64,000 bases of DNA from a virus (taxonomy: Duplodnaviria > Heunggongvirae > Uroviricota > Caudoviricetes), in IMG/VR virus record IMGVR_UViG_3300042892_003674, one strand, 5' to 3'. Positions 1 to 64,000 of the stretch are shown one piece after another. The notes below the pieces were generated by a model that worked only from the letters and a program-made list of their open reading frames with translations, had not been told where the DNA came from and did no database searches. Made by a program: the position numbers and the translations under genes. Within the stretch, counting starts at the first letter, position 1. Each line of letters opens with the position of its first letter.

Positions 1-8
1 CACAATTT

Positions 9-1112
9 ATGTCGGATGGTGTTCTTGGAAATACTAGAACAACACCATTTACACATTTAGATGCTATATATGGAACTGTAAGTGGATGGGCTAGTCGTAG
101 TATGCAATCCGTAGTTGGTAAATATATTGACTTTGGTGGTGCTTATTATAATTCAACTGTCCAAGCAGGTAGAGATGAAATTACTGGTTATGGTTGGATT
201 CCTCGAGATAATTTAGTATCAGTTGGTTATTCAATTGGTGGCCCAACTGGTTCATCAGTTACTTTCGCGAGTCTTGGTGTAGGTAAATTTCCTCAAGGTA
301 TTATTACAGACAGTTTAGATAATGTTTATGTATATAATTCAGGTGGTTCTCCTAATACTATTATTAAGATAACACCGTTAGGAGCGACTAGTAATTTTAC
401 GAATATAACAGTTGGATCAACCGGTAGAATGACCATAGATAGTTCGGATAATATTTATATACCATTAACTAATAATGATACAGTTGGTAAAATAAACCCT
501 GCTGGTGTTTTAATAGCAACATATTCAACAGGAGACCAACCATATTCTTGTGCACTTGATAGTAATGGTAATCTATTTGTTGTAAATTCACAATCAAATA
601 ATGTTACTAAAATAACACCAGGTGGTACATCGAGTGTATTTGCCAATGTTGGGACAAGTCCAACTGATGTTGTAATTGACGAATTAAATAATTTATATGT
701 TATGAATAACATGAGTAGTAATATATCTAAAATCACACCAGGTGGTACATCAAGTATATTTGCCAATGTTGGTTCGGGTATATTTTCTTATAGTATTAAG
801 AGGGATAGTATCGGTAATTTTTATGTTGTTGATTTCGATAATACGGCAAGTGTTGTCAAAAAAATCACACCAGGTGGTACAGTAAGTACCTTTGCAACCT
901 TAGGTGCTTGGTGTCAATATATAGAGATAGATGTAAATGATAATTTATTCGTCAATGCAAGAAATAATAATTATATTTATAAAATAACACCAGGTGGTAC
1001 ATCGAGTGTTTATGCTACAACTGGAATGGGCCCTTATGCAATTGCAATTGATAGTTTGGGTAATAAATATACCGCAAACTATAATGATAATAATGTTACT
1101 AAAATATCATAG
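9..1112 (+). CDS. NHL/Vgb-like beta-propeller repeat protein (possible virion fibre/receptor-binding domain); may extend upstream of the window
   Basis: About 6 repeats of P-x-x-I-x-I-D-S-x-x-N-L-Y-V...KITPGGTSS-V-F-A; the frame is open back to the window edge. Confidence 0.7.
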   Translation: MSDGVLGNTRTTPFTHLDAIYGTVSGWASRSMQSVVGKYIDFGGAYYNSTVQAGRDEITGYGWIPRDNLVSVGYSIGGPTGSSVTFASLGVGKFPQGIITDSLDNVYVYNSGGSPNTIIKITPLGATSNFTNITVGSTGRMTIDSSDNIYIPLTNNDTVGKINPAGVLIATYSTGDQPYSCALDSNGNLFVVNSQSNNVTKITPGGTSSVFANVGTSPTDVVIDELNNLYVMNNMSSNISKITPGGTSSIFANVGSGIFSYSIKRDSIGNFYVVDFDNTASVVKKITPGGTVSTFATLGAWCQYIEIDVNDNLFVNARNNNYIYKITPGGTSSVYATTGMGPYAIAIDSLGNKYTANYNDNNVTKIS

Positions 1113-1352
1113 TATACCTAAGTATTTTAACTTTTTATTACGTTCTTCTGCTTTGTTTACTCGTTTGAAACTATCACTATAGAAACATTCAGTGTAACCT
1201 AAATCATTTTCAATAAGATAACTTTCTTCGGAAGAACCTTGTTCTATTATATTATAAATACCGACTTGATACTCTTTACCAGTAGTAAGAGTATCATAGT
1301 AGTCGTCGATATAAACAACGGTAAATGTTCCGTATGCTGATCTATTAGTCAT
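1107..1352 (-). CDS. hypothetical protein with C-terminal RxxKLxxL motif
   Basis: Start re-called to ATG 1352 (TAATG overlap with the upstream stop); ends EERNKKLKYLGIL. Confidence 0.7.
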   Translation of the reverse strand: MTNRSAYGTFTVVYIDDYYDTLTTGKEYQVGIYNIIEQGSSEESYLIENDLGYTECFYSDSFKRVNKAEERNKKLKYLGIL

Positions 1353-2047
1353 TATGAATTTATCATATAGTTTGATAAGTCTTGCCAAGTATTCTTGTAA
1401 GAATGTCTAATTTTAGACACCATTATCAATGTTCTAAGGTTTAAGTTATCACTTTCTTTATTCTCTGATAAGAATTTTAAAGCATCTTTCTTAACAGCTA
1501 ACTCATAGTCTGGTAAGATATTAGGTAAGATGTATTCCATTCTTTCAATTTTTTCATCTGGTGTCATACTCAAATCAACAGTTAAACTTCTTGATAAAAT
1601 AGCACCATCGATTTTAGATTTGTCTTTATTAGAGATAAAGATAATTCTTCCAGTGAAGTCAAATGATTGTGGATAAACATCTGCCTTATTCATACGAGCA
1701 GACCAAGTGATTGTTCTTTTTTCGTAAGAGTCAAGTGCTGATTTTAAGATGTTTAAAGCCACTTTATCTTCTAAAACAGAGTCACAGTCGTCAAAAACGA
1801 TTAGCTTTCCGTTATTATCATATAAAGTATTGTAAAGACCTCTTGCAGTTGAGTAACCTTTGATGAATAAGAAGTTATTTTCATCAACATCATTACCTTT
1901 AATAGTTGCTGTTACAGAGTGAGTTTTACCCAAACCTCCTTCACCGGTCACGATCAATGATGGTGTGATGTTGGTAACTACCATAGTAGTTAAGTCACTT
2001 AAAAAGTCGAATTTTTGATTTATTGTAAAGTCTGTAGTTTTTGTCAT
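1352..2047 (-). CDS. AAA+ family P-loop ATPase
   Basis: Walker A GEGGLGKT, Walker B LIVFDD, sensor FISN, arginine finger ILSR. Confidence 0.85.
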   Translation of the reverse strand: MTKTTDFTINQKFDFLSDLTTMVVTNITPSLIVTGEGGLGKTHSVTATIKGNDVDENNFLFIKGYSTARGLYNTLYDNNGKLIVFDDCDSVLEDKVALNILKSALDSYEKRTITWSARMNKADVYPQSFDFTGRIIFISNKDKSKIDGAILSRSLTVDLSMTPDEKIERMEYILPNILPDYELAVKKDALKFLSENKESDNLNLRTLIMVSKIRHSYKNTWQDLSNYMINS

Positions 2048-2065
2048 ATCTCTTATTTTGTTTTA

Positions 2066-2073
2066 CAAAGATA
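2066..2073 (-). promoter_or_regulatory. Bacteroidota-type sigma70 -7 element TATCTTTG
   Basis: TAnnTTTG 18 nt upstream of ATG 2047. Confidence 0.65.
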
Positions 2074-2133
2074 GTAAAAAAATACTAATAATTAAATTTA
2101 ATATATATAAATAAACAATTAAAACTATAAATT

Positions 2134-2316
2134 ATGGTTAAACTAATCTTATTGTCATTATTAGAAATGACTAGTAAAAAAATTGTAATGACTACAGGGA
2201 AAAAAGCACCTGTTAGTGGAATCTATAGAAGTGGAAAAGAATACATTCCTCTATCAAAAGGAGAAAGATTTCCTCCTTCTATTGATTTAAAATGGATATT
2301 GGTAGTAAGTATTTAA
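2134..2316 (+). CDS. YjzC-like small protein (true start may be 2188)
   Basis: TGKKAPVSGIY...IPLSKGERFPP matches the YjzC-like pattern. Confidence 0.6.
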   Translation: MVKLILLSLLEMTSKKIVMTTGKKAPVSGIYRSGKEYIPLSKGERFPPSIDLKWILVVSI

Positions 2317-2329
2317 TTAGGTTTAGTAC

Positions 2330-2788
2330 CTATAAGTATTTCGTAAATATTTCAATAGGAATTCTATGTCCTATATCTTCTTTATTATACTTAAACTCAC
2401 CTACACCATTTTTCATAAAATAAGCCGTAGATTTAATCGGATCAATCACATCATCATTTATACCTAATACAACAGAATGTAATGATGGTTTATCCCCTAA
2501 TTCTACAACTGGATCAAAAGATCTACCAATCACAGCAGGATTGAATAATAAAGTAGGTATACCAGTCATTGTAGATAAACAATAAGCAAAGTATCCACCC
2601 ATCGATGAACCAATAAGTAATTGTATATCTCTCTCTTTTATTTCTTTTAAAACAGTATCAAATAAATTTGGGTCTCGATAGTCCATAGCGGGAGCATAAA
2701 CATTAGATTCACCAAAATGTTTTACTAATTCTATGTTCTTTTCACTATGTGGTTTTGACTCTAGGCCGTGGAAAAATGCTACTCTCAT
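2330..2788 (-). CDS. YqiA/YcfP-like alpha/beta hydrolase (esterase)
   Basis: FFHGLES, nucleophile elbow GSSMGG, LFNPA, DDVID, GH; start re-called to MRVAFF. Confidence 0.85.
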   Translation of the reverse strand: MRVAFFHGLESKPHSEKNIELVKHFGESNVYAPAMDYRDPNLFDTVLKEIKERDIQLLIGSSMGGYFAYCLSTMTGIPTLLFNPAVIGRSFDPVVELGDKPSLHSVVLGINDDVIDPIKSTAYFMKNGVGEFKYNKEDIGHRIPIEIFTKYL

Positions 2789-2801
2789 ATTGTATTTTAT
2801 G

Positions 2802-2809
2802 CAAATATA
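2802..2809 (-). promoter_or_regulatory. Bacteroidota-type -7 element TATATTTG
   Basis: TAnnTTTG 13 nt upstream of ATG 2788. Confidence 0.6.
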
Positions 2810-2855
2810 GATAAAAGTTTTGTAAAACAAAAATTATATTTTAAGTATAATTACT

Positions 2856-3788
2856 ATGAATAAAATTGCATTGATAAGTACTTTCTGTGACACACAAGAA
2901 AAATTAGATATTTTAGAAAAGAATATAAAAACTATAAAGTCATATGATATAGATGTTATGGTTATAAGTCCTTTCTATCTTGAAAAAAATATAGTTGATT
3001 TATGTGATTATTTCTTCTTAACAAAAGATAATCCTATATTAGATTGGCCACAAAAGTCAATGTTACAATGGACAATTAGATCTTTTAATGATAAAGAATA
3101 TAAATTTTCTAGAACTTATCCAGATTATGGATTCTCTGGTTTATCACAAGTTAAACAATTAAGTGATATTGCACTCAATCTAAATTATGACCAGTATCAT
3201 CATATGATTTATGATTTAATTATTGATCAAAATGTTATTGATGGACTTCTATCTGATAAAAATTGTAGTGTTTATCCATCAAAAAGAGAAGATACAATTT
3301 GGGCAGTTGGATTACATTATATGATTTATAATAAACAGAAATTGATAGAGTTTGTTTCTCATATAACATTAGAGAACTATCTATCTTGTAATGATGGTGA
3401 TGCGTTTGTTTGGTTACATAATTTACAACCTATTATTGGATATCAAATCGAGGAAACGCCAGTAGAAGACGCGATCTATTTTTATCAGAATTTTGACTTT
3501 TTTAATTATTTAACAATACCTGATATTAAAATGTTTGTACATAAAAATGACTGGATGTTTAATCCTGATGTAGATACTATAAAACTAGTATTCTATGACA
3601 CATTTAAAGATATAAAGATATTTGTTGATGGTGTTGAATCACAATATAATGTAAATGAGTTTCTAATTGTTGATTTACAATTTAATAAGACAAACTACAA
3701 GAATGTTGTAATTGAATTTGATTCAATTCAATATGATATTACTAAAATAATTGTAGATATAAAACATAACGCAATAGAATATGATTGA
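2856..3788 (+). CDS. hypothetical protein, possibly GT-A-like glycan-modifying enzyme
   Basis: N-terminal beta-alpha-beta pattern (IALISTF...DVMVIS...CDYF), HMIYDL; in an operon with an acetyltransferase and a FkbM methylase. Confidence 0.45.
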   Translation: MNKIALISTFCDTQEKLDILEKNIKTIKSYDIDVMVISPFYLEKNIVDLCDYFFLTKDNPILDWPQKSMLQWTIRSFNDKEYKFSRTYPDYGFSGLSQVKQLSDIALNLNYDQYHHMIYDLIIDQNVIDGLLSDKNCSVYPSKREDTIWAVGLHYMIYNKQKLIEFVSHITLENYLSCNDGDAFVWLHNLQPIIGYQIEETPVEDAIYFYQNFDFFNYLTIPDIKMFVHKNDWMFNPDVDTIKLVFYDTFKDIKIFVDGVESQYNVNEFLIVDLQFNKTNYKNVVIEFDSIQYDITKIIVDIKHNAIEYD

Positions 3789-4326
3789 GAATATACACTT
3801 ATGGCACTCTGATCGAGGAACATACTTTGATCGTAATGTAAATATAATTAGTTGGAGTGATGATTACCATATTAAAGTTGGTAAGTATTGTTCTATAGGG
3901 AGAGACTGTACATTCTTCTTACACGCAAATCATCGACCAGACTGGATCACAACAAGTTCTCAATTATGGGGACCTGTTACACCAGAGATTGCGGATATGC
4001 ACATGAGAATGGGTCATCCTTCTTGTAAAGGCGATATAATTATTGGTAATGATGTTTGGATTGGTGCAAAAGCTACCATAATGTCCGGTATTACAATAGG
4101 TGATGGTGCTATTATTGCAGCTGGTTCTGTTGTAGTTAAAGATGTTGAGCCTTACTCAATGGTTGGTGGTAACCCGGCTAAACATTTAAAGTTTAGATTT
4201 ACAGAGAAACAAATCGATTCATTGTTAAAAATTTCTTGGTGGAATTGGACAGAAGATAGAATAAAATCAGATGCAATGATGATGTGGTCTGATAGTATAG
4301 ATGAATTTATAGATAAAAACTTATGA
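3781..4326 (+). CDS. CatB/Vat-like hexapeptide-repeat O-acetyltransferase
   Basis: VGKYCSIG, NH, GDIIIGNDVWIG, IGDGAIIAAGSVVVKDVEPYSMVGGNPAK, WWNW. Confidence 0.9.
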   Translation: MIENIHLWHSDRGTYFDRNVNIISWSDDYHIKVGKYCSIGRDCTFFLHANHRPDWITTSSQLWGPVTPEIADMHMRMGHPSCKGDIIIGNDVWIGAKATIMSGITIGDGAIIAAGSVVVKDVEPYSMVGGNPAKHLKFRFTEKQIDSLLKISWWNWTEDRIKSDAMMMWSDSIDEFIDKNL

Positions 4327-5153
4327 TAGACATAGATTATTCAAACGGAAAGATTAAGATAAACACCGGTGATTTAGCTGGATTATTCACTAATCTACCT
4401 TTAAAATTTAAAATAAAGAAAGTTATTTCAAAAGAAATAGTTTGGGAAACTGACTTATATAGTTTTATGTGGGCGGAATTTGGTACAAATGAGATCAATG
4501 ATGTTATCGTAGAAGATAGTTTAGGTAATTTTGTTTATCAGTATCACTGGGATGTAATTCAACACGGTTCTATCTTTTATAAATCATTGTGGTTATATTG
4601 TAAGTCATTGATAAATCGTGGTGTGAAACCACGTGGAGTTGTTGTGGGAACACATGATGGAGAGTTTGGTGAATGGGTTCCATTAGTGAGAAACTTTATG
4701 TCTGATATGTTATTAGTAGAAGCATCACAGAAACAATTTGATAAACTTCATCAGAACTTTATTGATAAACCAGGTATTATATTTCTAAATGATTTGATTA
4801 CAACTGATGGCTCTGATGTTGAGTTCTTTGAAGGTGGTGCTGGTTACACGAATACTGTGGTTGAGAGAGTTATTAGACATTGGGAAACAGAGGAAGTTCA
4901 TTCATCAAAAAGAACATCGACTAGTTTTAATACTTTGATTGAGAGCTATGGTAAGGTTGATTGGTTACATTTAGATGTAGAGGGATTGGATGCAAAGTTA
5001 TTGATGTCATTAAAGGAAGAGAATATACCTAATTTTATAATCTTTGAAGATTATAATTTGGACACTGAAGAGTTTAGTAAAGTATCTACTTTTTTTAAGG
5101 ATAGAGGGTTTAGATTACATTCGGAAGGTGGAATATGTATGGCTTTTAAATAA
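4323..5153 (+). CDS. FkbM-family methyltransferase
   Basis: VVVGTHDG SAM loop, LLVEA, DWLHLDVEGLD, IIFE. Confidence 0.8.
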   Translation: MIDIDYSNGKIKINTGDLAGLFTNLPLKFKIKKVISKEIVWETDLYSFMWAEFGTNEINDVIVEDSLGNFVYQYHWDVIQHGSIFYKSLWLYCKSLINRGVKPRGVVVGTHDGEFGEWVPLVRNFMSDMLLVEASQKQFDKLHQNFIDKPGIIFLNDLITTDGSDVEFFEGGAGYTNTVVERVIRHWETEEVHSSKRTSTSFNTLIESYGKVDWLHLDVEGLDAKLLMSLKEENIPNFIIFEDYNLDTEEFSKVSTFFKDRGFRLHSEGGICMAFK

Positions 5154-5535
5154 AAAACCATCCAGATGGGTTATGTGATATATAATATTCTGATAAGGAT
5201 AAATATAATCTAACTTCTTCTTCATCAGCACCAGTCATATCCATTATTTTATGCTTAATAGTAGGATATTCAATCTTTATTTTATATAAAGATTCTTGAA
5301 TTCTATTAAATAAGTTAGATCTCATCTCAACTCTTTTAATGAATTCATTTATTGAATTGGATAAATTGATTGATGAACTATCTGCCATATCAATAGTAAT
5401 CTCACAAGTTTTATTATCTGTGTGAAACTTAATTATAAAGTTATCTTCGTCGATAAAATCAACGAAACACATTTCAATATAATCTTTATCAATTATATCT
5501 TGGTCTATATTTTCAAATAGTTTTATGTATTTCAT
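5146..5535 (-). CDS. putative capsid-packaged protein (CTS-like N-terminus)
   Basis: MKYIKLFEN; FVDFIDED motif. Confidence 0.65.
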   Translation of the reverse strand: MKYIKLFENIDQDIIDKDYIEMCFVDFIDEDNFIIKFHTDNKTCEITIDMADSSSINLSNSINEFIKRVEMRSNLFNRIQESLYKIKIEYPTIKHKIMDMTGADEEEVRLYLSLSEYYISHNPSGWFFI

Positions 5536-5536
5536 A

Positions 5537-6019
5537 TTATATTTCGTTTTTAACTATTGTAATTGAAATTGATATAAAGTCTCTACTCCATACTTTTTCA
5601 TCTAATACATGAAAGTAAGTATCATTTGCAGTAACTGCGTCTTGTCTAATAATCTTCTCGATCTTTGCACCATTCCATCTTCTGTCTAACAAAGCTAGAA
5701 GTGTTTCAAAACAGTCAGTTATCTTATCTTTAAATTCTTCGGACTTATTGTTCTGTACTGTTCTTTGGAAATCTACTACATCTTCATCTTGGTCCTTATG
5801 TCTTACAAGTCTAATATAAACAACATTACATTGATTATAACTTTCAGCCATACGAGTTGTATAATCATTGATACGTGACTTAACTCTTTGTTGTAATAGA
5901 ATTTGTGGTGAAAATCCTTCATCTATCAAATCAACAAAAATCATTTTAATTGTCTCTCTGAATTGATCTAGTTCTTCTTTACCTTCTTTTAACGATTCAA
6001 GTGTTTTTACGTATCTCAT
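5537..6019 (-). CDS. putative capsid-packaged protein (CTS-like N-terminus)
   Basis: MRYVKTLES; FVDLIDEGF motif. Confidence 0.65.
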   Translation of the reverse strand: MRYVKTLESLKEGKEELDQFRETIKMIFVDLIDEGFSPQILLQQRVKSRINDYTTRMAESYNQCNVVYIRLVRHKDQDEDVVDFQRTVQNNKSEEFKDKITDCFETLLALLDRRWNGAKIEKIIRQDAVTANDTYFHVLDEKVWSRDFISISITIVKNEI

Positions 6020-6020
6020 A

Positions 6021-7301
6021 TTACATATCCATTTCTAATTCATCATCACCTTCTCTATCAGGATCATATCCATAAACATCAGCTCTGTGTTTATTCATCA
6101 TTGACATAAATGTTTCATCACCTAATTCAATACCATAACTTTCAATTTCTTTCTCAAGTTTAACCATCTCATCATTTAATGGTCCCCACTCATCTCTGAA
6201 TAATTTTATAGATTCTTCGTTTCTACCTTCTTTGTTTAATTCTTGTATTTTTTTATTTACAACTTTAAATCTTGTAGTTATGTCTCCCATTCTATCGATT
6301 GTATCTAAAATAGGTTCATCATCCATTGAAAATAGATCTAATCTTTTCTTTTCTATATCAGTTAAAGATGTTAGGCCAGTATCATTTATCTTATCTAATA
6401 ATTCATTAAACTCATCTGTTTCAACAAATTTACTTTTCTCAAAGATTTGATTGAATTGTGTAAAGTTTTGTATATTACTTTCAAAACTGTATTTCTTATT
6501 AAGATTATCTAACATTCTTTTGGCAGCATTCAATTCATTTTGAAGTGCTTCTTTATCAGAACCGCTAGCTCTTTTTAATTGTTCTTCTCTTAATTTAACT
6601 GTATCTTTTAAGTTTTGATACATTGCTCCTTTTGGATGATCTCTCCACTTTGGTGGTGTACTACTAGATCTTTGTTGAGAAGAACCACTTGATCTACCTG
6701 ATGAACCTGATGAAGAACCTTTTCCATAACTATCATATCTATCGTAACCAGATCTACCACTTGCAGGTCTTGATGTACCCTTCTTAATCATTTCATTTGC
6801 TAAATCTATAAATTTACCTGACCATATAGAACCAAGTGTATAAATATGAGTTTCCGATTCTAACTGGTATCTATTATCAGTAGAATTCTTATACATTCTG
6901 ATAACTTTCCCATTCTCAAATGTATAGTAGAAAGCAGTTTTACCATTTCTTTGTGGTGTACTAATCTTATCTGAATAACGAGCTGAAGTAAAATCTGAAA
7001 TTATTGATCGATAAAGAGTATTAAGATCTCTTTCAATTTTTTCTTGCTGTTCTCTTTCATCTGCTTCTTTTCTCCAAGCATTATATCTATCTTGTTGTTC
7101 TTTTCTCTCTTTTTCTGCTTTTTCTCTAGCTTCTGCTCTTTTTTTAGCTTCTGCTCTAAGTTTATCTTGTTTTTCTTTTTCAAGTTTAGCGGCCTTTCTT
7201 TTAGAAGGTTCGCCACTAATATCATCACCAGTATTGACTTCAAAGTCAACAAAGTTTCTTAACCACTCTGGGCTTCTGTATTTAGCTTCATTCAATTTCA
7301 T
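6021..7301 (-). CDS. hypothetical multi-segment protein (coiled coil, S/G-rich linker, DUF6576-like helix)
   Basis: 426 aa; MKLNE start, internal IQNFTQFNQIFE, ELLDKINDTGLTSLTDIEK. Confidence 0.7.
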   Translation of the reverse strand: MKLNEAKYRSPEWLRNFVDFEVNTGDDISGEPSKRKAAKLEKEKQDKLRAEAKKRAEAREKAEKERKEQQDRYNAWRKEADEREQQEKIERDLNTLYRSIISDFTSARYSDKISTPQRNGKTAFYYTFENGKVIRMYKNSTDNRYQLESETHIYTLGSIWSGKFIDLANEMIKKGTSRPASGRSGYDRYDSYGKGSSSGSSGRSSGSSQQRSSSTPPKWRDHPKGAMYQNLKDTVKLREEQLKRASGSDKEALQNELNAAKRMLDNLNKKYSFESNIQNFTQFNQIFEKSKFVETDEFNELLDKINDTGLTSLTDIEKKRLDLFSMDDEPILDTIDRMGDITTRFKVVNKKIQELNKEGRNEESIKLFRDEWGPLNDEMVKLEKEIESYGIELGDETFMSMMNKHRADVYGYDPDREGDDELEMDM

Positions 7302-7364
7302 ATTGTATATATTAAAGTTTTTAAACTAAAAGTAATTTTTTAATATAAAAAAGAAAACACAATT

Positions 7365-7769
7365 ATGAAAAAAGATGAATTATCAGGTTTATTAGTAAGT
7401 GATACTAGAAGTTTTGATAGAAAAGGTTGGACTATCATAGGTTCTATATTTTTAATTTTACTACTATTGTTTACTAACCCTTCACAAGATGAACATAAAT
7501 TAGCTTTAAAAGATAAGTTTGTTGTTAGTATTACTAAAGAATTGGAAAAACAAAAACAAAAAACTGGTATGGAAGGTTTACAATCAGTTGTTGCCACAAT
7601 GTTTATTGATAATATGGTTGATAAAACAGTTACATCAGAAAACTGGTTATTATTTTCTACTACAAAGATAACTATTGAAGGTAATGAAAAGACAATAGGT
7701 TTTGGAATTCTAGGTCACGTTTACTTATCAAGTTCAATAGATGAAGCACTTAACGAAGGATTAAAATAA
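7365..7769 (+). CDS. DUF4359-like membrane-anchored protein
   Basis: Transmembrane helix followed by TNPSQDEH...NWLLFS...GFGILGHV. Confidence 0.65.
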   Translation: MKKDELSGLLVSDTRSFDRKGWTIIGSIFLILLLLFTNPSQDEHKLALKDKFVVSITKELEKQKQKTGMEGLQSVVATMFIDNMVDKTVTSENWLLFSTTKITIEGNEKTIGFGILGHVYLSSSIDEALNEGLK

Positions 7770-7796
7770 AAAAAGAGAGCAATTGCTCTCTTTTTT
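7768..7796. terminator. bidirectional intrinsic terminator, GAGAGC family
   Basis: A7-GAGAGC-AATT-GCTCTC-T6. Confidence 0.85.
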
Positions 7797-7868
7797 GTGT
7801 CTAAACTGTACCAGATATATGTCCTGTCTTTCAACCTCTCAGACTTTTAATCCTATTTAGAACTTATT

Positions 7869-8171
7869 TTAGTTTAAATGTATTTTAGCTTTACAACGAA
7901 ATGTTTTTCTTCCTAATGTTGCAGGACAGTCTAAAAGAAACATTTGTTCTTTTTCGTCATTATACTTTACCTCTAAAACTATTTTAGATCTATTTGGCCA
8001 CTTAGAAGTATCTTCACTTTCATCTAACATCAAGTGAACTAAAAAGGGAGTTCTATTAGGGGCCCACTCAACCTCTTCTACAATTGCACCTACTTTTACA
8101 TCAGATTTATCATCTGATAAAGTCATACTTAATTTCGTTCCGTACTTGTATTCAGTAAAATCGATTATCAT
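7869..8171 (-). CDS. hypothetical protein
   Basis: 100-aa ORF preceded by TATATA-N4-ATG and by TATCTTTG (8196-8203). Confidence 0.7.
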   Translation of the reverse strand: MIIDFTEYKYGTKLSMTLSDDKSDVKVGAIVEEVEWAPNRTPFLVHLMLDESEDTSKWPNRSKIVLEVKYNDEKEQMFLLDCPATLGRKTFRCKAKIHLN

Positions 8172-8214
8172 ATACTATATATTATTTTTCTATAGCAAAG
8201 ATACGAATTTTTAC

Positions 8215-8574
8215 TTAAATAATGAATAAACTTTCTAATTTATATTCTCTGATTTCTGTTTTAAAAAGTGCGTTTAAATCCAACTCACCTAATATACAAA
8301 GGTCTCTATCATTTAATGACAAAGTATATGTAATACAATTATCAGAGTGTATTTTTATGAATAGTGGAGTTGCTAATCTAACAACTGCATCTAATCTATC
8401 ATTACCACTTTGTAGTTTGTGGTAGTTTACTATATTTTCATAGCAAGGTTGACTCTTACTAATAAAACCATCATAACATACTTTATATAAAGTGTTACCA
8501 TTAGGTTCTAACCCTAAGTGTTTAAGTATTGTGTAATCTAATGCTTTTGTCAATCCTTTCATTTCTCTAATCAT
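8215..8574 (-). CDS. hypothetical protein with C-terminal RExKL motif
   Basis: Ends IREYKLESLFII. Confidence 0.7.
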   Translation of the reverse strand: MIREMKGLTKALDYTILKHLGLEPNGNTLYKVCYDGFISKSQPCYENIVNYHKLQSGNDRLDAVVRLATPLFIKIHSDNCITYTLSLNDRDLCILGELDLNALFKTEIREYKLESLFII

Positions 8575-8776
8575 TTTCTTTTTTTAACCAAGTACTATCA
8601 ATCCAATCATTATATCCTTCCACCTTAATCCATTGACTTGAGGTGGCACCAGTTATGTCAGATGTATCTTTTACATCTATAACAAGTTTCTCTCCACTTG
8701 TGAGAAAATCACCATCTTCAAAAGGATTTGATTTTAAGATAACTTTATCTCCGACTTCAAATTGTTGTAGTGTCAT
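8567..8776 (-). CDS. small SH3-like hypothetical protein
   Basis: FEVGDKVILK...WIKV...WIDSTWL. Confidence 0.65.
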   Translation of the reverse strand: MTLQQFEVGDKVILKSNPFEDGDFLTSGEKLVIDVKDTSDITGATSSQWIKVEGYNDWIDSTWLKKEND

Positions 8777-8781
8777 ATATA

Positions 8782-9015
8782 TTATTTTAAATTTTCATTA
8801 AGTTTCATTTTTTCCAATTGTTCTTTAAACTCTTCAATAGTTCTAAAGGAACTTATAGGTGCGGCAGAAACAATTTTCTTATCATTTACAACCCAATGAT
8901 ATCCAGTATCATATATATCAGGATCATTTATAAAACGATAAACCCTTCCATAAGTAAAGTTGTGTAACTTCTTACTGGTACAAACCATTAAACCTTTAAT
9001 AACTCTTACTATCAT
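8782..9015 (-). CDS. hypothetical protein
   Basis: 77-aa ORF with ATGA overlap to the upstream gene. Confidence 0.65.
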   Translation of the reverse strand: MIVRVIKGLMVCTSKKLHNFTYGRVYRFINDPDIYDTGYHWVVNDKKIVSAAPISSFRTIEEFKEQLEKMKLNENLK

Positions 9016-9350
9016 TTTAAAATTTCAATAAGTTTTTCGTTTCTAATATTTTGTAATGATAACATTTCTTTACCGAAGTCAGTCAGTTCATAAGTTATGT
9101 GCCAAGCGTCTTCAACATGATCTATTAAGTTATATTTTAATAGTTCTGAAGTTAGGTAGTAAGTACCACCGTGATTACGATTTAAAAAATAATCTTCTGT
9201 TTGAAAGGTAGTTTTATCATCATCTACACGAAAATCTTCTAATGATTCCCAACGAGTATCTCTATACTCTGCGTAACCTTCTTTCTGAATAGAAAGTAAG
9301 AGAGTATATGCGTCATCAGATAATTCAAATGTGTACGTAAATGTTTTCAT
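9012..9350 (-). CDS. hypothetical (winged-helix-like) protein with C-terminal motif
   Basis: YELTDFGKE; ends IRNEKLIEILK. Confidence 0.7.
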   Translation of the reverse strand: MKTFTYTFELSDDAYTLLLSIQKEGYAEYRDTRWESLEDFRVDDDKTTFQTEDYFLNRNHGGTYYLTSELLKYNLIDHVEDAWHITYELTDFGKEMLSLQNIRNEKLIEILK

Positions 9351-9354
9351 ATAG

Positions 9355-9406
9355 CAAATATAATAAAAATAATTTTAAATATATTAAATAATTTTACATA
9401 TATTTG
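9355..9406. promoter_or_regulatory. divergent pair of Bacteroidota-type promoters
   Basis: TATATTTG on the minus strand (9355-9362) and the plus strand (9399-9406). Confidence 0.7.
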
Positions 9407-9418
9407 CATATAATAATT

Positions 9419-9625
9419 ATGAAGAATATACTATACTTTTCTAGTTTATCACCAGTTGAAAGAGTTTCATTCATAGAAACATTACCTTTCTGTGAATTGG
9501 TAGTACTTAGAAATATATTAGAAGAAACTTATCAACAAAATGGTATGTGGGAAGCTTATGTAATTCAATGTGATAAAGAAATAGCAAAACGTAGAGAAGA
9601 TAAAATAAACGAAATATTAAAATGA
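9419..9625 (+). CDS. hypothetical protein with C-terminal motif
   Basis: Start re-called to MKNILY; ends RREDKINEILK. Confidence 0.7.
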   Translation: MKNILYFSSLSPVERVSFIETLPFCELVVLRNILEETYQQNGMWEAYVIQCDKEIAKRREDKINEILK

Positions 9626-10326
9626 AACCAAAATTATATTATAGAGTAGATGAAAATGGTGTACCGTTCGATAACTTTTGTTCGGATGCAGCCATTGGTG
9701 CCAATGATGCAGGAATTGAATGTATTCCTTTCTCTGACATAAAACAAGTCAATATGAATCCTTACAACATCGTTGTAACATCTGTTGAGGAATCGCTAGA
9801 GTGGTTATGTCAAAACATTCAGGCAATTGATGATAAATGGGCCACTGACTTTAAGAAAAGAAAAGAAGTTATTACAACTATAGATGAAATAACTGAGTAT
9901 CCTTGTTTTATCAAACCTTACAAACATATTAAAGCATTTACTGGTATTGTTGTGAGTGATGTAAGAGAAGCTAAGTTATTCACACAAGATTTTAAAGATA
10001 GTGTTTCTTGTCAAGAGATTGTAGAATTTGAATCTGAGTACAGAGTTTATATTCATAAAGATAGAGGTATCTTAGGAGTTAAACATTACTTAGGTGATCC
10101 TTATATTGTACCTGATAAATCTTTTGTTGATGAGATTTATCAATTGTCGAAGTCTAACTTAGATCAAAATAGTTATACATTAGATATTGGTATAGATGAT
10201 AAGGGAACTAACTATTTGATTGAAATAAATGATGGTTGGTCAGTTGGTAATTATGGTTTGAACCCAAGTGATTACTTTAGTTTTGTTAAATCTAGATGGT
10301 TACAGATAACAGGAATTTTAAAATAA
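9622..10326 (+). CDS. ATP-grasp protein (R2K/DUF4343-like)
   Basis: PCFIKP, KAFTG, SEYRVYI, YTLDIG, LIEINDGWSVGNYG. Confidence 0.8.
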   Translation: MKPKLYYRVDENGVPFDNFCSDAAIGANDAGIECIPFSDIKQVNMNPYNIVVTSVEESLEWLCQNIQAIDDKWATDFKKRKEVITTIDEITEYPCFIKPYKHIKAFTGIVVSDVREAKLFTQDFKDSVSCQEIVEFESEYRVYIHKDRGILGVKHYLGDPYIVPDKSFVDEIYQLSKSNLDQNSYTLDIGIDDKGTNYLIEINDGWSVGNYGLNPSDYFSFVKSRWLQITGILK

Positions 10327-10331
10327 GAAAT

Positions 10332-10892
10332 ATGAGTAATAAGTTTAAGTTTATTTTATTCCATTTTTTTGGAATTAGTTTGGTTATTTTAGGTGCAATT
10401 TTATGTACTTATTTAGGTAAAATATGTCTTAAAGATGAGAACTCTGGTTTACCGGAGTTGTTTTTCTCCGGTTTATTCTTCTTTTTAATATGGTGTTTAA
10501 TAACAAATGGTCTTATAGGTGGTGCCATAATGGATGGTAAGAAAAGTATATTTAACTATCTTTTGAATTTTAAGAGATATAGAAATATAAAATGGATTTA
10601 TCATTCTGAGTTAGGTTATTTCCCATCAGTAATCGGTAAGAAAAAACTTTTATTATATAGACAGAATATATTTACGGTAGATGAACTATTGGATATAGAT
10701 ACTAGTGGTCGTAGTATAAAGTATATATCTGATACTGCTAAATCTCACTTAGATTGGCTTTATAAAAATCAATTAGATGATAATAAAAGAGCAGAACAAA
10801 TTAAGGCTAAGAATGATGAAATTAGAAAATGGGATGGATTTTTAGATGTTCCTTCACGAAGAGATAAAAAAATAGACGAACTACTTAAATAG
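10332..10892 (+). CDS. two-TM membrane protein with C-terminal motif
   Basis: Two hydrophobic segments; ends RRDKKIDELLK; start re-called to MSNKF. Confidence 0.7.
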   Translation: MSNKFKFILFHFFGISLVILGAILCTYLGKICLKDENSGLPELFFSGLFFFLIWCLITNGLIGGAIMDGKKSIFNYLLNFKRYRNIKWIYHSELGYFPSVIGKKKLLLYRQNIFTVDELLDIDTSGRSIKYISDTAKSHLDWLYKNQLDDNKRAEQIKAKNDEIRKWDGFLDVPSRRDKKIDELLK

Positions 10893-10909
10893 TTCGTCTA
10901 TTTTTTTTA
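10865..10909. terminator. long bidirectional terminator hairpin
   Basis: AAAAAAATAGACGAACTA-cttaaa-TAGTTCGTCTATTTTTTT between convergent genes. Confidence 0.8.
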
Positions 10910-11617
10910 CCATTGAAATGAACCTGCACTAGTACTTTCTACTATACCTTCAAATAAATCAACCCACTCTTTAGTAAATTCAAACTCTTCTTTATTATCT
11001 AAAATAAAGTCAATCTTTAAATCCCTTCTTTGAACTCTATTTCTAGAAACTTGCTCCCAATCTCTACTTTCTAATTTAGCTCTTCTATGTTGTGCTCTTT
11101 CATATGAGTACATTTGAGCATCTTTATTTTCACTATATTGTTTATTTAAACAATGTAAAATAGCAGACTCACAATTTTCATAGAGAACTCCATTGGACCA
11201 ACTCACACCACAACAACTAAAATCTACATTTCCTATAAGATTTTTAAAGTTATCTGCATAGTTTTGTTGTTCTGATTTATCATTTGACATTGATTGTATT
11301 CTAGGTCTAATCAATTGAACTACTTTAGTTCCTTTAATCCAAGTACGTGGTTCTGATATAACGTGTATTGTTGAATAAAGATTAGTAATGTCAACCGATG
11401 TAAGTTTTTCAAAGTGATGGTATCCATTTTTTTCTAAAATATATTCTAGTTTTCTAAGTGATTGTGCACCACATAAGATGTCAACATCATTGATTGGTTG
11501 GTCTGCAATACTATCACGAATTGCACCACCAAAGATTCTCACCATTGAGTCCATATAAAGTTGATTATTATCGAACTCTAAATACTCATTTAGTCGATCA
11601 TTTATTTTTTGTATCAT
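10907..11617 (-). CDS. poly(A) polymerase/CCA-adding-like nucleotidyltransferase head domain
   Basis: IFGGAIRD...INDVDI, VDF; carries the RRDLKIDFIL motif. Confidence 0.75.
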   Translation of the reverse strand: MIQKINDRLNEYLEFDNNQLYMDSMVRIFGGAIRDSIADQPINDVDILCGAQSLRKLEYILEKNGYHHFEKLTSVDITNLYSTIHVISEPRTWIKGTKVVQLIRPRIQSMSNDKSEQQNYADNFKNLIGNVDFSCCGVSWSNGVLYENCESAILHCLNKQYSENKDAQMYSYERAQHRRAKLESRDWEQVSRNRVQRRDLKIDFILDNKEEFEFTKEWVDLFEGIVESTSAGSFQW

Positions 11618-11686
11618 AAGGTATATTTTTAGTTATATAAAAACATGAATTAAAGGTTTTGGGAAAAATAATTTAATATATAGTTT

Positions 11687-13072
11687 ATGAGTGAAATTAT
11701 AAAATTTACAGATTATACAGAAATAAATGAGAATGTTATAATACCTGTTGTTGATGCGGTTATTAGTGATAGTGGTATTCTTAATACCAAAACTGCTACT
11801 GGACTTCCTTTAAAAGGAAGTGTAGAGTTAAATACAATACCTGTTTTTGACATAGAAACTGGAAAGAAGGTAATGGCAGTTTCAAGAACAGTAGGACAAG
11901 ATTCAAAAGCACAAAAAACAAAGAAAGTTGTTTCTGGTATAAAGGGTAATGATGGTAAATATTATCCTGGAGGATTAGACAAAAACGGTACTTTAGTTGG
12001 TGTGAATTTTGATGAAAATAATTACTTATTGACACTAGGTGCAACTGAATCGAGAACAAGAATTCCTATAGATCCAGAATCACAATCAAAATTAGATACA
12101 AAGTATCAAGATATAGAATTTTGGAATAAAGATGTTGATTATATTAAATGTGTTCCAAATATATCAACTGGTTGGGTAAATGTTAAAATTGATATGGAAG
12201 TAATTAAAAGAGTTAGAAGATATTCTGCTGGTTTAGTTGAAAAAGAGAAAGCTAGTGATAATAGTCACTTAACATTTGTAAGTAAGTTAAAAAGTTTAGA
12301 TAGAATAAGTAATAGAACTATAAAAATTGATAATATTACTAGACAGAAAATTCAAAAACAAATGTCTGCAATTATTTTATTACATTATATAAATGAGATT
12401 AAAACATTCTTTACACCATCTGCAGCAGGTTTATTATTTGAATCATTTATAGGTGGTCTAATTCCGTATGCTAAAGTTACTGAAGATAATGGTAAGGCAG
12501 ATATTACAGTTCCTACTGATGATGGAAAAATCGAATATCAAGTTAAGTTATATAGTACTGCAGCACAGTACATAGATATTGCAGTGAATAGATATGATGA
12601 TGATTCTATTCATCCTAATAGGGAAGTACCATTAGATTACTACTTAATATGTATAAAGAAGAGTGATGAAGTTATTATTTATGTTTTAAATAATGATCCA
12701 ACTTCTCCTGGATATTATAGTAATTTTAGAACATCTGGTAGAAATAGTAAGTCAAAAACTTTTTCTGTTAATGAATTAAATAATAGTAAGCTAGATTTTA
12801 GAACTGGTACAAAATTTATTTTATCACTTACTAATTTAGAGGAAAGAATTAAAAACTTAGGTGATAGTTTAAAAGGATGTTTAGATGAATTATATCGTTT
12901 ATTGAGTCAGTTTCAATATAATGTTGAAACAATAATAACTGGTGTAGATCAGGATGGTAAAAAAGTTAGTGAAACAGATTTTTCAAAACATTCTACTGAT
13001 GCCACCAATAATGTGAAATCTATGAGTGAGAAACTGGATGAACTTATTAAAGAGGTCAACATTAATAGATAA
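11687..13072 (+). CDS. hypothetical virion-associated protein, possible PD-(D/E)xK nuclease-like domain
   Basis: IIKFTDYTEINE N-terminus; GLLFES...KADI...EYQVK. Confidence 0.55.
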   Translation: MSEIIKFTDYTEINENVIIPVVDAVISDSGILNTKTATGLPLKGSVELNTIPVFDIETGKKVMAVSRTVGQDSKAQKTKKVVSGIKGNDGKYYPGGLDKNGTLVGVNFDENNYLLTLGATESRTRIPIDPESQSKLDTKYQDIEFWNKDVDYIKCVPNISTGWVNVKIDMEVIKRVRRYSAGLVEKEKASDNSHLTFVSKLKSLDRISNRTIKIDNITRQKIQKQMSAIILLHYINEIKTFFTPSAAGLLFESFIGGLIPYAKVTEDNGKADITVPTDDGKIEYQVKLYSTAAQYIDIAVNRYDDDSIHPNREVPLDYYLICIKKSDEVIIYVLNNDPTSPGYYSNFRTSGRNSKSKTFSVNELNNSKLDFRTGTKFILSLTNLEERIKNLGDSLKGCLDELYRLLSQFQYNVETIITGVDQDGKKVSETDFSKHSTDATNNVKSMSEKLDELIKEVNINR

Positions 13073-13550
13073 TAGAATTTATTTTATGTTCTCTCATATC
13101 AATAAAGTATTCATTAAACTCACCTTCTGTGATATAAATCTTTTGATTTTCTGCAAATACTACTAAGTTTTCATTTGGAAAAAATCCTTCTAACTCACAA
13201 TATAAATAAGTAATACTAGGATAAAACTTGGCATTTGACTTTACTTGAAAGAATTTAGTACAAACACAGAACTTTGTTGGATATGGTTCACCATTATATT
13301 TAAAGATAAATGCTTCTAACTTTCTTTTCTTTAGAACCTTTACACGATTGTATATAATTACTTTATTATGAATTTCCTTCTTGTGTTTATCAAACTCTTT
13401 TACAAGTGGTCCTCTCTCTAATCCTAACTTATCCGCAAACTTCTCAGGTGAGAAACGGATGAAACCATTTAGTAAATCAATATTATCCTCATCAACATCT
13501 AAGTTTTTAACTTTTTCAATCCATTGATTTAATTCTTGTAAACTATTCAT
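13062..13550 (-). CDS. hypothetical protein with C-terminal motif
   Basis: Ends MREHKINSIIY. Confidence 0.7.
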   Translation of the reverse strand: MNSLQELNQWIEKVKNLDVDEDNIDLLNGFIRFSPEKFADKLGLERGPLVKEFDKHKKEIHNKVIIYNRVKVLKKRKLEAFIFKYNGEPYPTKFCVCTKFFQVKSNAKFYPSITYLYCELEGFFPNENLVVFAENQKIYITEGEFNEYFIDMREHKINSIIY

Positions 13551-13618
13551 ATTTAATTTATATAAGTATATTACGATAAAGTTTTTTTAAAAATATTTGT
13601 TTATTAAAAATAATGTCG

Positions 13619-13626
13619 TATATTTG
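13619..13626 (+). promoter_or_regulatory. Bacteroidota-type -7 element TATATTTG
   Basis: Upstream of ATG 13650, with a TTTG about 20 nt further upstream. Confidence 0.65.
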
Positions 13627-13649
13627 TACTCTAAATAAAAAATAAAACT

Positions 13650-14054
13650 ATGATGTGGTTTAATAACTCTGATAAATTACCAAAAATGACTGAAGACGAA
13701 ACTAAAATGTACAACGTCATCACTAACTTAATTATACAACCTGATTGTATTATCGAGGTAAATCCTGAGAATATGGATTATATGTTGTGTCTTGAAAAAG
13801 AGCAATACTTTTTACTTATTGATGGTAATGGTGTTCAATTCAGTAACCACGGATTTGTAGTTATTGAAAGATATTCAGATGTAATACTTACAGCATACAA
13901 AAAAGTTGTTAAGACCGAAACAATTCGTAGAAGAACTGCTCGTCGTAACGAAATCTTTAAGAACAAATGTAACTTACTTGATAGTATCAATGATAAGTTG
14001 ATTAAAAGAACTCCAGTAGTTGTTGTAGATGAAACAGTAGTAGAAACAGTATAA
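13650..14054 (+). CDS. hypothetical protein
   Basis: 134-aa ORF with its own promoter and terminator. Confidence 0.75.
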   Translation: MMWFNNSDKLPKMTEDETKMYNVITNLIIQPDCIIEVNPENMDYMLCLEKEQYFLLIDGNGVQFSNHGFVVIERYSDVILTAYKKVVKTETIRRRTARRNEIFKNKCNLLDSINDKLIKRTPVVVVDETVVETV

Positions 14055-14055
14055 T

Positions 14056-14082
14056 AAAAAACCCATCTTATGATGGGTTTTT
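14056..14082. terminator. bidirectional intrinsic terminator
   Basis: A6-CCCATC-TTAT-GATGGG-T5. Confidence 0.8.
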
Positions 14083-14628
14083 TATTTGCTCTATTTTATC
14101 TGTATAAATCTTATTTATCTTTTGTAATGTTTCTTCTTTTAATGTTCCAACTGTGTTGAATGCTTCTAAGTAAGATTGTAATGTTTCAATTTTATTTACT
14201 GATTGTAATTTATTTTCTAACACTCCGATTAAAATCTCTTCATCATATTTTTCTAATAAACTTTTTACTTTATGAATTGTTTTGAATTTATCTCCAAGTA
14301 ATTTCTCATTAAGATCTTCAATTTTATTATCAATCGTTTCCCAGTCTCTTACGTCACTTTTTAAACTTTCTAATAGTTTTGCTTGTTCTTTAACTGTTTT
14401 CTCATCTAATAAGCTTAAAATCGCATCTGCTGCCATTTCTTTTCCTTTTATTGTAATTGATCCTGCTCTCAAGTATCTATCGACAGGACCATAAGTCTCA
14501 ATTGAAAGAAATTGTTCTAATAGATTGATTACTTTTAATCTAAAAAGATCTGCTTCATCTATTTTATATTCTACTTCTACTGGTTTCTCACCAACTACAT
14601 AATTTGATATATTACTAAATTTCTTCAT
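14068..14628 (-). CDS. hypothetical helical protein
   Basis: 186 aa; MKKFSNI start. Confidence 0.7.
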   Translation of the reverse strand: MKKFSNISNYVVGEKPVEVEYKIDEADLFRLKVINLLEQFLSIETYGPVDRYLRAGSITIKGKEMAADAILSLLDEKTVKEQAKLLESLKSDVRDWETIDNKIEDLNEKLLGDKFKTIHKVKSLLEKYDEEILIGVLENKLQSVNKIETLQSYLEAFNTVGTLKEETLQKINKIYTDKIEQIKNPS

Positions 14629-14636
14629 TATTTGTT

Positions 14637-15170
14637 TTATTTTTTAATTATCTCATAGTTATTATTATCTAACCATTCTATAAATTCAGAGTTTAATCCA
14701 CCCTGTTCAGCATCTGGATTTTGTGACCAGAAATTGTATAGTATACCATCAAATCCTTTCCAATTACCATCTTTAAATATTTCAAAATCATTATCTTCTA
14801 ACCAATCTGATAATCCTATGTAATCTTTATCATAATTACTTCTCCAAAAATCATATAATAATTTACCACTTTTAGAGTTTATTGATATATCTAAATCATC
14901 ATCACTTGCTATATAACTTTCATTCCAAGAAGGTTTTCCCATACCATCTTGCCACCCACCTCTACTATCGTTACTATCATCATAATGTTTATCATCTCTT
15001 GGATACATTCCGTCTGGATCTTCTTTACGAACTCTTTCTTCTCTTTCTTCTCTTTTCTTAGCATCTTCTTTAGCACTATGTGGGAAGTTAGAAATTTGAT
15101 TTCTTTTAGCTTTTTCTTTATCTTTCTTATCAAGATCAGAATAATCTTCAAATGTTTTTAAGTTTTTCAT
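14637..15170 (-). CDS. putative capsid-packaged protein (CTS-like N-terminus) with an internal repeat
   Basis: MKNLKTFEDY; two copies of LYxFW...WLxxNxxEI. Confidence 0.7.
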   Translation of the reverse strand: MKNLKTFEDYSDLDKKDKEKAKRNQISNFPHSAKEDAKKREEREERVRKEDPDGMYPRDDKHYDDSNDSRGGWQDGMGKPSWNESYIASDDDLDISINSKSGKLLYDFWRSNYDKDYIGLSDWLEDNDFEIFKDGNWKGFDGILYNFWSQNPDAEQGGLNSEFIEWLDNNNYEIIKK

Positions 15171-15176
15171 AATTTT

Positions 15177-15542
15177 TTATTTTAATTGTTTTAGTATAAC
15201 TTGAATAACAGAATCTACATCATCTGCATTATAATCACCAAGATTTTCTGTTATACCACCATCTTTTTCTACAGTAACTACTACAGTTGTGTTGTTATCA
15301 GTCAGTGATAAACTAAAAGTTAAGTCCTCTAGTACAAACTTTAAGTAGTCATTAAACATTTTACCGAATCTAACATCCGATAGTTCACGTATTTTAGTGC
15401 CATATATGTCACGTTGTAATTTATACCATATTTCAATCAGTGATGTGGTAGGTTTCAATAAAGTATCTTTAGAATCTCCTCTTTCAATGAAAACTGAGCC
15501 ATACTTTCCACGACTTTCGTTAAAACTTTTTAAGTATTTCAT
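15177..15542 (-). CDS. putative capsid-packaged protein (CTS-like N-terminus)
   Basis: MKYLKSFNES (start re-called). Confidence 0.7.
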   Translation of the reverse strand: MKYLKSFNESRGKYGSVFIERGDSKDTLLKPTTSLIEIWYKLQRDIYGTKIRELSDVRFGKMFNDYLKFVLEDLTFSLSLTDNNTTVVVTVEKDGGITENLGDYNADDVDSVIQVILKQLK

Positions 15543-15606
15543 AATCTGCATTATTTTTATAATGTATATATAAAAAAAATCAAGCTAAAAACTTGATTTT
15601 TTATCA

Positions 15607-15822
15607 TTATATTTTACCTTTATAGTCTTGAACATCTGTTCGTACTTCTTGTGATAATCTTTTTAGCTCTTGCATAACCTTTCTTATACGAGTCCCTGCA
15701 GTTTTATTACCTCTGATGAAAAACTTCTCAAAGTCATCCTTCAAGTTAAATTTCTTTCCATCTACTTCTACTTCTTCAGTAAGAATTTTAACTAATTGGT
15801 CATATTTATCTAAATATTCCAT
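15607..15822 (-). CDS. histone H1-like Hc1 family protein
   Basis: FEKFFIRGNKTAGTRIRKVMQELKRLSQEVR matches the Hc1 GNKxAGxRxRK signature. Confidence 0.75.
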   Translation of the reverse strand: MEYLDKYDQLVKILTEEVEVDGKKFNLKDDFEKFFIRGNKTAGTRIRKVMQELKRLSQEVRTDVQDYKGKI

Positions 15823-15886
15823 AGTATTTTATTATTTTTTATGAATTATATATTCTATTATTGTTGCTCTCTATCAACCATAATAA

Positions 15887-16492
15887 TTAACTTATTTCTT
15901 CTATTAAAAGATTTAATGGTGCTATAAAACTTTCTCCATTATTGAATATCCTTATTTCGTAATCTGGAGTTGGTCCATACGTCAATGTATTGTTCACGAA
16001 TAACTTTAGTATTCTTACTTCACCACCATTTGCTTTAGCTGCATAATTAATACTACCAGTAGCTTGTACTATACTAACAGGACCATTTGGGTCTACAAAA
16101 TAACTTAAATAGCATTCATATTTTACCAAACTTTCTTCTCCGGCCTCATTATTTATATTTCCTACGTCAAAGGTAAAATCATATGTTGTACTATTAGTTA
16201 CATCATAAAGTTGTTGTATTATATTTATATCATACCCATCATATGGTTTTAAGAAATACATTGTTATTCTAAAAGTTCTTCCATCATCTGCATTTAAAAA
16301 ATAATTTTGAGGAAGATAATTTGTGCCTTTATAGTTCACTAAATTGGATTTTATTGTTTCAAAAACTTCTTTGGCATCATCTACTTTTCTTGCTTCAGTA
16401 GCTTGATAATTATACAAAACTTTAGTTGTAAATCCTGATGTTAAATGATCTTTTTTATTTGGGGTATATACCCATGTTGCACTTGCTGGCAT
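15887..16492 (-). CDS. hypothetical beta-rich protein, probably structural
   Basis: Directly downstream of the fibre gene. Confidence 0.65.
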   Translation of the reverse strand: MPASATWVYTPNKKDHLTSGFTTKVLYNYQATEARKVDDAKEVFETIKSNLVNYKGTNYLPQNYFLNADDGRTFRITMYFLKPYDGYDINIIQQLYDVTNSTTYDFTFDVGNINNEAGEESLVKYECYLSYFVDPNGPVSIVQATGSINYAAKANGGEVRILKLFVNNTLTYGPTPDYEIRIFNNGESFIAPLNLLIEEIS

Positions 16493-16513
16493 AATTTCAT
16501 ATTATTTTTATTA

Positions 16514-19500
16514 TTAGTAAACTGCTCTTAATATTAATCTTGATGTTAAGTTAATATTTGTAACTTCTCCATTTCCTAAATTAGCATCTATATCTACTGA
16601 TATTTGTGTTCCATTATTATATACCCTAAATGTTACTCCTGATGCACTTCCTATAGATAATATATCAGTCTCTGACCAATTTATAACTGACATATCTGCT
16701 AAGAACACTGCTCTTATGGTTCCACTTCTCATAATATTATTTGAAGATGCTTCTTGAAATACATAGTCTAAGAAGAATCCTGAGTATACATTTGGGTCTA
16801 TTACAAGTATAGGTGTTGATCCACCATCTCCTACTCCAATAGTAGTAGGTGCCCAGAAGTGTGGATATCCGAAGTAGTCATCACTATTTTTACTAATACT
16901 TAATGTATTATCCCCGTTAAAAGAATTACCTGTAGGATAATAATCTAAACCATTTCCTATAATAATATTTTGACTTCCTCCAACAATACTTTGACCGGCA
17001 CTTACACCAATAACAAGATTATTTGATCCCTCGGTATTTCCTGACAAAGAATACGCACCAATTCCTATATTATTATTACCTATTTGGTTAGCGGCTACCG
17101 CTCCAAATCCTATAGCAGTATTAAATTGACCACTATTGTTGTCTGATAAAGAACTATATCCTACTGCAGTATTGTAAGTACCACTAGTATTAGATAACAT
17201 AGATACAGCACCTACTGCGGTATTATAATTACCTGAGGTATTATTATTTAAAACAGATAATCCTATTGCAGTATTTTCTACAAGATTTCCATTTCCTCTA
17301 CCAAATCTTAACGAATTTATTAAAGCATCCCCACTTACACCTAGTTTATAACCAGAACTAAATGTTCCTATTCCTACATCACCACTTGAGGTGATACGCA
17401 TACGTTCTGTATTAGCATCCGATCCAGCGGGTGTTGTGTAGAATGACATATATCCACTATATCCACCTCCTGATACTTCTTTTAATCCTTTTATCTGTGC
17501 AAAAGTATAAGGTGTTGAACCTGCTTCACTTCCTCCTCCGAATGCAATAGAACCTCCCTTATTTTGGGTTGATGTTGTATCTGTTGTTCCTAAGAATAGT
17601 GTTGGGTAGGATGAATTAAATGAACTTACAAATGTTGCTGCTAATCCATAAGAATAACCTCCTGTCCCTGTATAGTTACCTATTTGTAAAGGTGAATAAG
17701 GCGCCGTTGTTCCAATACCTACGTTACCTGATATTAAAGTGTTTGTAGGTCCAAATTGTATCCCTGTACCATTTTGTATACCAACAGTAAAGTAATTTGA
17801 TGCAGGACCAAATAATATTGATCCTCCTGCAACACTTAAACCATTGTAACCTCCACTAGAAACATATGGAACATATACTAAAGTATTTGTACTATCTCCT
17901 ACATATAGAGCGGGTGTGTTAGTGCTAGAAACTCCTCTATTTATGTCTAATTTGGCACCTGGAGTTGTAGTTCCAATACCTACATTTGTTCCGTTATCAT
18001 AGATAATAGTATTACCAATTGTAGTTGATGAAGTAAATTTAACAACATAGTTTGTAGTTCCACTTACTGTAACAGATGTACCGCTTGTACCTGAAGTACC
18101 ATCAATACCATTTACTCCAGATAGACCGGATGTTCCAGAAGAACCACTACTACCGGATGAACCAGAAGATCCACTCGATCCTGACTTTCCACTTGAACCG
18201 CTAGATCCAGATGTACCAGATGAACCACTTGTACCAGAACTACCAGAAGAACCAGAACTACCAGAAGAACCAGATGTACCTGAACTTCCGGATGTACCAC
18301 TAGTACCTCCACCAACAATTAAAGCGGCAGTAAACCATGTACCTGAACTTGCACCATTTATATTTTGTGATGTGGTGTTACCTGTGAAGGCAGTAACCTC
18401 GATATAATCAGTACTACCGTTAAAATACACAATGATGTCAATTTCCTGACCATATCCGGCACCTGTTAAAATTTGTGTTTGTTGGATAGCTACTTGGGTA
18501 CTGCCATTTTTTCTTAGTTGGATATTATTTTGATTGGTAGAAATTGAACCTGCATCCCACCATACTGCTGTTTGTATATTATAATATCCTGCAAGTGTAG
18601 GCTGGAACTTATTGGAGGTTAACCAGTTATTTTGATCAAATTCATCAATAAATGTAACAACAACATCAGAACCGGACGTTATTGTTTGTACACTACCACC
18701 TTTAATACCCTTAACGACATAATTGGAAGCAACCAATCCTGTCGGTGACGTTCCGCTGGTTCCTGATGAACCACTAGAACCTGAACTACCAGAAGAACCA
18801 GAAGTTCCGGAGCTTCCTGAAGTTCCACTTGTTCCTGATGCTCCATTTACACCATTTACACCACTAGTTCCAGAAGAACCACTTGAACCAGATGTACCAG
18901 AGCTACCACTTGAACCAGATGTACCAGAGCTACCACTTGAACCAGAGCTACCTGATTTTCCACTTGAACCAGAACTACCAGATGAACCAGATGTACCAGA
19001 ACTACCAGATGAACCAGATGTACCAGAAGATCCACTAGAACCAGATGTACCAGATGAACCAGAACTACCAGAAGAACCGGATTTACCAGAACTTCCAGAT
19101 GAACCACTTGAACCAGAACTACCAGATGAACCAGATGTACCAGAAGATCCACTAGAACCAGATGTACCAGATGAACCAGAACTACCAGAAGAACCGGATT
19201 TACCAGAACTACCAGATGAACCAGAACTACCAGAAGAACCAGATGTACCAGAAGATCCACTAGAACCAGATGTACCAGATGAACCAGAAGATCCACTAGA
19301 ACCAGATGTACCAGATGAACCAGATGAACCAGAACTACCAGAACTACCTGAAGAACCAGATGTACCAGACGAACCAGATGTACCTGAAGAACCAGATGTA
19401 CCAGACGAACCAGATGAGCCACTAGAACCTGAACTACCAGAACTACCAGATGTACCAGAACTACCAGATGTACCAGATGTACCAGAAGATCCACTAGAAC

Positions 19501-21958
19501 CAGATGTACCAGATGAACCAGAACTACCAGATGAACCAGAACTACCAGAAGAACCAGATGTACCAGAAGAACCAGATGTACCAGAAGATCCACTAGAACC
19601 AGATGAACCACTAGAACCGGAACTACCAGAAGAACCACTTGTACCAGAAGTTCCTGCAATTGCACCAACTGATGTTACAACAAATGAGTAATATGAGTTA
19701 CCTTCAGTATAATAAACAACTGAATGTGTTGTTGAATCATTATTAGTAAGATATAATCTAACAATCATCCTGTTTGTTGGATCTATAGTTGTTGTTGGTA
19801 ATACTATATCAACATTAACTTCAACCGGTATTACTGAACTAACCCAACCAATTAACGTAATATTAGACATGATTGTTGGTCCTATAGGTGTGCCCGTTGA
19901 ATTAGTTAGTTGTATTTCAACATAAGCATCAATATCATCATTACTTGCTTGTTTTAAAAAATGTAAATGAAATCTTTGTACACCACCCGGAATTACTGAA
20001 AAACCTAATTGTGGTGTTATATAATCGGAAACCATCACATTTTGTTGACTCCCTGTTAAATTTGTCGTTACTGTTTGTGTTGTTGTGATTGATGGATATA
20101 AATCTAATAATTTATAACCTGAAATATCTGAATCTTGACTTTCATTTAAGTAGTATGCCTGACCCGCAGATATACCATTTTCACCAGAAGTACCGGATGA
20201 ACCGGATGTACCACTAGAGCCAGAGCTACCAGATGTACCTGAACTACCGGATGAACCGGATGTACCACTAGAACCAGAAGAACCACTAGAGCCGGATGTT
20301 CCACTAGATCCCGAAGAACCGGATGAACCACTAGATCCAGAAGAACCACTTGTACCAGATGTACCTGAACTACCGGATGAACCGGATGTACCACTAGAAC
20401 CAGAAGAACCGGATGAACCACTAGATCCAGAAGAACCACTTGTACCAGATGATCCTGAGCTACCGGATGAACCACTTGAACCAGAAGTACCGCTAGATCC
20501 CGATGTACCGGATGAGCCACTTGAACCAGAAATACCAGATGTACCAGAGCTACCGGATGTACCAGATGCCCCATCAATACCACTAACACCGGATGTACCA
20601 CTACTACCTGAAGTTCCACTTGTTCCGGAACTACCTGAACTACCAGAAGTACCTGAGCTACCAGAATTACCAGAAGTACCTGAGCTACCAGAATTACCAG
20701 AAGTACCTGAGCTACCAGAATTACCAGAAGTACCTGAGCTACCAGAATTACCAGAAGTACCTGAGCTACCAGAAGTACCAGAAGAGCCAGAATTACCACT
20801 CGAACCACTAGATCCTGAACTACCAGAATTACCAGAAGTACCTGAACTACCAGATGAACCAGAAGTACCGCTCGAACCGCTAGATCCTGAACTACCAGAT
20901 GAACCAGAGCTACCAGATGAACCAGAGCTACCAGAAGAACCTGAACTACCAGATGTACCAGAAGTACCTGAACTACCAGATGTACCAGAAAAACTTGCTA
21001 GAGTTGTTTGAGTAAAAGAGTAATGTATCGAACCTTCAGATTTAAGGTACACTACTGGTGGTGGATAAATACTACTAATTAAACTATTCATAGATTTAAC
21101 CTTAATTAGTATCCTATCCGTTATATCTAATGAACTACCATTTTGATATGTATCCGTATTTATCATATTTAGTGTAGTAGGTACTACAACAGGTTCCGTT
21201 GAGAATAATAAAGTTTCTACCCCAGTAATGTCAACCTTATAAACTTCACAAAAAATAGATAAGTTTGAGGTATAAATAGGATCACCATCATCAAATGATT
21301 CTCTATAACAATGAAGATAAAAAGACCAAATACCTGAGTTTATCCTTGTTATATTTGGATAATCTACTGGTGTTAAATAACTAGCAACCGTTACTGTAGA
21401 ATTTAGAGTAACTGACGCACTCGCTGTACTTTCTGTAGCACCACTTGAAATTGTAGATATTTCATTATAAGAATATGTTCCTATTGATTGTGTTGTAGAT
21501 GTATTAAGGTATAATATTTGACCAGCTGAAATTCCATTTACACCATCCGATCCACTTGTTCCTGATGTTCCTGAAGATCCATCTATCCCTGATTTTCCAG
21601 AACTACCAGATGAACCACTAGACCCTGAAGATCCATTTATCCCTGAATTTCCGGATGTTCCTGAACTACCAGAACTACCAGATGAACCACTAGATCCTGA
21701 AGATCCATTTATTCCTGAATTTCCGGATGTTCCTGATGTACCTGATGTACCATCTGAACCAGTTGCACCGTTTATCCCATCTATCCCTGAAGTACCAGAT
21801 GTACCTGAAGTTCCTGCATCACCTTGAGGTCCTACTGAGGAAGTTCCTCCACCTAAATCTAATAAGTTACCAAATCCATCGTAATATAAACCACCAACTA
21901 TTTGTACTAATCGACCATATGTATTTGAGACTGTAAGGCCTGTTAAATTATTACTCAT
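16514..21958 (-). CDS. giant Gly-Ser-Ser/Gly-Thr-Ser collagen-like fibre protein
   Basis: 1814 aa; long (G-S-S/G-T-S)n tracts, GNVGIGTTxP and NTAVG repeats typical of fibres and adhesins, C1q-like segment. Confidence 0.8.
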   Translation of the reverse strand: MSNNLTGLTVSNTYGRLVQIVGGLYYDGFGNLLDLGGGTSSVGPQGDAGTSGTSGTSGIDGINGATGSDGTSGTSGTSGNSGINGSSGSSGSSGSSGSSGTSGNSGINGSSGSSGSSGSSGKSGIDGSSGTSGTSGSDGVNGISAGQILYLNTSTTQSIGTYSYNEISTISSGATESTASASVTLNSTVTVASYLTPVDYPNITRINSGIWSFYLHCYRESFDDGDPIYTSNLSIFCEVYKVDITGVETLLFSTEPVVVPTTLNMINTDTYQNGSSLDITDRILIKVKSMNSLISSIYPPPVVYLKSEGSIHYSFTQTTLASFSGTSGSSGTSGTSGSSGSSGSSGSSGSSGSSGSSGSSGSSGTSGSSGSSGTSGNSGSSGSSGSSGNSGSSGTSGSSGTSGNSGSSGTSGNSGSSGTSGNSGSSGTSGNSGSSGTSGSSGSSGTSGTSGSSGTSGVSGIDGASGTSGSSGTSGISGSSGSSGTSGSSGTSGSSGSSGSSGSSGTSGSSGSSGSSGSSGSSGTSGSSGSSGTSGTSGSSGSSGSSGSSGSSGTSGSSGSSGSSGTSGSSGSSGTSGSSGSSGTSGSSGTSGENGISAGQAYYLNESQDSDISGYKLLDLYPSITTTQTVTTNLTGSQQNVMVSDYITPQLGFSVIPGGVQRFHLHFLKQASNDDIDAYVEIQLTNSTGTPIGPTIMSNITLIGWVSSVIPVEVNVDIVLPTTTIDPTNRMIVRLYLTNNDSTTHSVVYYTEGNSYYSFVVTSVGAIAGTSGTSGSSGSSGSSGSSGSSGSSGTSGSSGTSGSSGSSGSSGSSGSSGTSGSSGSSGTSGTSGSSGTSGSSGSSGSSGSSGSSGTSGSSGTSGSSGTSGSSGSSGSSGSSGSSGTSGSSGSSGSSGTSGSSGSSGTSGSSGSSGSSGSSGKSGSSGSSGSSGTSGSSGSSGTSGSSGSSGSSGSSGSSGKSGSSGSSGSSGTSGSSGSSGTSGSSGSSGTSGSSGSSGSSGKSGSSGSSGSSGTSGSSGSSGTSGSSGSSGTSGVNGVNGASGTSGTSGSSGTSGSSGSSGSSGSSGTSGTSPTGLVASNYVVKGIKGGSVQTITSGSDVVVTFIDEFDQNNWLTSNKFQPTLAGYYNIQTAVWWDAGSISTNQNNIQLRKNGSTQVAIQQTQILTGAGYGQEIDIIVYFNGSTDYIEVTAFTGNTTSQNINGASSGTWFTAALIVGGGTSGTSGSSGTSGSSGSSGSSGSSGTSGSSGTSGSSGSSGKSGSSGSSGSSGSSGSSGTSGLSGVNGIDGTSGTSGTSVTVSGTTNYVVKFTSSTTIGNTIIYDNGTNVGIGTTTPGAKLDINRGVSSTNTPALYVGDSTNTLVYVPYVSSGGYNGLSVAGGSILFGPASNYFTVGIQNGTGIQFGPTNTLISGNVGIGTTAPYSPLQIGNYTGTGGYSYGLAATFVSSFNSSYPTLFLGTTDTTSTQNKGGSIAFGGGSEAGSTPYTFAQIKGLKEVSGGGYSGYMSFYTTPAGSDANTERMRITSSGDVGIGTFSSGYKLGVSGDALINSLRFGRGNGNLVENTAIGLSVLNNNTSGNYNTAVGAVSMLSNTSGTYNTAVGYSSLSDNNSGQFNTAIGFGAVAANQIGNNNIGIGAYSLSGNTEGSNNLVIGVSAGQSIVGGSQNIIIGNGLDYYPTGNSFNGDNTLSISKNSDDYFGYPHFWAPTTIGVGDGGSTPILVIDPNVYSGFFLDYVFQEASSNNIMRSGTIRAVFLADMSVINWSETDILSIGSASGVTFRVYNNGTQISVDIDANLGNGEVTNINLTSRLILRAVY
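20641..20774. repeat. 27-bp perfect tandem repeat (about 5 copies) within the fibre gene
   Basis: Unit TACCAGAAGTACCTGAGCTACCAGAAT, encoding NSGSSGTSG. Confidence 0.85.
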
Positions 21959-21962
21959 AATG

Positions 21963-22003
21963 TATATATAATTTCAAAGGCAGTGTAATTTTAAAAATAT
22001 ATA
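21963..22003. promoter_or_regulatory. divergent TATATA late-type promoters
   Basis: TATATA-N4-ATG on both strands (ATG 21958 and ATG 22008). Confidence 0.6.
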
Positions 22004-22007
22004 GATT

Positions 22008-22355
22008 ATGTTACAAAAAAAATACTTGAAATGGGAAGAGGTTGACTCTGTTTGGGAAGAAACAAATTATCTTTGGGAAGATGTTGCTATTCTTATTGAG
22101 ATAGAACAAGCCGTTCTTAGAGGTGGTGGAGATTATGCTGCTTATGTAAAAGGAAATCCGTGGGAACAAGTTAGAAAAGACTTAGGTGAAGAAAAAACTA
22201 AACGAGTTATTAAACTTTATTGTAACTATAAAGGTATTGAATATGATAAATCAATTGAGATAAATGAGAGTAAAGTTAAAGTAACCGCATCAGAATTTGA
22301 ACAGTTTATCAAAACTAGTATTAGAGAATCGATAAGTATAAAAGTGAATTTTTAA
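22008..22355 (+). CDS. hypothetical protein
   Basis: W-x6 periodic N-terminus (WEE...WEE...WED). Confidence 0.75.
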   Translation: MLQKKYLKWEEVDSVWEETNYLWEDVAILIEIEQAVLRGGGDYAAYVKGNPWEQVRKDLGEEKTKRVIKLYCNYKGIEYDKSIEINESKVKVTASEFEQFIKTSIRESISIKVNF

Positions 22356-22391
22356 ATTTAATATATAAAATAAGAAAAATAATAAAAAAGT

Positions 22392-22994
22392 ATGGAAGAT
22401 GTTTTTAATTTTGATGAGTTTTTAAGTGGAACTCCAAAACCTATTATTAAAGAATCTATAAAAGAAGAAGAAGTACCAACCGAAGTAACTAAGTTCAAAC
22501 AACCTGAAGTTGAAAAAGAACTTAAATCTGAAGTAGTTAAAGAAGTAGAACCTAAAGAAACAGAAGAAGTTATGGGAACTCATATTGAAGAGTTTATACC
22601 AACAACTGAATCAGTTGAGGATGATACTTTCTATAAACTATACAAAGACATAAATGAAGAATTTGTTTGTGATATTGCAATCGAAGGTTCTTCACCAGAA
22701 GATACTTACGCCAGAATTATTGTTGAATCTGATGAATGGTCTTTAATGTTCCCAGGTGAAATCAGAAATGGTAAATGTATCGTTCCTATTAAGAAATTAG
22801 GAATCTTAAAAGAAGGTGAAATGGGTACAATTAAACTAGAAGTAGTTGCAGAAGGTAACCTATTCATACCTTGGGAGGATACATTCAAAGTAAAACTTTC
22901 AAAGAAAGTAACAGTTTCTCTTAATGAAACAAAACAACAACAAAGAAAACCAATTGTAAATAATAAAGTCGGTGTTAAAGTAAATGTAAGATAA
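22392..22994 (+). CDS. hypothetical protein (acidic N-terminal half, beta-sandwich-like C-terminal half)
   Basis: 200-aa ORF, TATATA upstream and terminator downstream. Confidence 0.75.
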   Translation: MEDVFNFDEFLSGTPKPIIKESIKEEEVPTEVTKFKQPEVEKELKSEVVKEVEPKETEEVMGTHIEEFIPTTESVEDDTFYKLYKDINEEFVCDIAIEGSSPEDTYARIIVESDEWSLMFPGEIRNGKCIVPIKKLGILKEGEMGTIKLEVVAEGNLFIPWEDTFKVKLSKKVTVSLNETKQQQRKPIVNNKVGVKVNVR

Positions 22995-23023
22995 AAAAAG
23001 AGAACGTAATGTTCTCTTTTTTT
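22993..23023. terminator. bidirectional terminator, GAGAAC variant
   Basis: A7-GAGAAC-GTAAT-GTTCTC-T7. Confidence 0.85.
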
Positions 23024-23024
23024 G

Positions 23025-23132
23025 TTAAAATATAAACGATAGTATCCACGACCATAGTTTATAACCAATAAAAATTATTATTGTCCACGTTATTAAAAAC
23101 GTCCAGTTTAATCTTTTAATTTTGTTCCACAT
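23025..23132 (-). CDS. 35-aa single-TM peptide, absent from the ORF track
   Basis: MWNKIKRLNWTFLITWTIIIFIGYKLWSWILSFIF; overlaps the methylase stop and ends at the terminator. Confidence 0.6.
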   Translation of the reverse strand: MWNKIKRLNWTFLITWTIIIFIGYKLWSWILSFIF

Positions 23133-23967
23133 AGTTAGTTATTATTATTTCAGTTGTTTCTTTATTTCCTTTTCTTGATACTTTATTGTAATCATATTTA
23201 ATCTCTTTATAAGTGAATCCATCTGTTATTAACTTATCTAACATCCAACAAGTTTTACCATCGTGGTGAAGAACCCCTGATACCATAAACGAAGCACCAA
23301 TCGAATCAATCTTCTTAATAAACTCATAAAGTTTCATATCATCTTCTTGTTTCCAAAAAGCGTTATATCCTGCTTCTGAGATTTGTTTCTTTCCAATTTT
23401 ACCGTCATCATTCTTAATTCTACCATAAGGTGGATCTAAATAAATCATCATATCAGACTGAATCTCAATATTTTCAAATGCTGTAGATAAATATACTAAA
23501 TTATCTTTAAACTTCCTAATATGTTCTGTAAAATTATTTACTTTTCTTTGTGTTGCATCCGAAAAACCACGATCACCATAAGTTTGATTAAACTTAAACT
23601 TTTGGTTGAATCTCATCATGTTGTTGGTACAAGACAACATAAGAGCCCATAACCCTTCAGGTGAAGGGTTATCATTATAATTCTCTCTAAGTGTCCCATA
23701 ACCAACCGGATTGCTTTTACCAGGACATAATGACTTAGTTTTATTTACTATATCATCAGATTCAAGTAAGCCTTTATGTATTCCAATAAGATCAGTTATT
23801 ATATCGTTAGCAATTACTGATTTATATTTATCTAAAACATTAGTATAAACAGAACCACCACCTGTGAAGACATCAACAAATGTTGATTTTGTTGTGTCAA
23901 ACTCAGGTAGTAGTTGTTCTAATAATTTAAACTTGCTTCCCGTATAGTTAAATGGTGTTTCTATCAT
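23116..23967 (-). CDS. dam: DNA adenine methyltransferase (Dam/D12 class)
   Basis: PFNYTGSK, FVDVFTGGGSV, ANDI, YLDPPY, EIIITNY. Confidence 0.85.
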   Translation of the reverse strand: MIETPFNYTGSKFKLLEQLLPEFDTTKSTFVDVFTGGGSVYTNVLDKYKSVIANDIITDLIGIHKGLLESDDIVNKTKSLCPGKSNPVGYGTLRENYNDNPSPEGLWALMLSCTNNMMRFNQKFKFNQTYGDRGFSDATQRKVNNFTEHIRKFKDNLVYLSTAFENIEIQSDMMIYLDPPYGRIKNDDGKIGKKQISEAGYNAFWKQEDDMKLYEFIKKIDSIGASFMVSGVLHHDGKTCWMLDKLITDGFTYKEIKYDYNKVSRKGNKETTEIIITNYVEQN

Positions 23968-25058
23968 TACTCTATATTAAAGTGTTTTCTTAATGTTTCA
24001 AATGCCATATCCCTTTGTTTACCAAAGTATTTAGCAGAACCACTTACTTTAATAATATTAAGATTTGCAATTACTTTTACAAAATTGATAACATCTTTTG
24101 GAAGTACTATAATGTCAGATGCTTTACACATATCAATTATTGCTTTGTTAGATGGTAACTTTTGATTTACCTTAGTATCTTCTGTAAAGATAACCTTTAA
24201 CATCTCATCATACAATAACCATTTTTGATAATTTGGATCTTTCTCAATCTTATCTCTAAACTCATTGTAACTTCTAAATTTATAGTATTCATTGAAGAAT
24301 ACACCTGCAAGTATAGTTAGTTCAATTAAAGTAGAAATAATAATAAACATTATAGAGTTTTTACTATTATCTTCTTTCTGACCTGCTGCTTCTGTTGTTA
24401 CACTTGCTTCATGTTCTTTAATCTTAGTGGCTAATTCTGTTTTCTTATCAGTAACTTGTTGTTGAATATCTTTTTTCTGTGTACTCAAATCACTAATAGT
24501 TGTTCTTTGATCTTTAGATAATCTTTGTGTTAAAGCTAAGTTTTGTAAGTTTGTAAGTGTCTCATCTTTAGACTTGAATGAATCTTCTAATCCTTTAATT
24601 TCATCTGTATAAACTTTAGTTAAACTATCATTGTATGTTTTAATAGTTTCTTTACCTTTTACTTCAATCTCTGCACTTTTAGAAGAAAACTCACTTGCAC
24701 CTTTGATAGATGCATAAAATGATAAACTTATTATTGTTAAACTTATAAAGAACAAAGGTAATACTTCTTTTGTTATTCCTTTTAACTTTAAGAAAGAAAT
24801 ACTAAACTTATCAAACATATCTCTTTTAAGTAATTCTAATCCAGCTAAAAGAATAACTGATGCAACTCCTGCTACAATTATATTACCAGTCATAGCACCT
24901 TCAATTACCTTTGATAACATGAAGTATGCCAAAAATATGGATGCAATATGTCCAAAATAAGATAATACGGTAAGTACTATGTTTATAGTCTTATAACTTT
25001 GATTGAAGTTTTGCCCGTTTATTTTCTTCTCTAATTCTTTAAATTTCTCTATTTTCAT
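23967..25058 (-). CDS. multi-TM membrane protein with coiled coil
   Basis: Three N-terminal TM segments, a coiled coil and a fourth TM segment. Confidence 0.75.
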   Translation of the reverse strand: MKIEKFKELEKKINGQNFNQSYKTINIVLTVLSYFGHIASIFLAYFMLSKVIEGAMTGNIIVAGVASVILLAGLELLKRDMFDKFSISFLKLKGITKEVLPLFFISLTIISLSFYASIKGASEFSSKSAEIEVKGKETIKTYNDSLTKVYTDEIKGLEDSFKSKDETLTNLQNLALTQRLSKDQRTTISDLSTQKKDIQQQVTDKKTELATKIKEHEASVTTEAAGQKEDNSKNSIMFIIISTLIELTILAGVFFNEYYKFRSYNEFRDKIEKDPNYQKWLLYDEMLKVIFTEDTKVNQKLPSNKAIIDMCKASDIIVLPKDVINFVKVIANLNIIKVSGSAKYFGKQRDMAFETLRKHFNIE

Positions 25059-25380
25059 CTTTAGTTATTATTTTTCCTGTCCATCTTTCCTTAAAGGTCA
25101 GATTTCTATTTTTTATACTTGAAATATAGTCTTCTTTATTTGCAAGTTTTACCTGTAAATCAAATTCACTTTTCTTTTTTACTTCAAGTTGTTCTTCTAC
25201 TTTTAATAATTTATCTTCTAAACTCATTTTAGACTGTTCACTTCTACCTTGAAACAATCTAAAGAAATATCTCCATTTTACTAAAAGATATTTAAGCTCT
25301 TCCGGAGAATAATCTCCTTCAAAATCACTTGTCATTAAAAAATTAAGAATATCTTCATCATTTAATTCTGAAATTTTCAT
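25039..25380 (-). CDS. hypothetical coiled-coil protein
   Basis: 113-aa ORF inside an operon. Confidence 0.7.
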   Translation of the reverse strand: MKISELNDEDILNFLMTSDFEGDYSPEELKYLLVKWRYFFRLFQGRSEQSKMSLEDKLLKVEEQLEVKKKSEFDLQVKLANKEDYISSIKNRNLTFKERWTGKIITKDENREI

Positions 25381-26459
25381 TGTAATCCTATTTTTTTATA
25401 CTCTTTACTATTAGTCTTCTTAATTATATCAACTAATTTAGTTTTGTTTTTATATTTTTTTGAGTGATTTAAGTGTTTACTCAAATCATTCGACTCTTCT
25501 TTAGATAGATACTCAAATTCAATTACATCTAATAAAGAGTTTGAATCTAATAAAGCGTGATCGATTTCTGTATCATCATCAACATTAAATATTGTTATAA
25601 TGTTGACCTGTATTGAATCCGATAAAAGTCCCTCTACCATCTGTAAAAGATTATTAACATATATATTAGATTTTGTAAATAGTTCATTAAAAATCATTTC
25701 ACAATCATCAATAACGATAATAGGTTTATGATATTTTTTTAAAAAACTTCTAAACTCTGAATTATTCAATGTTGCTTCCAGTAAACTATTTGGTATATAA
25801 ATTACGATCCTATCAACCTTTTCACTTATATGACTGATTATACTTGTTTTACCAGTACCTCTCTCACCATAAATAATACTCAACCCTTTATCAGATTTTT
25901 TAATAGTTTTACATAATTTATCTATAGACTTTATAGTTTTCTCATTATAATAAAGTTCTATATTATCATCTAAGTTTATTCTACTTATTGGTTCGACTTC
26001 TAAACCAGTAGGTGCGATATAAATAGTATTTAGTTTACACCCAGATTCATCATCATCATCAAAATCAATTTGACAATCAGATAATTCATTAGATATTTTA
26101 TCAACTAATTCAGAATCATCTTGATAACTTTTAAAATAGAAACTTATTTCGTGTATAAATGATGAATCACTTTCTCTATCTAACAAAATATATGAAATAT
26201 AAATAGTTTCAGAAACTTTTATAAAATAAATATCATTTATAATATTAAATTCATCTGCAGGAACTACCTCACTTGAAAAGCTTTTTTCTATGGTATACTT
26301 ATCAATAACCTCGTTAAAATCATTTTTTGAGTAGCTATTATACATTTTAATTTTATTTGGTCGATCACCAAATTTATCCCAACAATAAAGAAAATTGTTA
26401 TCATTATCTTCTTTACTTATATTTATCGACAGTTTTGTATTTTTTTTTACGGATTTCAT
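25377..26459 (-). CDS. AAA+ ATPase
   Basis: GERGTGKT, IIVIDDCE, IITIFN, IDHALL; start re-called to MKSVKK. Confidence 0.85.
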   Translation of the reverse strand: MKSVKKNTKLSINISKEDNDNNFLYCWDKFGDRPNKIKMYNSYSKNDFNEVIDKYTIEKSFSSEVVPADEFNIINDIYFIKVSETIYISYILLDRESDSSFIHEISFYFKSYQDDSELVDKISNELSDCQIDFDDDDESGCKLNTIYIAPTGLEVEPISRINLDDNIELYYNEKTIKSIDKLCKTIKKSDKGLSIIYGERGTGKTSIISHISEKVDRIVIYIPNSLLEATLNNSEFRSFLKKYHKPIIVIDDCEMIFNELFTKSNIYVNNLLQMVEGLLSDSIQVNIITIFNVDDDTEIDHALLDSNSLLDVIEFEYLSKEESNDLSKHLNHSKKYKNKTKLVDIIKKTNSKEYKKIGLQ

Positions 26460-26519
26460 AAAAATCAATTTTTTTTTTTATATATAGATTACAATAAACT
26501 ATAAACTATTACATTTTTT

Positions 26520-26735
26520 ATGAGAAATTCAGAATTAAATTCTATCCTATTGGTAAATTTGTACTTTACTGGTTGTAAATTACAAAAGCCTTCATGTCCT
26601 AGGACAGAAATGGTTAGAAAGTATCTAAGTAAAAGAATAAATAAAGCTCTAATTGAAAGAAATAGTACAGGTCGTACTTCACTTACAAGTAAAGCTTTTA
26701 TTGTTCTAGGTATTTTTGCAATATTAGTGAACTAG
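26520..26735 (+). CDS. hypothetical small protein
   Basis: 71-aa ORF filling the gap; hydrophobic C-terminus. Confidence 0.5.
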   Translation: MRNSELNSILLVNLYFTGCKLQKPSCPRTEMVRKYLSKRINKALIERNSTGRTSLTSKAFIVLGIFAILVN

Positions 26736-26736
26736 A

Positions 26737-27075
26737 CTATTGTAAGTCATTTTCATTTATTTGTTCATCCTCTGGTTGAACAATACTCTCATCTACTACA
26801 GGTATATCAATAATATCTGCAACCGGTCCACCTAAAGTTGGTCCATCAAATGTCAATAAGTCACCATCAAATGACAAAGGTCCACCCATTAAAGGACCAT
26901 TCATCATTGGTCCTGCTGGTACATTATCAAATGCTCCTTTTTCTTGTTCTTGTTTAATTAAATTCATTATGAACTCTTTTTGTGCTTTTTGAATTTTAGT
27001 ACTCTCATTCTTAACTGCGGTATTACGTGCAGCAACTTTTTGTTTGTGATTCTTTCTTGTTTTTGACTTTGGCAT
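26737..27075 (-). CDS. hypothetical protein (basic N-terminus, acidic tail)
   Basis: MPKSKTRKNHKQKVAARN. Confidence 0.75.
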   Translation of the reverse strand: MPKSKTRKNHKQKVAARNTAVKNESTKIQKAQKEFIMNLIKQEQEKGAFDNVPAGPMMNGPLMGGPLSFDGDLLTFDGPTLGGPVADIIDIPVVDESIVQPEDEQINENDLQ

Positions 27076-27123
27076 AATTTTTAGTATTTTATTTCTAATT
27101 ATATCTATTTAGTCAAATAAGTT

Positions 27124-30100
27124 TTAAAATGTGAAGTCAAAATCAAATTCCTTATTTTGTTCAATGAATAAATCTAACTGATCTCTATCTAAAAATGACT
27201 TCGTTGTACCATCTGGTAATTTAACTTCATACATGAAACCTTGTACTACAGGATTCAAAGAATCAACTGCACTTGTATTACTACCAGTAATTGGATTTGG
27301 TATATTACTACCTGTAACTCCCTTTGGTTCAATACCATCTAAAACTTTCTTAATGTCTTCCGGTGACATATTAGTAGTATCTTCAGGTACAATTTTGATA
27401 TGTGGTGCTTTAATTAAAGCTTCTATACCAAGTAAAGACCAAATAAAATCAATTACACCATTTATAAACTTTTGTATCATCTGAAAGATTGTAAGTAATC
27501 TTAATGGTTGTACTCCTTTTAGTAGATTTTTATATTGATCAGCTGTATAAGTTGGTAATGTTGGAATCATATTTACACTAATATACTTACTTAAATCTGC
27601 CTTACCTGATGCAAGTTTATCACCTACTTTACCTGCCTTACCACCTACTGCTTTACCACTAGCCGCTGCCGCTGCTGCCGCATAAGGTATTAAAGTAAGT
27701 GGACTAAATTTTAATCCAAATATTGCTAATATACCAGTTGGTGTAAAAAATTGAAGAATCCATTGAAAAGATAAGAACTCTTTCATTTTACTGGCAAGTG
27801 TCATAGGATTTGTTAAACTTGCAAAGAAATCAAACATCCATTTTATTATGTCTGCAACGACTTTAATTGGAAATGTTGTTAGTCCAAGTATAGCTTTTAA
27901 TAAGGGTTGTAAGTTTTTAGCAAATGATTCATTCTTATCAGATAACTCTTTTAATTTATCATCAATTGCAGAATTATTAGGAAAGTTTTTCTTTGCTTCA
28001 TCTAATTTTTCTTTTGCTTTATCTAAATCTTCTTGAGTACCACTTTCTAATAAAGTATCAACATCTACAAATGTTTTATTTATTTCCTCTGTAACATAAA
28101 TGAAATTATATTTATTTTGATTAGTCAAAACAAATGTTTGTAAAGAATCTTTGGGAATATACTCTACCGAACCATCCTCAAACTTTATTTGAACTTTATT
28201 TACGTCCTCATTAAAGTTAATAGTTTTATTTTTAAATGGTGGTTGTTTGTCTAGTGCAGATAACTGACTTTGAACTGGTGTCTTTAAATCTAATACCTCT
28301 TGCTTAACAATGTTTTCTAGTGGTTGACCGGTATTTTTAGCAGTTGGTTTTGCATTATCAATTAAGTATTGAACATTTTTGAAAATGTTTTTACTATCAG
28401 GAAAAATTAGTTTTAGTGGTGGTTTATTAGGTACACTACCCATATTCATTGCAATACCAAAGTTTAATTTTGCACCAAATACTGATAATGGAATTGTTGC
28501 ACCGCCATCTAATGTAAAAATACTTTGTAGATTAGTTTCATCTACATAAACATAGTTTGATAATATTGAATTCTTATAGTGTTCTCTTAATTTAGCAACT
28601 GCTTGTTTCTTTTTATCTACAACCTTTTGTAATTTACTTATTCTTTCCTCTGTCTTTTTATTTATATCTTCTACCATTTTTTTGGCTTGTGATTGTTCCA
28701 AATCACTTTTACCTTGTGCATCAGTTACTACTTTACTAGATAATTTACTGGATTCTATTCTAATACTATCAATGTTTTGTTTAATATTATCAATATCAAT
28801 GTCTTTATTACCAATTTGACTCCTCAACTGACCTGCTTTCTGAAATGTTGAAATAGCATCGCTAGATAAAAACTCAAAGTTCTTTGTCAATTTTTCGGAC
28901 ATAATATCTGTTACAAATTTAGCAGGGTTTTGAAATAATGCCATCAGCTTACTAATCTTTGGAAGTAACTTAACTCCTATATCAATCAGTAGTCTAATAA
29001 ATACACCACATGCACCAATTGCATGAGGTAGTCTATACCAACCACCGCCACCTTTACCACGACCAGCATTCTTTCTTTTACCATTCTCATCGGTATCAAA
29101 CTCATTATCATTTTTTAAAATACCTTCGACAATATAATATGACTCTTCATCTAAATCAGTTAAAGCATATCTCTTTATTATACCTAATGTTTGTGGATCA
29201 TCGGGTGCGCCGTGTCCATACCAAAGTGGATCTTTAGTAAATAAATCCGCAGTTGTTAAAAAATCATTAGTTACCTGTGTAGGATCAATAATTTTAGAAT
29301 TACTATATCTATCATCTACTTTTAATCTCCAGATTGGAATTGATTTATCAGTTACATCTATTGTATCTTTTTCGTAGTTTATACTAATACTTCTTTCTAT
29401 ACCAAATGCGGGAAGGTTATATTGAGTATTAGGTCCTTTAAATGTTTCATTATAAATATAATACCATCTTTTTATTATACCATCTTCTGAATAAACTGCT
29501 GCTTTTGTATCACCTAAAAAGTTTATACCATTTTTAATATAGTTGTTTGCAGTTGATGAGTAATACCAAATACCATCTTTTTTAGTAATTCTATAGTAAT
29601 CAGGTGTTTGTAATTGCATTGAGAAAGAAGCACCATTTGTTCCAGGTATAACTATTTTTAATGGTGCTCGTTCAACACTCCATTGATAATGATTATTAGT
29701 AAATCTAGTTGGTGCTAATTCAGACCAAACACTTATATCGTATGTATTTGTATTTTTAATTGTATTATTTTCATAATTCCAGTTCTCAAATGTATAATCA
29801 CTAATTTTATCAAAAATTTGTGTATCTGCACCATTCTTTGATATACTTAAACTAAAAGTTGCACCATTTGAAAAAGAAAACTTAACTCTATTTTTAACAA
29901 ACTTTCTAATACTTGTTCTTATCTCTGGTGTTCCTACTGCATCCAAATACTCAATTGAAGTAACCGGATCAATACGAATAACTTTCATATCATAATCTGC
30001 TTCTGGATCAATCCAGATCATACCTGCTTTACTTCCTCTTTGAACTGCTAGTTTTGCTAACTCAGGATCTTTTGCTGCGTCCGGTATAAAAACTTCAAAT

Positions 30101-31608
30101 GGTTTATATGATTTTTTCATAGCTTCTGGAAAAGCTTCTTTGTTATTTACTTTGTTATAGATAGAGGCTTTGGTGTGTCCATATAAATAAGTCAATTCTA
30201 TCTGAGGTTTTATATCTAAACGACCATTTATATCTTTATTTATTTGTACTTTCTCTTCTTTGGATAAATCTACATTACCATTCAAACCTATATCAATTAG
30301 ATCATTATAATATTTTTTGTGACTTTCTGATTCAATTGTATCAAAACTTTGTATTACAGGATCTTTGGGTATTGCTGGATTACCAGTTAAAATATTTTTA
30401 TCACCTGCTTTATACCTCTTGATTGAGTAGTTCACACCAGGACTTTTTTTACTAACTTTAGTATTTATACCACCAAATAAAGTTTGTTCTTGCCAAATAA
30501 AGTTAGGTGTTCCAAAGTTTGGCCACTCAATCATATCTTGTGGTAGTTTCCATTTTTCAGAACGTAAAATCCACTCTGCTCTTTTAAATGGAGTTACTTC
30601 CTCTGTTCTATCATTACCCTTTAAACCAATAGTTTTTAAATACTCATTGGGATCTAAAGCCTCACCTTTTGAATTATAAATACCAAATATCATTGTCTTT
30701 GGTTTATATGGGTCAAATGGGTCGGTATCTTCAATTTGTACAGGATCAACCTCTGGTAAAGGTTCATCTGCGGGTAGATTTATATAAGTATACGTATAAT
30801 CTAAATTAGGTTCAAATACCCCTGTTGAATAAACTGTTGAAAGAACCTTCCAATATTGACTGTTGAATCCACTTGTATTAGTGTTTTGATTTTTAATATC
30901 TAAACTAACATCATTAGGGTTTGTAGTTTCATTTTGTGCCTTAGTTTCTTTTGGTTTAGTACTTGCTTGAATTGAATTAAGTTTCTGTAACTTTTCTTTT
31001 GTTTCTGCAGCACCTTTATAACCAATTGCTTTTGGTCTTGATGTACCAGAACCTGCATTACCTACTGGTTTTCTTGACTTAACCGTTAAAGGGTCACCAA
31101 AGAAAGGCATGACTCTTGCTATAACATCTTCTGCTTTGGCAACTGAACCAATAGCAACACCAACAATTTCCATAAATGGCTTTTGTGTATCAAAGATAGA
31201 TTGTAAGGTAGTTTTCTCAAATGCCTTAAACCCGGTCATATTAAATTCATCCGGTATTTTAATTTGATCTTTAGGTATTACAAATTTATTACCTTTCTTA
31301 AACTTACTTATATCACCAACATCAATTTTATTCTGTTTAGCAAATTGTCTAAATACTGCTTCATCTTTAGATGCAATAGGACTATTCATATTTTTGAATA
31401 ACATATTCCTAATAAAGGAATCACTGATTCCTAAATCTCCTTCTGCAAACTTTTGAATATAATCTGTGTTTGGTAGTACTAAACCCGTTGAAGAGTTTAG
31501 TCCAATAGACTTAGATGCTTCACTAAGAGGTCCAAAGAAAGCTAATGATACGTTGTAATTTCCACTACCGAGTGGTCCGTAATACGGATATTGTGCTGAT
31601 AATCCCAT
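27124..31608 (-). CDS. very large hypothetical protein, probably virion structural or ejected
   Basis: About 1494 aa; start re-called to MGLSAQ using TATATA-N4-ATG; amphipathic and hydrophobic helices in the C-terminal third. Confidence 0.7.
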   Translation of the reverse strand: MGLSAQYPYYGPLGSGNYNVSLAFFGPLSEASKSIGLNSSTGLVLPNTDYIQKFAEGDLGISDSFIRNMLFKNMNSPIASKDEAVFRQFAKQNKIDVGDISKFKKGNKFVIPKDQIKIPDEFNMTGFKAFEKTTLQSIFDTQKPFMEIVGVAIGSVAKAEDVIARVMPFFGDPLTVKSRKPVGNAGSGTSRPKAIGYKGAAETKEKLQKLNSIQASTKPKETKAQNETTNPNDVSLDIKNQNTNTSGFNSQYWKVLSTVYSTGVFEPNLDYTYTYINLPADEPLPEVDPVQIEDTDPFDPYKPKTMIFGIYNSKGEALDPNEYLKTIGLKGNDRTEEVTPFKRAEWILRSEKWKLPQDMIEWPNFGTPNFIWQEQTLFGGINTKVSKKSPGVNYSIKRYKAGDKNILTGNPAIPKDPVIQSFDTIESESHKKYYNDLIDIGLNGNVDLSKEEKVQINKDINGRLDIKPQIELTYLYGHTKASIYNKVNNKEAFPEAMKKSYKPFEVFIPDAAKDPELAKLAVQRGSKAGMIWIDPEADYDMKVIRIDPVTSIEYLDAVGTPEIRTSIRKFVKNRVKFSFSNGATFSLSISKNGADTQIFDKISDYTFENWNYENNTIKNTNTYDISVWSELAPTRFTNNHYQWSVERAPLKIVIPGTNGASFSMQLQTPDYYRITKKDGIWYYSSTANNYIKNGINFLGDTKAAVYSEDGIIKRWYYIYNETFKGPNTQYNLPAFGIERSISINYEKDTIDVTDKSIPIWRLKVDDRYSNSKIIDPTQVTNDFLTTADLFTKDPLWYGHGAPDDPQTLGIIKRYALTDLDEESYYIVEGILKNDNEFDTDENGKRKNAGRGKGGGGWYRLPHAIGACGVFIRLLIDIGVKLLPKISKLMALFQNPAKFVTDIMSEKLTKNFEFLSSDAISTFQKAGQLRSQIGNKDIDIDNIKQNIDSIRIESSKLSSKVVTDAQGKSDLEQSQAKKMVEDINKKTEERISKLQKVVDKKKQAVAKLREHYKNSILSNYVYVDETNLQSIFTLDGGATIPLSVFGAKLNFGIAMNMGSVPNKPPLKLIFPDSKNIFKNVQYLIDNAKPTAKNTGQPLENIVKQEVLDLKTPVQSQLSALDKQPPFKNKTINFNEDVNKVQIKFEDGSVEYIPKDSLQTFVLTNQNKYNFIYVTEEINKTFVDVDTLLESGTQEDLDKAKEKLDEAKKNFPNNSAIDDKLKELSDKNESFAKNLQPLLKAILGLTTFPIKVVADIIKWMFDFFASLTNPMTLASKMKEFLSFQWILQFFTPTGILAIFGLKFSPLTLIPYAAAAAAASGKAVGGKAGKVGDKLASGKADLSKYISVNMIPTLPTYTADQYKNLLKGVQPLRLLTIFQMIQKFINGVIDFIWSLLGIEALIKAPHIKIVPEDTTNMSPEDIKKVLDGIEPKGVTGSNIPNPITGSNTSAVDSLNPVVQGFMYEVKLPDGTTKSFLDRDQLDLFIEQNKEFDFDFTF

Positions 31609-31612
31609 TTTG

Positions 31613-31651
31613 TATATATTCAAACAAAAGGTATTCCTAAAATAATATATA
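31613..31651. promoter_or_regulatory. divergent TATATA late-type promoters
   Basis: TATATA-N4-ATG for both ATG 31608 and ATG 31656. Confidence 0.6.
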
Positions 31652-31655
31652 AGTT

Positions 31656-32537
31656 ATGAAGTATTTAAAACGATTTGATGAGAGATTAGGTATATCTCAA
31701 GACATGGAGCAACAAGTTGATGATTATATGAAAACTATTAGAAGTAAACCAATTTCAAAAGTTTTTAAATTACTTTATAAATGTGATTTAGGTAATTATT
31801 ATTTTAAACTAGTGATAGATCCGAAAATAACTAGTGAAGGTTATTTTACTAGTGATCCAAGTTCAATTACTGGATTAGAAATCCATTTAAAAGATAGAGA
31901 GGATGAATCAACATTATTACATGAGGTTAAACATTTAGACTTTCATTTAAGAAAAAAAGGTAAAACCAAAACAAACTTTACTAAAGCACAAAAGTCTATA
32001 AGTAATGAGACACGAAATAAAGTTAGTAAAAGAACTTTAGGATTATTAGAACATATTTTTTATATCTATGATGAGAATGAGTTCCAATCTAAATATAATT
32101 CATTTTATAAGGATTTTGATTTATTTTTATCAAAACAGAATAAGAATTTTACTACAAGTGAAATAACAGAACTATTTTTTGATTATCAACAATGGAGTGA
32201 AGATGGTATTTTTAGTTGGTATACCGTTGCTAGTGATTATAAATTTAATTTTGAAAGATTTGTTGATAAAGATGAGTTAAGAGTAGTATTTAATTATATT
32301 ATTTTAGAGCAAGAAAGAAGAACATTTAAAAACCCTTATTTAGATTTTCTTAGTTATTTAGTTACAGATATAAAGAAAAATATAAAAATTAAGTTTAAAT
32401 TATTCACTGATAAAGAAAAAATGGAAATAGAAAAAACTATTAGATTCTTTGAAAAAGATATAAATAGGAGAATACAGAAGTATAAAAAAAGAATGTCACG
32501 TATAGTAACTTTAGCTTGTGAAAAATATGTAAAATAA
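31656..32537 (+). CDS. HExxH zinc metallopeptidase-like protein with CTS-like N-terminus
   Basis: MKYLKRFDE; TLLHEVKH with downstream ENE. Confidence 0.65.
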   Translation: MKYLKRFDERLGISQDMEQQVDDYMKTIRSKPISKVFKLLYKCDLGNYYFKLVIDPKITSEGYFTSDPSSITGLEIHLKDREDESTLLHEVKHLDFHLRKKGKTKTNFTKAQKSISNETRNKVSKRTLGLLEHIFYIYDENEFQSKYNSFYKDFDLFLSKQNKNFTTSEITELFFDYQQWSEDGIFSWYTVASDYKFNFERFVDKDELRVVFNYIILEQERRTFKNPYLDFLSYLVTDIKKNIKIKFKLFTDKEKMEIEKTIRFFEKDINRRIQKYKKRMSRIVTLACEKYVK

Positions 32538-32563
32538 AAAAGAGAACTAATGTTCTCTTTTTT
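32536..32563. terminator. bidirectional terminator, GAGAAC variant
   Basis: A6-GAGAAC-TAAT-GTTCTC-T6. Confidence 0.85.
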
Positions 32564-32564
32564 A

Positions 32565-33938
32565 TTAATCTTCTAATCCTTCTGTTTTCTTTGTTGCAAT
32601 TATATAATTAAAGTTACTTGATAAGTCAAACTTATATTTAGCACTTAACTTACCAGACATCTCACTACTAAATTTAATTACAATTGTCATATCTAATAAT
32701 TTAGTTCCATCTAACTCTAATTTCATTTTGATTTTAAAGTCATTACTTTCTTCTTCTTCACTCACAGTAAAGTTTACATGATAGTCAAACTTAATAGTTA
32801 AGTCATCATAATTTTTACGGAAGAAATCTCTCTCTGGTAAATAGTTGAATATGTTACCATTACTGCCTAAGTAATAAACTGGTCTTTCCATACAACCCAT
32901 TTTCTCTACTAGAGTTTTAAATAATTTCATTTTAACCGCACCTTCTGCTTGTTTAAATCCGTCATCTAGTTTTTTAATATCATCTGCGAAATTGGATTTT
33001 AATGATGTTGTAAATAAGTTTTCAAGTATTTTAGAATTTAGGATAACAATCTTAGTTTCCATCCACTCAGAATAAACTCTTTCAGGGTCCATGAAACAAT
33101 TATCTCTGTTTTTCCATATTTCTGTCATCAGATCAGGAAATTTAAGAATATTTTTATTAAAGTCTTTAATAAATTCTCCTAAGTGTTTATATTTATGATC
33201 AGAATGTCTTAAATCAAAGTATTCAAAGTAACCTAAACTTTCTATTCTTTTAGGGTCAATGAACTTTTCAATATGTAATTGAATGTTTTTATTTGCATTC
33301 TCATATAAAATCTTAACCCATTCTTGAGTTAGTTTATCCCATTTAGGCAAGTATTCTTGCTTAAATAATAAATCTAAATCTTGTCCAATTAATTCATCTG
33401 CAAATGTATTAAATGATGCAGTCTTTTGAGAAGATAAGTTTTTATTTAAAAAGAAAGAATATTGTTTACCACTATTTAATTCAATGATAATATCTTCTTG
33501 ATGTTCATCATCTTTGTTTGGTCCTAACCAAAAAATTGTTTTAATATCATCTTTTGTTAGTTTATCATCTGGAATTAGTTTATCTATGATATTTCTTGCT
33601 GTAATACGTGCATTTACAAGAACGTTCCAATCTTTTTCAATGTCGAACTCAATTTCATCAAATAAACCATTTATTTTAGATGTTTCATCATCTTCTATAC
33701 ATCTATCTCCTTCAAACTTTCCTAATTGTAATCTGTTCTTAGCTAATAAAAGATTTTTTAAATCTGTTAAAAATATACTTGAGTTTTCTGAGTATCTTGC
33801 TTTTAAACCTCTGTCTAATATGTTATCTAAAAATTCATTGTTTATAAGTACCATACTAACACAGATTTCTGTGATGAGGTTCTTATTAGAATATGTCTTA
33901 GATTCTTTAAATATTTCAAAATTTCTTAACCACTTCAT
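32565..33938 (-). CDS. hypothetical protein with CTS-like N-terminus
   Basis: MKWLRNFEIFKES; 457 aa. Confidence 0.75.
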   Translation of the reverse strand: MKWLRNFEIFKESKTYSNKNLITEICVSMVLINNEFLDNILDRGLKARYSENSSIFLTDLKNLLLAKNRLQLGKFEGDRCIEDDETSKINGLFDEIEFDIEKDWNVLVNARITARNIIDKLIPDDKLTKDDIKTIFWLGPNKDDEHQEDIIIELNSGKQYSFFLNKNLSSQKTASFNTFADELIGQDLDLLFKQEYLPKWDKLTQEWVKILYENANKNIQLHIEKFIDPKRIESLGYFEYFDLRHSDHKYKHLGEFIKDFNKNILKFPDLMTEIWKNRDNCFMDPERVYSEWMETKIVILNSKILENLFTTSLKSNFADDIKKLDDGFKQAEGAVKMKLFKTLVEKMGCMERPVYYLGSNGNIFNYLPERDFFRKNYDDLTIKFDYHVNFTVSEEEESNDFKIKMKLELDGTKLLDMTIVIKFSSEMSGKLSAKYKFDLSSNFNYIIATKKTEGLED

Positions 33939-33996
33939 TTAATTGAGTTAATTTTTTTAATATATATATTAAAATTTATTATTCAAAAAGTAGAAA

Positions 33997-34632
33997 ATGA
34001 AATACTTAAAAAAATATAACTCTTACAAAGAATCCATCGTAATAGACTTAATGTTTCAAAATATGATTGAGCTATTAGAATCATTGACTATTTGGCACGA
34101 CGCACTTCTTAGTGCCATTGGTGCAGAAGAAGTTGATATTTTTAATACATTTCAGTTACCGGTACAGGAATATAAAGATAAATTAGATTTAGACTTTTTA
34201 GAAGATCATGTTGAGTTTATAAACTCTTTATCAAGTATAGCACTTAAAAAGTCTGTACTACAACACTCTGATGACTATTCCACTTTTATTAATAAACCCT
34301 GTAAGTTTATGTTTGTCTATGGCATCAATAGAAATGAACTAGAGAATCCAGAATACTTATTATTTCAATCTTGGCAAGAAACTTTAGAAAAATGGGATGA
34401 CGTTAAGCTTTTTAAAGTAAATGATGATGTTAAAAAGTTTTATGATAAGTTATCTTCTAGAACTATTGAATTGATAGATGGTGATGAGAATTACATTTAT
34501 ACAACTGCAAATGGTAATGAGTGGATTCTACAGAATATTGATAAAGAAAACGATATATATAAGAGAGTATTCAGAAAGGAAGAACTACAAGATTTCTTGT
34601 CTGAAAGAAATATAAAAGTAAATATATTATAA
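33997..34632 (+). CDS. hypothetical protein with CTS-like N-terminus
   Basis: MKYLKKYNSYKES. Confidence 0.75.
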   Translation: MKYLKKYNSYKESIVIDLMFQNMIELLESLTIWHDALLSAIGAEEVDIFNTFQLPVQEYKDKLDLDFLEDHVEFINSLSSIALKKSVLQHSDDYSTFINKPCKFMFVYGINRNELENPEYLLFQSWQETLEKWDDVKLFKVNDDVKKFYDKLSSRTIELIDGDENYIYTTANGNEWILQNIDKENDIYKRVFRKEELQDFLSERNIKVNIL

Positions 34633-34633
34633 T

Positions 34634-37600
34634 ATGGCATTAATTAGTTTTGGATATAGAGTTGATATGTATGCAATCGCACCACCTACAGAATTAGGTG
34701 CGTATATTGTTGCATATGATTTAGATGGGATTTTAAAACAAAAAGATCACTTAGGTATTGTATCCTTAGTTGGTAGTGGAACCTCAGGATCATCAGGATC
34801 ATCAGGAACTTCAGGAGTCGATGGTATTGTTGGTGGTCAATTATTCTATTTTAATGAAAGTGTTGCTGGTTATACTGCATCATATAAAGAATTAGGAAAT
34901 AGTCCTGTTATATCTTCTGAAGAAATTGTTACAAAAACTTTAGCACCAACTGAATCAAATGTATTGATGAGTTCATATATATCTGATAGTTTAGGTCTAA
35001 CTGTAGTACCTGGTGGAGTTCAAAGATTTAGTTTACACTACTTAAAAGGCTCTAGTCAAAGTAATATATCTACTTATGCAGTCGTACAATTGGCAAATGA
35101 AAATGGTGATAAATATTATGACTTAGGTGCAACTCAAGCAATTGCTTATAGTAATACTCAAGAAATAGGCTGGCAAAATGGTAATGTAGTAAATATAAGT
35201 TTGGATATTATATCTATAACAACAGAAATATTAGAAACAGATAGAGTTGTAATATCTTTATATACAAATAACTTAGATACAACGACACAAAGTGTATCAT
35301 TTTATACAGAAGGTTCAAATAACTATTCATATGTGCAAACATCAACTGCAGTTGTACCAGGTCCACAAGGAGCAACTGGACATGGGGTAACTTCATCTTT
35401 TTATTTACAAGGAACTAATGACTATTCTTATGATACAACATCAGATATTTATAGAACTGGCTCACTTGCAATTGGTACAAGTGGATCTAGTACTTCAAAA
35501 CTACATGTTTACGCAACACAATCAGGTGCATTTAAACTAGAAGATGGAACTCAGGGAGATAGTTATATTTTAGTATCTGATACAAATGGTGTTGCCAATT
35601 GGACTGCATCAGTTCCTTTTCTTACAGGTAGTTATTCTGTTATAAAAACATTAGTAGATAACTCTCAATTAGTACCAGAAAAGCAATATGTTATCAATGA
35701 TTATGTACATAAATATTATATTGAGAATACTAATACTTCTAACATAAAAAACTATAAAACAGTAACATCTCGTATTTCCAACTTTCTTGTACTTGATGGT
35801 GATTATGAGTATGATTTAACAGTTGGTATGACAATTACTATTGAGTCATTACCAATTGGTTATTCTGGTTCTTTAATAGTTGGACAAACCACAACAGTAA
35901 CTGAAGCACCATCTTCTTATTATTTTAGATTTGCTAATGGTATGCATAGTACATCAACATCTATAGGTGTAGTAATATCATTTGGTTTACCAAGATTTAC
36001 AACATTAACTGGTTTAACTGGTACAACAGTATCAGATGCTAATTTAAAAGTAGTTATGAGACCAGGTGGTGTATTAAATACAGATGTTCATGATGGTACA
36101 ATCTATGGTGATATGTCTGCATTAGAAAATTTTGCACCACCTGCAGAAAAACTATTATTAAGAGCAAAAACAAGTAATACATTTTATGAAGAAGCAGAAA
36201 GTCTTACATTTAAAAATGATAAAGTTATTTATGATATAAATGACTCAAATGTTTTAAATGATAATTTAGAAGTAATTTCAACAAGAAATGGATTTATTAG
36301 TAGAAGATTTAATGATGTACTCAATATAGACATAGATAAAGATTGGAGAGCTCAAAAATACAGAAGATGGTTATTACCTACTGAATATAGAAGTAATTTG
36401 TTAAATTTAACACTAGGTACAAGTTCAACACTTAATTCACATCAAAATAAATATCTATACACAAGTGAATTATTAGGCACAGCATCAAGTAGTTATATGT
36501 ATTTAGGTAAATCATTAGAAACTACAGATGTTACATTAGGTGCATCAGGTAGTGTTATATCATATGGTATTACATTTTCTACAAATCAAATTAATTTTAA
36601 AGATTATCCTATATTCAAACTAAATTCTAGTTTAGAACCTGTAAATGTTTCAAAGGTAAAAATAGATAATTTAACTAATAGTGTATTTATTGGTAATACT
36701 ACAAATTTTAATTATAATTTATTTGTTGAATTTACTACATTGTCTTCATCTACATTTCAGGGCAATATAATTTTTTTTGGTACTAATATTACATTAAGTA
36801 ATGTAGAAGCATTATCTGATATAAATATAAAAGGAACTTTTGTATCACTTAGTAATGTTAATTTTTTATCAACAATAAGTGGTGGTCAAGTCAGTTATAC
36901 TACTATCAATAATAGTATTTTTGGTTCAATGAATTTTAATGTATTTTTAAGTGGTTATGGATCTTTACCTGCCAATACTCAAGTTAGATGGTTTACACTA
37001 TTTTTCTTTGATTCAACAATTCAAAATAGCGTGCTTGGTTGTGGAACTTCTACTTTAGAACTTGCTAATTCTACTCTAAATGGTATTACATTATTTAAGT
37101 ATGGTGGAACATTAGATATTAAAAATACTCAAATTGGAGACAACACAATACCAAATACAGTTCAATATAAGAGTTTACTAGTTCAAAATTATGTTATGAC
37201 AGATTCAAGATTATTTAATAAAGATATTTTAGTTACAAGTAATATAAATAATTTTATAGTAAAAACTGATAGAAATGGTATTTTATATTATGATAATATA
37301 GATATTGTAACAGGTTTACCAACTAAATTTTATTATAATGATACTACTAAACTATATACAACAACAATTAATAATGGAGAAGTAATATCAACATCTGTAG
37401 GTGCAACCGCATCTGTTGTAGTATATGATTATAGTTCAAGTAATTTATGGTATCATGGAACTGTATCGAATAACTTTACTGCAAACTTTACTAATCTACC
37501 CACAACAGATAATAGAGTATTATCGGCATCAATTATAATAAGTCAGGGATTGAATGCTTATATACCTAATGTAGTTCAAATTTCAGGAGTTACTCAGAGT

Positions 37601-37723
37601 ATTAAATGGCCAGGTGGAACTCAATCTGGAACGTCATATAATTTGGATATTGTAACTTTTAATTTTATTAGAACAAGTGGAAACTGGACTAGTATTATTG
37701 GACAAGTTGCATCATTCACATAA
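34634..37723 (+). CDS. tail fibre/spike-like protein
   Basis: Short GSS tract, module shared with the 16514 protein, beta-helix-like region, fibre-type C-terminus (IKWPGG...DIVTF). Confidence 0.7.
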   Translation: MALISFGYRVDMYAIAPPTELGAYIVAYDLDGILKQKDHLGIVSLVGSGTSGSSGSSGTSGVDGIVGGQLFYFNESVAGYTASYKELGNSPVISSEEIVTKTLAPTESNVLMSSYISDSLGLTVVPGGVQRFSLHYLKGSSQSNISTYAVVQLANENGDKYYDLGATQAIAYSNTQEIGWQNGNVVNISLDIISITTEILETDRVVISLYTNNLDTTTQSVSFYTEGSNNYSYVQTSTAVVPGPQGATGHGVTSSFYLQGTNDYSYDTTSDIYRTGSLAIGTSGSSTSKLHVYATQSGAFKLEDGTQGDSYILVSDTNGVANWTASVPFLTGSYSVIKTLVDNSQLVPEKQYVINDYVHKYYIENTNTSNIKNYKTVTSRISNFLVLDGDYEYDLTVGMTITIESLPIGYSGSLIVGQTTTVTEAPSSYYFRFANGMHSTSTSIGVVISFGLPRFTTLTGLTGTTVSDANLKVVMRPGGVLNTDVHDGTIYGDMSALENFAPPAEKLLLRAKTSNTFYEEAESLTFKNDKVIYDINDSNVLNDNLEVISTRNGFISRRFNDVLNIDIDKDWRAQKYRRWLLPTEYRSNLLNLTLGTSSTLNSHQNKYLYTSELLGTASSSYMYLGKSLETTDVTLGASGSVISYGITFSTNQINFKDYPIFKLNSSLEPVNVSKVKIDNLTNSVFIGNTTNFNYNLFVEFTTLSSSTFQGNIIFFGTNITLSNVEALSDINIKGTFVSLSNVNFLSTISGGQVSYTTINNSIFGSMNFNVFLSGYGSLPANTQVRWFTLFFFDSTIQNSVLGCGTSTLELANSTLNGITLFKYGGTLDIKNTQIGDNTIPNTVQYKSLLVQNYVMTDSRLFNKDILVTSNINNFIVKTDRNGILYYDNIDIVTGLPTKFYYNDTTKLYTTTINNGEVISTSVGATASVVVYDYSSSNLWYHGTVSNNFTANFTNLPTTDNRVLSASIIISQGLNAYIPNVVQISGVTQSIKWPGGTQSGTSYNLDIVTFNFIRTSGNWTSIIGQVASFT

Positions 37724-37736
37724 AATAATATTAATT

Positions 37737-38861
37737 ATGATTGGTAGAATATCCACACAGAATTTACACTATAATGCCAAACCAGTAGCACCACCTACAG
37801 ACTTTTTAATATCTGCTTTAGTTAATAGTAGTAGTTTATTCTATCTATCTAATACATTTAGCTATATAGACCTACAACCTTACTTTAATATATCAATTAC
37901 TAATAGTAATGAGATATTTAGAAACAATAATGACCTATACATAACAGGTAACTTTGGAACACAATCTTATATTTTTAAATTAAAAGATTGTAAACTAATT
38001 AAAAACAGATTACTATTTCAAGGGGTAGAAGAAAAATCAATTGGTGGTTATATTACATATATACACGGTATGACTCTTTTGGATGATCATATATACCTAT
38101 CGTCGAGAGCACCTGGATCACCACCAATGACAATTGCAAAAATAAATTCTAATAATTTAGAGGATATCACAACATTAAATTTATCAATGAATGGTGGTAC
38201 AAATGATATAATCGGGTATAAAAATAATTTATATGTATTGGCAGCACCTAGTTCTACTAGTCCTGCCTCTTTTATTAGAATATCACCAGATTTGGCAACA
38301 TATAGTGTTTTATGCGTGACTGGGACATCTTCATCACCATCCAGAAGGGTAAGAATAACTTCTGCATTTTCTATTTATAATGATGAGATTTACATACCCA
38401 TCGCAAATAATACATCCGGTGGTTCGGGTAATAATCAAATAGGTATGCAAGTTTTCAATCTAAGTGGTGTTTTACAAAGATCAATTTATAATGTGCCTAT
38501 AAATAGTACTGCTAGTTTAGTACCACTACCTCACTGGATGGCATTTTATAAGAATAAACTAATAATAAGTAATGCTACTATGACTGGAACATCTTCACAT
38601 AGAAGTTTAGTTAGAATGGATCCTACTACTTTGGCGGTTGAAGAGTCAATACAAGTTCCATTTTTAGTAACAGATGATAATAGTATATTTTCAGATGATT
38701 ATATTTATCTAAATGGTGAATTACCATCATCTTACTCACTTGTACCACCAGTTCCAGGACTTGCAAAGATAAGATATGATAATTTTACTGATTTCACAAT
38801 ACCAATATCACCAATTGGACCAAGTGGATCATATGGAAGTATAAATCCTTTGGTAGTTTAA
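37737..38861 (+). CDS. beta-propeller-like protein (fibre partner or receptor-binding)
   Basis: Repeats YKNNLYV, YNDEIYI, YKNKLII; start re-called to MIGRIS. Confidence 0.6.
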   Translation: MIGRISTQNLHYNAKPVAPPTDFLISALVNSSSLFYLSNTFSYIDLQPYFNISITNSNEIFRNNNDLYITGNFGTQSYIFKLKDCKLIKNRLLFQGVEEKSIGGYITYIHGMTLLDDHIYLSSRAPGSPPMTIAKINSNNLEDITTLNLSMNGGTNDIIGYKNNLYVLAAPSSTSPASFIRISPDLATYSVLCVTGTSSSPSRRVRITSAFSIYNDEIYIPIANNTSGGSGNNQIGMQVFNLSGVLQRSIYNVPINSTASLVPLPHWMAFYKNKLIISNATMTGTSSHRSLVRMDPTTLAVEESIQVPFLVTDDNSIFSDDYIYLNGELPSSYSLVPPVPGLAKIRYDNFTDFTIPISPIGPSGSYGSINPLVV

Positions 38862-38879
38862 ATATATTTAGTAAATGAT

Positions 38880-39485
38880 TTATTGTAGTCTCATTCTAAT
38901 GAATTGAATCATCATTTCAAGTTTTTCTTTTTCTCCGGTAGTATTTATCCACTGCCAAGTAAAAGTACTTTCTAAGAACTCAATTCTTCTTTTTAAGTCA
39001 TTTATCTTAGATTCTATTATTTGATTATCCTCGTCATCTAAATCATAATCTATATCTAGTTCAGTACAAACTTTATATAGTCCGATTTTGTCGTTGTTAT
39101 CATAGCATTTAGTTGCCACTAAATAAAGATCATTTAGTCCTTTTTGATCAACTTTATCAGGATGTGTTAGTTTAACAATTTCCCGGTAAAGTTTTTTTAC
39201 TTTTGGTAGTTTAGTTTCTATTATCTCTTGTTCAACTACTTCTTCCTCTTCAAATAATTCAATTACTTCTTCAGTATTTTTAAGAATACTTTGTTGAATA
39301 TGTGTATCTATTTTCTCATCATAGATTTCTTTAAGTTGTGGATGTTCTTCTAAGAAGTTGTTTATTTTTGTAATAAACTCAGAATCAGCTTCACTGATTA
39401 TTTCGTTTCGATACTCAAAATCAGATTCCATATATTCTAATTCTTTAAATAACTTTTTAGTTTGTAAGTATTGTAAACGATTCAT
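38880..39485 (-). CDS. J-domain (DnaJ-like) protein
   Basis: VKKLYREIVKLTHPDK. Confidence 0.7.
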   Translation of the reverse strand: MNRLQYLQTKKLFKELEYMESDFEYRNEIISEADSEFITKINNFLEEHPQLKEIYDEKIDTHIQQSILKNTEEVIELFEEEEVVEQEIIETKLPKVKKLYREIVKLTHPDKVDQKGLNDLYLVATKCYDNNDKIGLYKVCTELDIDYDLDDEDNQIIESKINDLKRRIEFLESTFTWQWINTTGEKEKLEMMIQFIRMRLQ

Positions 39486-39489
39486 AAAC

Positions 39490-39534
39490 TATATATTCTA
39501 AAGTTATCTTTTGATTTGAAAATATTTATATATA
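39490..39534. promoter_or_regulatory. divergent TATATA late-type promoters
   Basis: TATATA-GTTT-ATG on both strands. Confidence 0.6.
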
Positions 39535-39538
39535 GTTT

Positions 39539-40027
39539 ATGGAAAAATTCAATCTTATAGATTTATATAAAATTAAAAGTCGATTGATTAAAGAATCGAT
39601 GACAACTGAGCCTTTGTGGTTTGAAGTTTTGGAATCAATTAAGTTGATTGAAGATAGAATTTTTGAAGATACTTCTGCAACTGGTGGCCCAGTTGTTGGT
39701 GGAGGTGGTGGAATGACTGGTAATCCTATTTCATTAGGAAAAACTCCACTTGGTCCTAAATGGGCATCAGGTGGTGGAGATGATAAAGGTTATATAAACA
39801 TTCCTTATAATCCAGGTGGTGCTGATAGAATGATGCAAAGAGTTCCTGTAATGGGTACGGGTCATGGTCCAAGAACTGGTAAGAAAACAAGAGAGAAAAG
39901 ATTAGACATAAATGCAATTAGAAAGTCTTTAGCACAAAGAAAAGATTTCCAAAGAAAAGAAGGTGAGAAAAAAGTTATGGATTTTGATAACTTCACTAAA
40001 GATGAAGTAAATACTATTAAGAAATGA
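39539..40027 (+). CDS. hypothetical Gly-rich protein
   Basis: LIKES and IFED (possible processing sites), Gly-rich core. Confidence 0.7.
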   Translation: MEKFNLIDLYKIKSRLIKESMTTEPLWFEVLESIKLIEDRIFEDTSATGGPVVGGGGGMTGNPISLGKTPLGPKWASGGGDDKGYINIPYNPGGADRMMQRVPVMGTGHGPRTGKKTREKRLDINAIRKSLAQRKDFQRKEGEKKVMDFDNFTKDEVNTIKK

Positions 40028-40728
40028 GAAAAGTAAAAAGTTATGAAGACTTCTTAAATGAAGAAATCAATTTAAAGAAAGTTTTAGTTGGTGGTGCTTT
40101 AGCGGCAAGTTTAGCTGCATGTGGACCAAATGATAATAAAAGGTCGATTGATATTGAACCTTATGGAACTGAAAGAGTTCAAGAGGTAAAAACTTTTGAC
40201 CAAATTCCAACTACGTTTAATATGGATCAAGAACTACTTACTTTTGGAATGGATATGAATATTACTTCGGGTGGTGACACTTATGGTAAGATAGAAGAAA
40301 GAACTATGAATTGGGGAAGAACATTTGAATTATTTGATAATTCAAATAATAAAATTGCAACAGCTAATGAGGAAGTTCTTAGTTTATATACTGATATAAA
40401 AATTAAGGATGAAAACGGTAAACTTATAGGCTCATTAGAACAAGAAATTATGGATTCAATGTTCTCAATATATTCTATCTATTCGATCAAAGATGCTCAC
40501 GGTAAGGTAATTGGTAAATCAGAGAAGTTAGACTTCTTTACAACTGAGATTGATATAGTTGATAATTCTGGAAATTCGTTAGTTAGTCTAGATAAAGAAT
40601 TTATGTCTATTGGAGATTCTTGGAGTGTTAAGACAAATGGAACACTTGATAATAGGATAGTTGTTTTCATACCTGCATTTGTGAGTGCTGCTCAAGCTGA
40701 TAAAGCATCTGAAAAAAATGATAAATAA
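40024..40728 (+). CDS. LURP-one/scramblase (Tubby C-like) protein with lipobox and CTS-like N-terminus
   Basis: MRKVKSYEDFLNEE-INLKK-VLVGGALAASLAAC; repeats of I-x-D-x-x-G-x-x-IG-x-x-E. Confidence 0.7.
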   Translation: MRKVKSYEDFLNEEINLKKVLVGGALAASLAACGPNDNKRSIDIEPYGTERVQEVKTFDQIPTTFNMDQELLTFGMDMNITSGGDTYGKIEERTMNWGRTFELFDNSNNKIATANEEVLSLYTDIKIKDENGKLIGSLEQEIMDSMFSIYSIYSIKDAHGKVIGKSEKLDFFTTEIDIVDNSGNSLVSLDKEFMSIGDSWSVKTNGTLDNRIVVFIPAFVSAAQADKASEKNDK

Positions 40729-41513
40729 TGAAACATTTAAGAACATATAAAACATTTGAAAAAAACACTATTAAAGGTGGTAAGTCTGATAACTTGTCTG
40801 TAGAAGATATTGCTAAAAAGTTTAATGTTCCGGTTTCCAAAATAAAAAATCAATTAGATTTAGGAATCAAAGTTGAATCCGAACATACTGATAGTAAAGA
40901 ACAACAAAGAGAGATTGCTATGGACCACTTAGCTGAAATTCCAGATTATTATGATAGATTAAAAAAGATGGAAGATCAAGGTGAGAAAACATTTGAAGAG
41001 ATACATATACACGATAGATGGGAACAACAATCTATTGAAGAAGAAGATATAAAACAATTCGCAGAAACTTTATTTGTAAATCTATTAGATGATGGATTCA
41101 CAGTAGAAACTAGTGTTATTTATAGTGAGTATTCACAAGTATCATTACCACATAAAACAAATGCCATAATGGATAATCCTAAGAAATATGTAGAATTAAG
41201 AATTAGAAACGTTTCTGGAAGTGCGGCAGGAGATTATGGTAGTGAATTTCTTTCAGGTGTTAAGTATTCATATATTTCAAATGAAGTACAAACATTTGTA
41301 GATTATATGAAACGTAAGTGGAAAATAATAGATGTTACTTATGAATATGAAGAACTATTACCAGATGAAAATATAGGTGCATATACTAAAGTAATAAAAA
41401 AATCAAAAGAACCTTCTAAAAATGCTGAATTTTTTAACGGTAAATTTAACTTAACAATTAAACAATTAGATAAAGAACCTAATATGTTCCAACGTTTCAT
41501 CAAAAGATTTTAA
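40728..41513 (+). CDS. DUF5661-like protein with CTS-like N-terminus
   Basis: MKHLRTYKTFE; GIKVESEHT...EIAMDHLAEIPDYYDRLKKME. Confidence 0.65.
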   Translation: MKHLRTYKTFEKNTIKGGKSDNLSVEDIAKKFNVPVSKIKNQLDLGIKVESEHTDSKEQQREIAMDHLAEIPDYYDRLKKMEDQGEKTFEEIHIHDRWEQQSIEEEDIKQFAETLFVNLLDDGFTVETSVIYSEYSQVSLPHKTNAIMDNPKKYVELRIRNVSGSAAGDYGSEFLSGVKYSYISNEVQTFVDYMKRKWKIIDVTYEYEELLPDENIGAYTKVIKKSKEPSKNAEFFNGKFNLTIKQLDKEPNMFQRFIKRF

Positions 41514-41560
41514 AACTTTTTAACATTTTTCTTTTATAAATAAAAAATAGTATTATATTT

Positions 41561-42106
41561 ATGTCTGAAAAAACAGAAAAAGTCATTATACTTGGCAAAT
41601 CCGGTTCGGGGAAAGATTTCTTAATGAGAAAATTGACAGAGAAAGGTATGAAACCTTGTCTAAAGTGGACCACAAGACCTATAAGAAAATTTGAAAAACA
41701 AGGAGTAAATTATAATTTTGTAAATGAAGAGCTATTTCTTCAAACTATAAACGAAGATAAGTTTTTATCTTGTCAAAAATTTGAAGTAACCCCAGAAGAT
41801 TCAGAGCCACAAACTTGGTACTACGGTATTACCCTTGAAGAGTTTCATAAATCAGATATTTTTATTATGACACCTGGTGAGTTTAGAGATTTACCTGTAG
41901 AATTAAGAAAAGGTTGTTGTGTTGTTTATTTGAACATAGACAGAGAAACAAGAGAGAAACGACTACATAATAGGAAAGATAAAAATGATTCAATACAACG
42001 AAGATTAGACGCAGATGATGAAGATTTTAAAGAAAGTTTTGATTATGATTTAGGAATTACAGACCCCGACTTTGGAGCAGATGATGTTTATTCACTAATA
42101 GATTAA
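41561..42106 (+). CDS. gmk: guanylate kinase-like protein
   Basis: GKSGSGKD, TTRPIR, GVNYNFV, WYYG, IQRRL. Confidence 0.8.
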   Translation: MSEKTEKVIILGKSGSGKDFLMRKLTEKGMKPCLKWTTRPIRKFEKQGVNYNFVNEELFLQTINEDKFLSCQKFEVTPEDSEPQTWYYGITLEEFHKSDIFIMTPGEFRDLPVELRKGCCVVYLNIDRETREKRLHNRKDKNDSIQRRLDADDEDFKESFDYDLGITDPDFGADDVYSLID

Positions 42107-42133
42107 AAAAGAGAGCAAATTGCTCTCTTTTTT
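42105..42133. terminator. bidirectional terminator, GAGAGC family
   Basis: A6-GAGAGC-AAATT-GCTCTC-T6. Confidence 0.85.
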
Positions 42134-42854
42134 ATTTTGGTTCTATTTTTCCTTCAAATGATAGTCCTTTTAATTGACCATTGATTGTGTTGCAAATAAC
42201 TTCTGATCCATTGACTGTATTTTCTAAAATTGACATAATAATATTTAGTATAGAATAAACTTTTAATAAATTTTTATCACTATCATAAAATTGTGATGAA
42301 CATATACCTTCAACTAAGTCAATAGTTAGTAAAATATTATCATTATTCTTAACTTTCATTTTTTCGATAATAATCGGTGTTATACCTACTTCAACCATCT
42401 CTCTCTCATAATCATAAACTGTTTGATTTATTAAGTTAAGAAATGATTTAAGTATTTGAGGCTCATCCATTTTTTCATATGATTTATCAGATACAAACTT
42501 TTCAATATTTCTTTTATAGTTTTTTAAAAATATTGTTAGATATTTTCTAAATACAACAGTTCTATATTCCGTTGAGAATTGAAATGTAGGAACTTTTGAA
42601 TAAGTCCAAAAGTCAATATAATTAAATATATCATGATTTTCAATATCAGATACATTTATCTTTCTTACAGAAGCTTCAACATTTTTTATCTTATTTGACA
42701 TAAACTTATCCATAAACCAATCAGATACCTTACCCATTAAAGTACCAAACCAGTCACTTTTAATTAGTGTATAAATACCAAATAAAAATGATGATAATAT
42801 AACACCTTTTATTCCATGTTTCTCAATAAGTGTAACCAAGTCAGTAAAGTTCAT
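42132..42854 (-). CDS. hypothetical protein with N-terminal membrane anchor
   Basis: TM segment GVILSSFLFGIYTLI. Confidence 0.7.
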   Translation of the reverse strand: MNFTDLVTLIEKHGIKGVILSSFLFGIYTLIKSDWFGTLMGKVSDWFMDKFMSNKIKNVEASVRKINVSDIENHDIFNYIDFWTYSKVPTFQFSTEYRTVVFRKYLTIFLKNYKRNIEKFVSDKSYEKMDEPQILKSFLNLINQTVYDYEREMVEVGITPIIIEKMKVKNNDNILLTIDLVEGICSSQFYDSDKNLLKVYSILNIIMSILENTVNGSEVICNTINGQLKGLSFEGKIEPK

Positions 42855-42984
42855 TCATTATAATTATTTTCTGTTAGTTATATATAAAGATCCGAAACTA
42901 AAAAAGATAAAACTGTGTGTTTTTATTGAATTTTGAGTTAGTGAATAAAATAATTTAATATATAATAAAAATTAAATAAACATT

Positions 42985-43311
42985 ATGAGTTTAAGACAAA
43001 ATATAAATAAAGTTCACTTTGATCTTACAAATAGATTTGAAGAAGTAACTATTACTGAGAAGACTGATTTAAAGCTAGGTCACTACTTTGAACTATCAAT
43101 ATTAGAAAATAATAAAGAAGTTAAAGTTATTCTTAGAAAGACTGAAGTAGAAAAAAATGTATTTGAATGGTCTTATTTTTCAAATCCATTAAGTGAGAGT
43201 TCTGACTTAGTAGAAAGAAGTTCAAAAATTGAGATGTTTTCATTAGACATTCAAGAAATTATAGAGAAAAATAGATTTGATTCTGATTATCTTAACAAAA
43301 TAAATAACTAA
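42985..43311 (+). CDS. hypothetical protein
   Basis: 108-aa ORF before the baseplate gene. Confidence 0.7.
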   Translation: MSLRQNINKVHFDLTNRFEEVTITEKTDLKLGHYFELSILENNKEVKVILRKTEVEKNVFEWSYFSNPLSESSDLVERSSKIEMFSLDIQEIIEKNRFDSDYLNKINN

Positions 43312-43316
43312 TAAAA

Positions 43317-45041
43317 ATGCTGAATTTTACTGCAATAACATTTACTAATATTAAGTTTGAGATAGAGAACTATTTAAAAAGTGAATATAACAAAGCTAAT
43401 ATACTTTTCTCACCTGCTTCTCCATACGGTCAAATATTGTCTGTTATTGAGAATTTACATCAATTGTCATTTATGTATTTAAAGAATACTATTGATAAAC
43501 TTGATTTGAGTATAGTAAACTCAAGTAATGAAAGAGTTATTAGAAATGCGGCACTTCTAGCAGGGCATATTCCTGGTAGAGGTATTTCTGCAACTGGTAC
43601 TTTAAGATTTACTTTAAAATCATCTGTTGATATTCCAACAGATATACCTGGTAGTAGAATTACATTGATAAACAAGACATTACTTAAAAATAAAACAAAT
43701 TCTTTAGATTATTCATTAAATTTAGGTTCAGATACTATTACACATAGAATAACACCAAATTATCAATTTTTCTTACCAATTATACAAGGTAAGTGGGAAA
43801 CTAAATTTTATACTGGTACTGGTGCATTTCTACAAACATTAGGTGTTAAAGAATTAGGAAGAAAAGATATAGAGAACTTTAATATAGAAGTTTCTGTAAA
43901 TGGAACTCTAATGTCATTAAAAAAACATATATGGGATATGTTACCAGATGAAATGGCTTGTGTTGTTAGGACGGGTTTTGATGGTGGTATTGATATTGTT
44001 TTTGGTAATGAAGGTTTTGGTTATATTCCACCGATTGGTTCATCAATTCAAGTAAAATACTTAATTACAGATGGTTCATTAGGTAATATTTTTAGAAGAA
44101 CATTAAATGACTTTAAGTTTATAGATGATATTTTAGGTGCGGATGGAGAAACAATAAATGTTGATAAAGTATTTAATGTTGAGATTTACACAGATATAAA
44201 TTTTGGTGCAGATAAGGAAAGTTTATTATTTACTAAAAATATTCTACCAATTGCAAGTAATAATTTTGTTCTAGGATTACCACAACAATATGCTTATGCT
44301 ATAAAAAGACTAGGTGTTTTTTCACACGTAAACGCATATGAGAGTACTGGAACTATTTTTATAGTTGCTACTCCAAACATTAGATTATTTAAAAATCAAA
44401 ATGCGGATTACTTTACAATTGATATAAGAGCATTTGATTTAGATAATTATGAGAAATCAAAAATTGATAAGTATTTAAGAACAGGTGGTAATATCCAACT
44501 AACAAGAAAATACAAAGTAGTTTCTCCAAAAATTTCATATTATATAATGAATGTTTTTGTAATTAGTTATTCTGATACAACTGATGACTCGGTAAATGCA
44601 CAAATATTAGATAGAATATCTAATTACTTCTTGGATCTATCAAGAATCGATAGAGTTCCTAAACTAGATATTATTAGAGAGTTATCATCAATTACTGATA
44701 TTCACTCGGTTGATATTCAATTTGTGTCTAAAAAGAATGAGGATTATCACAATGAGAACATTACAATGGCTTCTAATAAAGTAAACAAATATGCTTCTAG
44801 TTTCAATACGGATATATCTACTGCTACATTAGTTCCTGGTTACAATCCTTATAGTGTTGTTGGACTAGATCCTGTTTTAGGAGACATTATATTTGAACCA
44901 AATGAAATACCTGTAATAAGAGGTGGTTGGTTTGATAGAAATGGTGTTTATTATTCAGATAGTATTGATGGTACTGGACTACGTTCAGTAAATATCATTA
45001 AGAAAGGCACAGTCGATTCAAAAAATAGACCTAATGTATAA
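43317..45041 (+). CDS. baseplate wedge subunit (T4 gp6-like)
   Basis: F.NIK.EI.NYL N-terminus, A.LAGHIP.R.ISATG, IIQG, IVFGNEGFG.IP, YLITDG..GN, GADKES. Confidence 0.8.
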   Translation: MLNFTAITFTNIKFEIENYLKSEYNKANILFSPASPYGQILSVIENLHQLSFMYLKNTIDKLDLSIVNSSNERVIRNAALLAGHIPGRGISATGTLRFTLKSSVDIPTDIPGSRITLINKTLLKNKTNSLDYSLNLGSDTITHRITPNYQFFLPIIQGKWETKFYTGTGAFLQTLGVKELGRKDIENFNIEVSVNGTLMSLKKHIWDMLPDEMACVVRTGFDGGIDIVFGNEGFGYIPPIGSSIQVKYLITDGSLGNIFRRTLNDFKFIDDILGADGETINVDKVFNVEIYTDINFGADKESLLFTKNILPIASNNFVLGLPQQYAYAIKRLGVFSHVNAYESTGTIFIVATPNIRLFKNQNADYFTIDIRAFDLDNYEKSKIDKYLRTGGNIQLTRKYKVVSPKISYYIMNVFVISYSDTTDDSVNAQILDRISNYFLDLSRIDRVPKLDIIRELSSITDIHSVDIQFVSKKNEDYHNENITMASNKVNKYASSFNTDISTATLVPGYNPYSVVGLDPVLGDIIFEPNEIPVIRGGWFDRNGVYYSDSIDGTGLRSVNIIKKGTVDSKNRPNV

Positions 45042-45286
45042 TGTTATATCAAAGAAAACAATTACCTGAGTTATATTATATTAAACATAGACATGATACT
45101 GATCAAGATTTTGTAGATTATGAGAAAAATATCCTAAATAAATCCTTATCACCTTATATGTATGAGAATAATATGATGAATGGATTTTTAACAAGGTTAC
45201 AACCACTGGTTGCACTTCTATTTGATCAGATGAATATAGTTAAAAACTTCAAAAACTATATGGTTGATAAAGATTGGTATAAATAA
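45041..45286 (+). CDS. small putative baseplate protein
   Basis: Translationally coupled to the gp6-like gene. Confidence 0.55.
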   Translation: MLYQRKQLPELYYIKHRHDTDQDFVDYEKNILNKSLSPYMYENNMMNGFLTRLQPLVALLFDQMNIVKNFKNYMVDKDWYK

Positions 45287-45352
45287 TATTGAAAAATAAA
45301 GAAAACCATTTATAATATATAATATATAATAGACAAACAAAAAGTAAATAAC

Positions 45353-45991
45353 ATGGCAGATAGTAAAAAAATAGTAGGCTTTAAGAAGTTTTCAGATATT
45401 AAAGCTAATTCTAGTAAAATAGAAGAAGTTGATCCTTCATTGGATTTGGCTCCTGAGACTGATTCTGACAGACCAATGATTCCTAATGTATCATCTACTA
45501 CTAAAAAAGTAGAGAAACCTATATCTCAAAAGAATATTCAACCAACAGAACATGATGATGATTTTGAGCAAGATGAGGAGAATGATGAATATCCAGAAGG
45601 ACTTCCTAAAAATGAAGATGTAAAAACATACGGTAGAGTTGCAAGATTCCCTAAAAATGTTCAAGCTTCAAAAGCATTTAACTTTCTTGAGAATGTTAAG
45701 GTATCAAAAAAATCTATTTGGTACATTATGGTTGAGAAATTAGATAATGAACTTCAAATGGTTAAATATAATCATAAAGAAGGAGTTGATCTTAATAAAT
45801 TTGTAAATGAATTAAAATCATACTATATTACTAAATATAAAGATCCTAAGATTAAAAGTCTTATTGAATCAATTTATGTTGATGGTAATGATAAATATTC
45901 AATGGTTAAAAATATACCTTTAGTAGAAGTTGAGGGTAAAAAATTGATTACTAAAATCACAGAAGATTTGATAAAATTATTAAGTAAATAA
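45353..45991 (+). CDS. hypothetical protein
   Basis: KIVGFKKFSD N-terminus, acidic linker. Confidence 0.75.
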   Translation: MADSKKIVGFKKFSDIKANSSKIEEVDPSLDLAPETDSDRPMIPNVSSTTKKVEKPISQKNIQPTEHDDDFEQDEENDEYPEGLPKNEDVKTYGRVARFPKNVQASKAFNFLENVKVSKKSIWYIMVEKLDNELQMVKYNHKEGVDLNKFVNELKSYYITKYKDPKIKSLIESIYVDGNDKYSMVKNIPLVEVEGKKLITKITEDLIKLLSK

Positions 45992-46327
45992 ATGAAAAAC
46001 CTATTATCATTTGACCTTTTTGAAGGTAAAGCTGAGAAAGCATCTAAAAATCCTTATGGAAATAAAACTAAAGAGGATAAAAAAGATCAATTAAGAAAAG
46101 CAGTTGAAGATCATATCAAGACTAAAGATTGTAAAGCTAAACAAGTTGGTGATGATTTTGAAATTCATTGTGATCAAAAACAAAAACATATTGGACAAGT
46201 TATGTTCCGTAATGATGTAATAACTGTTAAGAAAAAAGGAGAAAAATTCGGTGAAGAATTTAAGTATAATGAATTAGGTAAAATTAAAGCAGAAATAACT
46301 TCAGTTATCAAAGACTGTTGTGAATAA
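45992..46327 (+). CDS. putative capsid-packaged protein (CTS-like N-terminus)
   Basis: MKNLLSFDLFE. Confidence 0.7.
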   Translation: MKNLLSFDLFEGKAEKASKNPYGNKTKEDKKDQLRKAVEDHIKTKDCKAKQVGDDFEIHCDQKQKHIGQVMFRNDVITVKKKGEKFGEEFKYNELGKIKAEITSVIKDCCE

Positions 46328-46344
46328 TAAATAGAAAGAACCAC

Positions 46345-46400
46345 ACTAGAAAGAGTATTTCTAGTCAGACACCACTTGAAAAAGTGGTGTTTCTTTTTTT
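46345..46400 (+). terminator. tandem hairpins ending in a terminator
   Basis: ACTAGAAA/TTTCTAGT, then ACACCACTT-GAAA-AAGTGGTGT and a T-run. Confidence 0.7.
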
Positions 46401-46411
46401 ATATATAATGT

Positions 46412-47152
46412 ATGGATAAATTAAAAAGACTTTATAACTATCTTAAAAAGAATAATAAAAAGAAAATTCTTTTCCTAACTACATCTAATAGATGGGAGGG
46501 AGACAAAGAACTACCTAAATCATCCATAATTGCGGATGAATTGATAAAGAAATTAGGTTCTGACAATATTACTCTTATTAATGTTTCAAAACTTAAAATA
46601 TTTCCGTGTGAGGGAAATGTATCAACTAAAAGGGGAAATACCTGTGGTCTTAAACAAGCAAAGCTAGATGATAGAATAAAAAATCCTACAGGAGATATTA
46701 GATGTTGGGCGGCATTGAATAATAAAACTGATGAGATGTACAAAGTGGCAAATGCTATTTTTGATGCAGATATAATAATATTTTTTGGATCTATACGTTG
46801 GGGTAAAATGAATTCTATTTACGGTGAATTGATTGAAAGATTAACTTGGTTAGAGAACAGACATGCAACTCTTGGGGAGTCTAATTTATTAAAAAATAAA
46901 GAATGTGGTATTATTGCAACTGGTCACAATTGGAATGGTAAAGAAGCAATAAAATTAGAAAAAGAAGTATTGGGATTCTTTGGATTTAAGACACCTGATA
47001 TTCTATCATTTAATTGGCAATGGACTAAAGATAAGTTTGATGAAAGTAAGAAAGGTTATCTTGAAGATTTTGGTGACTTTCTAAAGGAGTTTGATTTCGT
47101 AGAAACACTTAATGAAAGTATAATTAGATTTAAAGAATGGATGAAAAAATAA
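46412..47152 (+). CDS. flavodoxin-like NAD(P)H-dependent FMN reductase family protein
   Basis: ILFLTTSNR, IFPCEG..S....C, DEM...ADIIIFFGSIRWG, LIERL. Confidence 0.8.
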   Translation: MDKLKRLYNYLKKNNKKKILFLTTSNRWEGDKELPKSSIIADELIKKLGSDNITLINVSKLKIFPCEGNVSTKRGNTCGLKQAKLDDRIKNPTGDIRCWAALNNKTDEMYKVANAIFDADIIIFFGSIRWGKMNSIYGELIERLTWLENRHATLGESNLLKNKECGIIATGHNWNGKEAIKLEKEVLGFFGFKTPDILSFNWQWTKDKFDESKKGYLEDFGDFLKEFDFVETLNESIIRFKEWMKK

Positions 47153-47180
47153 AAATCACTCAAATGAGTGATTTTTTTTT
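47151..47180. terminator. bidirectional terminator
   Basis: AAAAATCACTC-AAAT-GAGTGATTTTT. Confidence 0.8.
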
Positions 47181-47598
47181 ATACTTTTAAAGAATTTAGT
47201 TTTTGAACTTCTCTATTATATCTAGCGGTTTCTTTTTGAACTTCACTATCTATATGTTGATTCCATTTTTCACTTATATCAATAACTACAAAGGCATATT
47301 GTGAAGTGTCAAAATTAAAAGATGTTGTCCATCTTCCATTTAGTATATAACCCTCTACTAATCTCATTGACTTACCTGAGTATTTAATATTTATTTTAGC
47401 ACATTCTCTACTTGCACCACCTAAAGTTTTATAAGCCTTTGTATGTAAGCTAATTTCTTTTTTAAGTTTACCATTTTTATTCCAAATAAACTCAAATGGT
47501 ATATCAAAAACTTCATCAGAGTCACTTAATAGTGACCCTAACTTAGCTTCTCTTTGTGCTGCTTTACTTACTATTGCTAGTGTATACATTTTACCCAT
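47179..47598 (-). CDS. hypothetical protein with N-terminal RExKL motif
   Basis: QREAKLGSLL near the N-terminus. Confidence 0.7.
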   Translation of the reverse strand: MGKMYTLAIVSKAAQREAKLGSLLSDSDEVFDIPFEFIWNKNGKLKKEISLHTKAYKTLGGASRECAKINIKYSGKSMRLVEGYILNGRWTTSFNFDTSQYAFVVIDISEKWNQHIDSEVQKETARYNREVQKLNSLKV

Positions 47599-48773
47599 TA
47601 TTTAAAGAATTGTCCGTTCATTTCAATTTTTTGTAAATCTTCTGGAGTAAATGCGGTAGGATTACTTTTAACAGCATTAGTTATTTGAACGTAAACCTTT
47701 TTAGCTTCATCTGCACGTCCTGTGTAGAAACAAGCTGCAGCATGTGCCTCTGCAAATTTCCAAACGTAAAGAGATTCATCTACGAATAATAACTTTTTTG
47801 GATAAGGATTTTTATTATGAAAGTTTTCATAAGCAAACTTAGTATATAAGTAAGCTAAGTGCCATTCTCCAACTTGTAAGTAATAATCAATAATTGTTTT
47901 AATTGATTCACCTCTTAAAGGATCAACTGCATATGCTTTCAAACATTGTTGTAATGTTAGACTCCAAGGTTGTTCTAAAGTTCTCATAATAGTACCCATA
48001 CGGTAGTGTGAATAATATATTTCTTCAATATATCCATCAGTTCTCTCAGTTCTTTCTTTATAATATTTTAAAGAACGTCTTAGTCTTTCTTCATTTTCTT
48101 CCTTGTTATCTGGAATAGATGCTGAGTCATGGTATGATTGTGCAGTATAGAAAATCCATCTTGGATCTTGACGACTTTCATTTATATAAGCTTCTAATTT
48201 ATGTGAGTGTGATAAATATTTTTCTGATACTTTACCTTGCCAAGAAGCACCATCCATACTTACGTTTACTGCAATACCTGCTGCTAAACCAGAAGTAATG
48301 TTTTGATCATCACATACAATAAACTCGTGGATCGGTCCATACCAGCGAAACGGTTTAGAAACTTTAAAGAAAGTATTTCTTGTGTATTTCATTTGACCAA
48401 TATAAGTATTGATCATATAAAGATCTGCAGTGAATTGATTTTTGTTAAAAGTTGGTTCGATAAGTAAATTCTCATCACAGTCAAACCAATATCCGTGTAC
48501 CTTATCTGCATCCCACTTTAACTCAGCGACAACTTCTCTAAGTTTTTCCATTGCCCAAGTTCTACTTTTTTCAAAGTCATCAAAAGGTCTTTCAAAGACA
48601 TATGTTGGTATATTATTTTCTTCACCAAATTTTCGGATCATATCTTGTGTTCCATCAGTAGAACCTGTGTCATTTACAACAATCAAATCTGTTATTGTTT
48701 TGGCACTATTAAGCATTCTTTCAATTACATGTGATTCATTTTTACATATAAAATTTAAGGCTAATTTCCCCAT
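47598..48773 (-). CDS. GT2 glycosyltransferase with TPR-like C-terminus
   Basis: ICKNES, VNDTGSTDGT, DCDE, WYGPIHE, FYTAQSY helical repeats. Confidence 0.85.
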   Translation of the reverse strand: MGKLALNFICKNESHVIERMLNSAKTITDLIVVNDTGSTDGTQDMIRKFGEENNIPTYVFERPFDDFEKSRTWAMEKLREVVAELKWDADKVHGYWFDCDENLLIEPTFNKNQFTADLYMINTYIGQMKYTRNTFFKVSKPFRWYGPIHEFIVCDDQNITSGLAAGIAVNVSMDGASWQGKVSEKYLSHSHKLEAYINESRQDPRWIFYTAQSYHDSASIPDNKEENEERLRRSLKYYKERTERTDGYIEEIYYSHYRMGTIMRTLEQPWSLTLQQCLKAYAVDPLRGESIKTIIDYYLQVGEWHLAYLYTKFAYENFHNKNPYPKKLLFVDESLYVWKFAEAHAAACFYTGRADEAKKVYVQITNAVKSNPTAFTPEDLQKIEMNGQFFK

Positions 48774-48858
48774 TTAATTAAATTATTTTTTAATTATAGA
48801 AGAAAAGGAAAATAAGTTTTATTATTTAATATATAGTTTAATAAAAAGTTTGTATATT

Positions 48859-49290
48859 ATGAAATATTTAAAAATGTTTAATGAAATGTTAGATCCAATG
48901 GGAAGTTGGAATCCTAGTCAATTAGATAATAAAGAGGATGAGTACGATGGAGTACCTTCAAGTTATGATGAGGATGGTGAAATTATTATTGAAGATGATG
49001 CAGATGATTTTTGTACTAAATGTGATTGTATACCTTGTCAATGTACTGATGAAGAATATGATGAGGATTTAAGAGAGAATAGTAATAGAGGAACTTTTGG
49101 TTACTTTAATACAATGACTAAAGAAGAACTACTTGATTATCAAAAGAATTTTGAACATGATTTTGAAAATCCTGCTGAACACGATCCAGAATATGTAGCT
49201 TGGAAAACAGCGTGTGAACTTAAAGGATGTTTTGAAAGAGAACCATTTGCACGTACTAGAAAAGAAAGTGAGTTTCCTAGTAAATACTAA
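48859..49290 (+). CDS. acidic protein with CTS-like N-terminus and Cys cluster
   Basis: MKYLKMFNE (start re-called); CTKCDCIPCQC. Confidence 0.7.
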   Translation: MKYLKMFNEMLDPMGSWNPSQLDNKEDEYDGVPSSYDEDGEIIIEDDADDFCTKCDCIPCQCTDEEYDEDLRENSNRGTFGYFNTMTKEELLDYQKNFEHDFENPAEHDPEYVAWKTACELKGCFEREPFARTRKESEFPSKY

Positions 49291-49291
49291 C

Positions 49292-49318
49292 AAAAAAGAG
49301 AGCTAATGCTCTCTTTTT
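49292..49318. terminator. bidirectional terminator, GAGAGC family
   Basis: A6-GAGAGC-TAAT-GCTCTC-T5. Confidence 0.85.
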
Positions 49319-49595
49319 ATTTTAAAATTTCGTTTATTTTTATATCACGTAAAGCTTTTCTACTTATCATATAACTTTTATGAACTTTTATAATTTGATT
49401 CCAACCTATACCATCTAATGAATGTGTTGCAACAAACAAATCATCATAAGTTATAGATTTTATAGTATATTCAACATCATCTTTTATTGATCTTGGATGT
49501 CCTCTAGAGTTTCTTCTAAAACAGATTACTTTATCACCTACTTTATAATCAACACTACCATTTTTTATATGTCCTATTAAGTTCCCAGTATCCAT
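49317..49595 (-). CDS. SH3-like hypothetical protein with C-terminal motif
   Basis: YKVGDKV; ends LRDIKINEILK. Confidence 0.7.
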   Translation of the reverse strand: MDTGNLIGHIKNGSVDYKVGDKVICFRRNSRGHPRSIKDDVEYTIKSITYDDLFVATHSLDGIGWNQIIKVHKSYMISRKALRDIKINEILK

Positions 49596-50608
49596 TTTGA
49601 ATCGTGATTTACGTTAGTATCATAAAGTGCATATTCTACTTCAACCTTTTCAAACCCAAATTTATCTTCATTAAGTAAAAACTTAATCAATTCAACATCA
49701 CGTTCAAAATCTTCTTTACAAGTCATACTATCTCTATAAGTAAGCATATTCACAAACTTACTACCATCCTTAGATTTCTTAAAGAAGTTTTGTGATAATT
49801 TACAAGTACCACCTAATTCTATTTGTGATGGTCTACTAAATCCTCTACTCGGTGAAAAGAAACCGGCATTTAATTCTTCAACTAAACCTTCTAAATAAGG
49901 CTTTTCCTCTGGTGAGATAACAACACCAATATGACTCTCAAAGTAACACCCATTTGGTATAGGTTCGCCAGTATTAAAGGTAGGTGCTGCAGGGTGCCAA
50001 GGAACTGTTTCTATCTTCTTTCTGACAACTTTATACCCAAGTGATGTTAGTTCATTAGTAATACGATTTGCTTCTTCATAAGCACTCCTATTGTCTCCAA
50101 AGTGTTTTGAACTTGTCATTACATCTTTTAAAGTTCCTTCTTTCATTTCTAAATCTAAAACAATTGGTTTTACACCAATTTCTTTACAATCATCAATAAA
50201 TTCATCATTGGTAAAAGTCCAACTAAAGTCTAGCTTACTTTTGTTGAATAACATATCTGCTTTAACCGTAATATGTATTTCAAAAGGAAGTGGAAATGTT
50301 GCTTCTTCCTCTTTTAATTGAAGTTCTGCCCATTTTTTAGATTTTTTATTTAACATATCATTCATTTCTTCATCAGTAAATCCTAATGAATGTGCGATAG
50401 AAATGTTTGTTAAATAAACATCAACAATCTCTTCTAAGATTTGTTCTCTGTCTGAGAAACGGTGATTAGTTCCTGGTGCAGAATCATATGGTAGAATAGC
50501 ACGAGCTAATTCACCTACTTCTTCTGCAAGTTTTAATCCTTTCTGTGAAAGTGTTTTCTTATCTTTAATTGATAAGTCTTTTATAAAATCATCTAAAAAT
50601 TTATTCAT
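49577..50608 (-). CDS. MazG-like NTP pyrophosphohydrolase fused to an uncharacterised domain
   Basis: KLAEEVGELA...EEIVDV; C-terminal domain with FEIHITV and YFESHI. Confidence 0.75.
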   Translation of the reverse strand: MNKFLDDFIKDLSIKDKKTLSQKGLKLAEEVGELARAILPYDSAPGTNHRFSDREQILEEIVDVYLTNISIAHSLGFTDEEMNDMLNKKSKKWAELQLKEEEATFPLPFEIHITVKADMLFNKSKLDFSWTFTNDEFIDDCKEIGVKPIVLDLEMKEGTLKDVMTSSKHFGDNRSAYEEANRITNELTSLGYKVVRKKIETVPWHPAAPTFNTGEPIPNGCYFESHIGVVISPEEKPYLEGLVEELNAGFFSPSRGFSRPSQIELGGTCKLSQNFFKKSKDGSKFVNMLTYRDSMTCKEDFERDVELIKFLLNEDKFGFEKVEVEYALYDTNVNHDSKWILGT

Positions 50609-51189
50609 TATATGTGCATAAGTAAGTTAAATCTCATTGTTAAAGCAGATAAATCGTCTGCGTGTTTTTGTTTCTCATTTCTATTTGTAGAACTATCCTC
50701 AATCATTTTCAACTTCTCATTGATAACATAAGTGAAGGGTGTAATTCTAATACCATTTTGCTCAATAAACTCTGGTAATTCATCAACAATAATTAAATGA
50801 ACATCAACTGCACCACGTCTTATAATATCATCTGAATAATCAGGGTAAGAAGTCCAAAGTTGCTTCTTAATACTAATTACACTATCAGTTAAATTATACC
50901 TAAATTTAAAGTGATCACAGATTTGAAAAGCCATTTCCTTTGTAATTAAAAAGTCAAAGTCATTTGGTCTTCTATCCATCATTTCTTTACCATTTATACT
51001 ACAACACTTCAAAGCACGAGAACCGGTAAGTACACCACCAAGATTGGTGACATACTTAATCAGTTTCCAGTTAAGTTTTAAAAATTGATACTTACTTCTA
51101 CTTTTAGACGTATCATATTGAACATTATAACCACCGGTTAACATATTCAGATTGATGTCTCTCACGTAAGCCTTTAACGTCATTGTCAT
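50608..51189 (-). CDS. Pol-beta superfamily nucleotidyltransferase-like protein
   Basis: VLTGSRAL...PNDFDF...VDVH, KHADDL. Confidence 0.6.
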   Translation of the reverse strand: MTMTLKAYVRDINLNMLTGGYNVQYDTSKSRSKYQFLKLNWKLIKYVTNLGGVLTGSRALKCCSINGKEMMDRRPNDFDFLITKEMAFQICDHFKFRYNLTDSVISIKKQLWTSYPDYSDDIIRRGAVDVHLIIVDELPEFIEQNGIRITPFTYVINEKLKMIEDSSTNRNEKQKHADDLSALTMRFNLLMHI

Positions 51190-52148
51190 TATATCATGTT
51201 TATTTCGTGAATACTTCTTTTTGTTGTTAAACCCCAGATAGTTCTAGCGATTATGTTATCACAAGAGATAACTTTTAACTTATCTCCTATTTGATCTTTC
51301 TCTTTTTGTAAAGTTGATGGAATACTATCTGAAACCATTAGTTCTGTTAGTTGTGAAGTGTATAAGTTCTCCATTGCAGCACCACTTAATATACCGTGTG
51401 TTGCAATAGCTCTCACAGACTTTGCACCTTTCTCCATAATAAGTTCTGAAGCTTTTTTAAGTGTTCCTAATGTATCTGCCATATCATCTACAATAACAAC
51501 GTTTCTACCTTCAACATCACCAACTAATTCCATTGAATGAATTTCATTTGGTTTAATACGTTTTTTGTTTATCATCGCAAATGTAGATTCTGGAAAAGCT
51601 TTACAGAAATCAGATGCTCTTTTCACAGCACCTTGGTCAGGGGCAATAATAGTTAGATCTTCGATTTGATTTTTTCTAATATGTTCGATAAAGATTTTAT
51701 TACCGTTCAAGTGAATGATTGGTACATTATAAAACCCTTGAATAGAAGACGCGTGTAAGTCCACGGTGATTATTCTAGACATACCAACAGTTTCTAATAT
51801 ATCAGCTAACATTTTAGAACCGATTGAAGAACGTAAGTGATCTGTTTTGTCTTGACGTGAATAACCTTGGAAAGGAGTAATAAGTGTAAATGATTTACAA
51901 TCAGCTCTTTTAGCAGCATCGATAACTAATAGTGTTTCCATTATAGTATCAGATGATGTTGTTGATTGTACGAAGAGAATGTCTTCACCTCTAACAGACT
52001 CTTCAAATAGTGGAAGTATCTCACCATCTAGAAATTTGTCTATTTTTAGACGACCTCTACTAAAAGATTCATCTAATGTTTTTTTGTTTAAAATTGCACA
52101 GATACTATCTGCAAGGTCGGGGTTTGATGTTCCACTGAAAATCTTCAT
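51189..52148 (-). CDS. prs: ribose-phosphate pyrophosphokinase
   Basis: KIFSGTSN, FLDGEI, ESVRG, YSRQDK, VDLH..IQGF, APDQG, VIVDDMADTLGT, ATHGILSG. Confidence 0.95.
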   Translation of the reverse strand: MKIFSGTSNPDLADSICAILNKKTLDESFSRGRLKIDKFLDGEILPLFEESVRGEDILFVQSTTSSDTIMETLLVIDAAKRADCKSFTLITPFQGYSRQDKTDHLRSSIGSKMLADILETVGMSRIITVDLHASSIQGFYNVPIIHLNGNKIFIEHIRKNQIEDLTIIAPDQGAVKRASDFCKAFPESTFAMINKKRIKPNEIHSMELVGDVEGRNVVIVDDMADTLGTLKKASELIMEKGAKSVRAIATHGILSGAAMENLYTSQLTELMVSDSIPSTLQKEKDQIGDKLKVISCDNIIARTIWGLTTKRSIHEINMI

Positions 52149-52152
52149 AATA

Positions 52153-52473
52153 CTAATTATTTTTATTTAGAATTAAATCTATTGCATTCTCTCTTAAAGT
52201 TTGTTTATTGACTCTAAAATTATGTTGTTTCTTTAATTTATTTATAAAGTGTTTAAAATTAGGTGGATAAAGTGTTATATCTCCCCATCTAGTTTTAGTT
52301 ATTGTTGGTTCTGTTAGTTTATTAAACCGTTTCTCATGTTTCCAAAGAAATAAAACATCATATTGTTTCTTTGGTGATAGTGATTCAAACCAAACAATAT
52401 TTTTACCCATCTTATTTCTAAGAGATTTCAATTCCTTTTTATGTTTTCTCTTTTTTCTTTCCTTCTCTAACAT
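52153..52473 (-). CDS. basic hypothetical protein with C-terminal motif
   Basis: Start re-called to MLEKER, 4 nt after TATATTTG (52478-52485); ends LRENAIDLILNKNN. Confidence 0.7.
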   Translation of the reverse strand: MLEKERKKRKHKKELKSLRNKMGKNIVWFESLSPKKQYDVLFLWKHEKRFNKLTEPTITKTRWGDITLYPPNFKHFINKLKKQHNFRVNKQTLRENAIDLILNKNN

Positions 52474-52491
52474 AGTACAAATATACAAAAA

Positions 52492-52848
52492 TTATTCTGA
52501 TTTTGGTAGAATTTGATTTAATTTAATTTCTCTTAACTCTTGTAAAGAAAAATCAATATATTCAGAAGAAGAAAGACTTATTGTATAATCATTATTAAAT
52601 GAATTTTTACCTACTATTCTATATCTTCCATTTTCTTGTGTCACTTTATAATCATCAGGTAGTTGATTAAGATCTAGAACATTATCATATCTATCCCAAA
52701 CAATTTCATACTTACCTATCTCTTTATATTTAAGAAGACCTTTAATTTGTCCTGTTGTATAAAGTTTTAAACCATTTAACTTTCGTCTGGTGTTTAACTT
52801 ATCTTTTAATTTTTTTATGAAATATGTTTTGAACAACGGACTATTCAT
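52492..52848 (-). CDS. hypothetical protein with C-terminal motif
   Basis: Ends LREIKLNQILPKSE. Confidence 0.7.
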   Translation of the reverse strand: MNSPLFKTYFIKKLKDKLNTRRKLNGLKLYTTGQIKGLLKYKEIGKYEIVWDRYDNVLDLNQLPDDYKVTQENGRYRIVGKNSFNNDYTISLSSSEYIDFSLQELREIKLNQILPKSE

Positions 52849-53311
52849 TGATAATTGTTTTTAGATCTGCTGGTGAATAACCCACAGATTTTAAAACTTT
52901 ATCATCTTCTTCTCTGTAAACTAACCACTTACCATTATTTTCTTTATAGTAACCTCTTGTACCATCTTTTTGTTTATAATGTTCTATTGTTTCTTGTGCT
53001 TCTAACTCTGAATTACAAGCTTTGGACATATTACTTCTTTGTACTTCATTGAATAATTCAACAAATTTATCTCCTAGTCCAAACTCTAATACTGCACCAC
53101 TTAAAACATATTGTAAATCAGCTAAAGCATCCGCAATTTCAATCAAGTCATTATTTTCAATTGCCTCTTTTAATTCATTTAATTCTTCTTGTAGTAAGGC
53201 AACACGAAGCTCACATCTTTGTTTAGATGGTATCTGTGGTATATCTAAGATCGGTGCATTAAATGTTTTGTGAAATTCTGCTACTTGGTTTAATGAGTTT
53301 ATTTGTTCCAT
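52841..53311 (-). CDS. MazG/PRA-PH-like nucleoside triphosphate pyrophosphohydrolase
   Basis: VAEFHKTF, LLQEELNEL, IADALADLQYV, EVQRSNMSK, KVLKS. Confidence 0.9.
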   Translation of the reverse strand: MEQINSLNQVAEFHKTFNAPILDIPQIPSKQRCELRVALLQEELNELKEAIENNDLIEIADALADLQYVLSGAVLEFGLGDKFVELFNEVQRSNMSKACNSELEAQETIEHYKQKDGTRGYYKENNGKWLVYREEDDKVLKSVGYSPADLKTIINE

Positions 53312-53393
53312 TTGTTATATTTTTTACTAGTTATATCTTTTATTAGATAATGGTTTTTAAAAAATAATATATACTTAAAAATAATACACTAAA

Positions 53394-54413
53394 ATGAGAT
53401 ACTTGAAAAAATATGAATTATTCAGAGAACCAGTAAATGAAGAATTTTTAGGTGCTTTATATAATGCTGCAAAGGGAGCGTTAAAAGCTTTTTTAGGTAA
53501 AATTTCAGAACCATTTAAAACTGCTAAAGACGAATTTAAAAAAGGAATGGCTAGAGAAGAAGTAAAAAAATCTATGATTACTAAGATGGATGCTTTACTT
53601 AAAGGAGCAACTGATGGAATTAATAAAGCAGAGGATGAGACTGCACTGAATGCAATGAGAGAAGATTTCAGAAAAGAAATTGATAACCAGATTGTAGAAT
53701 TTGATAAAGAAATAAAAACGGTTAAAGAATCAGTTAATACTATAAATGAGGGTAAAGTACAAGATGCTTTAATTGGAGCAAGAGTTGCCTTTGGTATGAT
53801 TAAGAAAAAATCAGCAGAGTTAAAATTAGAATTTGATAAGAAATATGCTGCGGCAGTTGATCTAGCTGGTAAGAAAAAAACCGCAATTGAAGAAATTACA
53901 ACAGTTGTGAATGATTTTAAGAAAACTGTTATGAATGATGAGATATTTAAAAAAGAAGAAGCTGAATATAAAACTGTAAATAAGATTGTTACTACTCCAG
54001 AATATAAAGTAGGTGATGAACTTATCTATTTAAGAAAAGGTCAACAAAAAACTGCATGGGATGCTTTAACAGATGAACAAAAGAAAGCACCAACTACTGA
54101 TCCTGCTGCAAAGTTGATAGTTAATGTTAAGAAAGTTGATAAAATAGAAGGTGATAACTATACGTTTACTGGTAAAGATGGTAAAACTATTGTTAAAACT
54201 TCGGTAGATATAATTGGTAAATCCGGTGCAGAGACTGGTGTAGATGTAACTGCAGATTTAACTAAAAAGTTAGGTGAACTTAAAACAAAAAGTCCAGATG
54301 AACTGAAAAAAGTTGCTAGTTTTGTTGATTTTATAAATAAACCGGAGAATGCAGATAAATACACTGAAATTGAAAAAATAATTTCTCCAGAAGCTACAGG
54401 AGCACAAGAATAA
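53394..54413 (+). CDS. helical protein with CTS-like N-terminus (internal head protein candidate)
   Basis: MRYLKKYELFRE.VNEE; further VKES and INE sites. Confidence 0.75.
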   Translation: MRYLKKYELFREPVNEEFLGALYNAAKGALKAFLGKISEPFKTAKDEFKKGMAREEVKKSMITKMDALLKGATDGINKAEDETALNAMREDFRKEIDNQIVEFDKEIKTVKESVNTINEGKVQDALIGARVAFGMIKKKSAELKLEFDKKYAAAVDLAGKKKTAIEEITTVVNDFKKTVMNDEIFKKEEAEYKTVNKIVTTPEYKVGDELIYLRKGQQKTAWDALTDEQKKAPTTDPAAKLIVNVKKVDKIEGDNYTFTGKDGKTIVKTSVDIIGKSGAETGVDVTADLTKKLGELKTKSPDELKKVASFVDFINKPENADKYTEIEKIISPEATGAQE

Positions 54414-54415
54414 GT

Positions 54416-55369
54416 ATGACAACTAGAAAAGCAATTGATAGTATCCATTCAAAGTTAGATAAAATTGCATTAAAAGGTAAAGATAACTATCTTGAGTATA
54501 GTAACTATTTTAAGGATTTATCTGCTAATGGAAATTATGATAACTTGTTACAATGTTTGTATATCCACTATTTAGTTGATATTGAGAAACCTATTATAAA
54601 TATAAATACTTTTAGAAGGGACTCTTGGAAGAGTATACTCTTTAAAACTGATAGTAATATCAATAAAAGGACAAAAAAACTATATGATAATAAGAAAGTT
54701 TATCAAACTGGGTTTGATATATGGAGTTCTGATCCAAACTTACTTACTATAACATTATCTAATCCACTTTCAACAACTTTTTCATCAACTAATTTATCAA
54801 AAGGTATTTCGTTTAACAATGTAAATACTGCTACACAAAGTTATATAAATATGAACATTTTAAATAATGGTATTTATAAACTAGATATACAAAAAGCTGT
54901 TTGGGCGACTAGTTCTGTAACTAATATTTATTTACCTTCTAAAACAAGTAATTTGCAAAGTTTAATAGGTTCAACTCAATCAGGTGGGTTCTTGCAATAC
55001 AGTTCTTATAAAACAGAAGTGGCAACTGATCATTCGGCACAGTTTCTAGTTACTACACATGAGAGAGCAAGATATGATGAACTTGGAAATAAAACTGGTG
55101 AATATAGAATACTTAATTATAAATTAGAATTATCAAAGGATAATTATTTAGGTCAAATTATTGAACAAGGTATTTACACAGATGAGTATAAATATTTACT
55201 TAAAAATAGAGAGTATGCAAGAATTACTAAAACTAGAAAAACCTTCTTAGAGGTTATAAAAGTAGGTGCCTCTAGCTCTGTAATAATAGATCAAGATGAT
55301 TTAAGATTATCGGAAGATAATAATCTTTACAATAGATATGTAATTGCTATAAACTTATTGTTATCATAA
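54416..55369 (+). CDS. hypothetical protein
   Basis: 317-aa ORF. Confidence 0.75.
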   Translation: MTTRKAIDSIHSKLDKIALKGKDNYLEYSNYFKDLSANGNYDNLLQCLYIHYLVDIEKPIININTFRRDSWKSILFKTDSNINKRTKKLYDNKKVYQTGFDIWSSDPNLLTITLSNPLSTTFSSTNLSKGISFNNVNTATQSYINMNILNNGIYKLDIQKAVWATSSVTNIYLPSKTSNLQSLIGSTQSGGFLQYSSYKTEVATDHSAQFLVTTHERARYDELGNKTGEYRILNYKLELSKDNYLGQIIEQGIYTDEYKYLLKNREYARITKTRKTFLEVIKVGASSSVIIDQDDLRLSEDNNLYNRYVIAINLLLS

Positions 55370-55395
55370 TTGTATAACAATAAAAATATTATTAT

Positions 55396-55830
55396 ATGAC
55401 AATTAAAGTAGTTAATTTTGAAATTTTATCAAGACATTATAAGAATTACCAAGATGGTATTACTAAAATATCTGATACTAAAAAAGAATTTATTGAAAGA
55501 TTAGATCCATTCAAGAAAGAAATGGAAATCATTATCAACAAGGCAAACAACGGTGAAAAGCTAACAGAAGAACAAGAAGCAAAGTTTCAAGACTTTCAAA
55601 ACAAAGCAGTTGAGATCGATGAAGAGTTCAAATTTACAATGAGAAAAATGAATGATGAATTATCTAAAGTTATTTATTCAGATCTATCAAACTTCATAGA
55701 TGAGTGGACAAAGATAAATACTGAAGTAGATTTAGTTATCGGAAGTACAGAAGTAGTTTTCTTAAAAGAAGAACACGATGTAACTGAACAAGTTTTAGAA
55801 ATCATTAAAGAAAAGGGATTACACGTATAA
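55396..55830 (+). CDS. OmpH/Skp-like chaperone without a signal peptide
   Basis: IKVVNFEIL...coiled coil...VDLVI...VVF...DVTEQVL. Confidence 0.7.
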   Translation: MTIKVVNFEILSRHYKNYQDGITKISDTKKEFIERLDPFKKEMEIIINKANNGEKLTEEQEAKFQDFQNKAVEIDEEFKFTMRKMNDELSKVIYSDLSNFIDEWTKINTEVDLVIGSTEVVFLKEEHDVTEQVLEIIKEKGLHV

Positions 55831-55857
55831 AAAAAGAGAGCTCATGCTCTCTTTTTT
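55829..55857. terminator. bidirectional terminator, GAGAGC family
   Basis: A7-GAGAGC-TCAT-GCTCTC-T6. Confidence 0.85.
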
Positions 55858-56554
55858 AGTTTTCCCAATCAGTATCTTTGTGAGACAAGTCGTCATCAAC
55901 AAGTGATTCTAACATTTTAGAAATACTATTGTATCTAACTTTTCTTCCATATAAATTAGTAATATATAATTCTGTTTCACTTACATAAAGTACGTAATCT
56001 AATTCTCCAGTACTAAAGTAATAATTTACATTAAATCGTACTGCATCACCTACACCAAAAAACTCACCTCTACCTCCAGTATTAGTGTCTGTCTTTTTAA
56101 GATTTTCTCCTAAAAACTTTATAGTACTAATTTGTTGTTCATTTTCATGATAACCTTCTGCTGAATCTTCATCATCATTATCAAATGAGTGTGATGTTGT
56201 TATCGCAAATGTAGTTTGATTTGTAACTCTATTATATCCATAATCATGTACACCTAATAATTCTATATAAAATTCTCTAGCTAAGTCATATTGTGTTTTA
56301 TTTACTCCTTCGTGATGTTCAAAGATAAAATCTAATTGTTCTTGATTAAAGTCAAATATACTTTCTGGTAAAGTTTTTGCAAACTCTGTTACATTATTAG
56401 TTTTTCTAAATTCAAGAATACTTCTTATTGAAGCCATTTCTTCTTGAAGTTCTGTCATTTGTAATTGAAGATCTTCTAACTTACTTTCTAATGTTTCTGT
56501 ACTGATTGCATTGAGATAAGTTGATTCCTTTATAAATTCTAAATACTTTTTCAT
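55856..56554 (-). CDS. putative capsid-packaged protein (CTS-like N-terminus)
   Basis: MKKYLEFIKES, very close to the T4 CTS MKTYQEFIAE. Confidence 0.75.
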   Translation of the reverse strand: MKKYLEFIKESTYLNAISTETLESKLEDLQLQMTELQEEMASIRSILEFRKTNNVTEFAKTLPESIFDFNQEQLDFIFEHHEGVNKTQYDLAREFYIELLGVHDYGYNRVTNQTTFAITTSHSFDNDDEDSAEGYHENEQQISTIKFLGENLKKTDTNTGGRGEFFGVGDAVRFNVNYYFSTGELDYVLYVSETELYITNLYGRKVRYNSISKMLESLVDDDLSHKDTDWEN

Positions 56555-56600
56555 ATTAAGTATATATAAAACTTTTCATTTCAAAATCAATATAAACAAA

Positions 56601-57455
56601 ATGATAGACTTACACCAAATAGCTAATGAAATAAGAATTTTGTTAGAAGAAAGAAGAAAAGAACTAAATCTATACTTTATAGAAGATAATCATAAATACT
56701 TTATGAACAATGAACAAGGTCAATCCAAAAGTAATTGGCCATCTGTATCAAAAGTTCTTAAAAGTTTTTACCCACCATTTCCTACTCAGGAAGCATCACT
56801 TAAAAAAGCAAAAGGTGATGTAGTTCTACAAAAGAAACTTATTAAAGAATGGTCTCAAATGGCAGACTATGCTAACAATACTGGTAGTAGAGTTCACTAT
56901 TTCCTAGAGACAAAAATCATTGATAGATTTAAGTTACCTAAAGAAGTAAGAGAGCCGGAGTTTGATTGTGATTTTGAACAAATAATTACATCCGATCATA
57001 TGATTAGTTATGGTGTAGATTTTTTTGAAAAGATGATTAAGAATGGAGCTGTTCTAATTGATACAGAAGTTGTAATGGGAGATCCTGAACTTGGATATAC
57101 TGGACAAGCTGATAAGATTTGGTTAGTATGTAATAAAGAAAGAACTCAATTAGGTATTGTAGTAACAGATTGGAAAACCAATAAACCGAAAAATTTTGTT
57201 GAAACAAAATGGACAGTTCCAATGAATGAACCCTATGAAGACCTACCCAATACTGCATTAGGACATTACTACGTTCAGTTATCTTTGTATGGTAAGTTAT
57301 TTAAGAAAATGTTACAAGGAACTAAATATGAAAATCTACCAATTGTTAGAGCAACACTTATCTTATTGAAAGATAGTTGTTATGAAGAGTATAAAACACC
57401 AATAGATATTATAAATAGGACATTAGAGTTAGATGTTGTTAGTTATTTAAAATAA
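56601..57455 (+). CDS. PD-(D/E)xK exonuclease (Cas4/RecB-like)
   Basis: HKY, PSVS, GSRVH, TEV, GQAD, DWKTNK, YYVQLSLY. Confidence 0.85.
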   Translation: MIDLHQIANEIRILLEERRKELNLYFIEDNHKYFMNNEQGQSKSNWPSVSKVLKSFYPPFPTQEASLKKAKGDVVLQKKLIKEWSQMADYANNTGSRVHYFLETKIIDRFKLPKEVREPEFDCDFEQIITSDHMISYGVDFFEKMIKNGAVLIDTEVVMGDPELGYTGQADKIWLVCNKERTQLGIVVTDWKTNKPKNFVETKWTVPMNEPYEDLPNTALGHYYVQLSLYGKLFKKMLQGTKYENLPIVRATLILLKDSCYEEYKTPIDIINRTLELDVVSYLK

Positions 57456-57481
57456 AAAAACCCATTCTTAGAATGGGTTTT
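57454..57481. terminator. bidirectional terminator
   Basis: A7-CCCATTC-TTA-GAATGGG-T4. Confidence 0.75.
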
Positions 57482-59102
57482 CGTCTTCTGTACAAAGTTC
57501 TTCGTCTCTCTCTTCTTCAAACTCAACTGGTGACCAGTTTGATCCCCACATATCACTATTATAAGTATATGTATTGGTTGATTGTTCGAGATCTATATTA
57601 ACAAAATTTACTTCATCACTTACAGGAGTTGGAGGAGTTACTTCTTCTCTTGTATATCTATTAGCTGCTTGTGTCCATCTACCACCATAAGTTGTTTCAT
57701 TTATAATTGGCTCTGGTGAAGAAGCTTCAAGTGGCATATCCGGTTCGTCTCTTACTACATCTCCTTCCCTAGCTCTTGTTCTTCTTGTTGGACGCGCGGC
57801 ATTAGCTCTTTCAAATAATTGAGTAATTGTATCTGGGTGTCTTAACTCACCCCAACCTCTTGTGTCAATTGAACCTAATACTGATTCAAGTTCACTAGTT
57901 ATATCTGATAATTTAGATTTAGTACTTGATTTCTCATATACAGATCTTCTTTCTTCTTGTTCTTTTCTACGTTGTTCGATAAGTTTAAGAACTCGGTCAC
58001 TATTCTTATCATTATGTTCTTCGTTGAAGATGTAATCATCAATCAATTCTTCATAACGAGAATCTTGTTTAAGCATCCACTTATCATTGTAATTAGAATA
58101 AACAACATTCTGTCTTCCCGTCCAGATTTCGGCATATTGTACATAAGCGGCATCATTTCTGTATCTCATTACACGGTCAATCATATCGAATACCAAGTAA
58201 TCAGATGGGTGTTTACTACCATCCGAAGACGTTAAAGTTCTTAAAGAAGATGTATCTTCTGGTAAGTAGTTATATAAGATACCTTTTTCAAGATCAATGA
58301 ACTTGAATGTATCCATATAAGGATAGTAATGTTGTTTGATGTTAGGTAACTTTATTTCAAGTTTAAACTCTTTCTTACCAGTACCAATTTGTTCAAAGAA
58401 TAAAGTATTGAACCAGTTTTGTTCTGATTTATAGTAGTAACCGTGCTCAGTTGCCCATTGTTTAAAGTAGAATGATAACTCTTCGTCATTATACGTATAG
58501 ATTCTATCCATAATTTTATGACTTTCAAAGTCCCATAAAAGAGCACGACCAATCAATCTGTTTCTGTCATTGAACATAGTCAACATAGAAACATTCTCTT
58601 CGTTTTCTGTATATAAGTCAAAATACTTTTGACAGTGTTCATGTTTCATGCATGATACACCTAGCGAACCTCTTTCAGAAGAGTGATAGTTTTCATAGTA
58701 GTAGAAATCTTTAATAGAATCTCCTTTAACAACTTCAAAGCGGAAAGGAGCTTTCGCAGCTTGAGATCTGAAAAGATTAGAGAATTTCTCTACCTCTTTT
58801 GCAGGAATATCTTTAAATACCTTTGAGATAAATGCACCAGGTTTAGTCATATATCTACGAGAAGATGTCCAATACTCTTGTGGATCAAGAGAATCGATTC
58901 TGTCTTGTGTTAGGTAAGATAGTTTAGTTCTGTCTTGTTTAGAGATAGATATATAGTTCACATAAGAATCCGCCAAATCTTCTCGGTTGTTTCTTCTTTT
59001 TAATAGAAGTGCGGCAACTAAAGATTCAGACTCTATCACGCTTAATACATTTTTCAAATCATCTGAAATGTAAATATCAACGGTTTTTCTTTCGTAAGGC
59101 AT
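57468..59102 (-). CDS. phage hypothetical protein (SCM/GRALLW/MDRIY/PYMDTF motifs)
   Basis: 544 aa with a disordered C-terminal tail; preceded by TATCTTTG (59126-59133). Confidence 0.75.
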   Translation of the reverse strand: MPYERKTVDIYISDDLKNVLSVIESESLVAALLLKRRNNREDLADSYVNYISISKQDRTKLSYLTQDRIDSLDPQEYWTSSRRYMTKPGAFISKVFKDIPAKEVEKFSNLFRSQAAKAPFRFEVVKGDSIKDFYYYENYHSSERGSLGVSCMKHEHCQKYFDLYTENEENVSMLTMFNDRNRLIGRALLWDFESHKIMDRIYTYNDEELSFYFKQWATEHGYYYKSEQNWFNTLFFEQIGTGKKEFKLEIKLPNIKQHYYPYMDTFKFIDLEKGILYNYLPEDTSSLRTLTSSDGSKHPSDYLVFDMIDRVMRYRNDAAYVQYAEIWTGRQNVVYSNYNDKWMLKQDSRYEELIDDYIFNEEHNDKNSDRVLKLIEQRRKEQEERRSVYEKSSTKSKLSDITSELESVLGSIDTRGWGELRHPDTITQLFERANAARPTRRTRAREGDVVRDEPDMPLEASSPEPIINETTYGGRWTQAANRYTREEVTPPTPVSDEVNFVNIDLEQSTNTYTYNSDMWGSNWSPVEFEEERDEELCTEDENPF

Positions 59103-59250
59103 ATGTTATTGTTTTTTTATTTCTACAAAGATAAGTAATTATATTTAATATACAAATAATTCTTTTAGTTTCTTGTTTATTTTTTTAGTTATCAACAATT
59201 ATTATTTGTGTTTCAAAGATATGTATTTTATTTTTAATATATACTATTGT

Positions 59251-59916
59251 ATGAAACATTTAAGAGTATTTGAAAATTTTGATAAAAAAGAAGATCAGTT
59301 TGATATTGAAAATGTTATGCTTTATATGGTCAATGTACTTGACAATTATAAAGTAAACTTCTTTGATGTTGATAATAATATGATCAATTCTAATGATGAA
59401 AATATAAATGACTTTCAACTAACAAAAGATTATCATAGTGTTAGAAGAAGTAGATTTATGGTAGAGATTATGCAAGATGGTCATAATCCAATAAGTATTC
59501 ACGAGGTTGCAGAGATTTCAATTGAAATGAGTACTACTATAAAACACTTAGAAAGAGAAGGTTGGATTTTATCTAGTTATCACCTTAATCAATCTAAAGA
59601 TAGAGATACTGGTAAAGTTGTATTCTATTATATTCATTATACTTTTTCAAAAGAAGATCAAGAAATTGAACCTACTAAAAGTTTACAAGATACTATATCT
59701 ACTAATACAATATTAAGAGCATTTAAAAAAGAAGGTATTGAAATTGAAAAACAAGATATTAAACATTTAGATGATTCTATTGAAATTGAAGATTGGTACA
59801 CTGAGTATCTATCAAATAATCAAGTAGAAGATTCTCTTGATAAAATAACAGATCTTTTAGGTGCTACTGAATGGGAATGGTATCATGGAACAAATGGTAT
59901 AAGATTTCAATTTTAA
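59251..59916 (+). CDS. putative capsid-packaged protein (CTS-like N-terminus)
   Basis: Start re-called to MKHLRVFENF, after TATATA at 59238-59243. Confidence 0.75.
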   Translation: MKHLRVFENFDKKEDQFDIENVMLYMVNVLDNYKVNFFDVDNNMINSNDENINDFQLTKDYHSVRRSRFMVEIMQDGHNPISIHEVAEISIEMSTTIKHLEREGWILSSYHLNQSKDRDTGKVVFYYIHYTFSKEDQEIEPTKSLQDTISTNTILRAFKKEGIEIEKQDIKHLDDSIEIEDWYTEYLSNNQVEDSLDKITDLLGATEWEWYHGTNGIRFQF

Positions 59917-60260
59917 GAATATAAAAAGTCTTGATATTTTTCTTCATCAGTTAAATCTATCTCAATAACACAATCTTTCTTTAAAGGTGTAGTAAATACA
60001 ACACACACAGATTTCAAGTATTCTGTTTGAATTCCATTCAAAAGTTCATCTAAAATTAAATCTCTTTCATCTTCTTTAGTAAGTTTCTCACCTGTGTCGA
60101 TATAGATGTTTATCTTCCACGGGAGACGTTTATTTACAAAAGTCATAACTGACTGCTTATAAACATTTGGTTGTCTTAATTGTCTTTTAAATGTAAAAAC
60201 TGCAAAGATTACAACTCTTACAATATAATGGTGATAAACTTCATTTATATCTAATTTCAT
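59913..60260 (-). CDS. hypothetical protein with internal motif variant
   Basis: ERDLILDELL. Confidence 0.65.
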   Translation of the reverse strand: MKLDINEVYHHYIVRVVIFAVFTFKRQLRQPNVYKQSVMTFVNKRLPWKINIYIDTGEKLTKEDERDLILDELLNGIQTEYLKSVCVVFTTPLKKDCVIEIDLTDEEKYQDFLYS

Positions 60261-60290
60261 TTAATATATATAAATAAAAATACTATATCA

Positions 60291-60689
60291 ATGAATATAA
60301 AAAAATATGTTGATGAATTTATTAGTGAGTATTCTAAAAAGTATGATTTAAGATTAGGTAAATCATTCAATAAAGAAAAGGCAAATTGTTCTTGGTTTAC
60401 CGATGTTTTTTATAAGTGGGCAAGAGAAAAGGATTTACCAGTCAAGGTAATTTATTTTGATTCTGATAAAGAAGCACATATTGTACCTATTATTGATAAT
60501 AAGGTTATTGATTTCACAATCAAACAATTTACTAAAAATCCTAACGATGATTATAAGATTACAAAGCCAGGATATTATAAAAAGTATGGTTATGATAAAT
60601 TTGAAATATTAGATAAAGTACCAAACTGGATAACAATTAGAAAGGCAGATAAAATACTTGAAAGAATAAAAAGATATGATCAGTTTTAA
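60291..60689 (+). CDS. small papain/transglutaminase-like Cys-His-Asp protein
   Basis: ANCSWF...AHIV...VIDFTIKQF. Confidence 0.55.
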   Translation: MNIKKYVDEFISEYSKKYDLRLGKSFNKEKANCSWFTDVFYKWAREKDLPVKVIYFDSDKEAHIVPIIDNKVIDFTIKQFTKNPNDDYKITKPGYYKKYGYDKFEILDKVPNWITIRKADKILERIKRYDQF

Positions 60690-60690
60690 C

Positions 60691-60721
60691 AAAAAACCCA
60701 CTAAATTAGTGGGTTTTTTTT
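60691..60721. terminator. bidirectional terminator
   Basis: A6-CCCACTA-AAT-TAGTGGG-T8. Confidence 0.85.
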
Positions 60722-61313
60722 ATTCATTAGCTTTTGCTTTCATTTGTTCAATTCTATCACGTACCTGTGCAGCGATTTCATATTCCTCACTTAAAACAGC
60801 TTGTTCTAACATTTTTTCTAAGTTTTCAATAGAAGTAGCTCTTTCCGTTTCCGTTTCTTCATCATCATCATCTGTCATATCACCAGATAAATTACTTCCA
60901 TCATCATTGATTAGGACTCCGGCAGAGTTCATAACATCAGATGAAACAAAAATCGGACAATCATGTAAAGAAGCTAGTATAACACCATCACCAATAGATG
61001 ATTCAATTTCTATATCTTCTAAACCATTAGTACAAATAATTTTAGTGTAAAAAATACCTTCTGCAAGAGAGTAGATAAAGACTTCTCTTATATCAATACC
61101 AAACGCGGTTGTCATTGATAAAAACAAATCGTGTGTTAGTGGTTTGGCAGATTTAATACCTTCCAAATCTAACGCAATACGTTGAGCATCTTGTGGTTTA
61201 ATTATTACTGGTAGCTTAACTTTCCCTTTCATTTCTGAAAGAACTAGTACGTAGGAACCAATTTGGCTTTGACTATAAGATAGTCCTAAAATTTTTACTT
61301 GTCTTTTTTTCAT
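60720..61313 (-). CDS. bifunctional nuclease (DUF151/BFN) with C-terminal UVR domain
   Basis: YVLVLSE..G..KLPVII, PLTHDLF, EGIFY; LEQAVLSEEYEIAAQVRDRI. Confidence 0.85.
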   Translation of the reverse strand: MKKRQVKILGLSYSQSQIGSYVLVLSEMKGKVKLPVIIKPQDAQRIALDLEGIKSAKPLTHDLFLSMTTAFGIDIREVFIYSLAEGIFYTKIICTNGLEDIEIESSIGDGVILASLHDCPIFVSSDVMNSAGVLINDDGSNLSGDMTDDDDEETETERATSIENLEKMLEQAVLSEEYEIAAQVRDRIEQMKAKANE

Positions 61314-61330
61314 TTTTTAATGTTATACTA

Positions 61331-61684
61331 TTATTTGTTTAATATACTTGAAAGTTTAAAATGTCTTTGGTACTCTTTTATACATGCATCATTTTTCTTA
61401 ATACAATTTAACATTTCTGCATTTGATTTAATTTCTATTTTTTCTTCTATGTTTTCTTCCTTCTTTAGATGTGATGATACGTTATAGAAACTACTACTTC
61501 TATTCGGATAACCTTTTTTATCTAAATCAAAAGTTCCCTTAGATTTAATAAAATAAATTTTATCATTTTCATATAGAATTGAATAAATTCGGTCTGTTCC
61601 ATGAAATACCCACGGATATTCTTTGGCCCAATGGTTTATAACCCAACCGAATTTATATAAAAATATTGTATTTATCTCAAACAT
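61331..61684 (-). CDS. hypothetical protein with C-terminal motif
   Basis: Ends QRHFKLSSILNK. Confidence 0.65.
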   Translation of the reverse strand: MFEINTIFLYKFGWVINHWAKEYPWVFHGTDRIYSILYENDKIYFIKSKGTFDLDKKGYPNRSSSFYNVSSHLKKEENIEEKIEIKSNAEMLNCIKKNDACIKEYQRHFKLSSILNK

Positions 61685-61685
61685 A

Positions 61686-62333
61686 TTATCCTTTTAATAA
61701 CAAGTCTGCTGCTGATGTAGCAGCAAATGCCATTGGCTTTGCCCATACTCTAAACCCTAGTGCTCTTAACCAAGGTACATAACTTTTGTAAGCAATGAAT
61801 GATTTATTTCTATGACCTTTCTCATATTGAGAACTTTCAAATGGGTTGAAATCAACGTGTAAGTCAATAACTTTTGTATCCATTAAATCAACATCTGTCA
61901 TAACTAAGTTTCTAACAACTGCTTCTTCATTATGTAATTCAATGTTTGCATATTCACCTGCACTTTTTTGTAAGTGATACTTATATTTTCTTTTTTCTAA
62001 TTCAGGTAAGTCTCTCGTAACACCAACTTTCTCTAACTCGTCATTGATCCATGTACCAACATCGTGTAAAAATTGTGCTTCTTTATATAATCTCTCTTGA
62101 GTTTCTCTGATTTTTGGACATGATTCTCTAAAGAATACAACGTGTGCACCTTTTTTAACCTCGGTATCATAAATCATAACAGTTACAGCATAGATGGTTC
62201 TTCTACGAACTTGAATAGAGTCACAACCCACAGATACAACTGATCCTGGTTCTCTCTCCATAATTTCTCTTATGTATTCTACTACGTCGGGGATTTGTTC
62301 TCCACCGAACTTTTTGAATTTACTCTTGTACAT
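61686..62333 (-). CDS. RNase H-like YkuK (DUF458) family protein
   Basis: VGCDS, GAHV, RLYKEA, HVDFN, KPMAFAATSAAD. Confidence 0.85.
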   Translation of the reverse strand: MYKSKFKKFGGEQIPDVVEYIREIMEREPGSVVSVGCDSIQVRRRTIYAVTVMIYDTEVKKGAHVVFFRESCPKIRETQERLYKEAQFLHDVGTWINDELEKVGVTRDLPELEKRKYKYHLQKSAGEYANIELHNEEAVVRNLVMTDVDLMDTKVIDLHVDFNPFESSQYEKGHRNKSFIAYKSYVPWLRALGFRVWAKPMAFAATSAADLLLKG

Positions 62334-62559
62334 CTTCTACTATTGTTTTTTTAATTTTTAATATTGATTTTTGAACTATCTCTGGTGCAAAAACCATGAA
62401 ACTACCATCTTCACAAGTCAGATCAAAACTTCCGTTTGAATAAAACTGTCTCGCGATTTTAATTATATTATCATAATCTTCTTTAGATACAATAAATTTC
62501 TTACCAATAAACTCACCGAACTCATTGATAATAATCATTTGCATTTCAACTCTTCCCAT
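62320..62559 (-). CDS. hypothetical protein
   Basis: 79-aa ORF with TATATA upstream. Confidence 0.7.
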   Translation of the reverse strand: MGRVEMQMIIINEFGEFIGKKFIVSKEDYDNIIKIARQFYSNGSFDLTCEDGSFMVFAPEIVQKSILKIKKTIVEDVQE

Positions 62560-62599
62560 ATGAATTATATATAGAAATAATTGTTTGTTGTTTTTAAAT

Positions 62600-62626
62600 A
62601 AAAAAGGGTATCAAATGATACCCTTT
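62600..62626 (-). terminator. intrinsic terminator after the MoxR-like gene
   Basis: AAAGGGTATC-AAAT-GATACCCTTT. Confidence 0.8.
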
Positions 62627-62632
62627 GTCTTA

Positions 62633-63769
62633 TTACTTAGTACTACCAGGCTTGTTGATTTTCTTGATAGTTACTAACAAATCTTGGAATTGTAACAAGA
62701 AACGTTTCAATTTTGGATTTGTCACATCTGCGATATTATCTAAGATGTGTAGTAAGTAAGCAGTTTTTTCATCATCACCTACTTGGTTCAAGAACTTCAC
62801 ACAGTTGTCAAGTTGTTTGTCAGATAACTTAGTGATATCCATTTCTCTTAAACTTTGGATAAGCTCAGAGTTTTTATCACGGTTGTATTTCTTCAAATCT
62901 TCCTTAACTTTTTCAAAGTTATTAAGTACGTCCATAATGTTGATATTCATCATATCTTCACAATATGTTACGAACTTCATTGCTGAGTTTCCGATGTAAC
63001 CAGCAGCTACTTCTTTCAACAAAGGCAAGAACTCTCTTGGAGAAGAACCCATACCGTAGTTTGCTACGATGAACTCGGACATCATAGTCCAAGAACGCGG
63101 GGTTGCGTACCCTTTAGCATTGTCACTTGTTTTGTACATATGCTCTGGGTGTGTGTTGATGTAAGACACAATCATTGGGTGTACATTTTCTGTTGCGAAA
63201 TCGTCAACCCACTCTTTTACATCTAAGGTGTGGTTGATGTGTACTAAACGGTTGTTTAGAGCACTATCGAATTCTTCAACGTCTGTTCCATCTTCATCAC
63301 CTAAGTTACCAGAAGACATCATAAGAACGTTTTCATTGAAACGGAAATCTGTACCGATTTGACGCTCTAACAAAATTTGAAGAGCCGCGTTACGAACTTG
63401 TTGAGAAGCTCTATTCAACTCTTCAAAGTGAATGATTGTTGGCTGTTTGTTAGCTTCGATAGCCCAACGAGGAACTACGAAATCTAAACATTTCACCATT
63501 TTACCATCAACCTCAATTTCTGTTACGTTCGGATACAAACCAACGTCAGTTTCGTCAACCATAGACAAACGAATGTCCATATATCTAAATCCCATTTTGT
63601 CTGCGATTGAACGACCAATCGCAGATTTTGCGATACCTGGTTTAGAGGTAATATTAAGAACACCGTACTTTGCCCACATAATGGCCATATACTTTCTCTC
63701 TTTTAAAGTTAGTAATGCTAACTTGTCAACCATTGTCTCAGGCATCAACTTTGAATTCTTGTCTGTCAT
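62633..63769 (-). CDS. MoxR/AAA_5-like ATPase
   Basis: SKPGIAKS (variant Walker A), DIRLS, IIHFEELNRA, SGN, ALNNRL, TPRSW; TACATTTG promoter element at 63803-63810. Confidence 0.85.
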   Translation of the reverse strand: MTDKNSKLMPETMVDKLALLTLKERKYMAIMWAKYGVLNITSKPGIAKSAIGRSIADKMGFRYMDIRLSMVDETDVGLYPNVTEIEVDGKMVKCLDFVVPRWAIEANKQPTIIHFEELNRASQQVRNAALQILLERQIGTDFRFNENVLMMSSGNLGDEDGTDVEEFDSALNNRLVHINHTLDVKEWVDDFATENVHPMIVSYINTHPEHMYKTSDNAKGYATPRSWTMMSEFIVANYGMGSSPREFLPLLKEVAAGYIGNSAMKFVTYCEDMMNINIMDVLNNFEKVKEDLKKYNRDKNSELIQSLREMDITKLSDKQLDNCVKFLNQVGDDEKTAYLLHILDNIADVTNPKLKRFLLQFQDLLVTIKKINKPGSTK

Positions 63770-63841
63770 ATTGAATTATTTATTTTTTATATTTTATTTC
63801 TACAAATGTATAACTTTTTTTTGAATAAAAAAGTCTTTTTA

Positions 63842-64000
63842 TTAAATTTTTTCGTTTCTTAATTTTGTACCTAGTTCAAAATCATTTGGTGTTTCTGCAA
63901 TTATTTTGGCTATTCTACCATCAACCGTCAGTTTACGTGCTTCACGTCCAAACTCCATATCGTTTGGATATTTATCTTTAAGCTCATTTAGCTTATAACA
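63842..64000 (-). CDS. 3' end of a small protein with a duplicated PNDxExG motif (partial)
   Basis: ...KYPNDMEFGREAR...TPNDFELGTKLRNEKI*. Confidence 0.6.
   Translation of the reverse strand, partial: CYKLNELKDKYPNDMEFGREARKLTVDGRIAKIIAETPNDFELGTKLRNEKI

Follow-up and report, generated by a model that had tools for sequence, protein, structure and literature searches.

A portable peptide tag on unrelated accessory proteins of Bacteroidota megaphages

Introduction

Why should otherwise unrelated proteins of one phage end in the same short peptide? The question is raised by a 64,000-nt stretch of DNA (the window) from an uncultured Mahaphage-type megaphage; its clade comprises Bacteroidota megaphages. 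A preliminary description had noted the pattern R-[DEN]-x-K-[IL]-x-x-[IL]-[IL] on "about 14 unrelated proteins", read it as a docking motif that recruits them to one hub, and knew of no described family for it; literature searches likewise turned up no description of this tag. We analyzed the tag in the window and in two whole relatives, LR745206 (635 kb; W01 in orthologue labels) and the IMG/VR relative G006 (508 kb).

Results

The pattern was scored in a strict and a relaxed version, with positions counted from the Arg, so that +1 is the residue directly after it. All 14 previously named copies are present, each in the frame of a real open reading frame (ORF), but the count is better given as 11 C-terminal copies of R-[DEN]-x-K-[IL]-x-x-[IL]-[IL] at 0–6 residues from the stop, one near-C-terminal copy (30 residues from the end) and three N-terminal or internal copies. 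In a six-frame scan of the window, the strict motif matched eight times, always inside long ORFs and in six cases no more than 4 residues from the stop. The 80 called window proteins contain 6 strict and 9 relaxed copies at no more than 6 residues from the C terminus. When the residues of these proteins were shuffled 200 times, a composition control that the preliminary description had proposed, the mean number of C-terminal copies fell to 0 (strict) and 0.05 (relaxed), with maxima of 0 and 2. The tag is thus real, and not a chance product of K/I/L/E-rich composition.

On the minus strand, ORF 1107-1352 ends in RNKKLKYLG(IL-stop) (1116..1142), a ...KL..LGI variant that is also found in pairs of W01 and G006 orthologues. 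On the same strand follow REYKLESLF (8224..8250), 2 residues from the stop of ORF 8215-8574 (119 aa, without a Pfam match), RNEKLIEIL (9018..9044), 1 residue from the stop of ORF 9012-9350 (112 aa), and REHKINSII (13068..13094), at the same distance in ORF 13062-13550 (162 aa). REDKINEIL (9593..9619, ORF 9419-9625) and RDKKIDELL (10860..10886, ORF 10332-10892, with hydrophobic membrane-like segments) are on the plus strand, each 1 residue from the stop, and the stem of a terminator hairpin (10870-10905) overlaps the tag codons of the latter. Between these two, ORF 9622-10326 ends in SRWLQITGILK-stop; its RWLQITGIL (10294..10320, plus strand, 1 residue from the stop) is an additional, degenerate and uncertain copy, absent from the earlier list. 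The near-C-terminal copy, RDLKIDFIL (11000..11026, minus strand), belongs to the nucleotidyltransferase 10907-11617. The remaining C-terminal copies, all on the minus strand, are RDIKINEIL (49323..49349), 1 residue from the stop of ORF 49317-49595 (92 aa); RENAIDLIL (52168..52194, ORF 52153-52488; orthologue REAAIDLLL) and REIKLNQIL (52507..52533, ORF 52492-52848), both 4 residues from the stop; and RHFKLSSIL (61340..61366), 2 residues from the stop of ORF 61331-61684, whose body is only 29.5% identical to that of its W01 orthologue while EYQRHFKL..L is still kept. Also on the minus strand are the copies at other places: REAKLGSLL (47527..47553), spanning residues 16–24 of ORF 47179-47598 and matched by RDMRLDSIL at the same place in the W01 orthologue; RDINLNML (51136..51162), residues 10–17 of ORF 50608-51189 (orthologue RDLNLSLI); and the internal RDLILDELL (60039..60065), residues 66–74 of ORF 59913-60260 (orthologue RDYLLEDIL). 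No tagged gene lies in the window's tail and baseplate block.

The tag is far more abundant in the whole relatives. It is borne by 140 of the 958 proteins of LR745206 (5.5 in shuffles) and by 138 of the 784 proteins of G006 (4.7 in shuffles), that is, by 14–17% of all proteins, about one in seven, and by about 21–25% of those of 60–150 aa. Carriers are scattered over the entire genome, within arrays of small ORFs. The C terminus is at most 6 residues away for about 85% of copies, and copies elsewhere in the protein are also in excess genome-wide (14 versus about 0.9 in shuffles, about 15-fold). In 12 Bacteroidota genomes, the pattern matched 72 times against 68 for the control; the tag is not used there, and it is not a host motif.

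The consensus of the C-terminal, two-turn helix can be summarized as R-D-x-K-I-N-x-I-L. Asp, Glu or Asn occupies +1 in 87% of copies, Lys +3 in 68%, and Asn or Asp +5 in 55%; the Arg is invariant because the regular expression requires it. The last residue of tagged proteins varies (Lys, Asp, Asn, Glu and others), as does the spacing to the stop (0–6 residues). The core, R-x-x-x-[IL]-[DN]-x-[IL]-L, would form a two-turn amphipathic helix, which in the window phage takes the form K-[SQE]-x-h-R-[DEN]-x-K-[IL]-[ND]-x-[IL]-L followed by 0–6 polar residues and the stop. The helix begins about 4 residues ahead of the Arg, and the sequence logo shows no enrichment of a flexible or Gly/Pro/Ala-rich linker at −14 to −5. 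AlphaFold2 places helices over the tags of ORF 49317 (residues 79–91) and the nucleotidyltransferase 10907 (residues 194–206) with a pLDDT of about 74–84, moderate values that are compatible with an exposed helix or with one packed on its own body.

The bodies that carry the tag are unrelated. BLAST sorted 129 tagged bodies into 128 clusters, and 289 bodies from four genomes still formed 267 clusters when a profile round was added, the largest with five members; of 128 carriers, only 3 had a Pfam match. Carriers are 46 to 731 aa long and are mildly acidic, ordinary soluble proteins in which predicted membrane segments are rarer than in untagged proteins. They include the beta-rich, possibly SH3-like protein of ORF 49317, the CCA-enzyme-like nucleotidyltransferase (fold match to class II CCA-adding enzymes, TM about 0.45), the protein with membrane-like segments, and two helicases with internal copies; one conserved carrier is a UvsW-like helicase. 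Could they nevertheless belong to one hugely expanded, fast-diverging family, of which the last helix is the only recognizable remnant, so that the tag would not be portable? Most carriers are of 60–150 aa and almost without family matches, so a common fold is possible for the bulk of them, but the failure of the profile round to relate their sequences, their range of lengths and folds, and the copies at N termini and inside proteins leave this reading highly improbable.

Orthologues retain the tag when their bodies are only 25–50% identical, which bears out the conservation that the preliminary description had proposed to check. All 28 aligned homologues of ORF 49317 keep it, and so do nearly all of the 120 homologues listed for the nucleotidyltransferase, with the end degenerate in some of them. 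The N-terminal or internal copies of ORFs 47179, 50608 and 59913 and the near-C-terminal copy of 10907 are likewise conserved in their LR745206 orthologues. Synonymous codons for Arg, Asp, Lys, Ile and Leu at the tag positions match genome-wide usage (Arg, p = 0.98), the lone exception being an excess of ATA at Ile+7; what is conserved is therefore the protein sequence, as had been claimed earlier. Selection acts on the tag peptide and not on the DNA. To read the tag as a signal in the nucleotides (promoter, terminator, RNA or recombination site), or as a side effect of A+T-rich codons, is already contradicted: K/I/N/E/L-rich ends are expected at 29% G+C and one terminator stem does overlap a tag, but composition-preserving shuffles yield almost no copies, the reversed DNA pattern gives 1 match versus 30, amino-acid replacements are conservative (I/L/V, D/E/N), and the genes 3' of tagged genes are of all kinds.

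Tagged genes are unevenly distributed among promoter classes. In W01 they account for 25% of TAnnTTTG-promoter units versus 4.7% behind TAATATATA promoters (odds ratio 6.8, p = 1e-13), and G006 repeats the association (p = 8e-7); both p values are optimistic, as genes in one transcription unit are not independent. In these two genomes, tagged genes are 4–6 times commoner behind host-type than behind phage TATATA-type promoters, while G010 shows the association weakly and LR756504 not at all. The TATATA units contain structural genes and nearly all proteins of more than 700 aa; the gene for an ECF-type sigma factor is located in a TAnnTTTG unit. A separate N-terminal tag, MKYLK.FE, is restricted to the late/structural class: every copy with an assignable promoter sits in a TATATA unit, and it never occurs together with the C-terminal tag. 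In this clade, carriers are mostly not late genes.

The consensus differs between lineages. Position +1 is Asp, Glu or Asn in W01 and G006, Asp in G010, Lys in LR756504 and Thr in LR756501, and the tags of G010 have also lost the Lys at +3. Each shift affects the whole tag set of a genome, so that the drift is concerted within a lineage.

Discussion

The tag is a real and portable short linear motif, selected as a peptide and drifting in concert within each lineage. Since the consensus shifts together across a genome's whole tag set, we infer one common reader, and consider it probable that the tag is a docking helix on unrelated accessory proteins which gives its carriers a shared fate. Many small, soluble and rapidly evolving accessory proteins of this clade, with no relation to one another, would have acquired it; the Arg/Ile/Ile/Leu face of the helix would bind a groove that has an acidic pocket, on a single reader protein, probably phage-encoded; and the carriers would come to share a location or a controlled lifetime. 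The earlier interpretation is supported in part: its idea of a portable docking motif without a described family is backed by the unrelated bodies, the retention in diverged orthologues, the concerted drift and the outcome of the literature searches, and its proposed hubs are putative. The phage Clp proteins are a tentative first candidate for the reader. Candidate families (ClpP, ClpC without an N-domain, MoxR and DUF2201-VWA) are found as well in megaphages where the tag is missing or scarcely used, and 60 core proteins scanned for charge-swap covariation yielded no signal (61 versus 67 columns). Readers that need a free C terminus, such as those of ssrA-type degrons or PDZ domains, are disfavored by the conserved internal and N-terminal copies and the variable last residues.

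A special case of docking would be a shared degron, by which carriers are handed, directly or via an adaptor, to a Clp-type unfoldase-protease (phage ClpC without an N-domain plus ClpP, or host ClpXP), so that they are short-lived and gone once transcription stops. The machinery is at hand: LR745206 encodes a ClpC homologue (E = 1e-239 to B. subtilis ClpC residues 145–803) and two ClpP genes, G006 encodes ClpC and ClpP, G010 encodes ClpP, and SmpB is also encoded. ClpP1 lies behind a host-type promoter, and tagged genes directly adjoin ClpP1, ClpP2 and ClpC, although such neighbors at three Clp genes are fairly likely anyway with 14–25% of genes tagged. Basic-plus-hydrophobic tag ends resemble the MuA class of ClpX signals. 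The phage ClpC, however, is without the N-domain, to which adaptors and phospho-arginine bind, shows no conservation of its first 38 residues in G006, and is absent from G010, where the tag is present; conversely, ClpP and ClpC are found in megaphages without this tag. Together with the variable ends and stop distances, the conserved internal copies, and the presence of conserved enzymes (the UvsW-like helicase and the nucleotidyltransferase) among the carriers, this makes the degron reading unlikely.

It is quite improbable that the tag has no dedicated reader and is a generic amphipathic helix that binds membrane or nucleic acid, or that pairs with itself so that carriers oligomerize or co-assemble. 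Such a role would suit a two-turn helix, predicted by AlphaFold2, with basic residues beside its hydrophobic face and a terminal position like that of the MinD and FtsA membrane-targeting helices. Yet an invariant Arg, D/E/N fixed at +1, N/D at +5 and the proteome-wide lineage switches at +1 and +3 go far beyond the needs of hydrophobic periodicity, two turns offer little length for stable bundles, and tagged proteins have fewer predicted membrane segments.

We regard as very unlikely a virion-loading signal that binds the procapsid interior or scaffold, so that carriers are packaged and injected with the DNA. The 4–6-fold depletion of tagged genes from the TATATA units that hold structural genes (W01, G006), their absence from the window's tail and baseplate block, and the separate N-terminal tag of the late/structural class, which never co-occurs with the C-terminal one, all argue against it, as do the mildly acidic, ordinary soluble bodies and the missing Gly/Pro-rich linker. 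Its appeal is that the tag, some 10 residues at the C terminus of small proteins without mutual relation, recalls encapsulin cargo, and that small, fast-evolving carriers would fit injected counter-defense proteins; homologues of one carrier, the nucleotidyltransferase 10907, have weak precomputed hits to the Gad2 anti-Gabija family (PF26128). A scaffold or capsid as destination, of which the phage scaffold was among the hubs suggested earlier, is disfavored by the mostly non-late gene context and by the separate late-class tag.

Several known systems resemble the tag in part. The T4 capsid targeting sequence (CTS; IPI–III, Alt) is also a peptide of ~10 residues common to unrelated phage proteins with a shared destination. 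It is, however, N-terminal, cut off by the prohead protease and found on proteins made with the head, whereas our tag is mostly C-terminal, sometimes internal, and depleted from late-type units. Looking within the tag and beyond it for a prohead-protease site ((L/I)-x-Glu), we found no Glu conserved at a fixed place (+6 is Lys in 26% and Glu in 16%). The N-terminal MKYLK.FE tag of these phages is closer to the CTS than the C-terminal tag is. Encapsulin cargo-loading and microcompartment encapsulation peptides are likewise short, terminal, often helical, portable between unrelated cargo and read by one shell protein, but they have few carriers, while the tag has over 100 carriers, another consensus and no linker; no shell-like gene was seen beside carriers in the window.

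Among peptides read by AAA+ machines or their adaptors, those of ClpX and ClpA (ssrA, the MuA C-terminal class, the SspB XB peptide) are short and terminal, some of them basic and hydrophobic, and the phage encodes ClpC and ClpP. Signals of the ssrA type need the last 2–3 residues and a free carboxylate, whereas the ends and spacing of the tag vary and its internal copies are conserved. The ESCRT-III MIM1 helix ((D/E)xxLxxRLxxL(K/R)), read by the MIT domains of the AAA+ protein Vps4, occurs on several proteins, is C-terminal and amphipathic, has a Leu/Ile face and conserves an Arg; the tag differs in consensus and in its far larger scale, and no MIT domain (PF04212) was found in the four tag-bearing genomes LR745206, LR756502, G006 and G010. 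Clamp-binding tails (T4 gp43, gp33 and gp55; bacterial beta-clamp motifs) are again short, C-terminal and shared by unrelated proteins that bind one hub, but their consensus is different (QL[SD]LF, Qxx[LIM]xxFF or the hydrophobic-acidic T4 tail), and they serve just a few clients from replication and transcription, compared with over 100 tag carriers of unknown function, only two of them helicases. Finally, helices of the MinD/FtsA type are marked by hydrophobic periodicity with little residue-specific conservation, whereas the tag has polar residues fixed at +1, +3 and +5 that switch with the lineage.

The C-Terminal Tag Is a Selected Peptide

The preliminary description listed copies of a short amphipathic motif, R-[DEN]-x-K-[IL]-x-x-[IL]-[IL] (the tag), mostly at the C termini of window proteins. 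All of these copies were found in frame, and a degenerate one in ORF 9622-10326 was added to them; the copy at 1107 is read as the K-L-x-x-L-G-I variant that recurs in relatives. A six-frame scan with the strict motif gave 8 matches, 8/8 inside long ORFs and 6/8 within 4 residues of the stop codon. C termini were richer in the tag than composition predicts: 6 strict and 9 relaxed copies were counted, compared with 0 and 0.05 (maximum 2) expected after the residues of the 80 proteins had been shuffled 200 times.

The megaphage LR745206 (W01) was analyzed as a complete genome. There, the D/E/N-type expression found the tag at the end of 129/958 proteins; a looser expression (R...h..hh) gave 140 tagged proteins versus 5.5 in shuffles, and a tight, logo-based one gave 74 versus 0.05. 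The logo reads K(-4), S/Q/E(-3), x, h, R, D/E/N, x, K, I/L, N/D, x, I/L, L, followed by 0-6 mostly polar residues. One fifth to one quarter of W01 proteins of 60-150 aa are tagged, versus at most 7% of those of 150 aa or longer. The same logo was obtained for G006, a 508-kb IMG/VR relative (120-138/784 proteins), and a 210-kb JGI contig holds 7 tag copies in 21 kb.

Carriers turn over fast, with W01/G006 reciprocal best hits for 12% of them versus 31% of other proteins. When a carrier does have an orthologue in this pair, the orthologue retains the tag or a near-tag. The window proteins 49317, 52153, and 61331 keep theirs relative to W01, the last in a body only 29.5% identical to its orthologue. 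The tag is present in 28/28 aligned homologues of 49317 and in nearly all of the 120 homologues listed for the nucleotidyltransferase 10907, many of which end exactly at it. Conservation at the protein level, as originally proposed, agrees with codon choice: codons at conserved tag positions match those used across the genome (Arg p = 0.98), except for an excess of ATA at Ile+7 (counted from Arg). The reversed DNA pattern gave 1-3 matches versus 25-30. Codon usage, the reversed-pattern control, and orthologue retention together indicate that the signal is the peptide and not DNA or composition. We conclude that the tag is real and strongly selected.

Many longer homologues of 10907-11617 (P0054-P0119) have a second conserved end, K-H-E-S-V-Y-G-C-stop, after the tag, while others stop at the tag; precomputed Pfam matches name this family Gad2 (PF26128, weak). 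Between this gene and the convergent gene 10332-10892 lies an intrinsic-terminator-like hairpin (10870-10905, ATAGACGAAC...GTTCGTCTAT and then a T run), the 5' arm of which consists of tag codons (I-D-E-L).

The Window and Its Relatives

The window is 29% G+C and densely coding (80 ORFs called). Its products include a T4-type baseplate wedge protein, a long collagen-like tail fiber, a Dam-type methylase, Prs, a small nucleotidyltransferase, MoxR-like and other AAA+ ATPases, and MazG-like enzymes. The baseplate protein is 74% identical to that of LR745206 (635 kb), 72% to that of LR756502 (642 kb), 62% to that of G006, 50% to that of G010 (271 kb), 39-40% to those of LR756504 and LR756501, and 30% to those of Lak phages. 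A 10-kb stretch (43000-53000) had no DNA-level match in the phage collection. The cellular Prs homologues nearest to the window Prs all come from Bacteroidota. The LR-series relatives are the largest genomes described by Al-Shayeb et al. (2020, PMC7162821) and belong to the Mahaphage clade, for which Bacteroidetes hosts are predicted.

The gene for the 1814-aa tail fiber (16514-21958) has a G+C content of ~0.36 versus ~0.28 elsewhere in the window. A protein that combines a bifunctional-nuclease (BFN) domain with a UVR motif at its C terminus (60720-61313) and an RNase H-like protein (61686-62333) form one co-directional run with tagged ORF 61331-61684 and a MoxR-like ATPase (62633-63769). Sequence comparison gave no solved relative for the AAA+ protein at 25377-26468. 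A 328,661-bp contig on record encodes proteins identical to window proteins, so the window's own genome may be available at greater length than 64 kb.

The Tag Is Portable and Internal Copies Are Conserved

After removal of their tails, the 129 W01 carriers fell into 128 BLAST clusters, and 289 carriers from four genomes formed 267 clusters after a profile round, the biggest with 5 members. Such clustering rejects, at the sequence level, a single family of carriers. Pfam matched 3/128 and PHROGs 13/128, 11 of the 13 families being without assigned function; body charge, pI, and hydropathy did not separate carriers from other proteins. The carrier bodies that could be characterized are of different kinds. 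ORF 49317 is modeled as a beta-rich, perhaps SH3-like, protein whose last helix covers the tag, and 10907 as a minimal CCA-enzyme-like nucleotidyltransferase in which the tag is predicted to form helix 194-206; segments of ORF 10332-10892 are membrane-like. Internal copies occur in two W01 helicases; that in the UvsW-like helicase was rejected as a clean graft, being partly built on an M-I-K-K-I-G segment also present in T4 UvsW.

Orthologues retain the copies at 47179, 50608, 59913, and 10907, and non-C-terminal copies genome-wide are ~15-fold over shuffles, typically with N/D-G or acidic residues next. A free C terminus is not required. The conserved non-C-terminal copies argue against recognition of the PDZ, tail-specific-protease, or ssrA type and against a link with translation termination.

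The Tag Changes in Concert within Lineages

Relatives were searched with an expression in which +1 and +3 were left free. G010 contained 37 copies (versus 1.4) with Asp at +1 and the Lys at +3 absent. LR756504 contained 109 (versus 5.1), in which +1 is Lys instead of an acidic residue and +6 is acidic or Asn; 54% of these proteins end directly after the tag. In LR756501, ~14 copies of R-T-x-L-I-D-[KE]-M-L were found. A tag set that changes as a whole within a lineage is predicted by co-evolution with one reader, i.e., a protein docking the tag, and not by generic membrane binding or helix capping.

In LR756501 (735 kb), 38 proteins (loci L222-L258, e.g., the L222:11314 region) end in D-P-Y-G-E-E-x-W-x-x-stop, often after R-[VI]-[FY]-S. 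This end is absent from LR745206, G006, LR756504, and G010.

Mimicry of a host signal was rejected, since 12 Bacteroidota genomes (36 Mb) gave 72 pattern matches versus 68 in the control. This lack of excess indicates that the tag was not copied from a common host signal and makes a phage-encoded reader more likely.

A Separate N-Terminal Tag and Two Promoter Classes

A second tag, N-terminal M-K-[YH]-[LI]-K-x-[FY]-[EK]-x-[FY], was counted 12 times in the window and 88 times across four genomes, on proteins whose bodies otherwise differ. Window carriers include 5146-5535, 5537-6019, 14637-15170, 15177-15551, 32565-33938, 33997-34632, 40024-40728, 40728-41513, 45992-46327, 48850-49290, and 53394-54413. 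It is similar to the capsid targeting sequence of T4 (MKTYQEFIAE). Many copies contain I/L-F-E, a possible gp21-type cleavage site. W01 and G010 each gave a weak Peptidase_S77 domain match.

Where a promoter could be assigned, the N-terminal tag was found only in TATATA (TAATATATA-promoter) units, many of its copies being in the structural block. It never shares a protein with the C-terminal tag, save for a single loose window match (9404), which we judge to be spurious. This placement and mutual exclusion make the C-terminal tag an unlikely capsid address, and the reading in which it loads proteins into the virion is very improbable.

Upstream regions of W01 are dominated by two motifs, TTAATATATA and TAnnTTTG, the latter in some cases with TTTG at about -33 (~20 nt upstream of the motif); TAnnTTTG is the established Bacteroidota primary-sigma -7 element. 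Both have a position peak with the motif start ~15 nt ahead of the start codon, which implies very short or absent leaders. Both classes also occur throughout the window (e.g., 9351-9403, 7302-7364, and 33939-33996) and genome-wide in W01 and G006.

In W01, 25% of proteins from TAnnTTTG units are tagged versus 4.7% from TATATA units (odds ratio 6.8, p = 1e-13, which is optimistic because genes within one unit are not independent); among 60-150-aa proteins the shares are 35% versus 10%. G006 replicated this (23% versus 6%, p = 8e-7, optimistic likewise). G010 showed a trend only, and LR756504 no association, most of its tagged genes being in units with neither motif. Of the W01 proteins exceeding 700 aa, 20/28 are in TATATA units and 2/28 in TAnnTTTG units; the latter units encode an ECF-type sigma factor, SmpB, ClpP1, and MoxR. 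We infer that the TAnnTTTG units are probably early, with the TATATA units following later. The association with promoter class and the concerted lineage variants are new here. The conserved LR745206 genes behind host-type promoters include, besides those for SmpB and the ECF-type sigma factor, genes for FolD, a MetRS-like protein, and a CCA/polyA nucleotidyltransferase.

Candidate Readers

Among the W01 genes is one for a ClpC homologue (L024:3224-5326, +) that lacks the Clp_N domain and aligns with residues 145-803 of B. subtilis ClpC at E = 1e-239. Two others (L009:3559-4221, -; L006:15122-15859, -) encode bona fide ClpP proteins. Tagged genes flank all three Clp genes. The ClpC N terminus is not conserved, and tag-bearing G010 lacks ClpC. 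ClpP, the ClpC-like double AAA+ protein, MoxR, and DUF2201-VWA are also present in megaphages poor in or without this tag, which counts against them as readers; the phage Clp proteins are a first, weakly supported candidate. That the tag is a degron, marking its carriers for removal, seems unlikely.

No MIT domain was found in four tag-bearing genomes (LR745206, LR756502, G006, and G010). About 100 proteins are common to LR745206 and G006, and 60 of these also to G010 and LR756504. A charge-swap covariation scan of 60 core proteins (Lys/Arg in three Asp(+1)-type genomes versus Asp/Glu in Lys(+1)-type LR756504) gave 61 columns versus 67 in the control, with no single protein prominent. Phyletic profiling failed: G010, LR756504, and LR756501, tag-free by the strict DNA pattern, proved to carry variant tags, leaving no close tag-free comparator.

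Interpretation and Comparison with Known Systems

The tag is probably a docking helix for one common, putative reader. The docking motif proposed in the preliminary description is the best-supported reading of a selected, portable, and lineage-concerted peptide. A wider scheme is possible, and we advance it tentatively: a proteome-wide addressing code of Mahaphage-type megaphages in which each lineage would have its own C-terminal helix on more than 100 accessory proteins (non-late in the window's clade), a separate N-terminal tag on late virion-associated proteins and, in at least one lineage (the 735-kb phage), DPYGEExW. Every such tag would have its own phage-encoded reader, evolving along with it and sorting or timing whole classes of viral proteins in the infected cell.

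The tag supplies a sequence rule dividing megaphage genes into classes, and its carriers, 14-17% of the proteome, are mostly small proteins of unknown function whose tag consensus co-drifts per lineage. A single reader, if it exists, would give a handle on more than 100 dark-matter proteins together (their destination or time of removal) and hint at an unknown organizational layer in infections by the largest known phages. Once found, it might allow use of the tag as a short, genetically encodable label.

A literature search found no description of the tag, in line with the initial statement that no described family was known. Portable address peptides are known, among them signal peptides, encapsulin cargo peptides, and the T4 capsid targeting sequence, but we know of no phage in which one such peptide is common to 14-17% of the proteome. 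Compared with the T4 capsid targeting sequence, encapsulin and microcompartment targeting peptides, Clp tethering peptides, and MIM1 helices, the tag fails those defining features of each that were tested; it would work in the manner of all these portable address peptides.

Follow-up and report, generated by a model that had tools for sequence, protein, structure and literature searches.

Analysis of a 64,000-nucleotide stretch of viral DNA (the window) revealed a short peptide tag at the N termini of 14 open reading frames, which are described in Table 1. The source is a giant phage, as yet uncultured, of Bacteroidota-type bacteria, and tag-initial ORFs account for approximately one-sixth of the genes in the window. 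All 14 of the N termini listed as clear examples in a preliminary description of this DNA were present; 13 of them form a discrete class by PSSM, and the 14th (MKKYLEFIKES) is a genuine variant. Scores for the 79 ORFs of the window were bimodal, with 13 ORFs at 8.9-24.5 and the next best at -2.2. The additional weaker copies proposed at 6021, 11687, 14068, 22392, 45353 and 60291 all scored negatively, and no support was found for the suggested C-terminal echoes of the tag. Given that the low coordinate of each ORF had been cited in that description, the N termini of the six minus-strand genes lie instead at the high end, at 5535, 6019, 15170, 15542, 33938 and 56554. In three cases (15542, 48859 and 59251), the longest ORF begins upstream of the tag, whose ATG is internal to it.

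Table 1. Tagged ORFs of the window, with scores on the tag PSSM. G001 is a related phage genome (98% complete); AF2, AlphaFold2.
Coordinates	Strand	Length (aa)	N terminus	PSSM	Promoter-like motif or unit	Remarks
5146..5535	-	129	MKYIKLFE, then N	18.3	Unit 7301->5146 (final gene); AATATATA at 7306-7313 heads the unit	L-F-E ends at residue 8
5537..6019	-	160	MRYVKTLESLKE	8.9	Shares WATATATA unit 7301->5146 with 5146..5535	Relaxed tag, Leu at position 7
14637..15170	-	177	MKNLKTFEDY	20.2	Unit headed by TATATATA at 15565-15572	G001 homolog not found
15177..15542	-	121	MKYLKSFNES	21.6	Promoter-like motif 22 nt upstream	F-N-E ends at residue 9; tag ATG (15542) three codons into longest ORF
31656..32537	+	293	MKYLKRFDER	20.2	AATATATA at 31644-31651, 4 nt before ATG	Ortholog tags pN/pS 0.07
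32565..33938	-	457	MKWLRNFEIFKES		Divergent promoter region 33959-33970, common with 33997..34632	Conserved virus-only family; tag retained in 116/120 close homologs, pN/pS 0.18; AF2 residues 1-16 pLDDT <50, body confident; no match in fold search
33997..34632	+	211	MKYLKKYNSYKES	24.5	Divergent promoter region 33959-33970, common with 32565..33938	Orthologs tagged, pN/pS 0.38
40024..40728	+	234	MRKVKSYEDFLNEE	12.8		Tagged pre-lipoprotein
40728..41513	+	261	MKHLRTYKTFEK	22.9	Unit 39539->41513; TATATATA at 39527-39534 heads the unit	No G001 homolog; equivalent G001 slot occupied by other tagged genes
45992..46327	+	111	MKNLLSFDLFEG	9.2	Unit headed by AATATATA at 45314-45328	Relaxed tag; L-F-E ends at residue 11
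48859..49290	+	143	MKYLKMFNEM	21.6	AATATATA at 48828-48835, 23 nt upstream
53394..54413	+	339	MRYLKKYELFRE	24.5	AATATATA at 53366-53373, 20 nt upstream
55856..56554	-	232	MKKYLEFIKES	Negative	TATATATA at 56561-56568, 6 nt upstream	Variant tag, accepted via LKKYLEFIKES ortholog and recurrence in G001
59251..59916	+	221	MKHLRVFENF	21.0	AATATATA at 59236-59243, 7 nt upstream	True start 59251, within longer TTG-initiated frame

The tag can be described by the consensus M-[KR]-[YHW]-[LIV]-[KR]-x-[FY]-x(0-4)-E, with the variants M(L)KKYxEF[ILV]xE and MIKKFxLFES. The strict motif M[KR]x[LIV][KR]x[FY] was matched 12 times in a six-frame translation of the window; 11 of these matches fell exactly at the starts of ORFs of 121-457 aa, and none lay inside a called protein. 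Given that the strict motif followed an internal Met in 2 of 2723 instances, the binomial probability of its occurrence at 11 of 79 ORF starts is 3e-22. All 61 strict tags have a Glu within residues 8-14, and 59 of them have one at residue 8, 9, 11 or 12. A hydrophobic-x-Glu sequence at residues 5-16 was observed in 78% of tags versus 25-27% of controls, and such an ending falls at residue 8-13 in 12 of the 14 window tags. The canonical form [LI]-x-E was found in only 39% of tags (controls, 14-16%); many tags end in x-F-E, and the commonest endings are IFES, LFES, FNES and FKES. The variant KYxEF[ILV]xE occurs at seven N termini in G001, of which six fall outside the PSSM class, and at one distant locus LKKYLEFIKES lies in frame and opens the ortholog of a canonically tagged protein.

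The parent group of the window consists of uncultured phages of 0.48-0.64 Mb, in which the tag is found on 12-16% of ORFs, with 75-90 carriers per genome. G001 has 75 tagged proteins among 630 ORFs. Enrichment over control was seen in G002 (97% complete; 62 tags versus 9), LR756504 (59 versus 15) and LR756500 (34 versus 15). The tag was absent from Lak-B5, pT24, PAU and MaF61, no cultured phage carrying it was found, and a literature search returned no paper describing it. Its distribution is limited to one clade of 0.46-0.74 Mb uncultured phages with a T4-type head module.

The architecture of the carriers is that of a tag followed by an indel-rich linker and a conserved body. In AF2 models the bodies were confident and the tag had a pLDDT <50, as expected of a flexible appendage. 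Carrier bodies are unrelated to one another (mean column identity of 5%), and homologous bodies occur both with and without the tag, as illustrated by 11687-13072 versus G001 1363-2613 and by the LOR family. Comparison of orthologous tags gave pS values of 0.6-0.76, near saturation, and pN values of 0.05-0.23 (pN/pS 0.07-0.38). Codons vary inside the tag, Leu4 being encoded by five different codons, and the exchanges K/R, L/I/V and F/Y conserve chemistry rather than bases. As judged from these substitution patterns, selection is on the peptide rather than on the DNA.

This behavior runs counter to a model in which the peptide is functionless and the common start serves at the level of nucleic acid or translation, or as a recombination handle by which gene cassettes are moved. 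In the translation variant of this model, the 5′ coding sequence would aid initiation where mRNA leaders are short or absent and the host lacks Shine-Dalgarno pairing. The ATG often lies just 4-7 nt beyond the end of the promoter-like motif, and many tagged mRNAs may accordingly be nearly leaderless; tagged genes are exchanged in and out of fixed slots; and Tyr3 is encoded by TAC in 19 of 37 cases versus 18% genome-wide (p 6e-6), which indicates some codon-level constraint. The same 4-6-nt spacing, however, is found at 41 untagged genes, and tags are also present on genes within operons, where stop and start codons overlap. With the near-saturated synonymous sites and retained residues taken into account, we consider this model very improbable. 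The tag is a discrete, N-terminus-specific and modular element that is selected at the amino-acid level.

The tagged proteins have a median length of 160 aa (range 50-575 aa) and are acidic, with a median pI of 4.8. TM-like segments were predicted in 3% of carriers versus 14% in the comparison (p 0.005). No Pfam match was obtained for 89%, and the few matches are to enzymes (lysozyme, NUDIX, GNAT and methyltransferase). Homologs in G001 were present for 4 of 11 tagged window genes versus 35 of 48 untagged ones (p 0.03), and the G001 slots equivalent to tagged window genes have been refilled by other tagged genes. Taken from sequence, these properties suggest that the carriers are soluble, mostly accessory and swappable in the manner of the T-even ip loci. 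A RiPP-like role for the leader, as the sequence by which a modifying enzyme recognizes its substrate, was also considered, given a radical-SAM protein of ∼300 aa in G001, LR745206 and LR756502. The tag-rich genomes G002 and LR756504 gave no radical-SAM (PF04055) match, and the carriers are folded proteins encoded genome-wide rather than clustered beside one enzyme; this idea is hardly tenable.

A further assignment, that of the tag as a Sec or lipoprotein signal peptide, was rejected; the tags are charged and have no hydrophobic core. The sole true signal peptide among the carriers sits behind the tag and not within it. In this protein (40024..40728), the tag precedes a type II signal peptide (INLKKVLVGGALAASLAAC) and then a LOR/YxjI β-barrel, the body matching PF04525. 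The leader ends in [LIV]-[ND]-E-E, immediately before the complete signal peptide. Both tag and signal peptide are retained in homologs down to 50% identity, the Cys being invariant, and the three most distant homologs (36-40% identity) are without the tag. An AF2 model of the protein had residues 1-52 disordered or helical and a confident barrel.

Tagged genes also differ from their neighbors in promoter class. In the window, 13 of 13 tagged genes versus 32 of 66 untagged genes lie in units headed by the phage-type promoter motif WATATATA, and in G001 the corresponding values are 69 of 75 and 218 of 555 (p 2e-19). This association persists among genes with at least 40 nt of free upstream sequence. 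By contrast, G001 units in which a host-type TAnnTTTG promoter is the only one contain none of the 75 tagged genes and 65 of the 555 untagged genes. The WATATATA motif stands at the head of the portal, protease and capsid genes as well, and is found ahead of helicase, topoisomerase, RNR and methylase genes. Given that the class is common to head and replication genes, it is not late-specific; a gp55-like late sigma factor was looked for and not found. A separate C-terminal tag, R..K[IL]..[IL]L, is present on 6-11% of ORFs in genomes of the same phage group. In G001, the two tags were never combined on one protein (0 of 112 carriers; p 0.015), and C-tagged genes belong to units whose promoters are of host type or were not recognized, only 2 of 37 genes being in WATATATA units.

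The head module was read in relatives of the window phage. A T4-type prohead protease, which the preliminary description had proposed locating elsewhere in the genome, is encoded in the 98%-complete relative, G001, and in 8-9 further related records. G001 encodes a portal protein, a capsid protein of the gp23 type and a protease-scaffold protein of 713 aa. The S77-like protease matches phrog_207 (E 1.6e-30), falls below threshold against PF03420 (20-23 bits) and shares 29% identity with T4 gp21, GEFDHP and VSSRAAG aligning with the catalytic T4 residues His85 and Ser140. Its homologs range from huge uncultured phages to the cultured phages pT24, PAU and MaF61. The protease is fused to a scaffold that holds 11 14-residue repeats, NIxYSEY[IL]AENLDK, in every one of which an [IL]-A-E site occurs; LNES/LFES motifs follow the protease domain and the repeat block. 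Scaffold repeats and tag co-occur in the same clade and are both absent from Lak-B5, pT24, PAU and MaF61, although this co-occurrence rests on one clade and is effectively a single evolutionary event. Repeat number does not follow tag number, as LR756501 has ∼13 repeats and few tags.

The T4 capsid targeting sequence (CTS) was reportedly described by Mullaney and Black in 1996. It is carried by IPI, IPII, IPIII and Alt and is removed by the gp21 prohead protease in a single cleavage (PMC3012670; 10.1101/2021.01.19.427310), and the T4 internal proteins are highly basic (10.1101/2021.01.19.427310). The T4 leaders read MKTYQEFIAE (followed by A) and MKTFKEF...ITE (followed by A); T4 gp22 contains IFES, LFES and LIAE, and gp23 has LTE, followed by A, at residues 63-65. 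Like the CTS, the present tag is a peptide of ∼10 residues at the extreme N terminus of otherwise unrelated proteins, with an M-K start, an aromatic/hydrophobic face, Phe at position 7 and a Glu ending. The relatives also encode homologs of gp20, gp21 and gp23, and the genes for the accessory carriers are polymorphic, as in T4. The variant MKKYLEFIKES is identical to MKTYQEFIAE at 7 of 10 residues, although only this minor variant class resembles T4. The differences are substantial: 75-90 carriers per genome as opposed to four or five, a scale without precedent; acidic rather than basic carriers; a tag that is basic at positions 2 and 5 and often ends in F-x-E or x-F-E rather than L/I-x-E; and a protease fused to a repeat-rich scaffold. 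Given that the T4 CTS sequences scored -13 and -30 on the tag PSSM, the relationship is one of resemblance rather than demonstrated homology. The CTS-like interpretation advanced in the preliminary description is partly supported: it fits the N-terminal position, Glu ending, selection, soluble accessory carriers and promoter class, but not the acidity of the carriers or the negative scores of the T4 CTS.

In the phiKZ-like phage SPN3US, the protease gp245 cuts after Glu with Ser preferred at P1′, only nine substrates are known and 42 head proteins are uncut, and the propeptides are mostly of 111-254 residues with no common leader (PMC10052503). This giant myovirus head likewise has many internal or ejected proteins, and the P1′ Ser fits the frequent E-S ending of the tags; it differs from the present phages, in which one short leader is common to ∼15% of ORFs. 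Encapsulin cargo-loading peptides are also short and portable and direct unrelated cargo into an HK97-fold shell, but they are usually C-terminal, are kept and bind the shell protein, with no scaffold or protease involved.

The tag is a portable N-terminal leader that is probably removed. The explanation that we prefer, at about even confidence, is that it acts as a removable capsid-targeting leader, a hugely expanded counterpart of the T4 CTS. Under this scheme, the leader would dock newly made soluble accessory proteins on the scaffolding core of a T4-type prohead, the S77 (gp21-like) prohead protease would clip it after Glu, and the cargo would be retained in the head and enter the next host with the DNA. 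Dozens of ready-made proteins may be injected in this way. The lipoprotein signal peptide behind one tag is awkward for head loading unless the tag masks it.

That protein would be easier to explain if the tag acted in the producing cell, as in an alternative that we regard as unlikely overall, in which the tag is an address or degron for another phage machine, such as a chaperone or the phage-encoded, ATP-dependent Lon-like protease. In this way, the folding, localization or destruction of a non-early protein class would be timed by the tag, and the carriers would never enter the head. Basic-aromatic amphipathic N termini are plausible ligands of Lon or chaperones, a full-length Lon-like protease is present in G001, LR745206 and LR756501 (phrog_4871, E ∼1e-250), and the mutually exclusive C-terminal tag indicates that a two-tag sorting logic exists in the genome. 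LR756500, however, is tag-enriched and gave no Lon match. A degron also leaves unexplained the Glu-Ser ending and its likeness to the LNES/LFES motifs of the protease-scaffold protein and the IFES/LFES of T4 gp22, and the clade possesses T4-type head machinery of the kind known to read such leaders.

The capsid-targeting explanation can be extended to both tags, in a form that we think distinctly unlikely as a whole. Here, two exclusive tags would sort the proteome, the C-terminal tag marking genes outside the phage-promoter regulon, and 75-100 N-tagged proteins would dock on the acidic 14-residue repeats of the protease-scaffold, be clipped after Glu and be injected. One conserved cargo would be a masked pre-lipoprotein: since its leader lies directly before the signal peptide, cleavage in the head would unmask the export signal, allowing the protein to undergo lipidation in the next host ahead of all phage gene expression. 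If so, the masked pre-lipoprotein would represent a new route for delivering an envelope protein to a cell.

Huge phages encode hundreds of genes of unassigned purpose, and the tag, if the capsid-targeting explanation is true, would provide a simple rule for finding cargo in metagenomes. The tag and protease together would then offer an off-the-shelf means of packaging foreign proteins in very large capsids. If a seventh of the genes of unassigned purpose do encode head-loaded cargo, much of this coding capacity would serve as an injected arsenal for host takeover or anti-defense.

The strict form of the N-terminal tag, M[KR]x[LIV][KR]x[FY], occurred 12 times in the six-frame translation of the window, and 11 of these 12 occurrences were the first residues of an ORF of 121-457 aa; after an internal methionine it was found in only 2 of 2723 cases (p ~3e-22). 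PSSM scores were bimodal, with 13 window ORFs scoring at least 8.9 and the next one -2.2. In G001, a 483-kb IMG/VR relative (98% complete, 630 greedy ORFs) that was analysed in full, the same class took in 75 of 630 ORFs against 1 of 2252 internal methionines. The 14 clear tagged N-termini of the preliminary description are borne out, MKKYLEFIKES as a variant. That start failed the PSSM; it was judged genuine since LKKYLEFIKES opens, in frame, one distant orthologue of a canonically tagged 457-aa protein, and since the pattern KYxEF[ILV]xE recurs in G001 at seven N-termini, six of them outside the PSSM class. Eight more G001 starts are of the MIKKFxxFxES type, and these and the KYxEF[ILV]xE starts all share one promoter class. 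Six weaker copies that had been proposed all scored negative, no support was found for C-terminal echoes of the tag, and the minus-strand coordinates first assigned to tagged genes are their stop-codon ends. The DUF6576 protein of the window starts untagged; its residues 12-23 read EWLRNFVDFEVN, tag-like minus the Met, and its gene heads a co-directional unit holding two tagged genes.

Across three orthologous families, 59-76% of synonymous sites in the tag codons differ as against 5-23% of non-synonymous sites, which gives pN/pS values of 0.07-0.38 and argues that constraint acts on the peptide, not the nucleic acid. Five codons are in use for Leu4, exchanges within the tag are K/R, L/I/V, F/Y and Y/H/W, and of 120 close homologues examined for the 457-aa protein, 116 retain MKW[LIV][KR]x[FY]x[LIF]F[KR]E[SA]K. 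The remaining codon-level bias is a preference for TAC at Tyr3 (19 of 37, or 51%, against 18% genome-wide; p 6e-6, window and G001). A nucleotide-level element was rejected on the pN/pS values of orthologous tags, and it is very improbable that the tag is an RNA or recombination feature.

Carriers have three parts: the tag, a linker rich in indels, and a conserved body. AF2 placed the N-terminal ends (residues 1-16 in the 457-aa protein, 1-45 in a 234-aa one) below pLDDT 50, with a confident body in each. These bodies are unrelated to each other. When 86 carriers were searched against Pfam, single members matched lysozyme, NUDIX, GNAT, SAM-methyltransferase, DUF5661, DUF6576, LOR or DUF326 and the remainder matched nothing; the window's tagged proteins matched DUF5661 and LOR only, and yielded nothing useful in PHROGs. 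No function for the 457-aa protein was found by ESM Atlas or by Foldseek against PDB. With a median length of 160 aa and a median pI of 4.8, carriers are short, acidic proteins. A signal-peptide reading of the tag was rejected, given that just 3% of carriers have TM-like segments (against 14%; p 0.005). Carriers are accessory genes: homologues in G001 were present for 4 of 11 tagged but 35 of 48 untagged window genes (p 0.03), and the slots of the window's tagged genes are occupied there by different tagged genes. One body is known both with and without the tag.

In the tagged 234-aa pre-lipoprotein of the window, MRKVKSYEDFLNEE is followed by INLKKVLVGGALAASLAAC and by a LOR/YxjI beta-barrel. 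Leader and signal peptide are both kept in homologues of at least 50% identity, as in MKHLKTYKSYSIDEE and MKYLNKYNDFKVNEE; invariably, the leader ends [LIV]-[NDS]-E-E, and the lipobox Cys does not vary. The three most distant LOR homologues (36-40% identity) are tagless, with a lipoprotein signal peptide at the very start. The export signal may stay masked by the acidic leader up to clipping; alternatively, the tag of this protein may act in the producing cell.

The phage-type motif WATATATA precedes many start codons at either 4-7 or 19-31 nt; at the shorter spacing, mRNAs would be nearly leaderless. The other class, TAnnTTTG, resembles the Bacteroidota sigma-A -7 box. After genes had been assigned to co-directional units, WATATATA units were found to hold 13 of 13 tagged against 32 of 66 untagged genes in the window (p 4e-4) and 69 of 75 against 218 of 555 in G001 (p 2e-19), where units with TAnnTTTG alone held 0 of 75 tagged and 65 of 555 untagged genes. 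The difference persisted where at least 40 nt of upstream DNA was free (27 of 30 tagged, 105 of 257 untagged). In G001 the motif also precedes the portal, protease-scaffold, capsid and adjoining peptidase genes. It was rejected as late-specific, since untagged members of its class include helicases, topoisomerase II, RNR and methylases, besides a Lon-like protease and the tail sheath; the genes for thymidylate synthase, ligase, PNK and RNase H fall in host-type units. Because WATATATA heads replication-type genes too, the claim is limited to tagged genes using the phage-type rather than the host-type class. A T4 gp55 query for a late sigma factor, run without a positive control, had no match in five relatives.

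A separate C-terminal tag, R..K[IL]..[IL]L, never coincided with the N-terminal one on the same protein in G001 (0 of 75 + 37; p 0.015), and WATATATA units take in just 2 of its 37 genes. In the window it closes nine proteins (e.g. RDIKINEILK, REIKLNQIL), none of them N-tagged, and their units have a host-type or no recognised promoter.

The window has 29% G+C and ~79 ORFs on both strands, and its gene content is that of a large myovirus. The 1814-aa collagen-repeat protein probably forms a fibre or whisker; its region is locally richer in G+C (37% versus 29%). Other genes encode an R2K ATP-grasp protein, a Dam methylase, a PRPP synthetase and a MazG-like protein. Megablast against phage records gave no match. 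By tblastn the nearest records were the uncultured huge phages LR745206 (635 kb) and LR756502 (642 kb), then LR756504, LR756501 (735 kb), LR756500 and Lak phages; cultured Bacteroidota phages reached only ~26% identity at best. IMG/VR relatives measure 476 and 483 kb, and past its first 10.9 kb the window shows synteny to G001 455-405 kb.

Coordinates of features in the window and in related genomes
Feature	Position	Strand	Remark
gp6-like baseplate wedge	43317-45041		phrog_219
Collagen-repeat protein, 1814 aa	16514-21958	-	13 collagen triple-helix repeat stretches; headed by WATATATA
ATPase	62633-63769		phrog_1297; weak AAA_3/AAA_5 matches
DUF6576 protein	6021-7301	-	
Variant start MKKYLEFIKES	55856-56554		
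Tagged pre-lipoprotein	40024-40728		
Body known with and without tag	11687-13072		G001: 1363-2613
WATATATA examples	31644-31651; 39527-39534; 7306-7313		
TAnnTTTG upstream	1352-2047; 57468-59102; 62633-63769		
C-terminal-tag proteins	1107-1388; 9012-9350; 9404-10892; 13062-13550; 49317-49595; 52492-52848; 61331-61684		
Protease-scaffold protein, 713 aa	G001 135766-137907 (= L020:15766-17907)		phrog_207, E 1.6e-30; PF03420 below threshold
Mini-ORF, 83 aa	LR745206 ~460.4-460.7 kb (L049)	-	
Protease homologue	Lak-B5 492.7-493.2 kb (L045)		
Lon-like protease	LR745206 423200-425299		
Lon-like protease	LR756501 352520-354730		

A gp21-like protease, which the preliminary description proposed locating elsewhere in the genome, was found in relatives. 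In G001 there are genes for a portal of the gp20 type, a capsid protein of the gp23 type and a protease-scaffold protein of 713 aa, whose N-terminal protease domain is of the T4 gp21 type (29% identical); its segments GEFDHP and VSSRAAG line up with GELNHP and VSSRGLG of T4, which contain His85 and Ser140. Behind the protease follow a coiled coil, 11 tandem 14-residue repeats NIxYSEY[IL]AENLDK, each with an [IL]-A-E site, an acidic low-complexity stretch and a C-terminal domain. LNES stands directly behind the protease domain, LFES directly behind the repeat block, and KNES and TNES in the C-terminal part; the common tag endings IFES, LFES, FNES and FKES are of the same tetrapeptide type. In T4 likewise, the scaffold gp22 contains IFES, LFES and LIAE, and LTE|A occurs in gp23 at residues 63-65; the repeat core EYIAE resembles EFIAE of the T4 CTS. 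Searched by phmmer against PDB sequences, the protein matched a designed coiled coil only, owing to its repeats. A mini-ORF of LR745206 consists of about four scaffold-type repeats (YIAESLEKNISYSEYISENL...) and ends RKKKIKNLFN, C-terminal-tag-like. To read the Lak-B5 protease homologue, TAG has to be read through, as several in-frame TAG codons occur (3 within the matched stretch); stop-codon recoding is known in Lak phages, and these codons are consistent with it.

Occurrences of the back-translated tag pattern were counted per record against a reversed control: LR756502, 119 against 13; LR745206, 96 against 7; G002, a further relative, 62 against 9; LR756504, 59 against 15; LR756500, 34 against 15; LR756501, 20 against 11; Lak-B5, 15 against 7; pT24, 12 against 3; PAU, 5 against 4; and MaF61, 3 against 0. 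In LR756501, MIKKFxLFES-type starts replace the canonical tag. Scaffold repeats are present in G001, G002, LR745206, LR756502 and LR756501, degenerate in LR756500, and absent from Lak-B5, pT24, PAU and MaF61; this co-occurrence is weak evidence because it falls within one clade, and repeat number did not correlate with tag number across genomes. That the tag is a leader read by a radical-SAM enzyme was rejected as scarcely credible, the match being absent from the tag-rich G002 and LR756504. Recognition by something else, such as the phage's Lon-like protease, is unlikely. Full-length ATP-dependent enzymes of the Lon-like kind are encoded by G001 (phrog_4871, in a WATATATA unit), LR745206 and LR756501, and are absent from LR756500 and pT24.

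The best-supported reading, to which we give an even chance, is that the tag would serve as a capsid-targeting leader, recognised by a T4-type scaffold and protease and then removed. In T4 the CTS has ~10 residues and is cleaved once, each head holds ~1000 internal protein molecules, and there is polymorphic anti-restriction cargo (PMC3012670; 10.1101/2021.01.19.427310); cleavage by the protease of the phiKZ-like SPN3US is likewise C-terminal to Glu and favours Ser at P1' (PMC10052503). Against capsid targeting stand a scale of tagging without precedent, the acidity of the carriers, an imperfect cleavage consensus, a T4 CTS that does not match the tag PSSM, and the lack of late specificity in the promoter class. 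Among the listed papers that use the phrase 'capsid targeting sequence', none concerned huge uncultured phages by its title or abstract ('Mahaphage' texts lay outside the scope), and neither 'capsid targeting' nor 'internal protein' appears in the jumbo-phage survey of Iyer et al. The analysis contributes the promoter-class split, the mutual exclusion of N-terminal and C-terminal tags, the pN/pS test and the accessory-slot pattern, together with a protease-scaffold fusion, rich in repeats, that shares motifs with the tag endings, and a conserved arrangement of leader and signal peptide.
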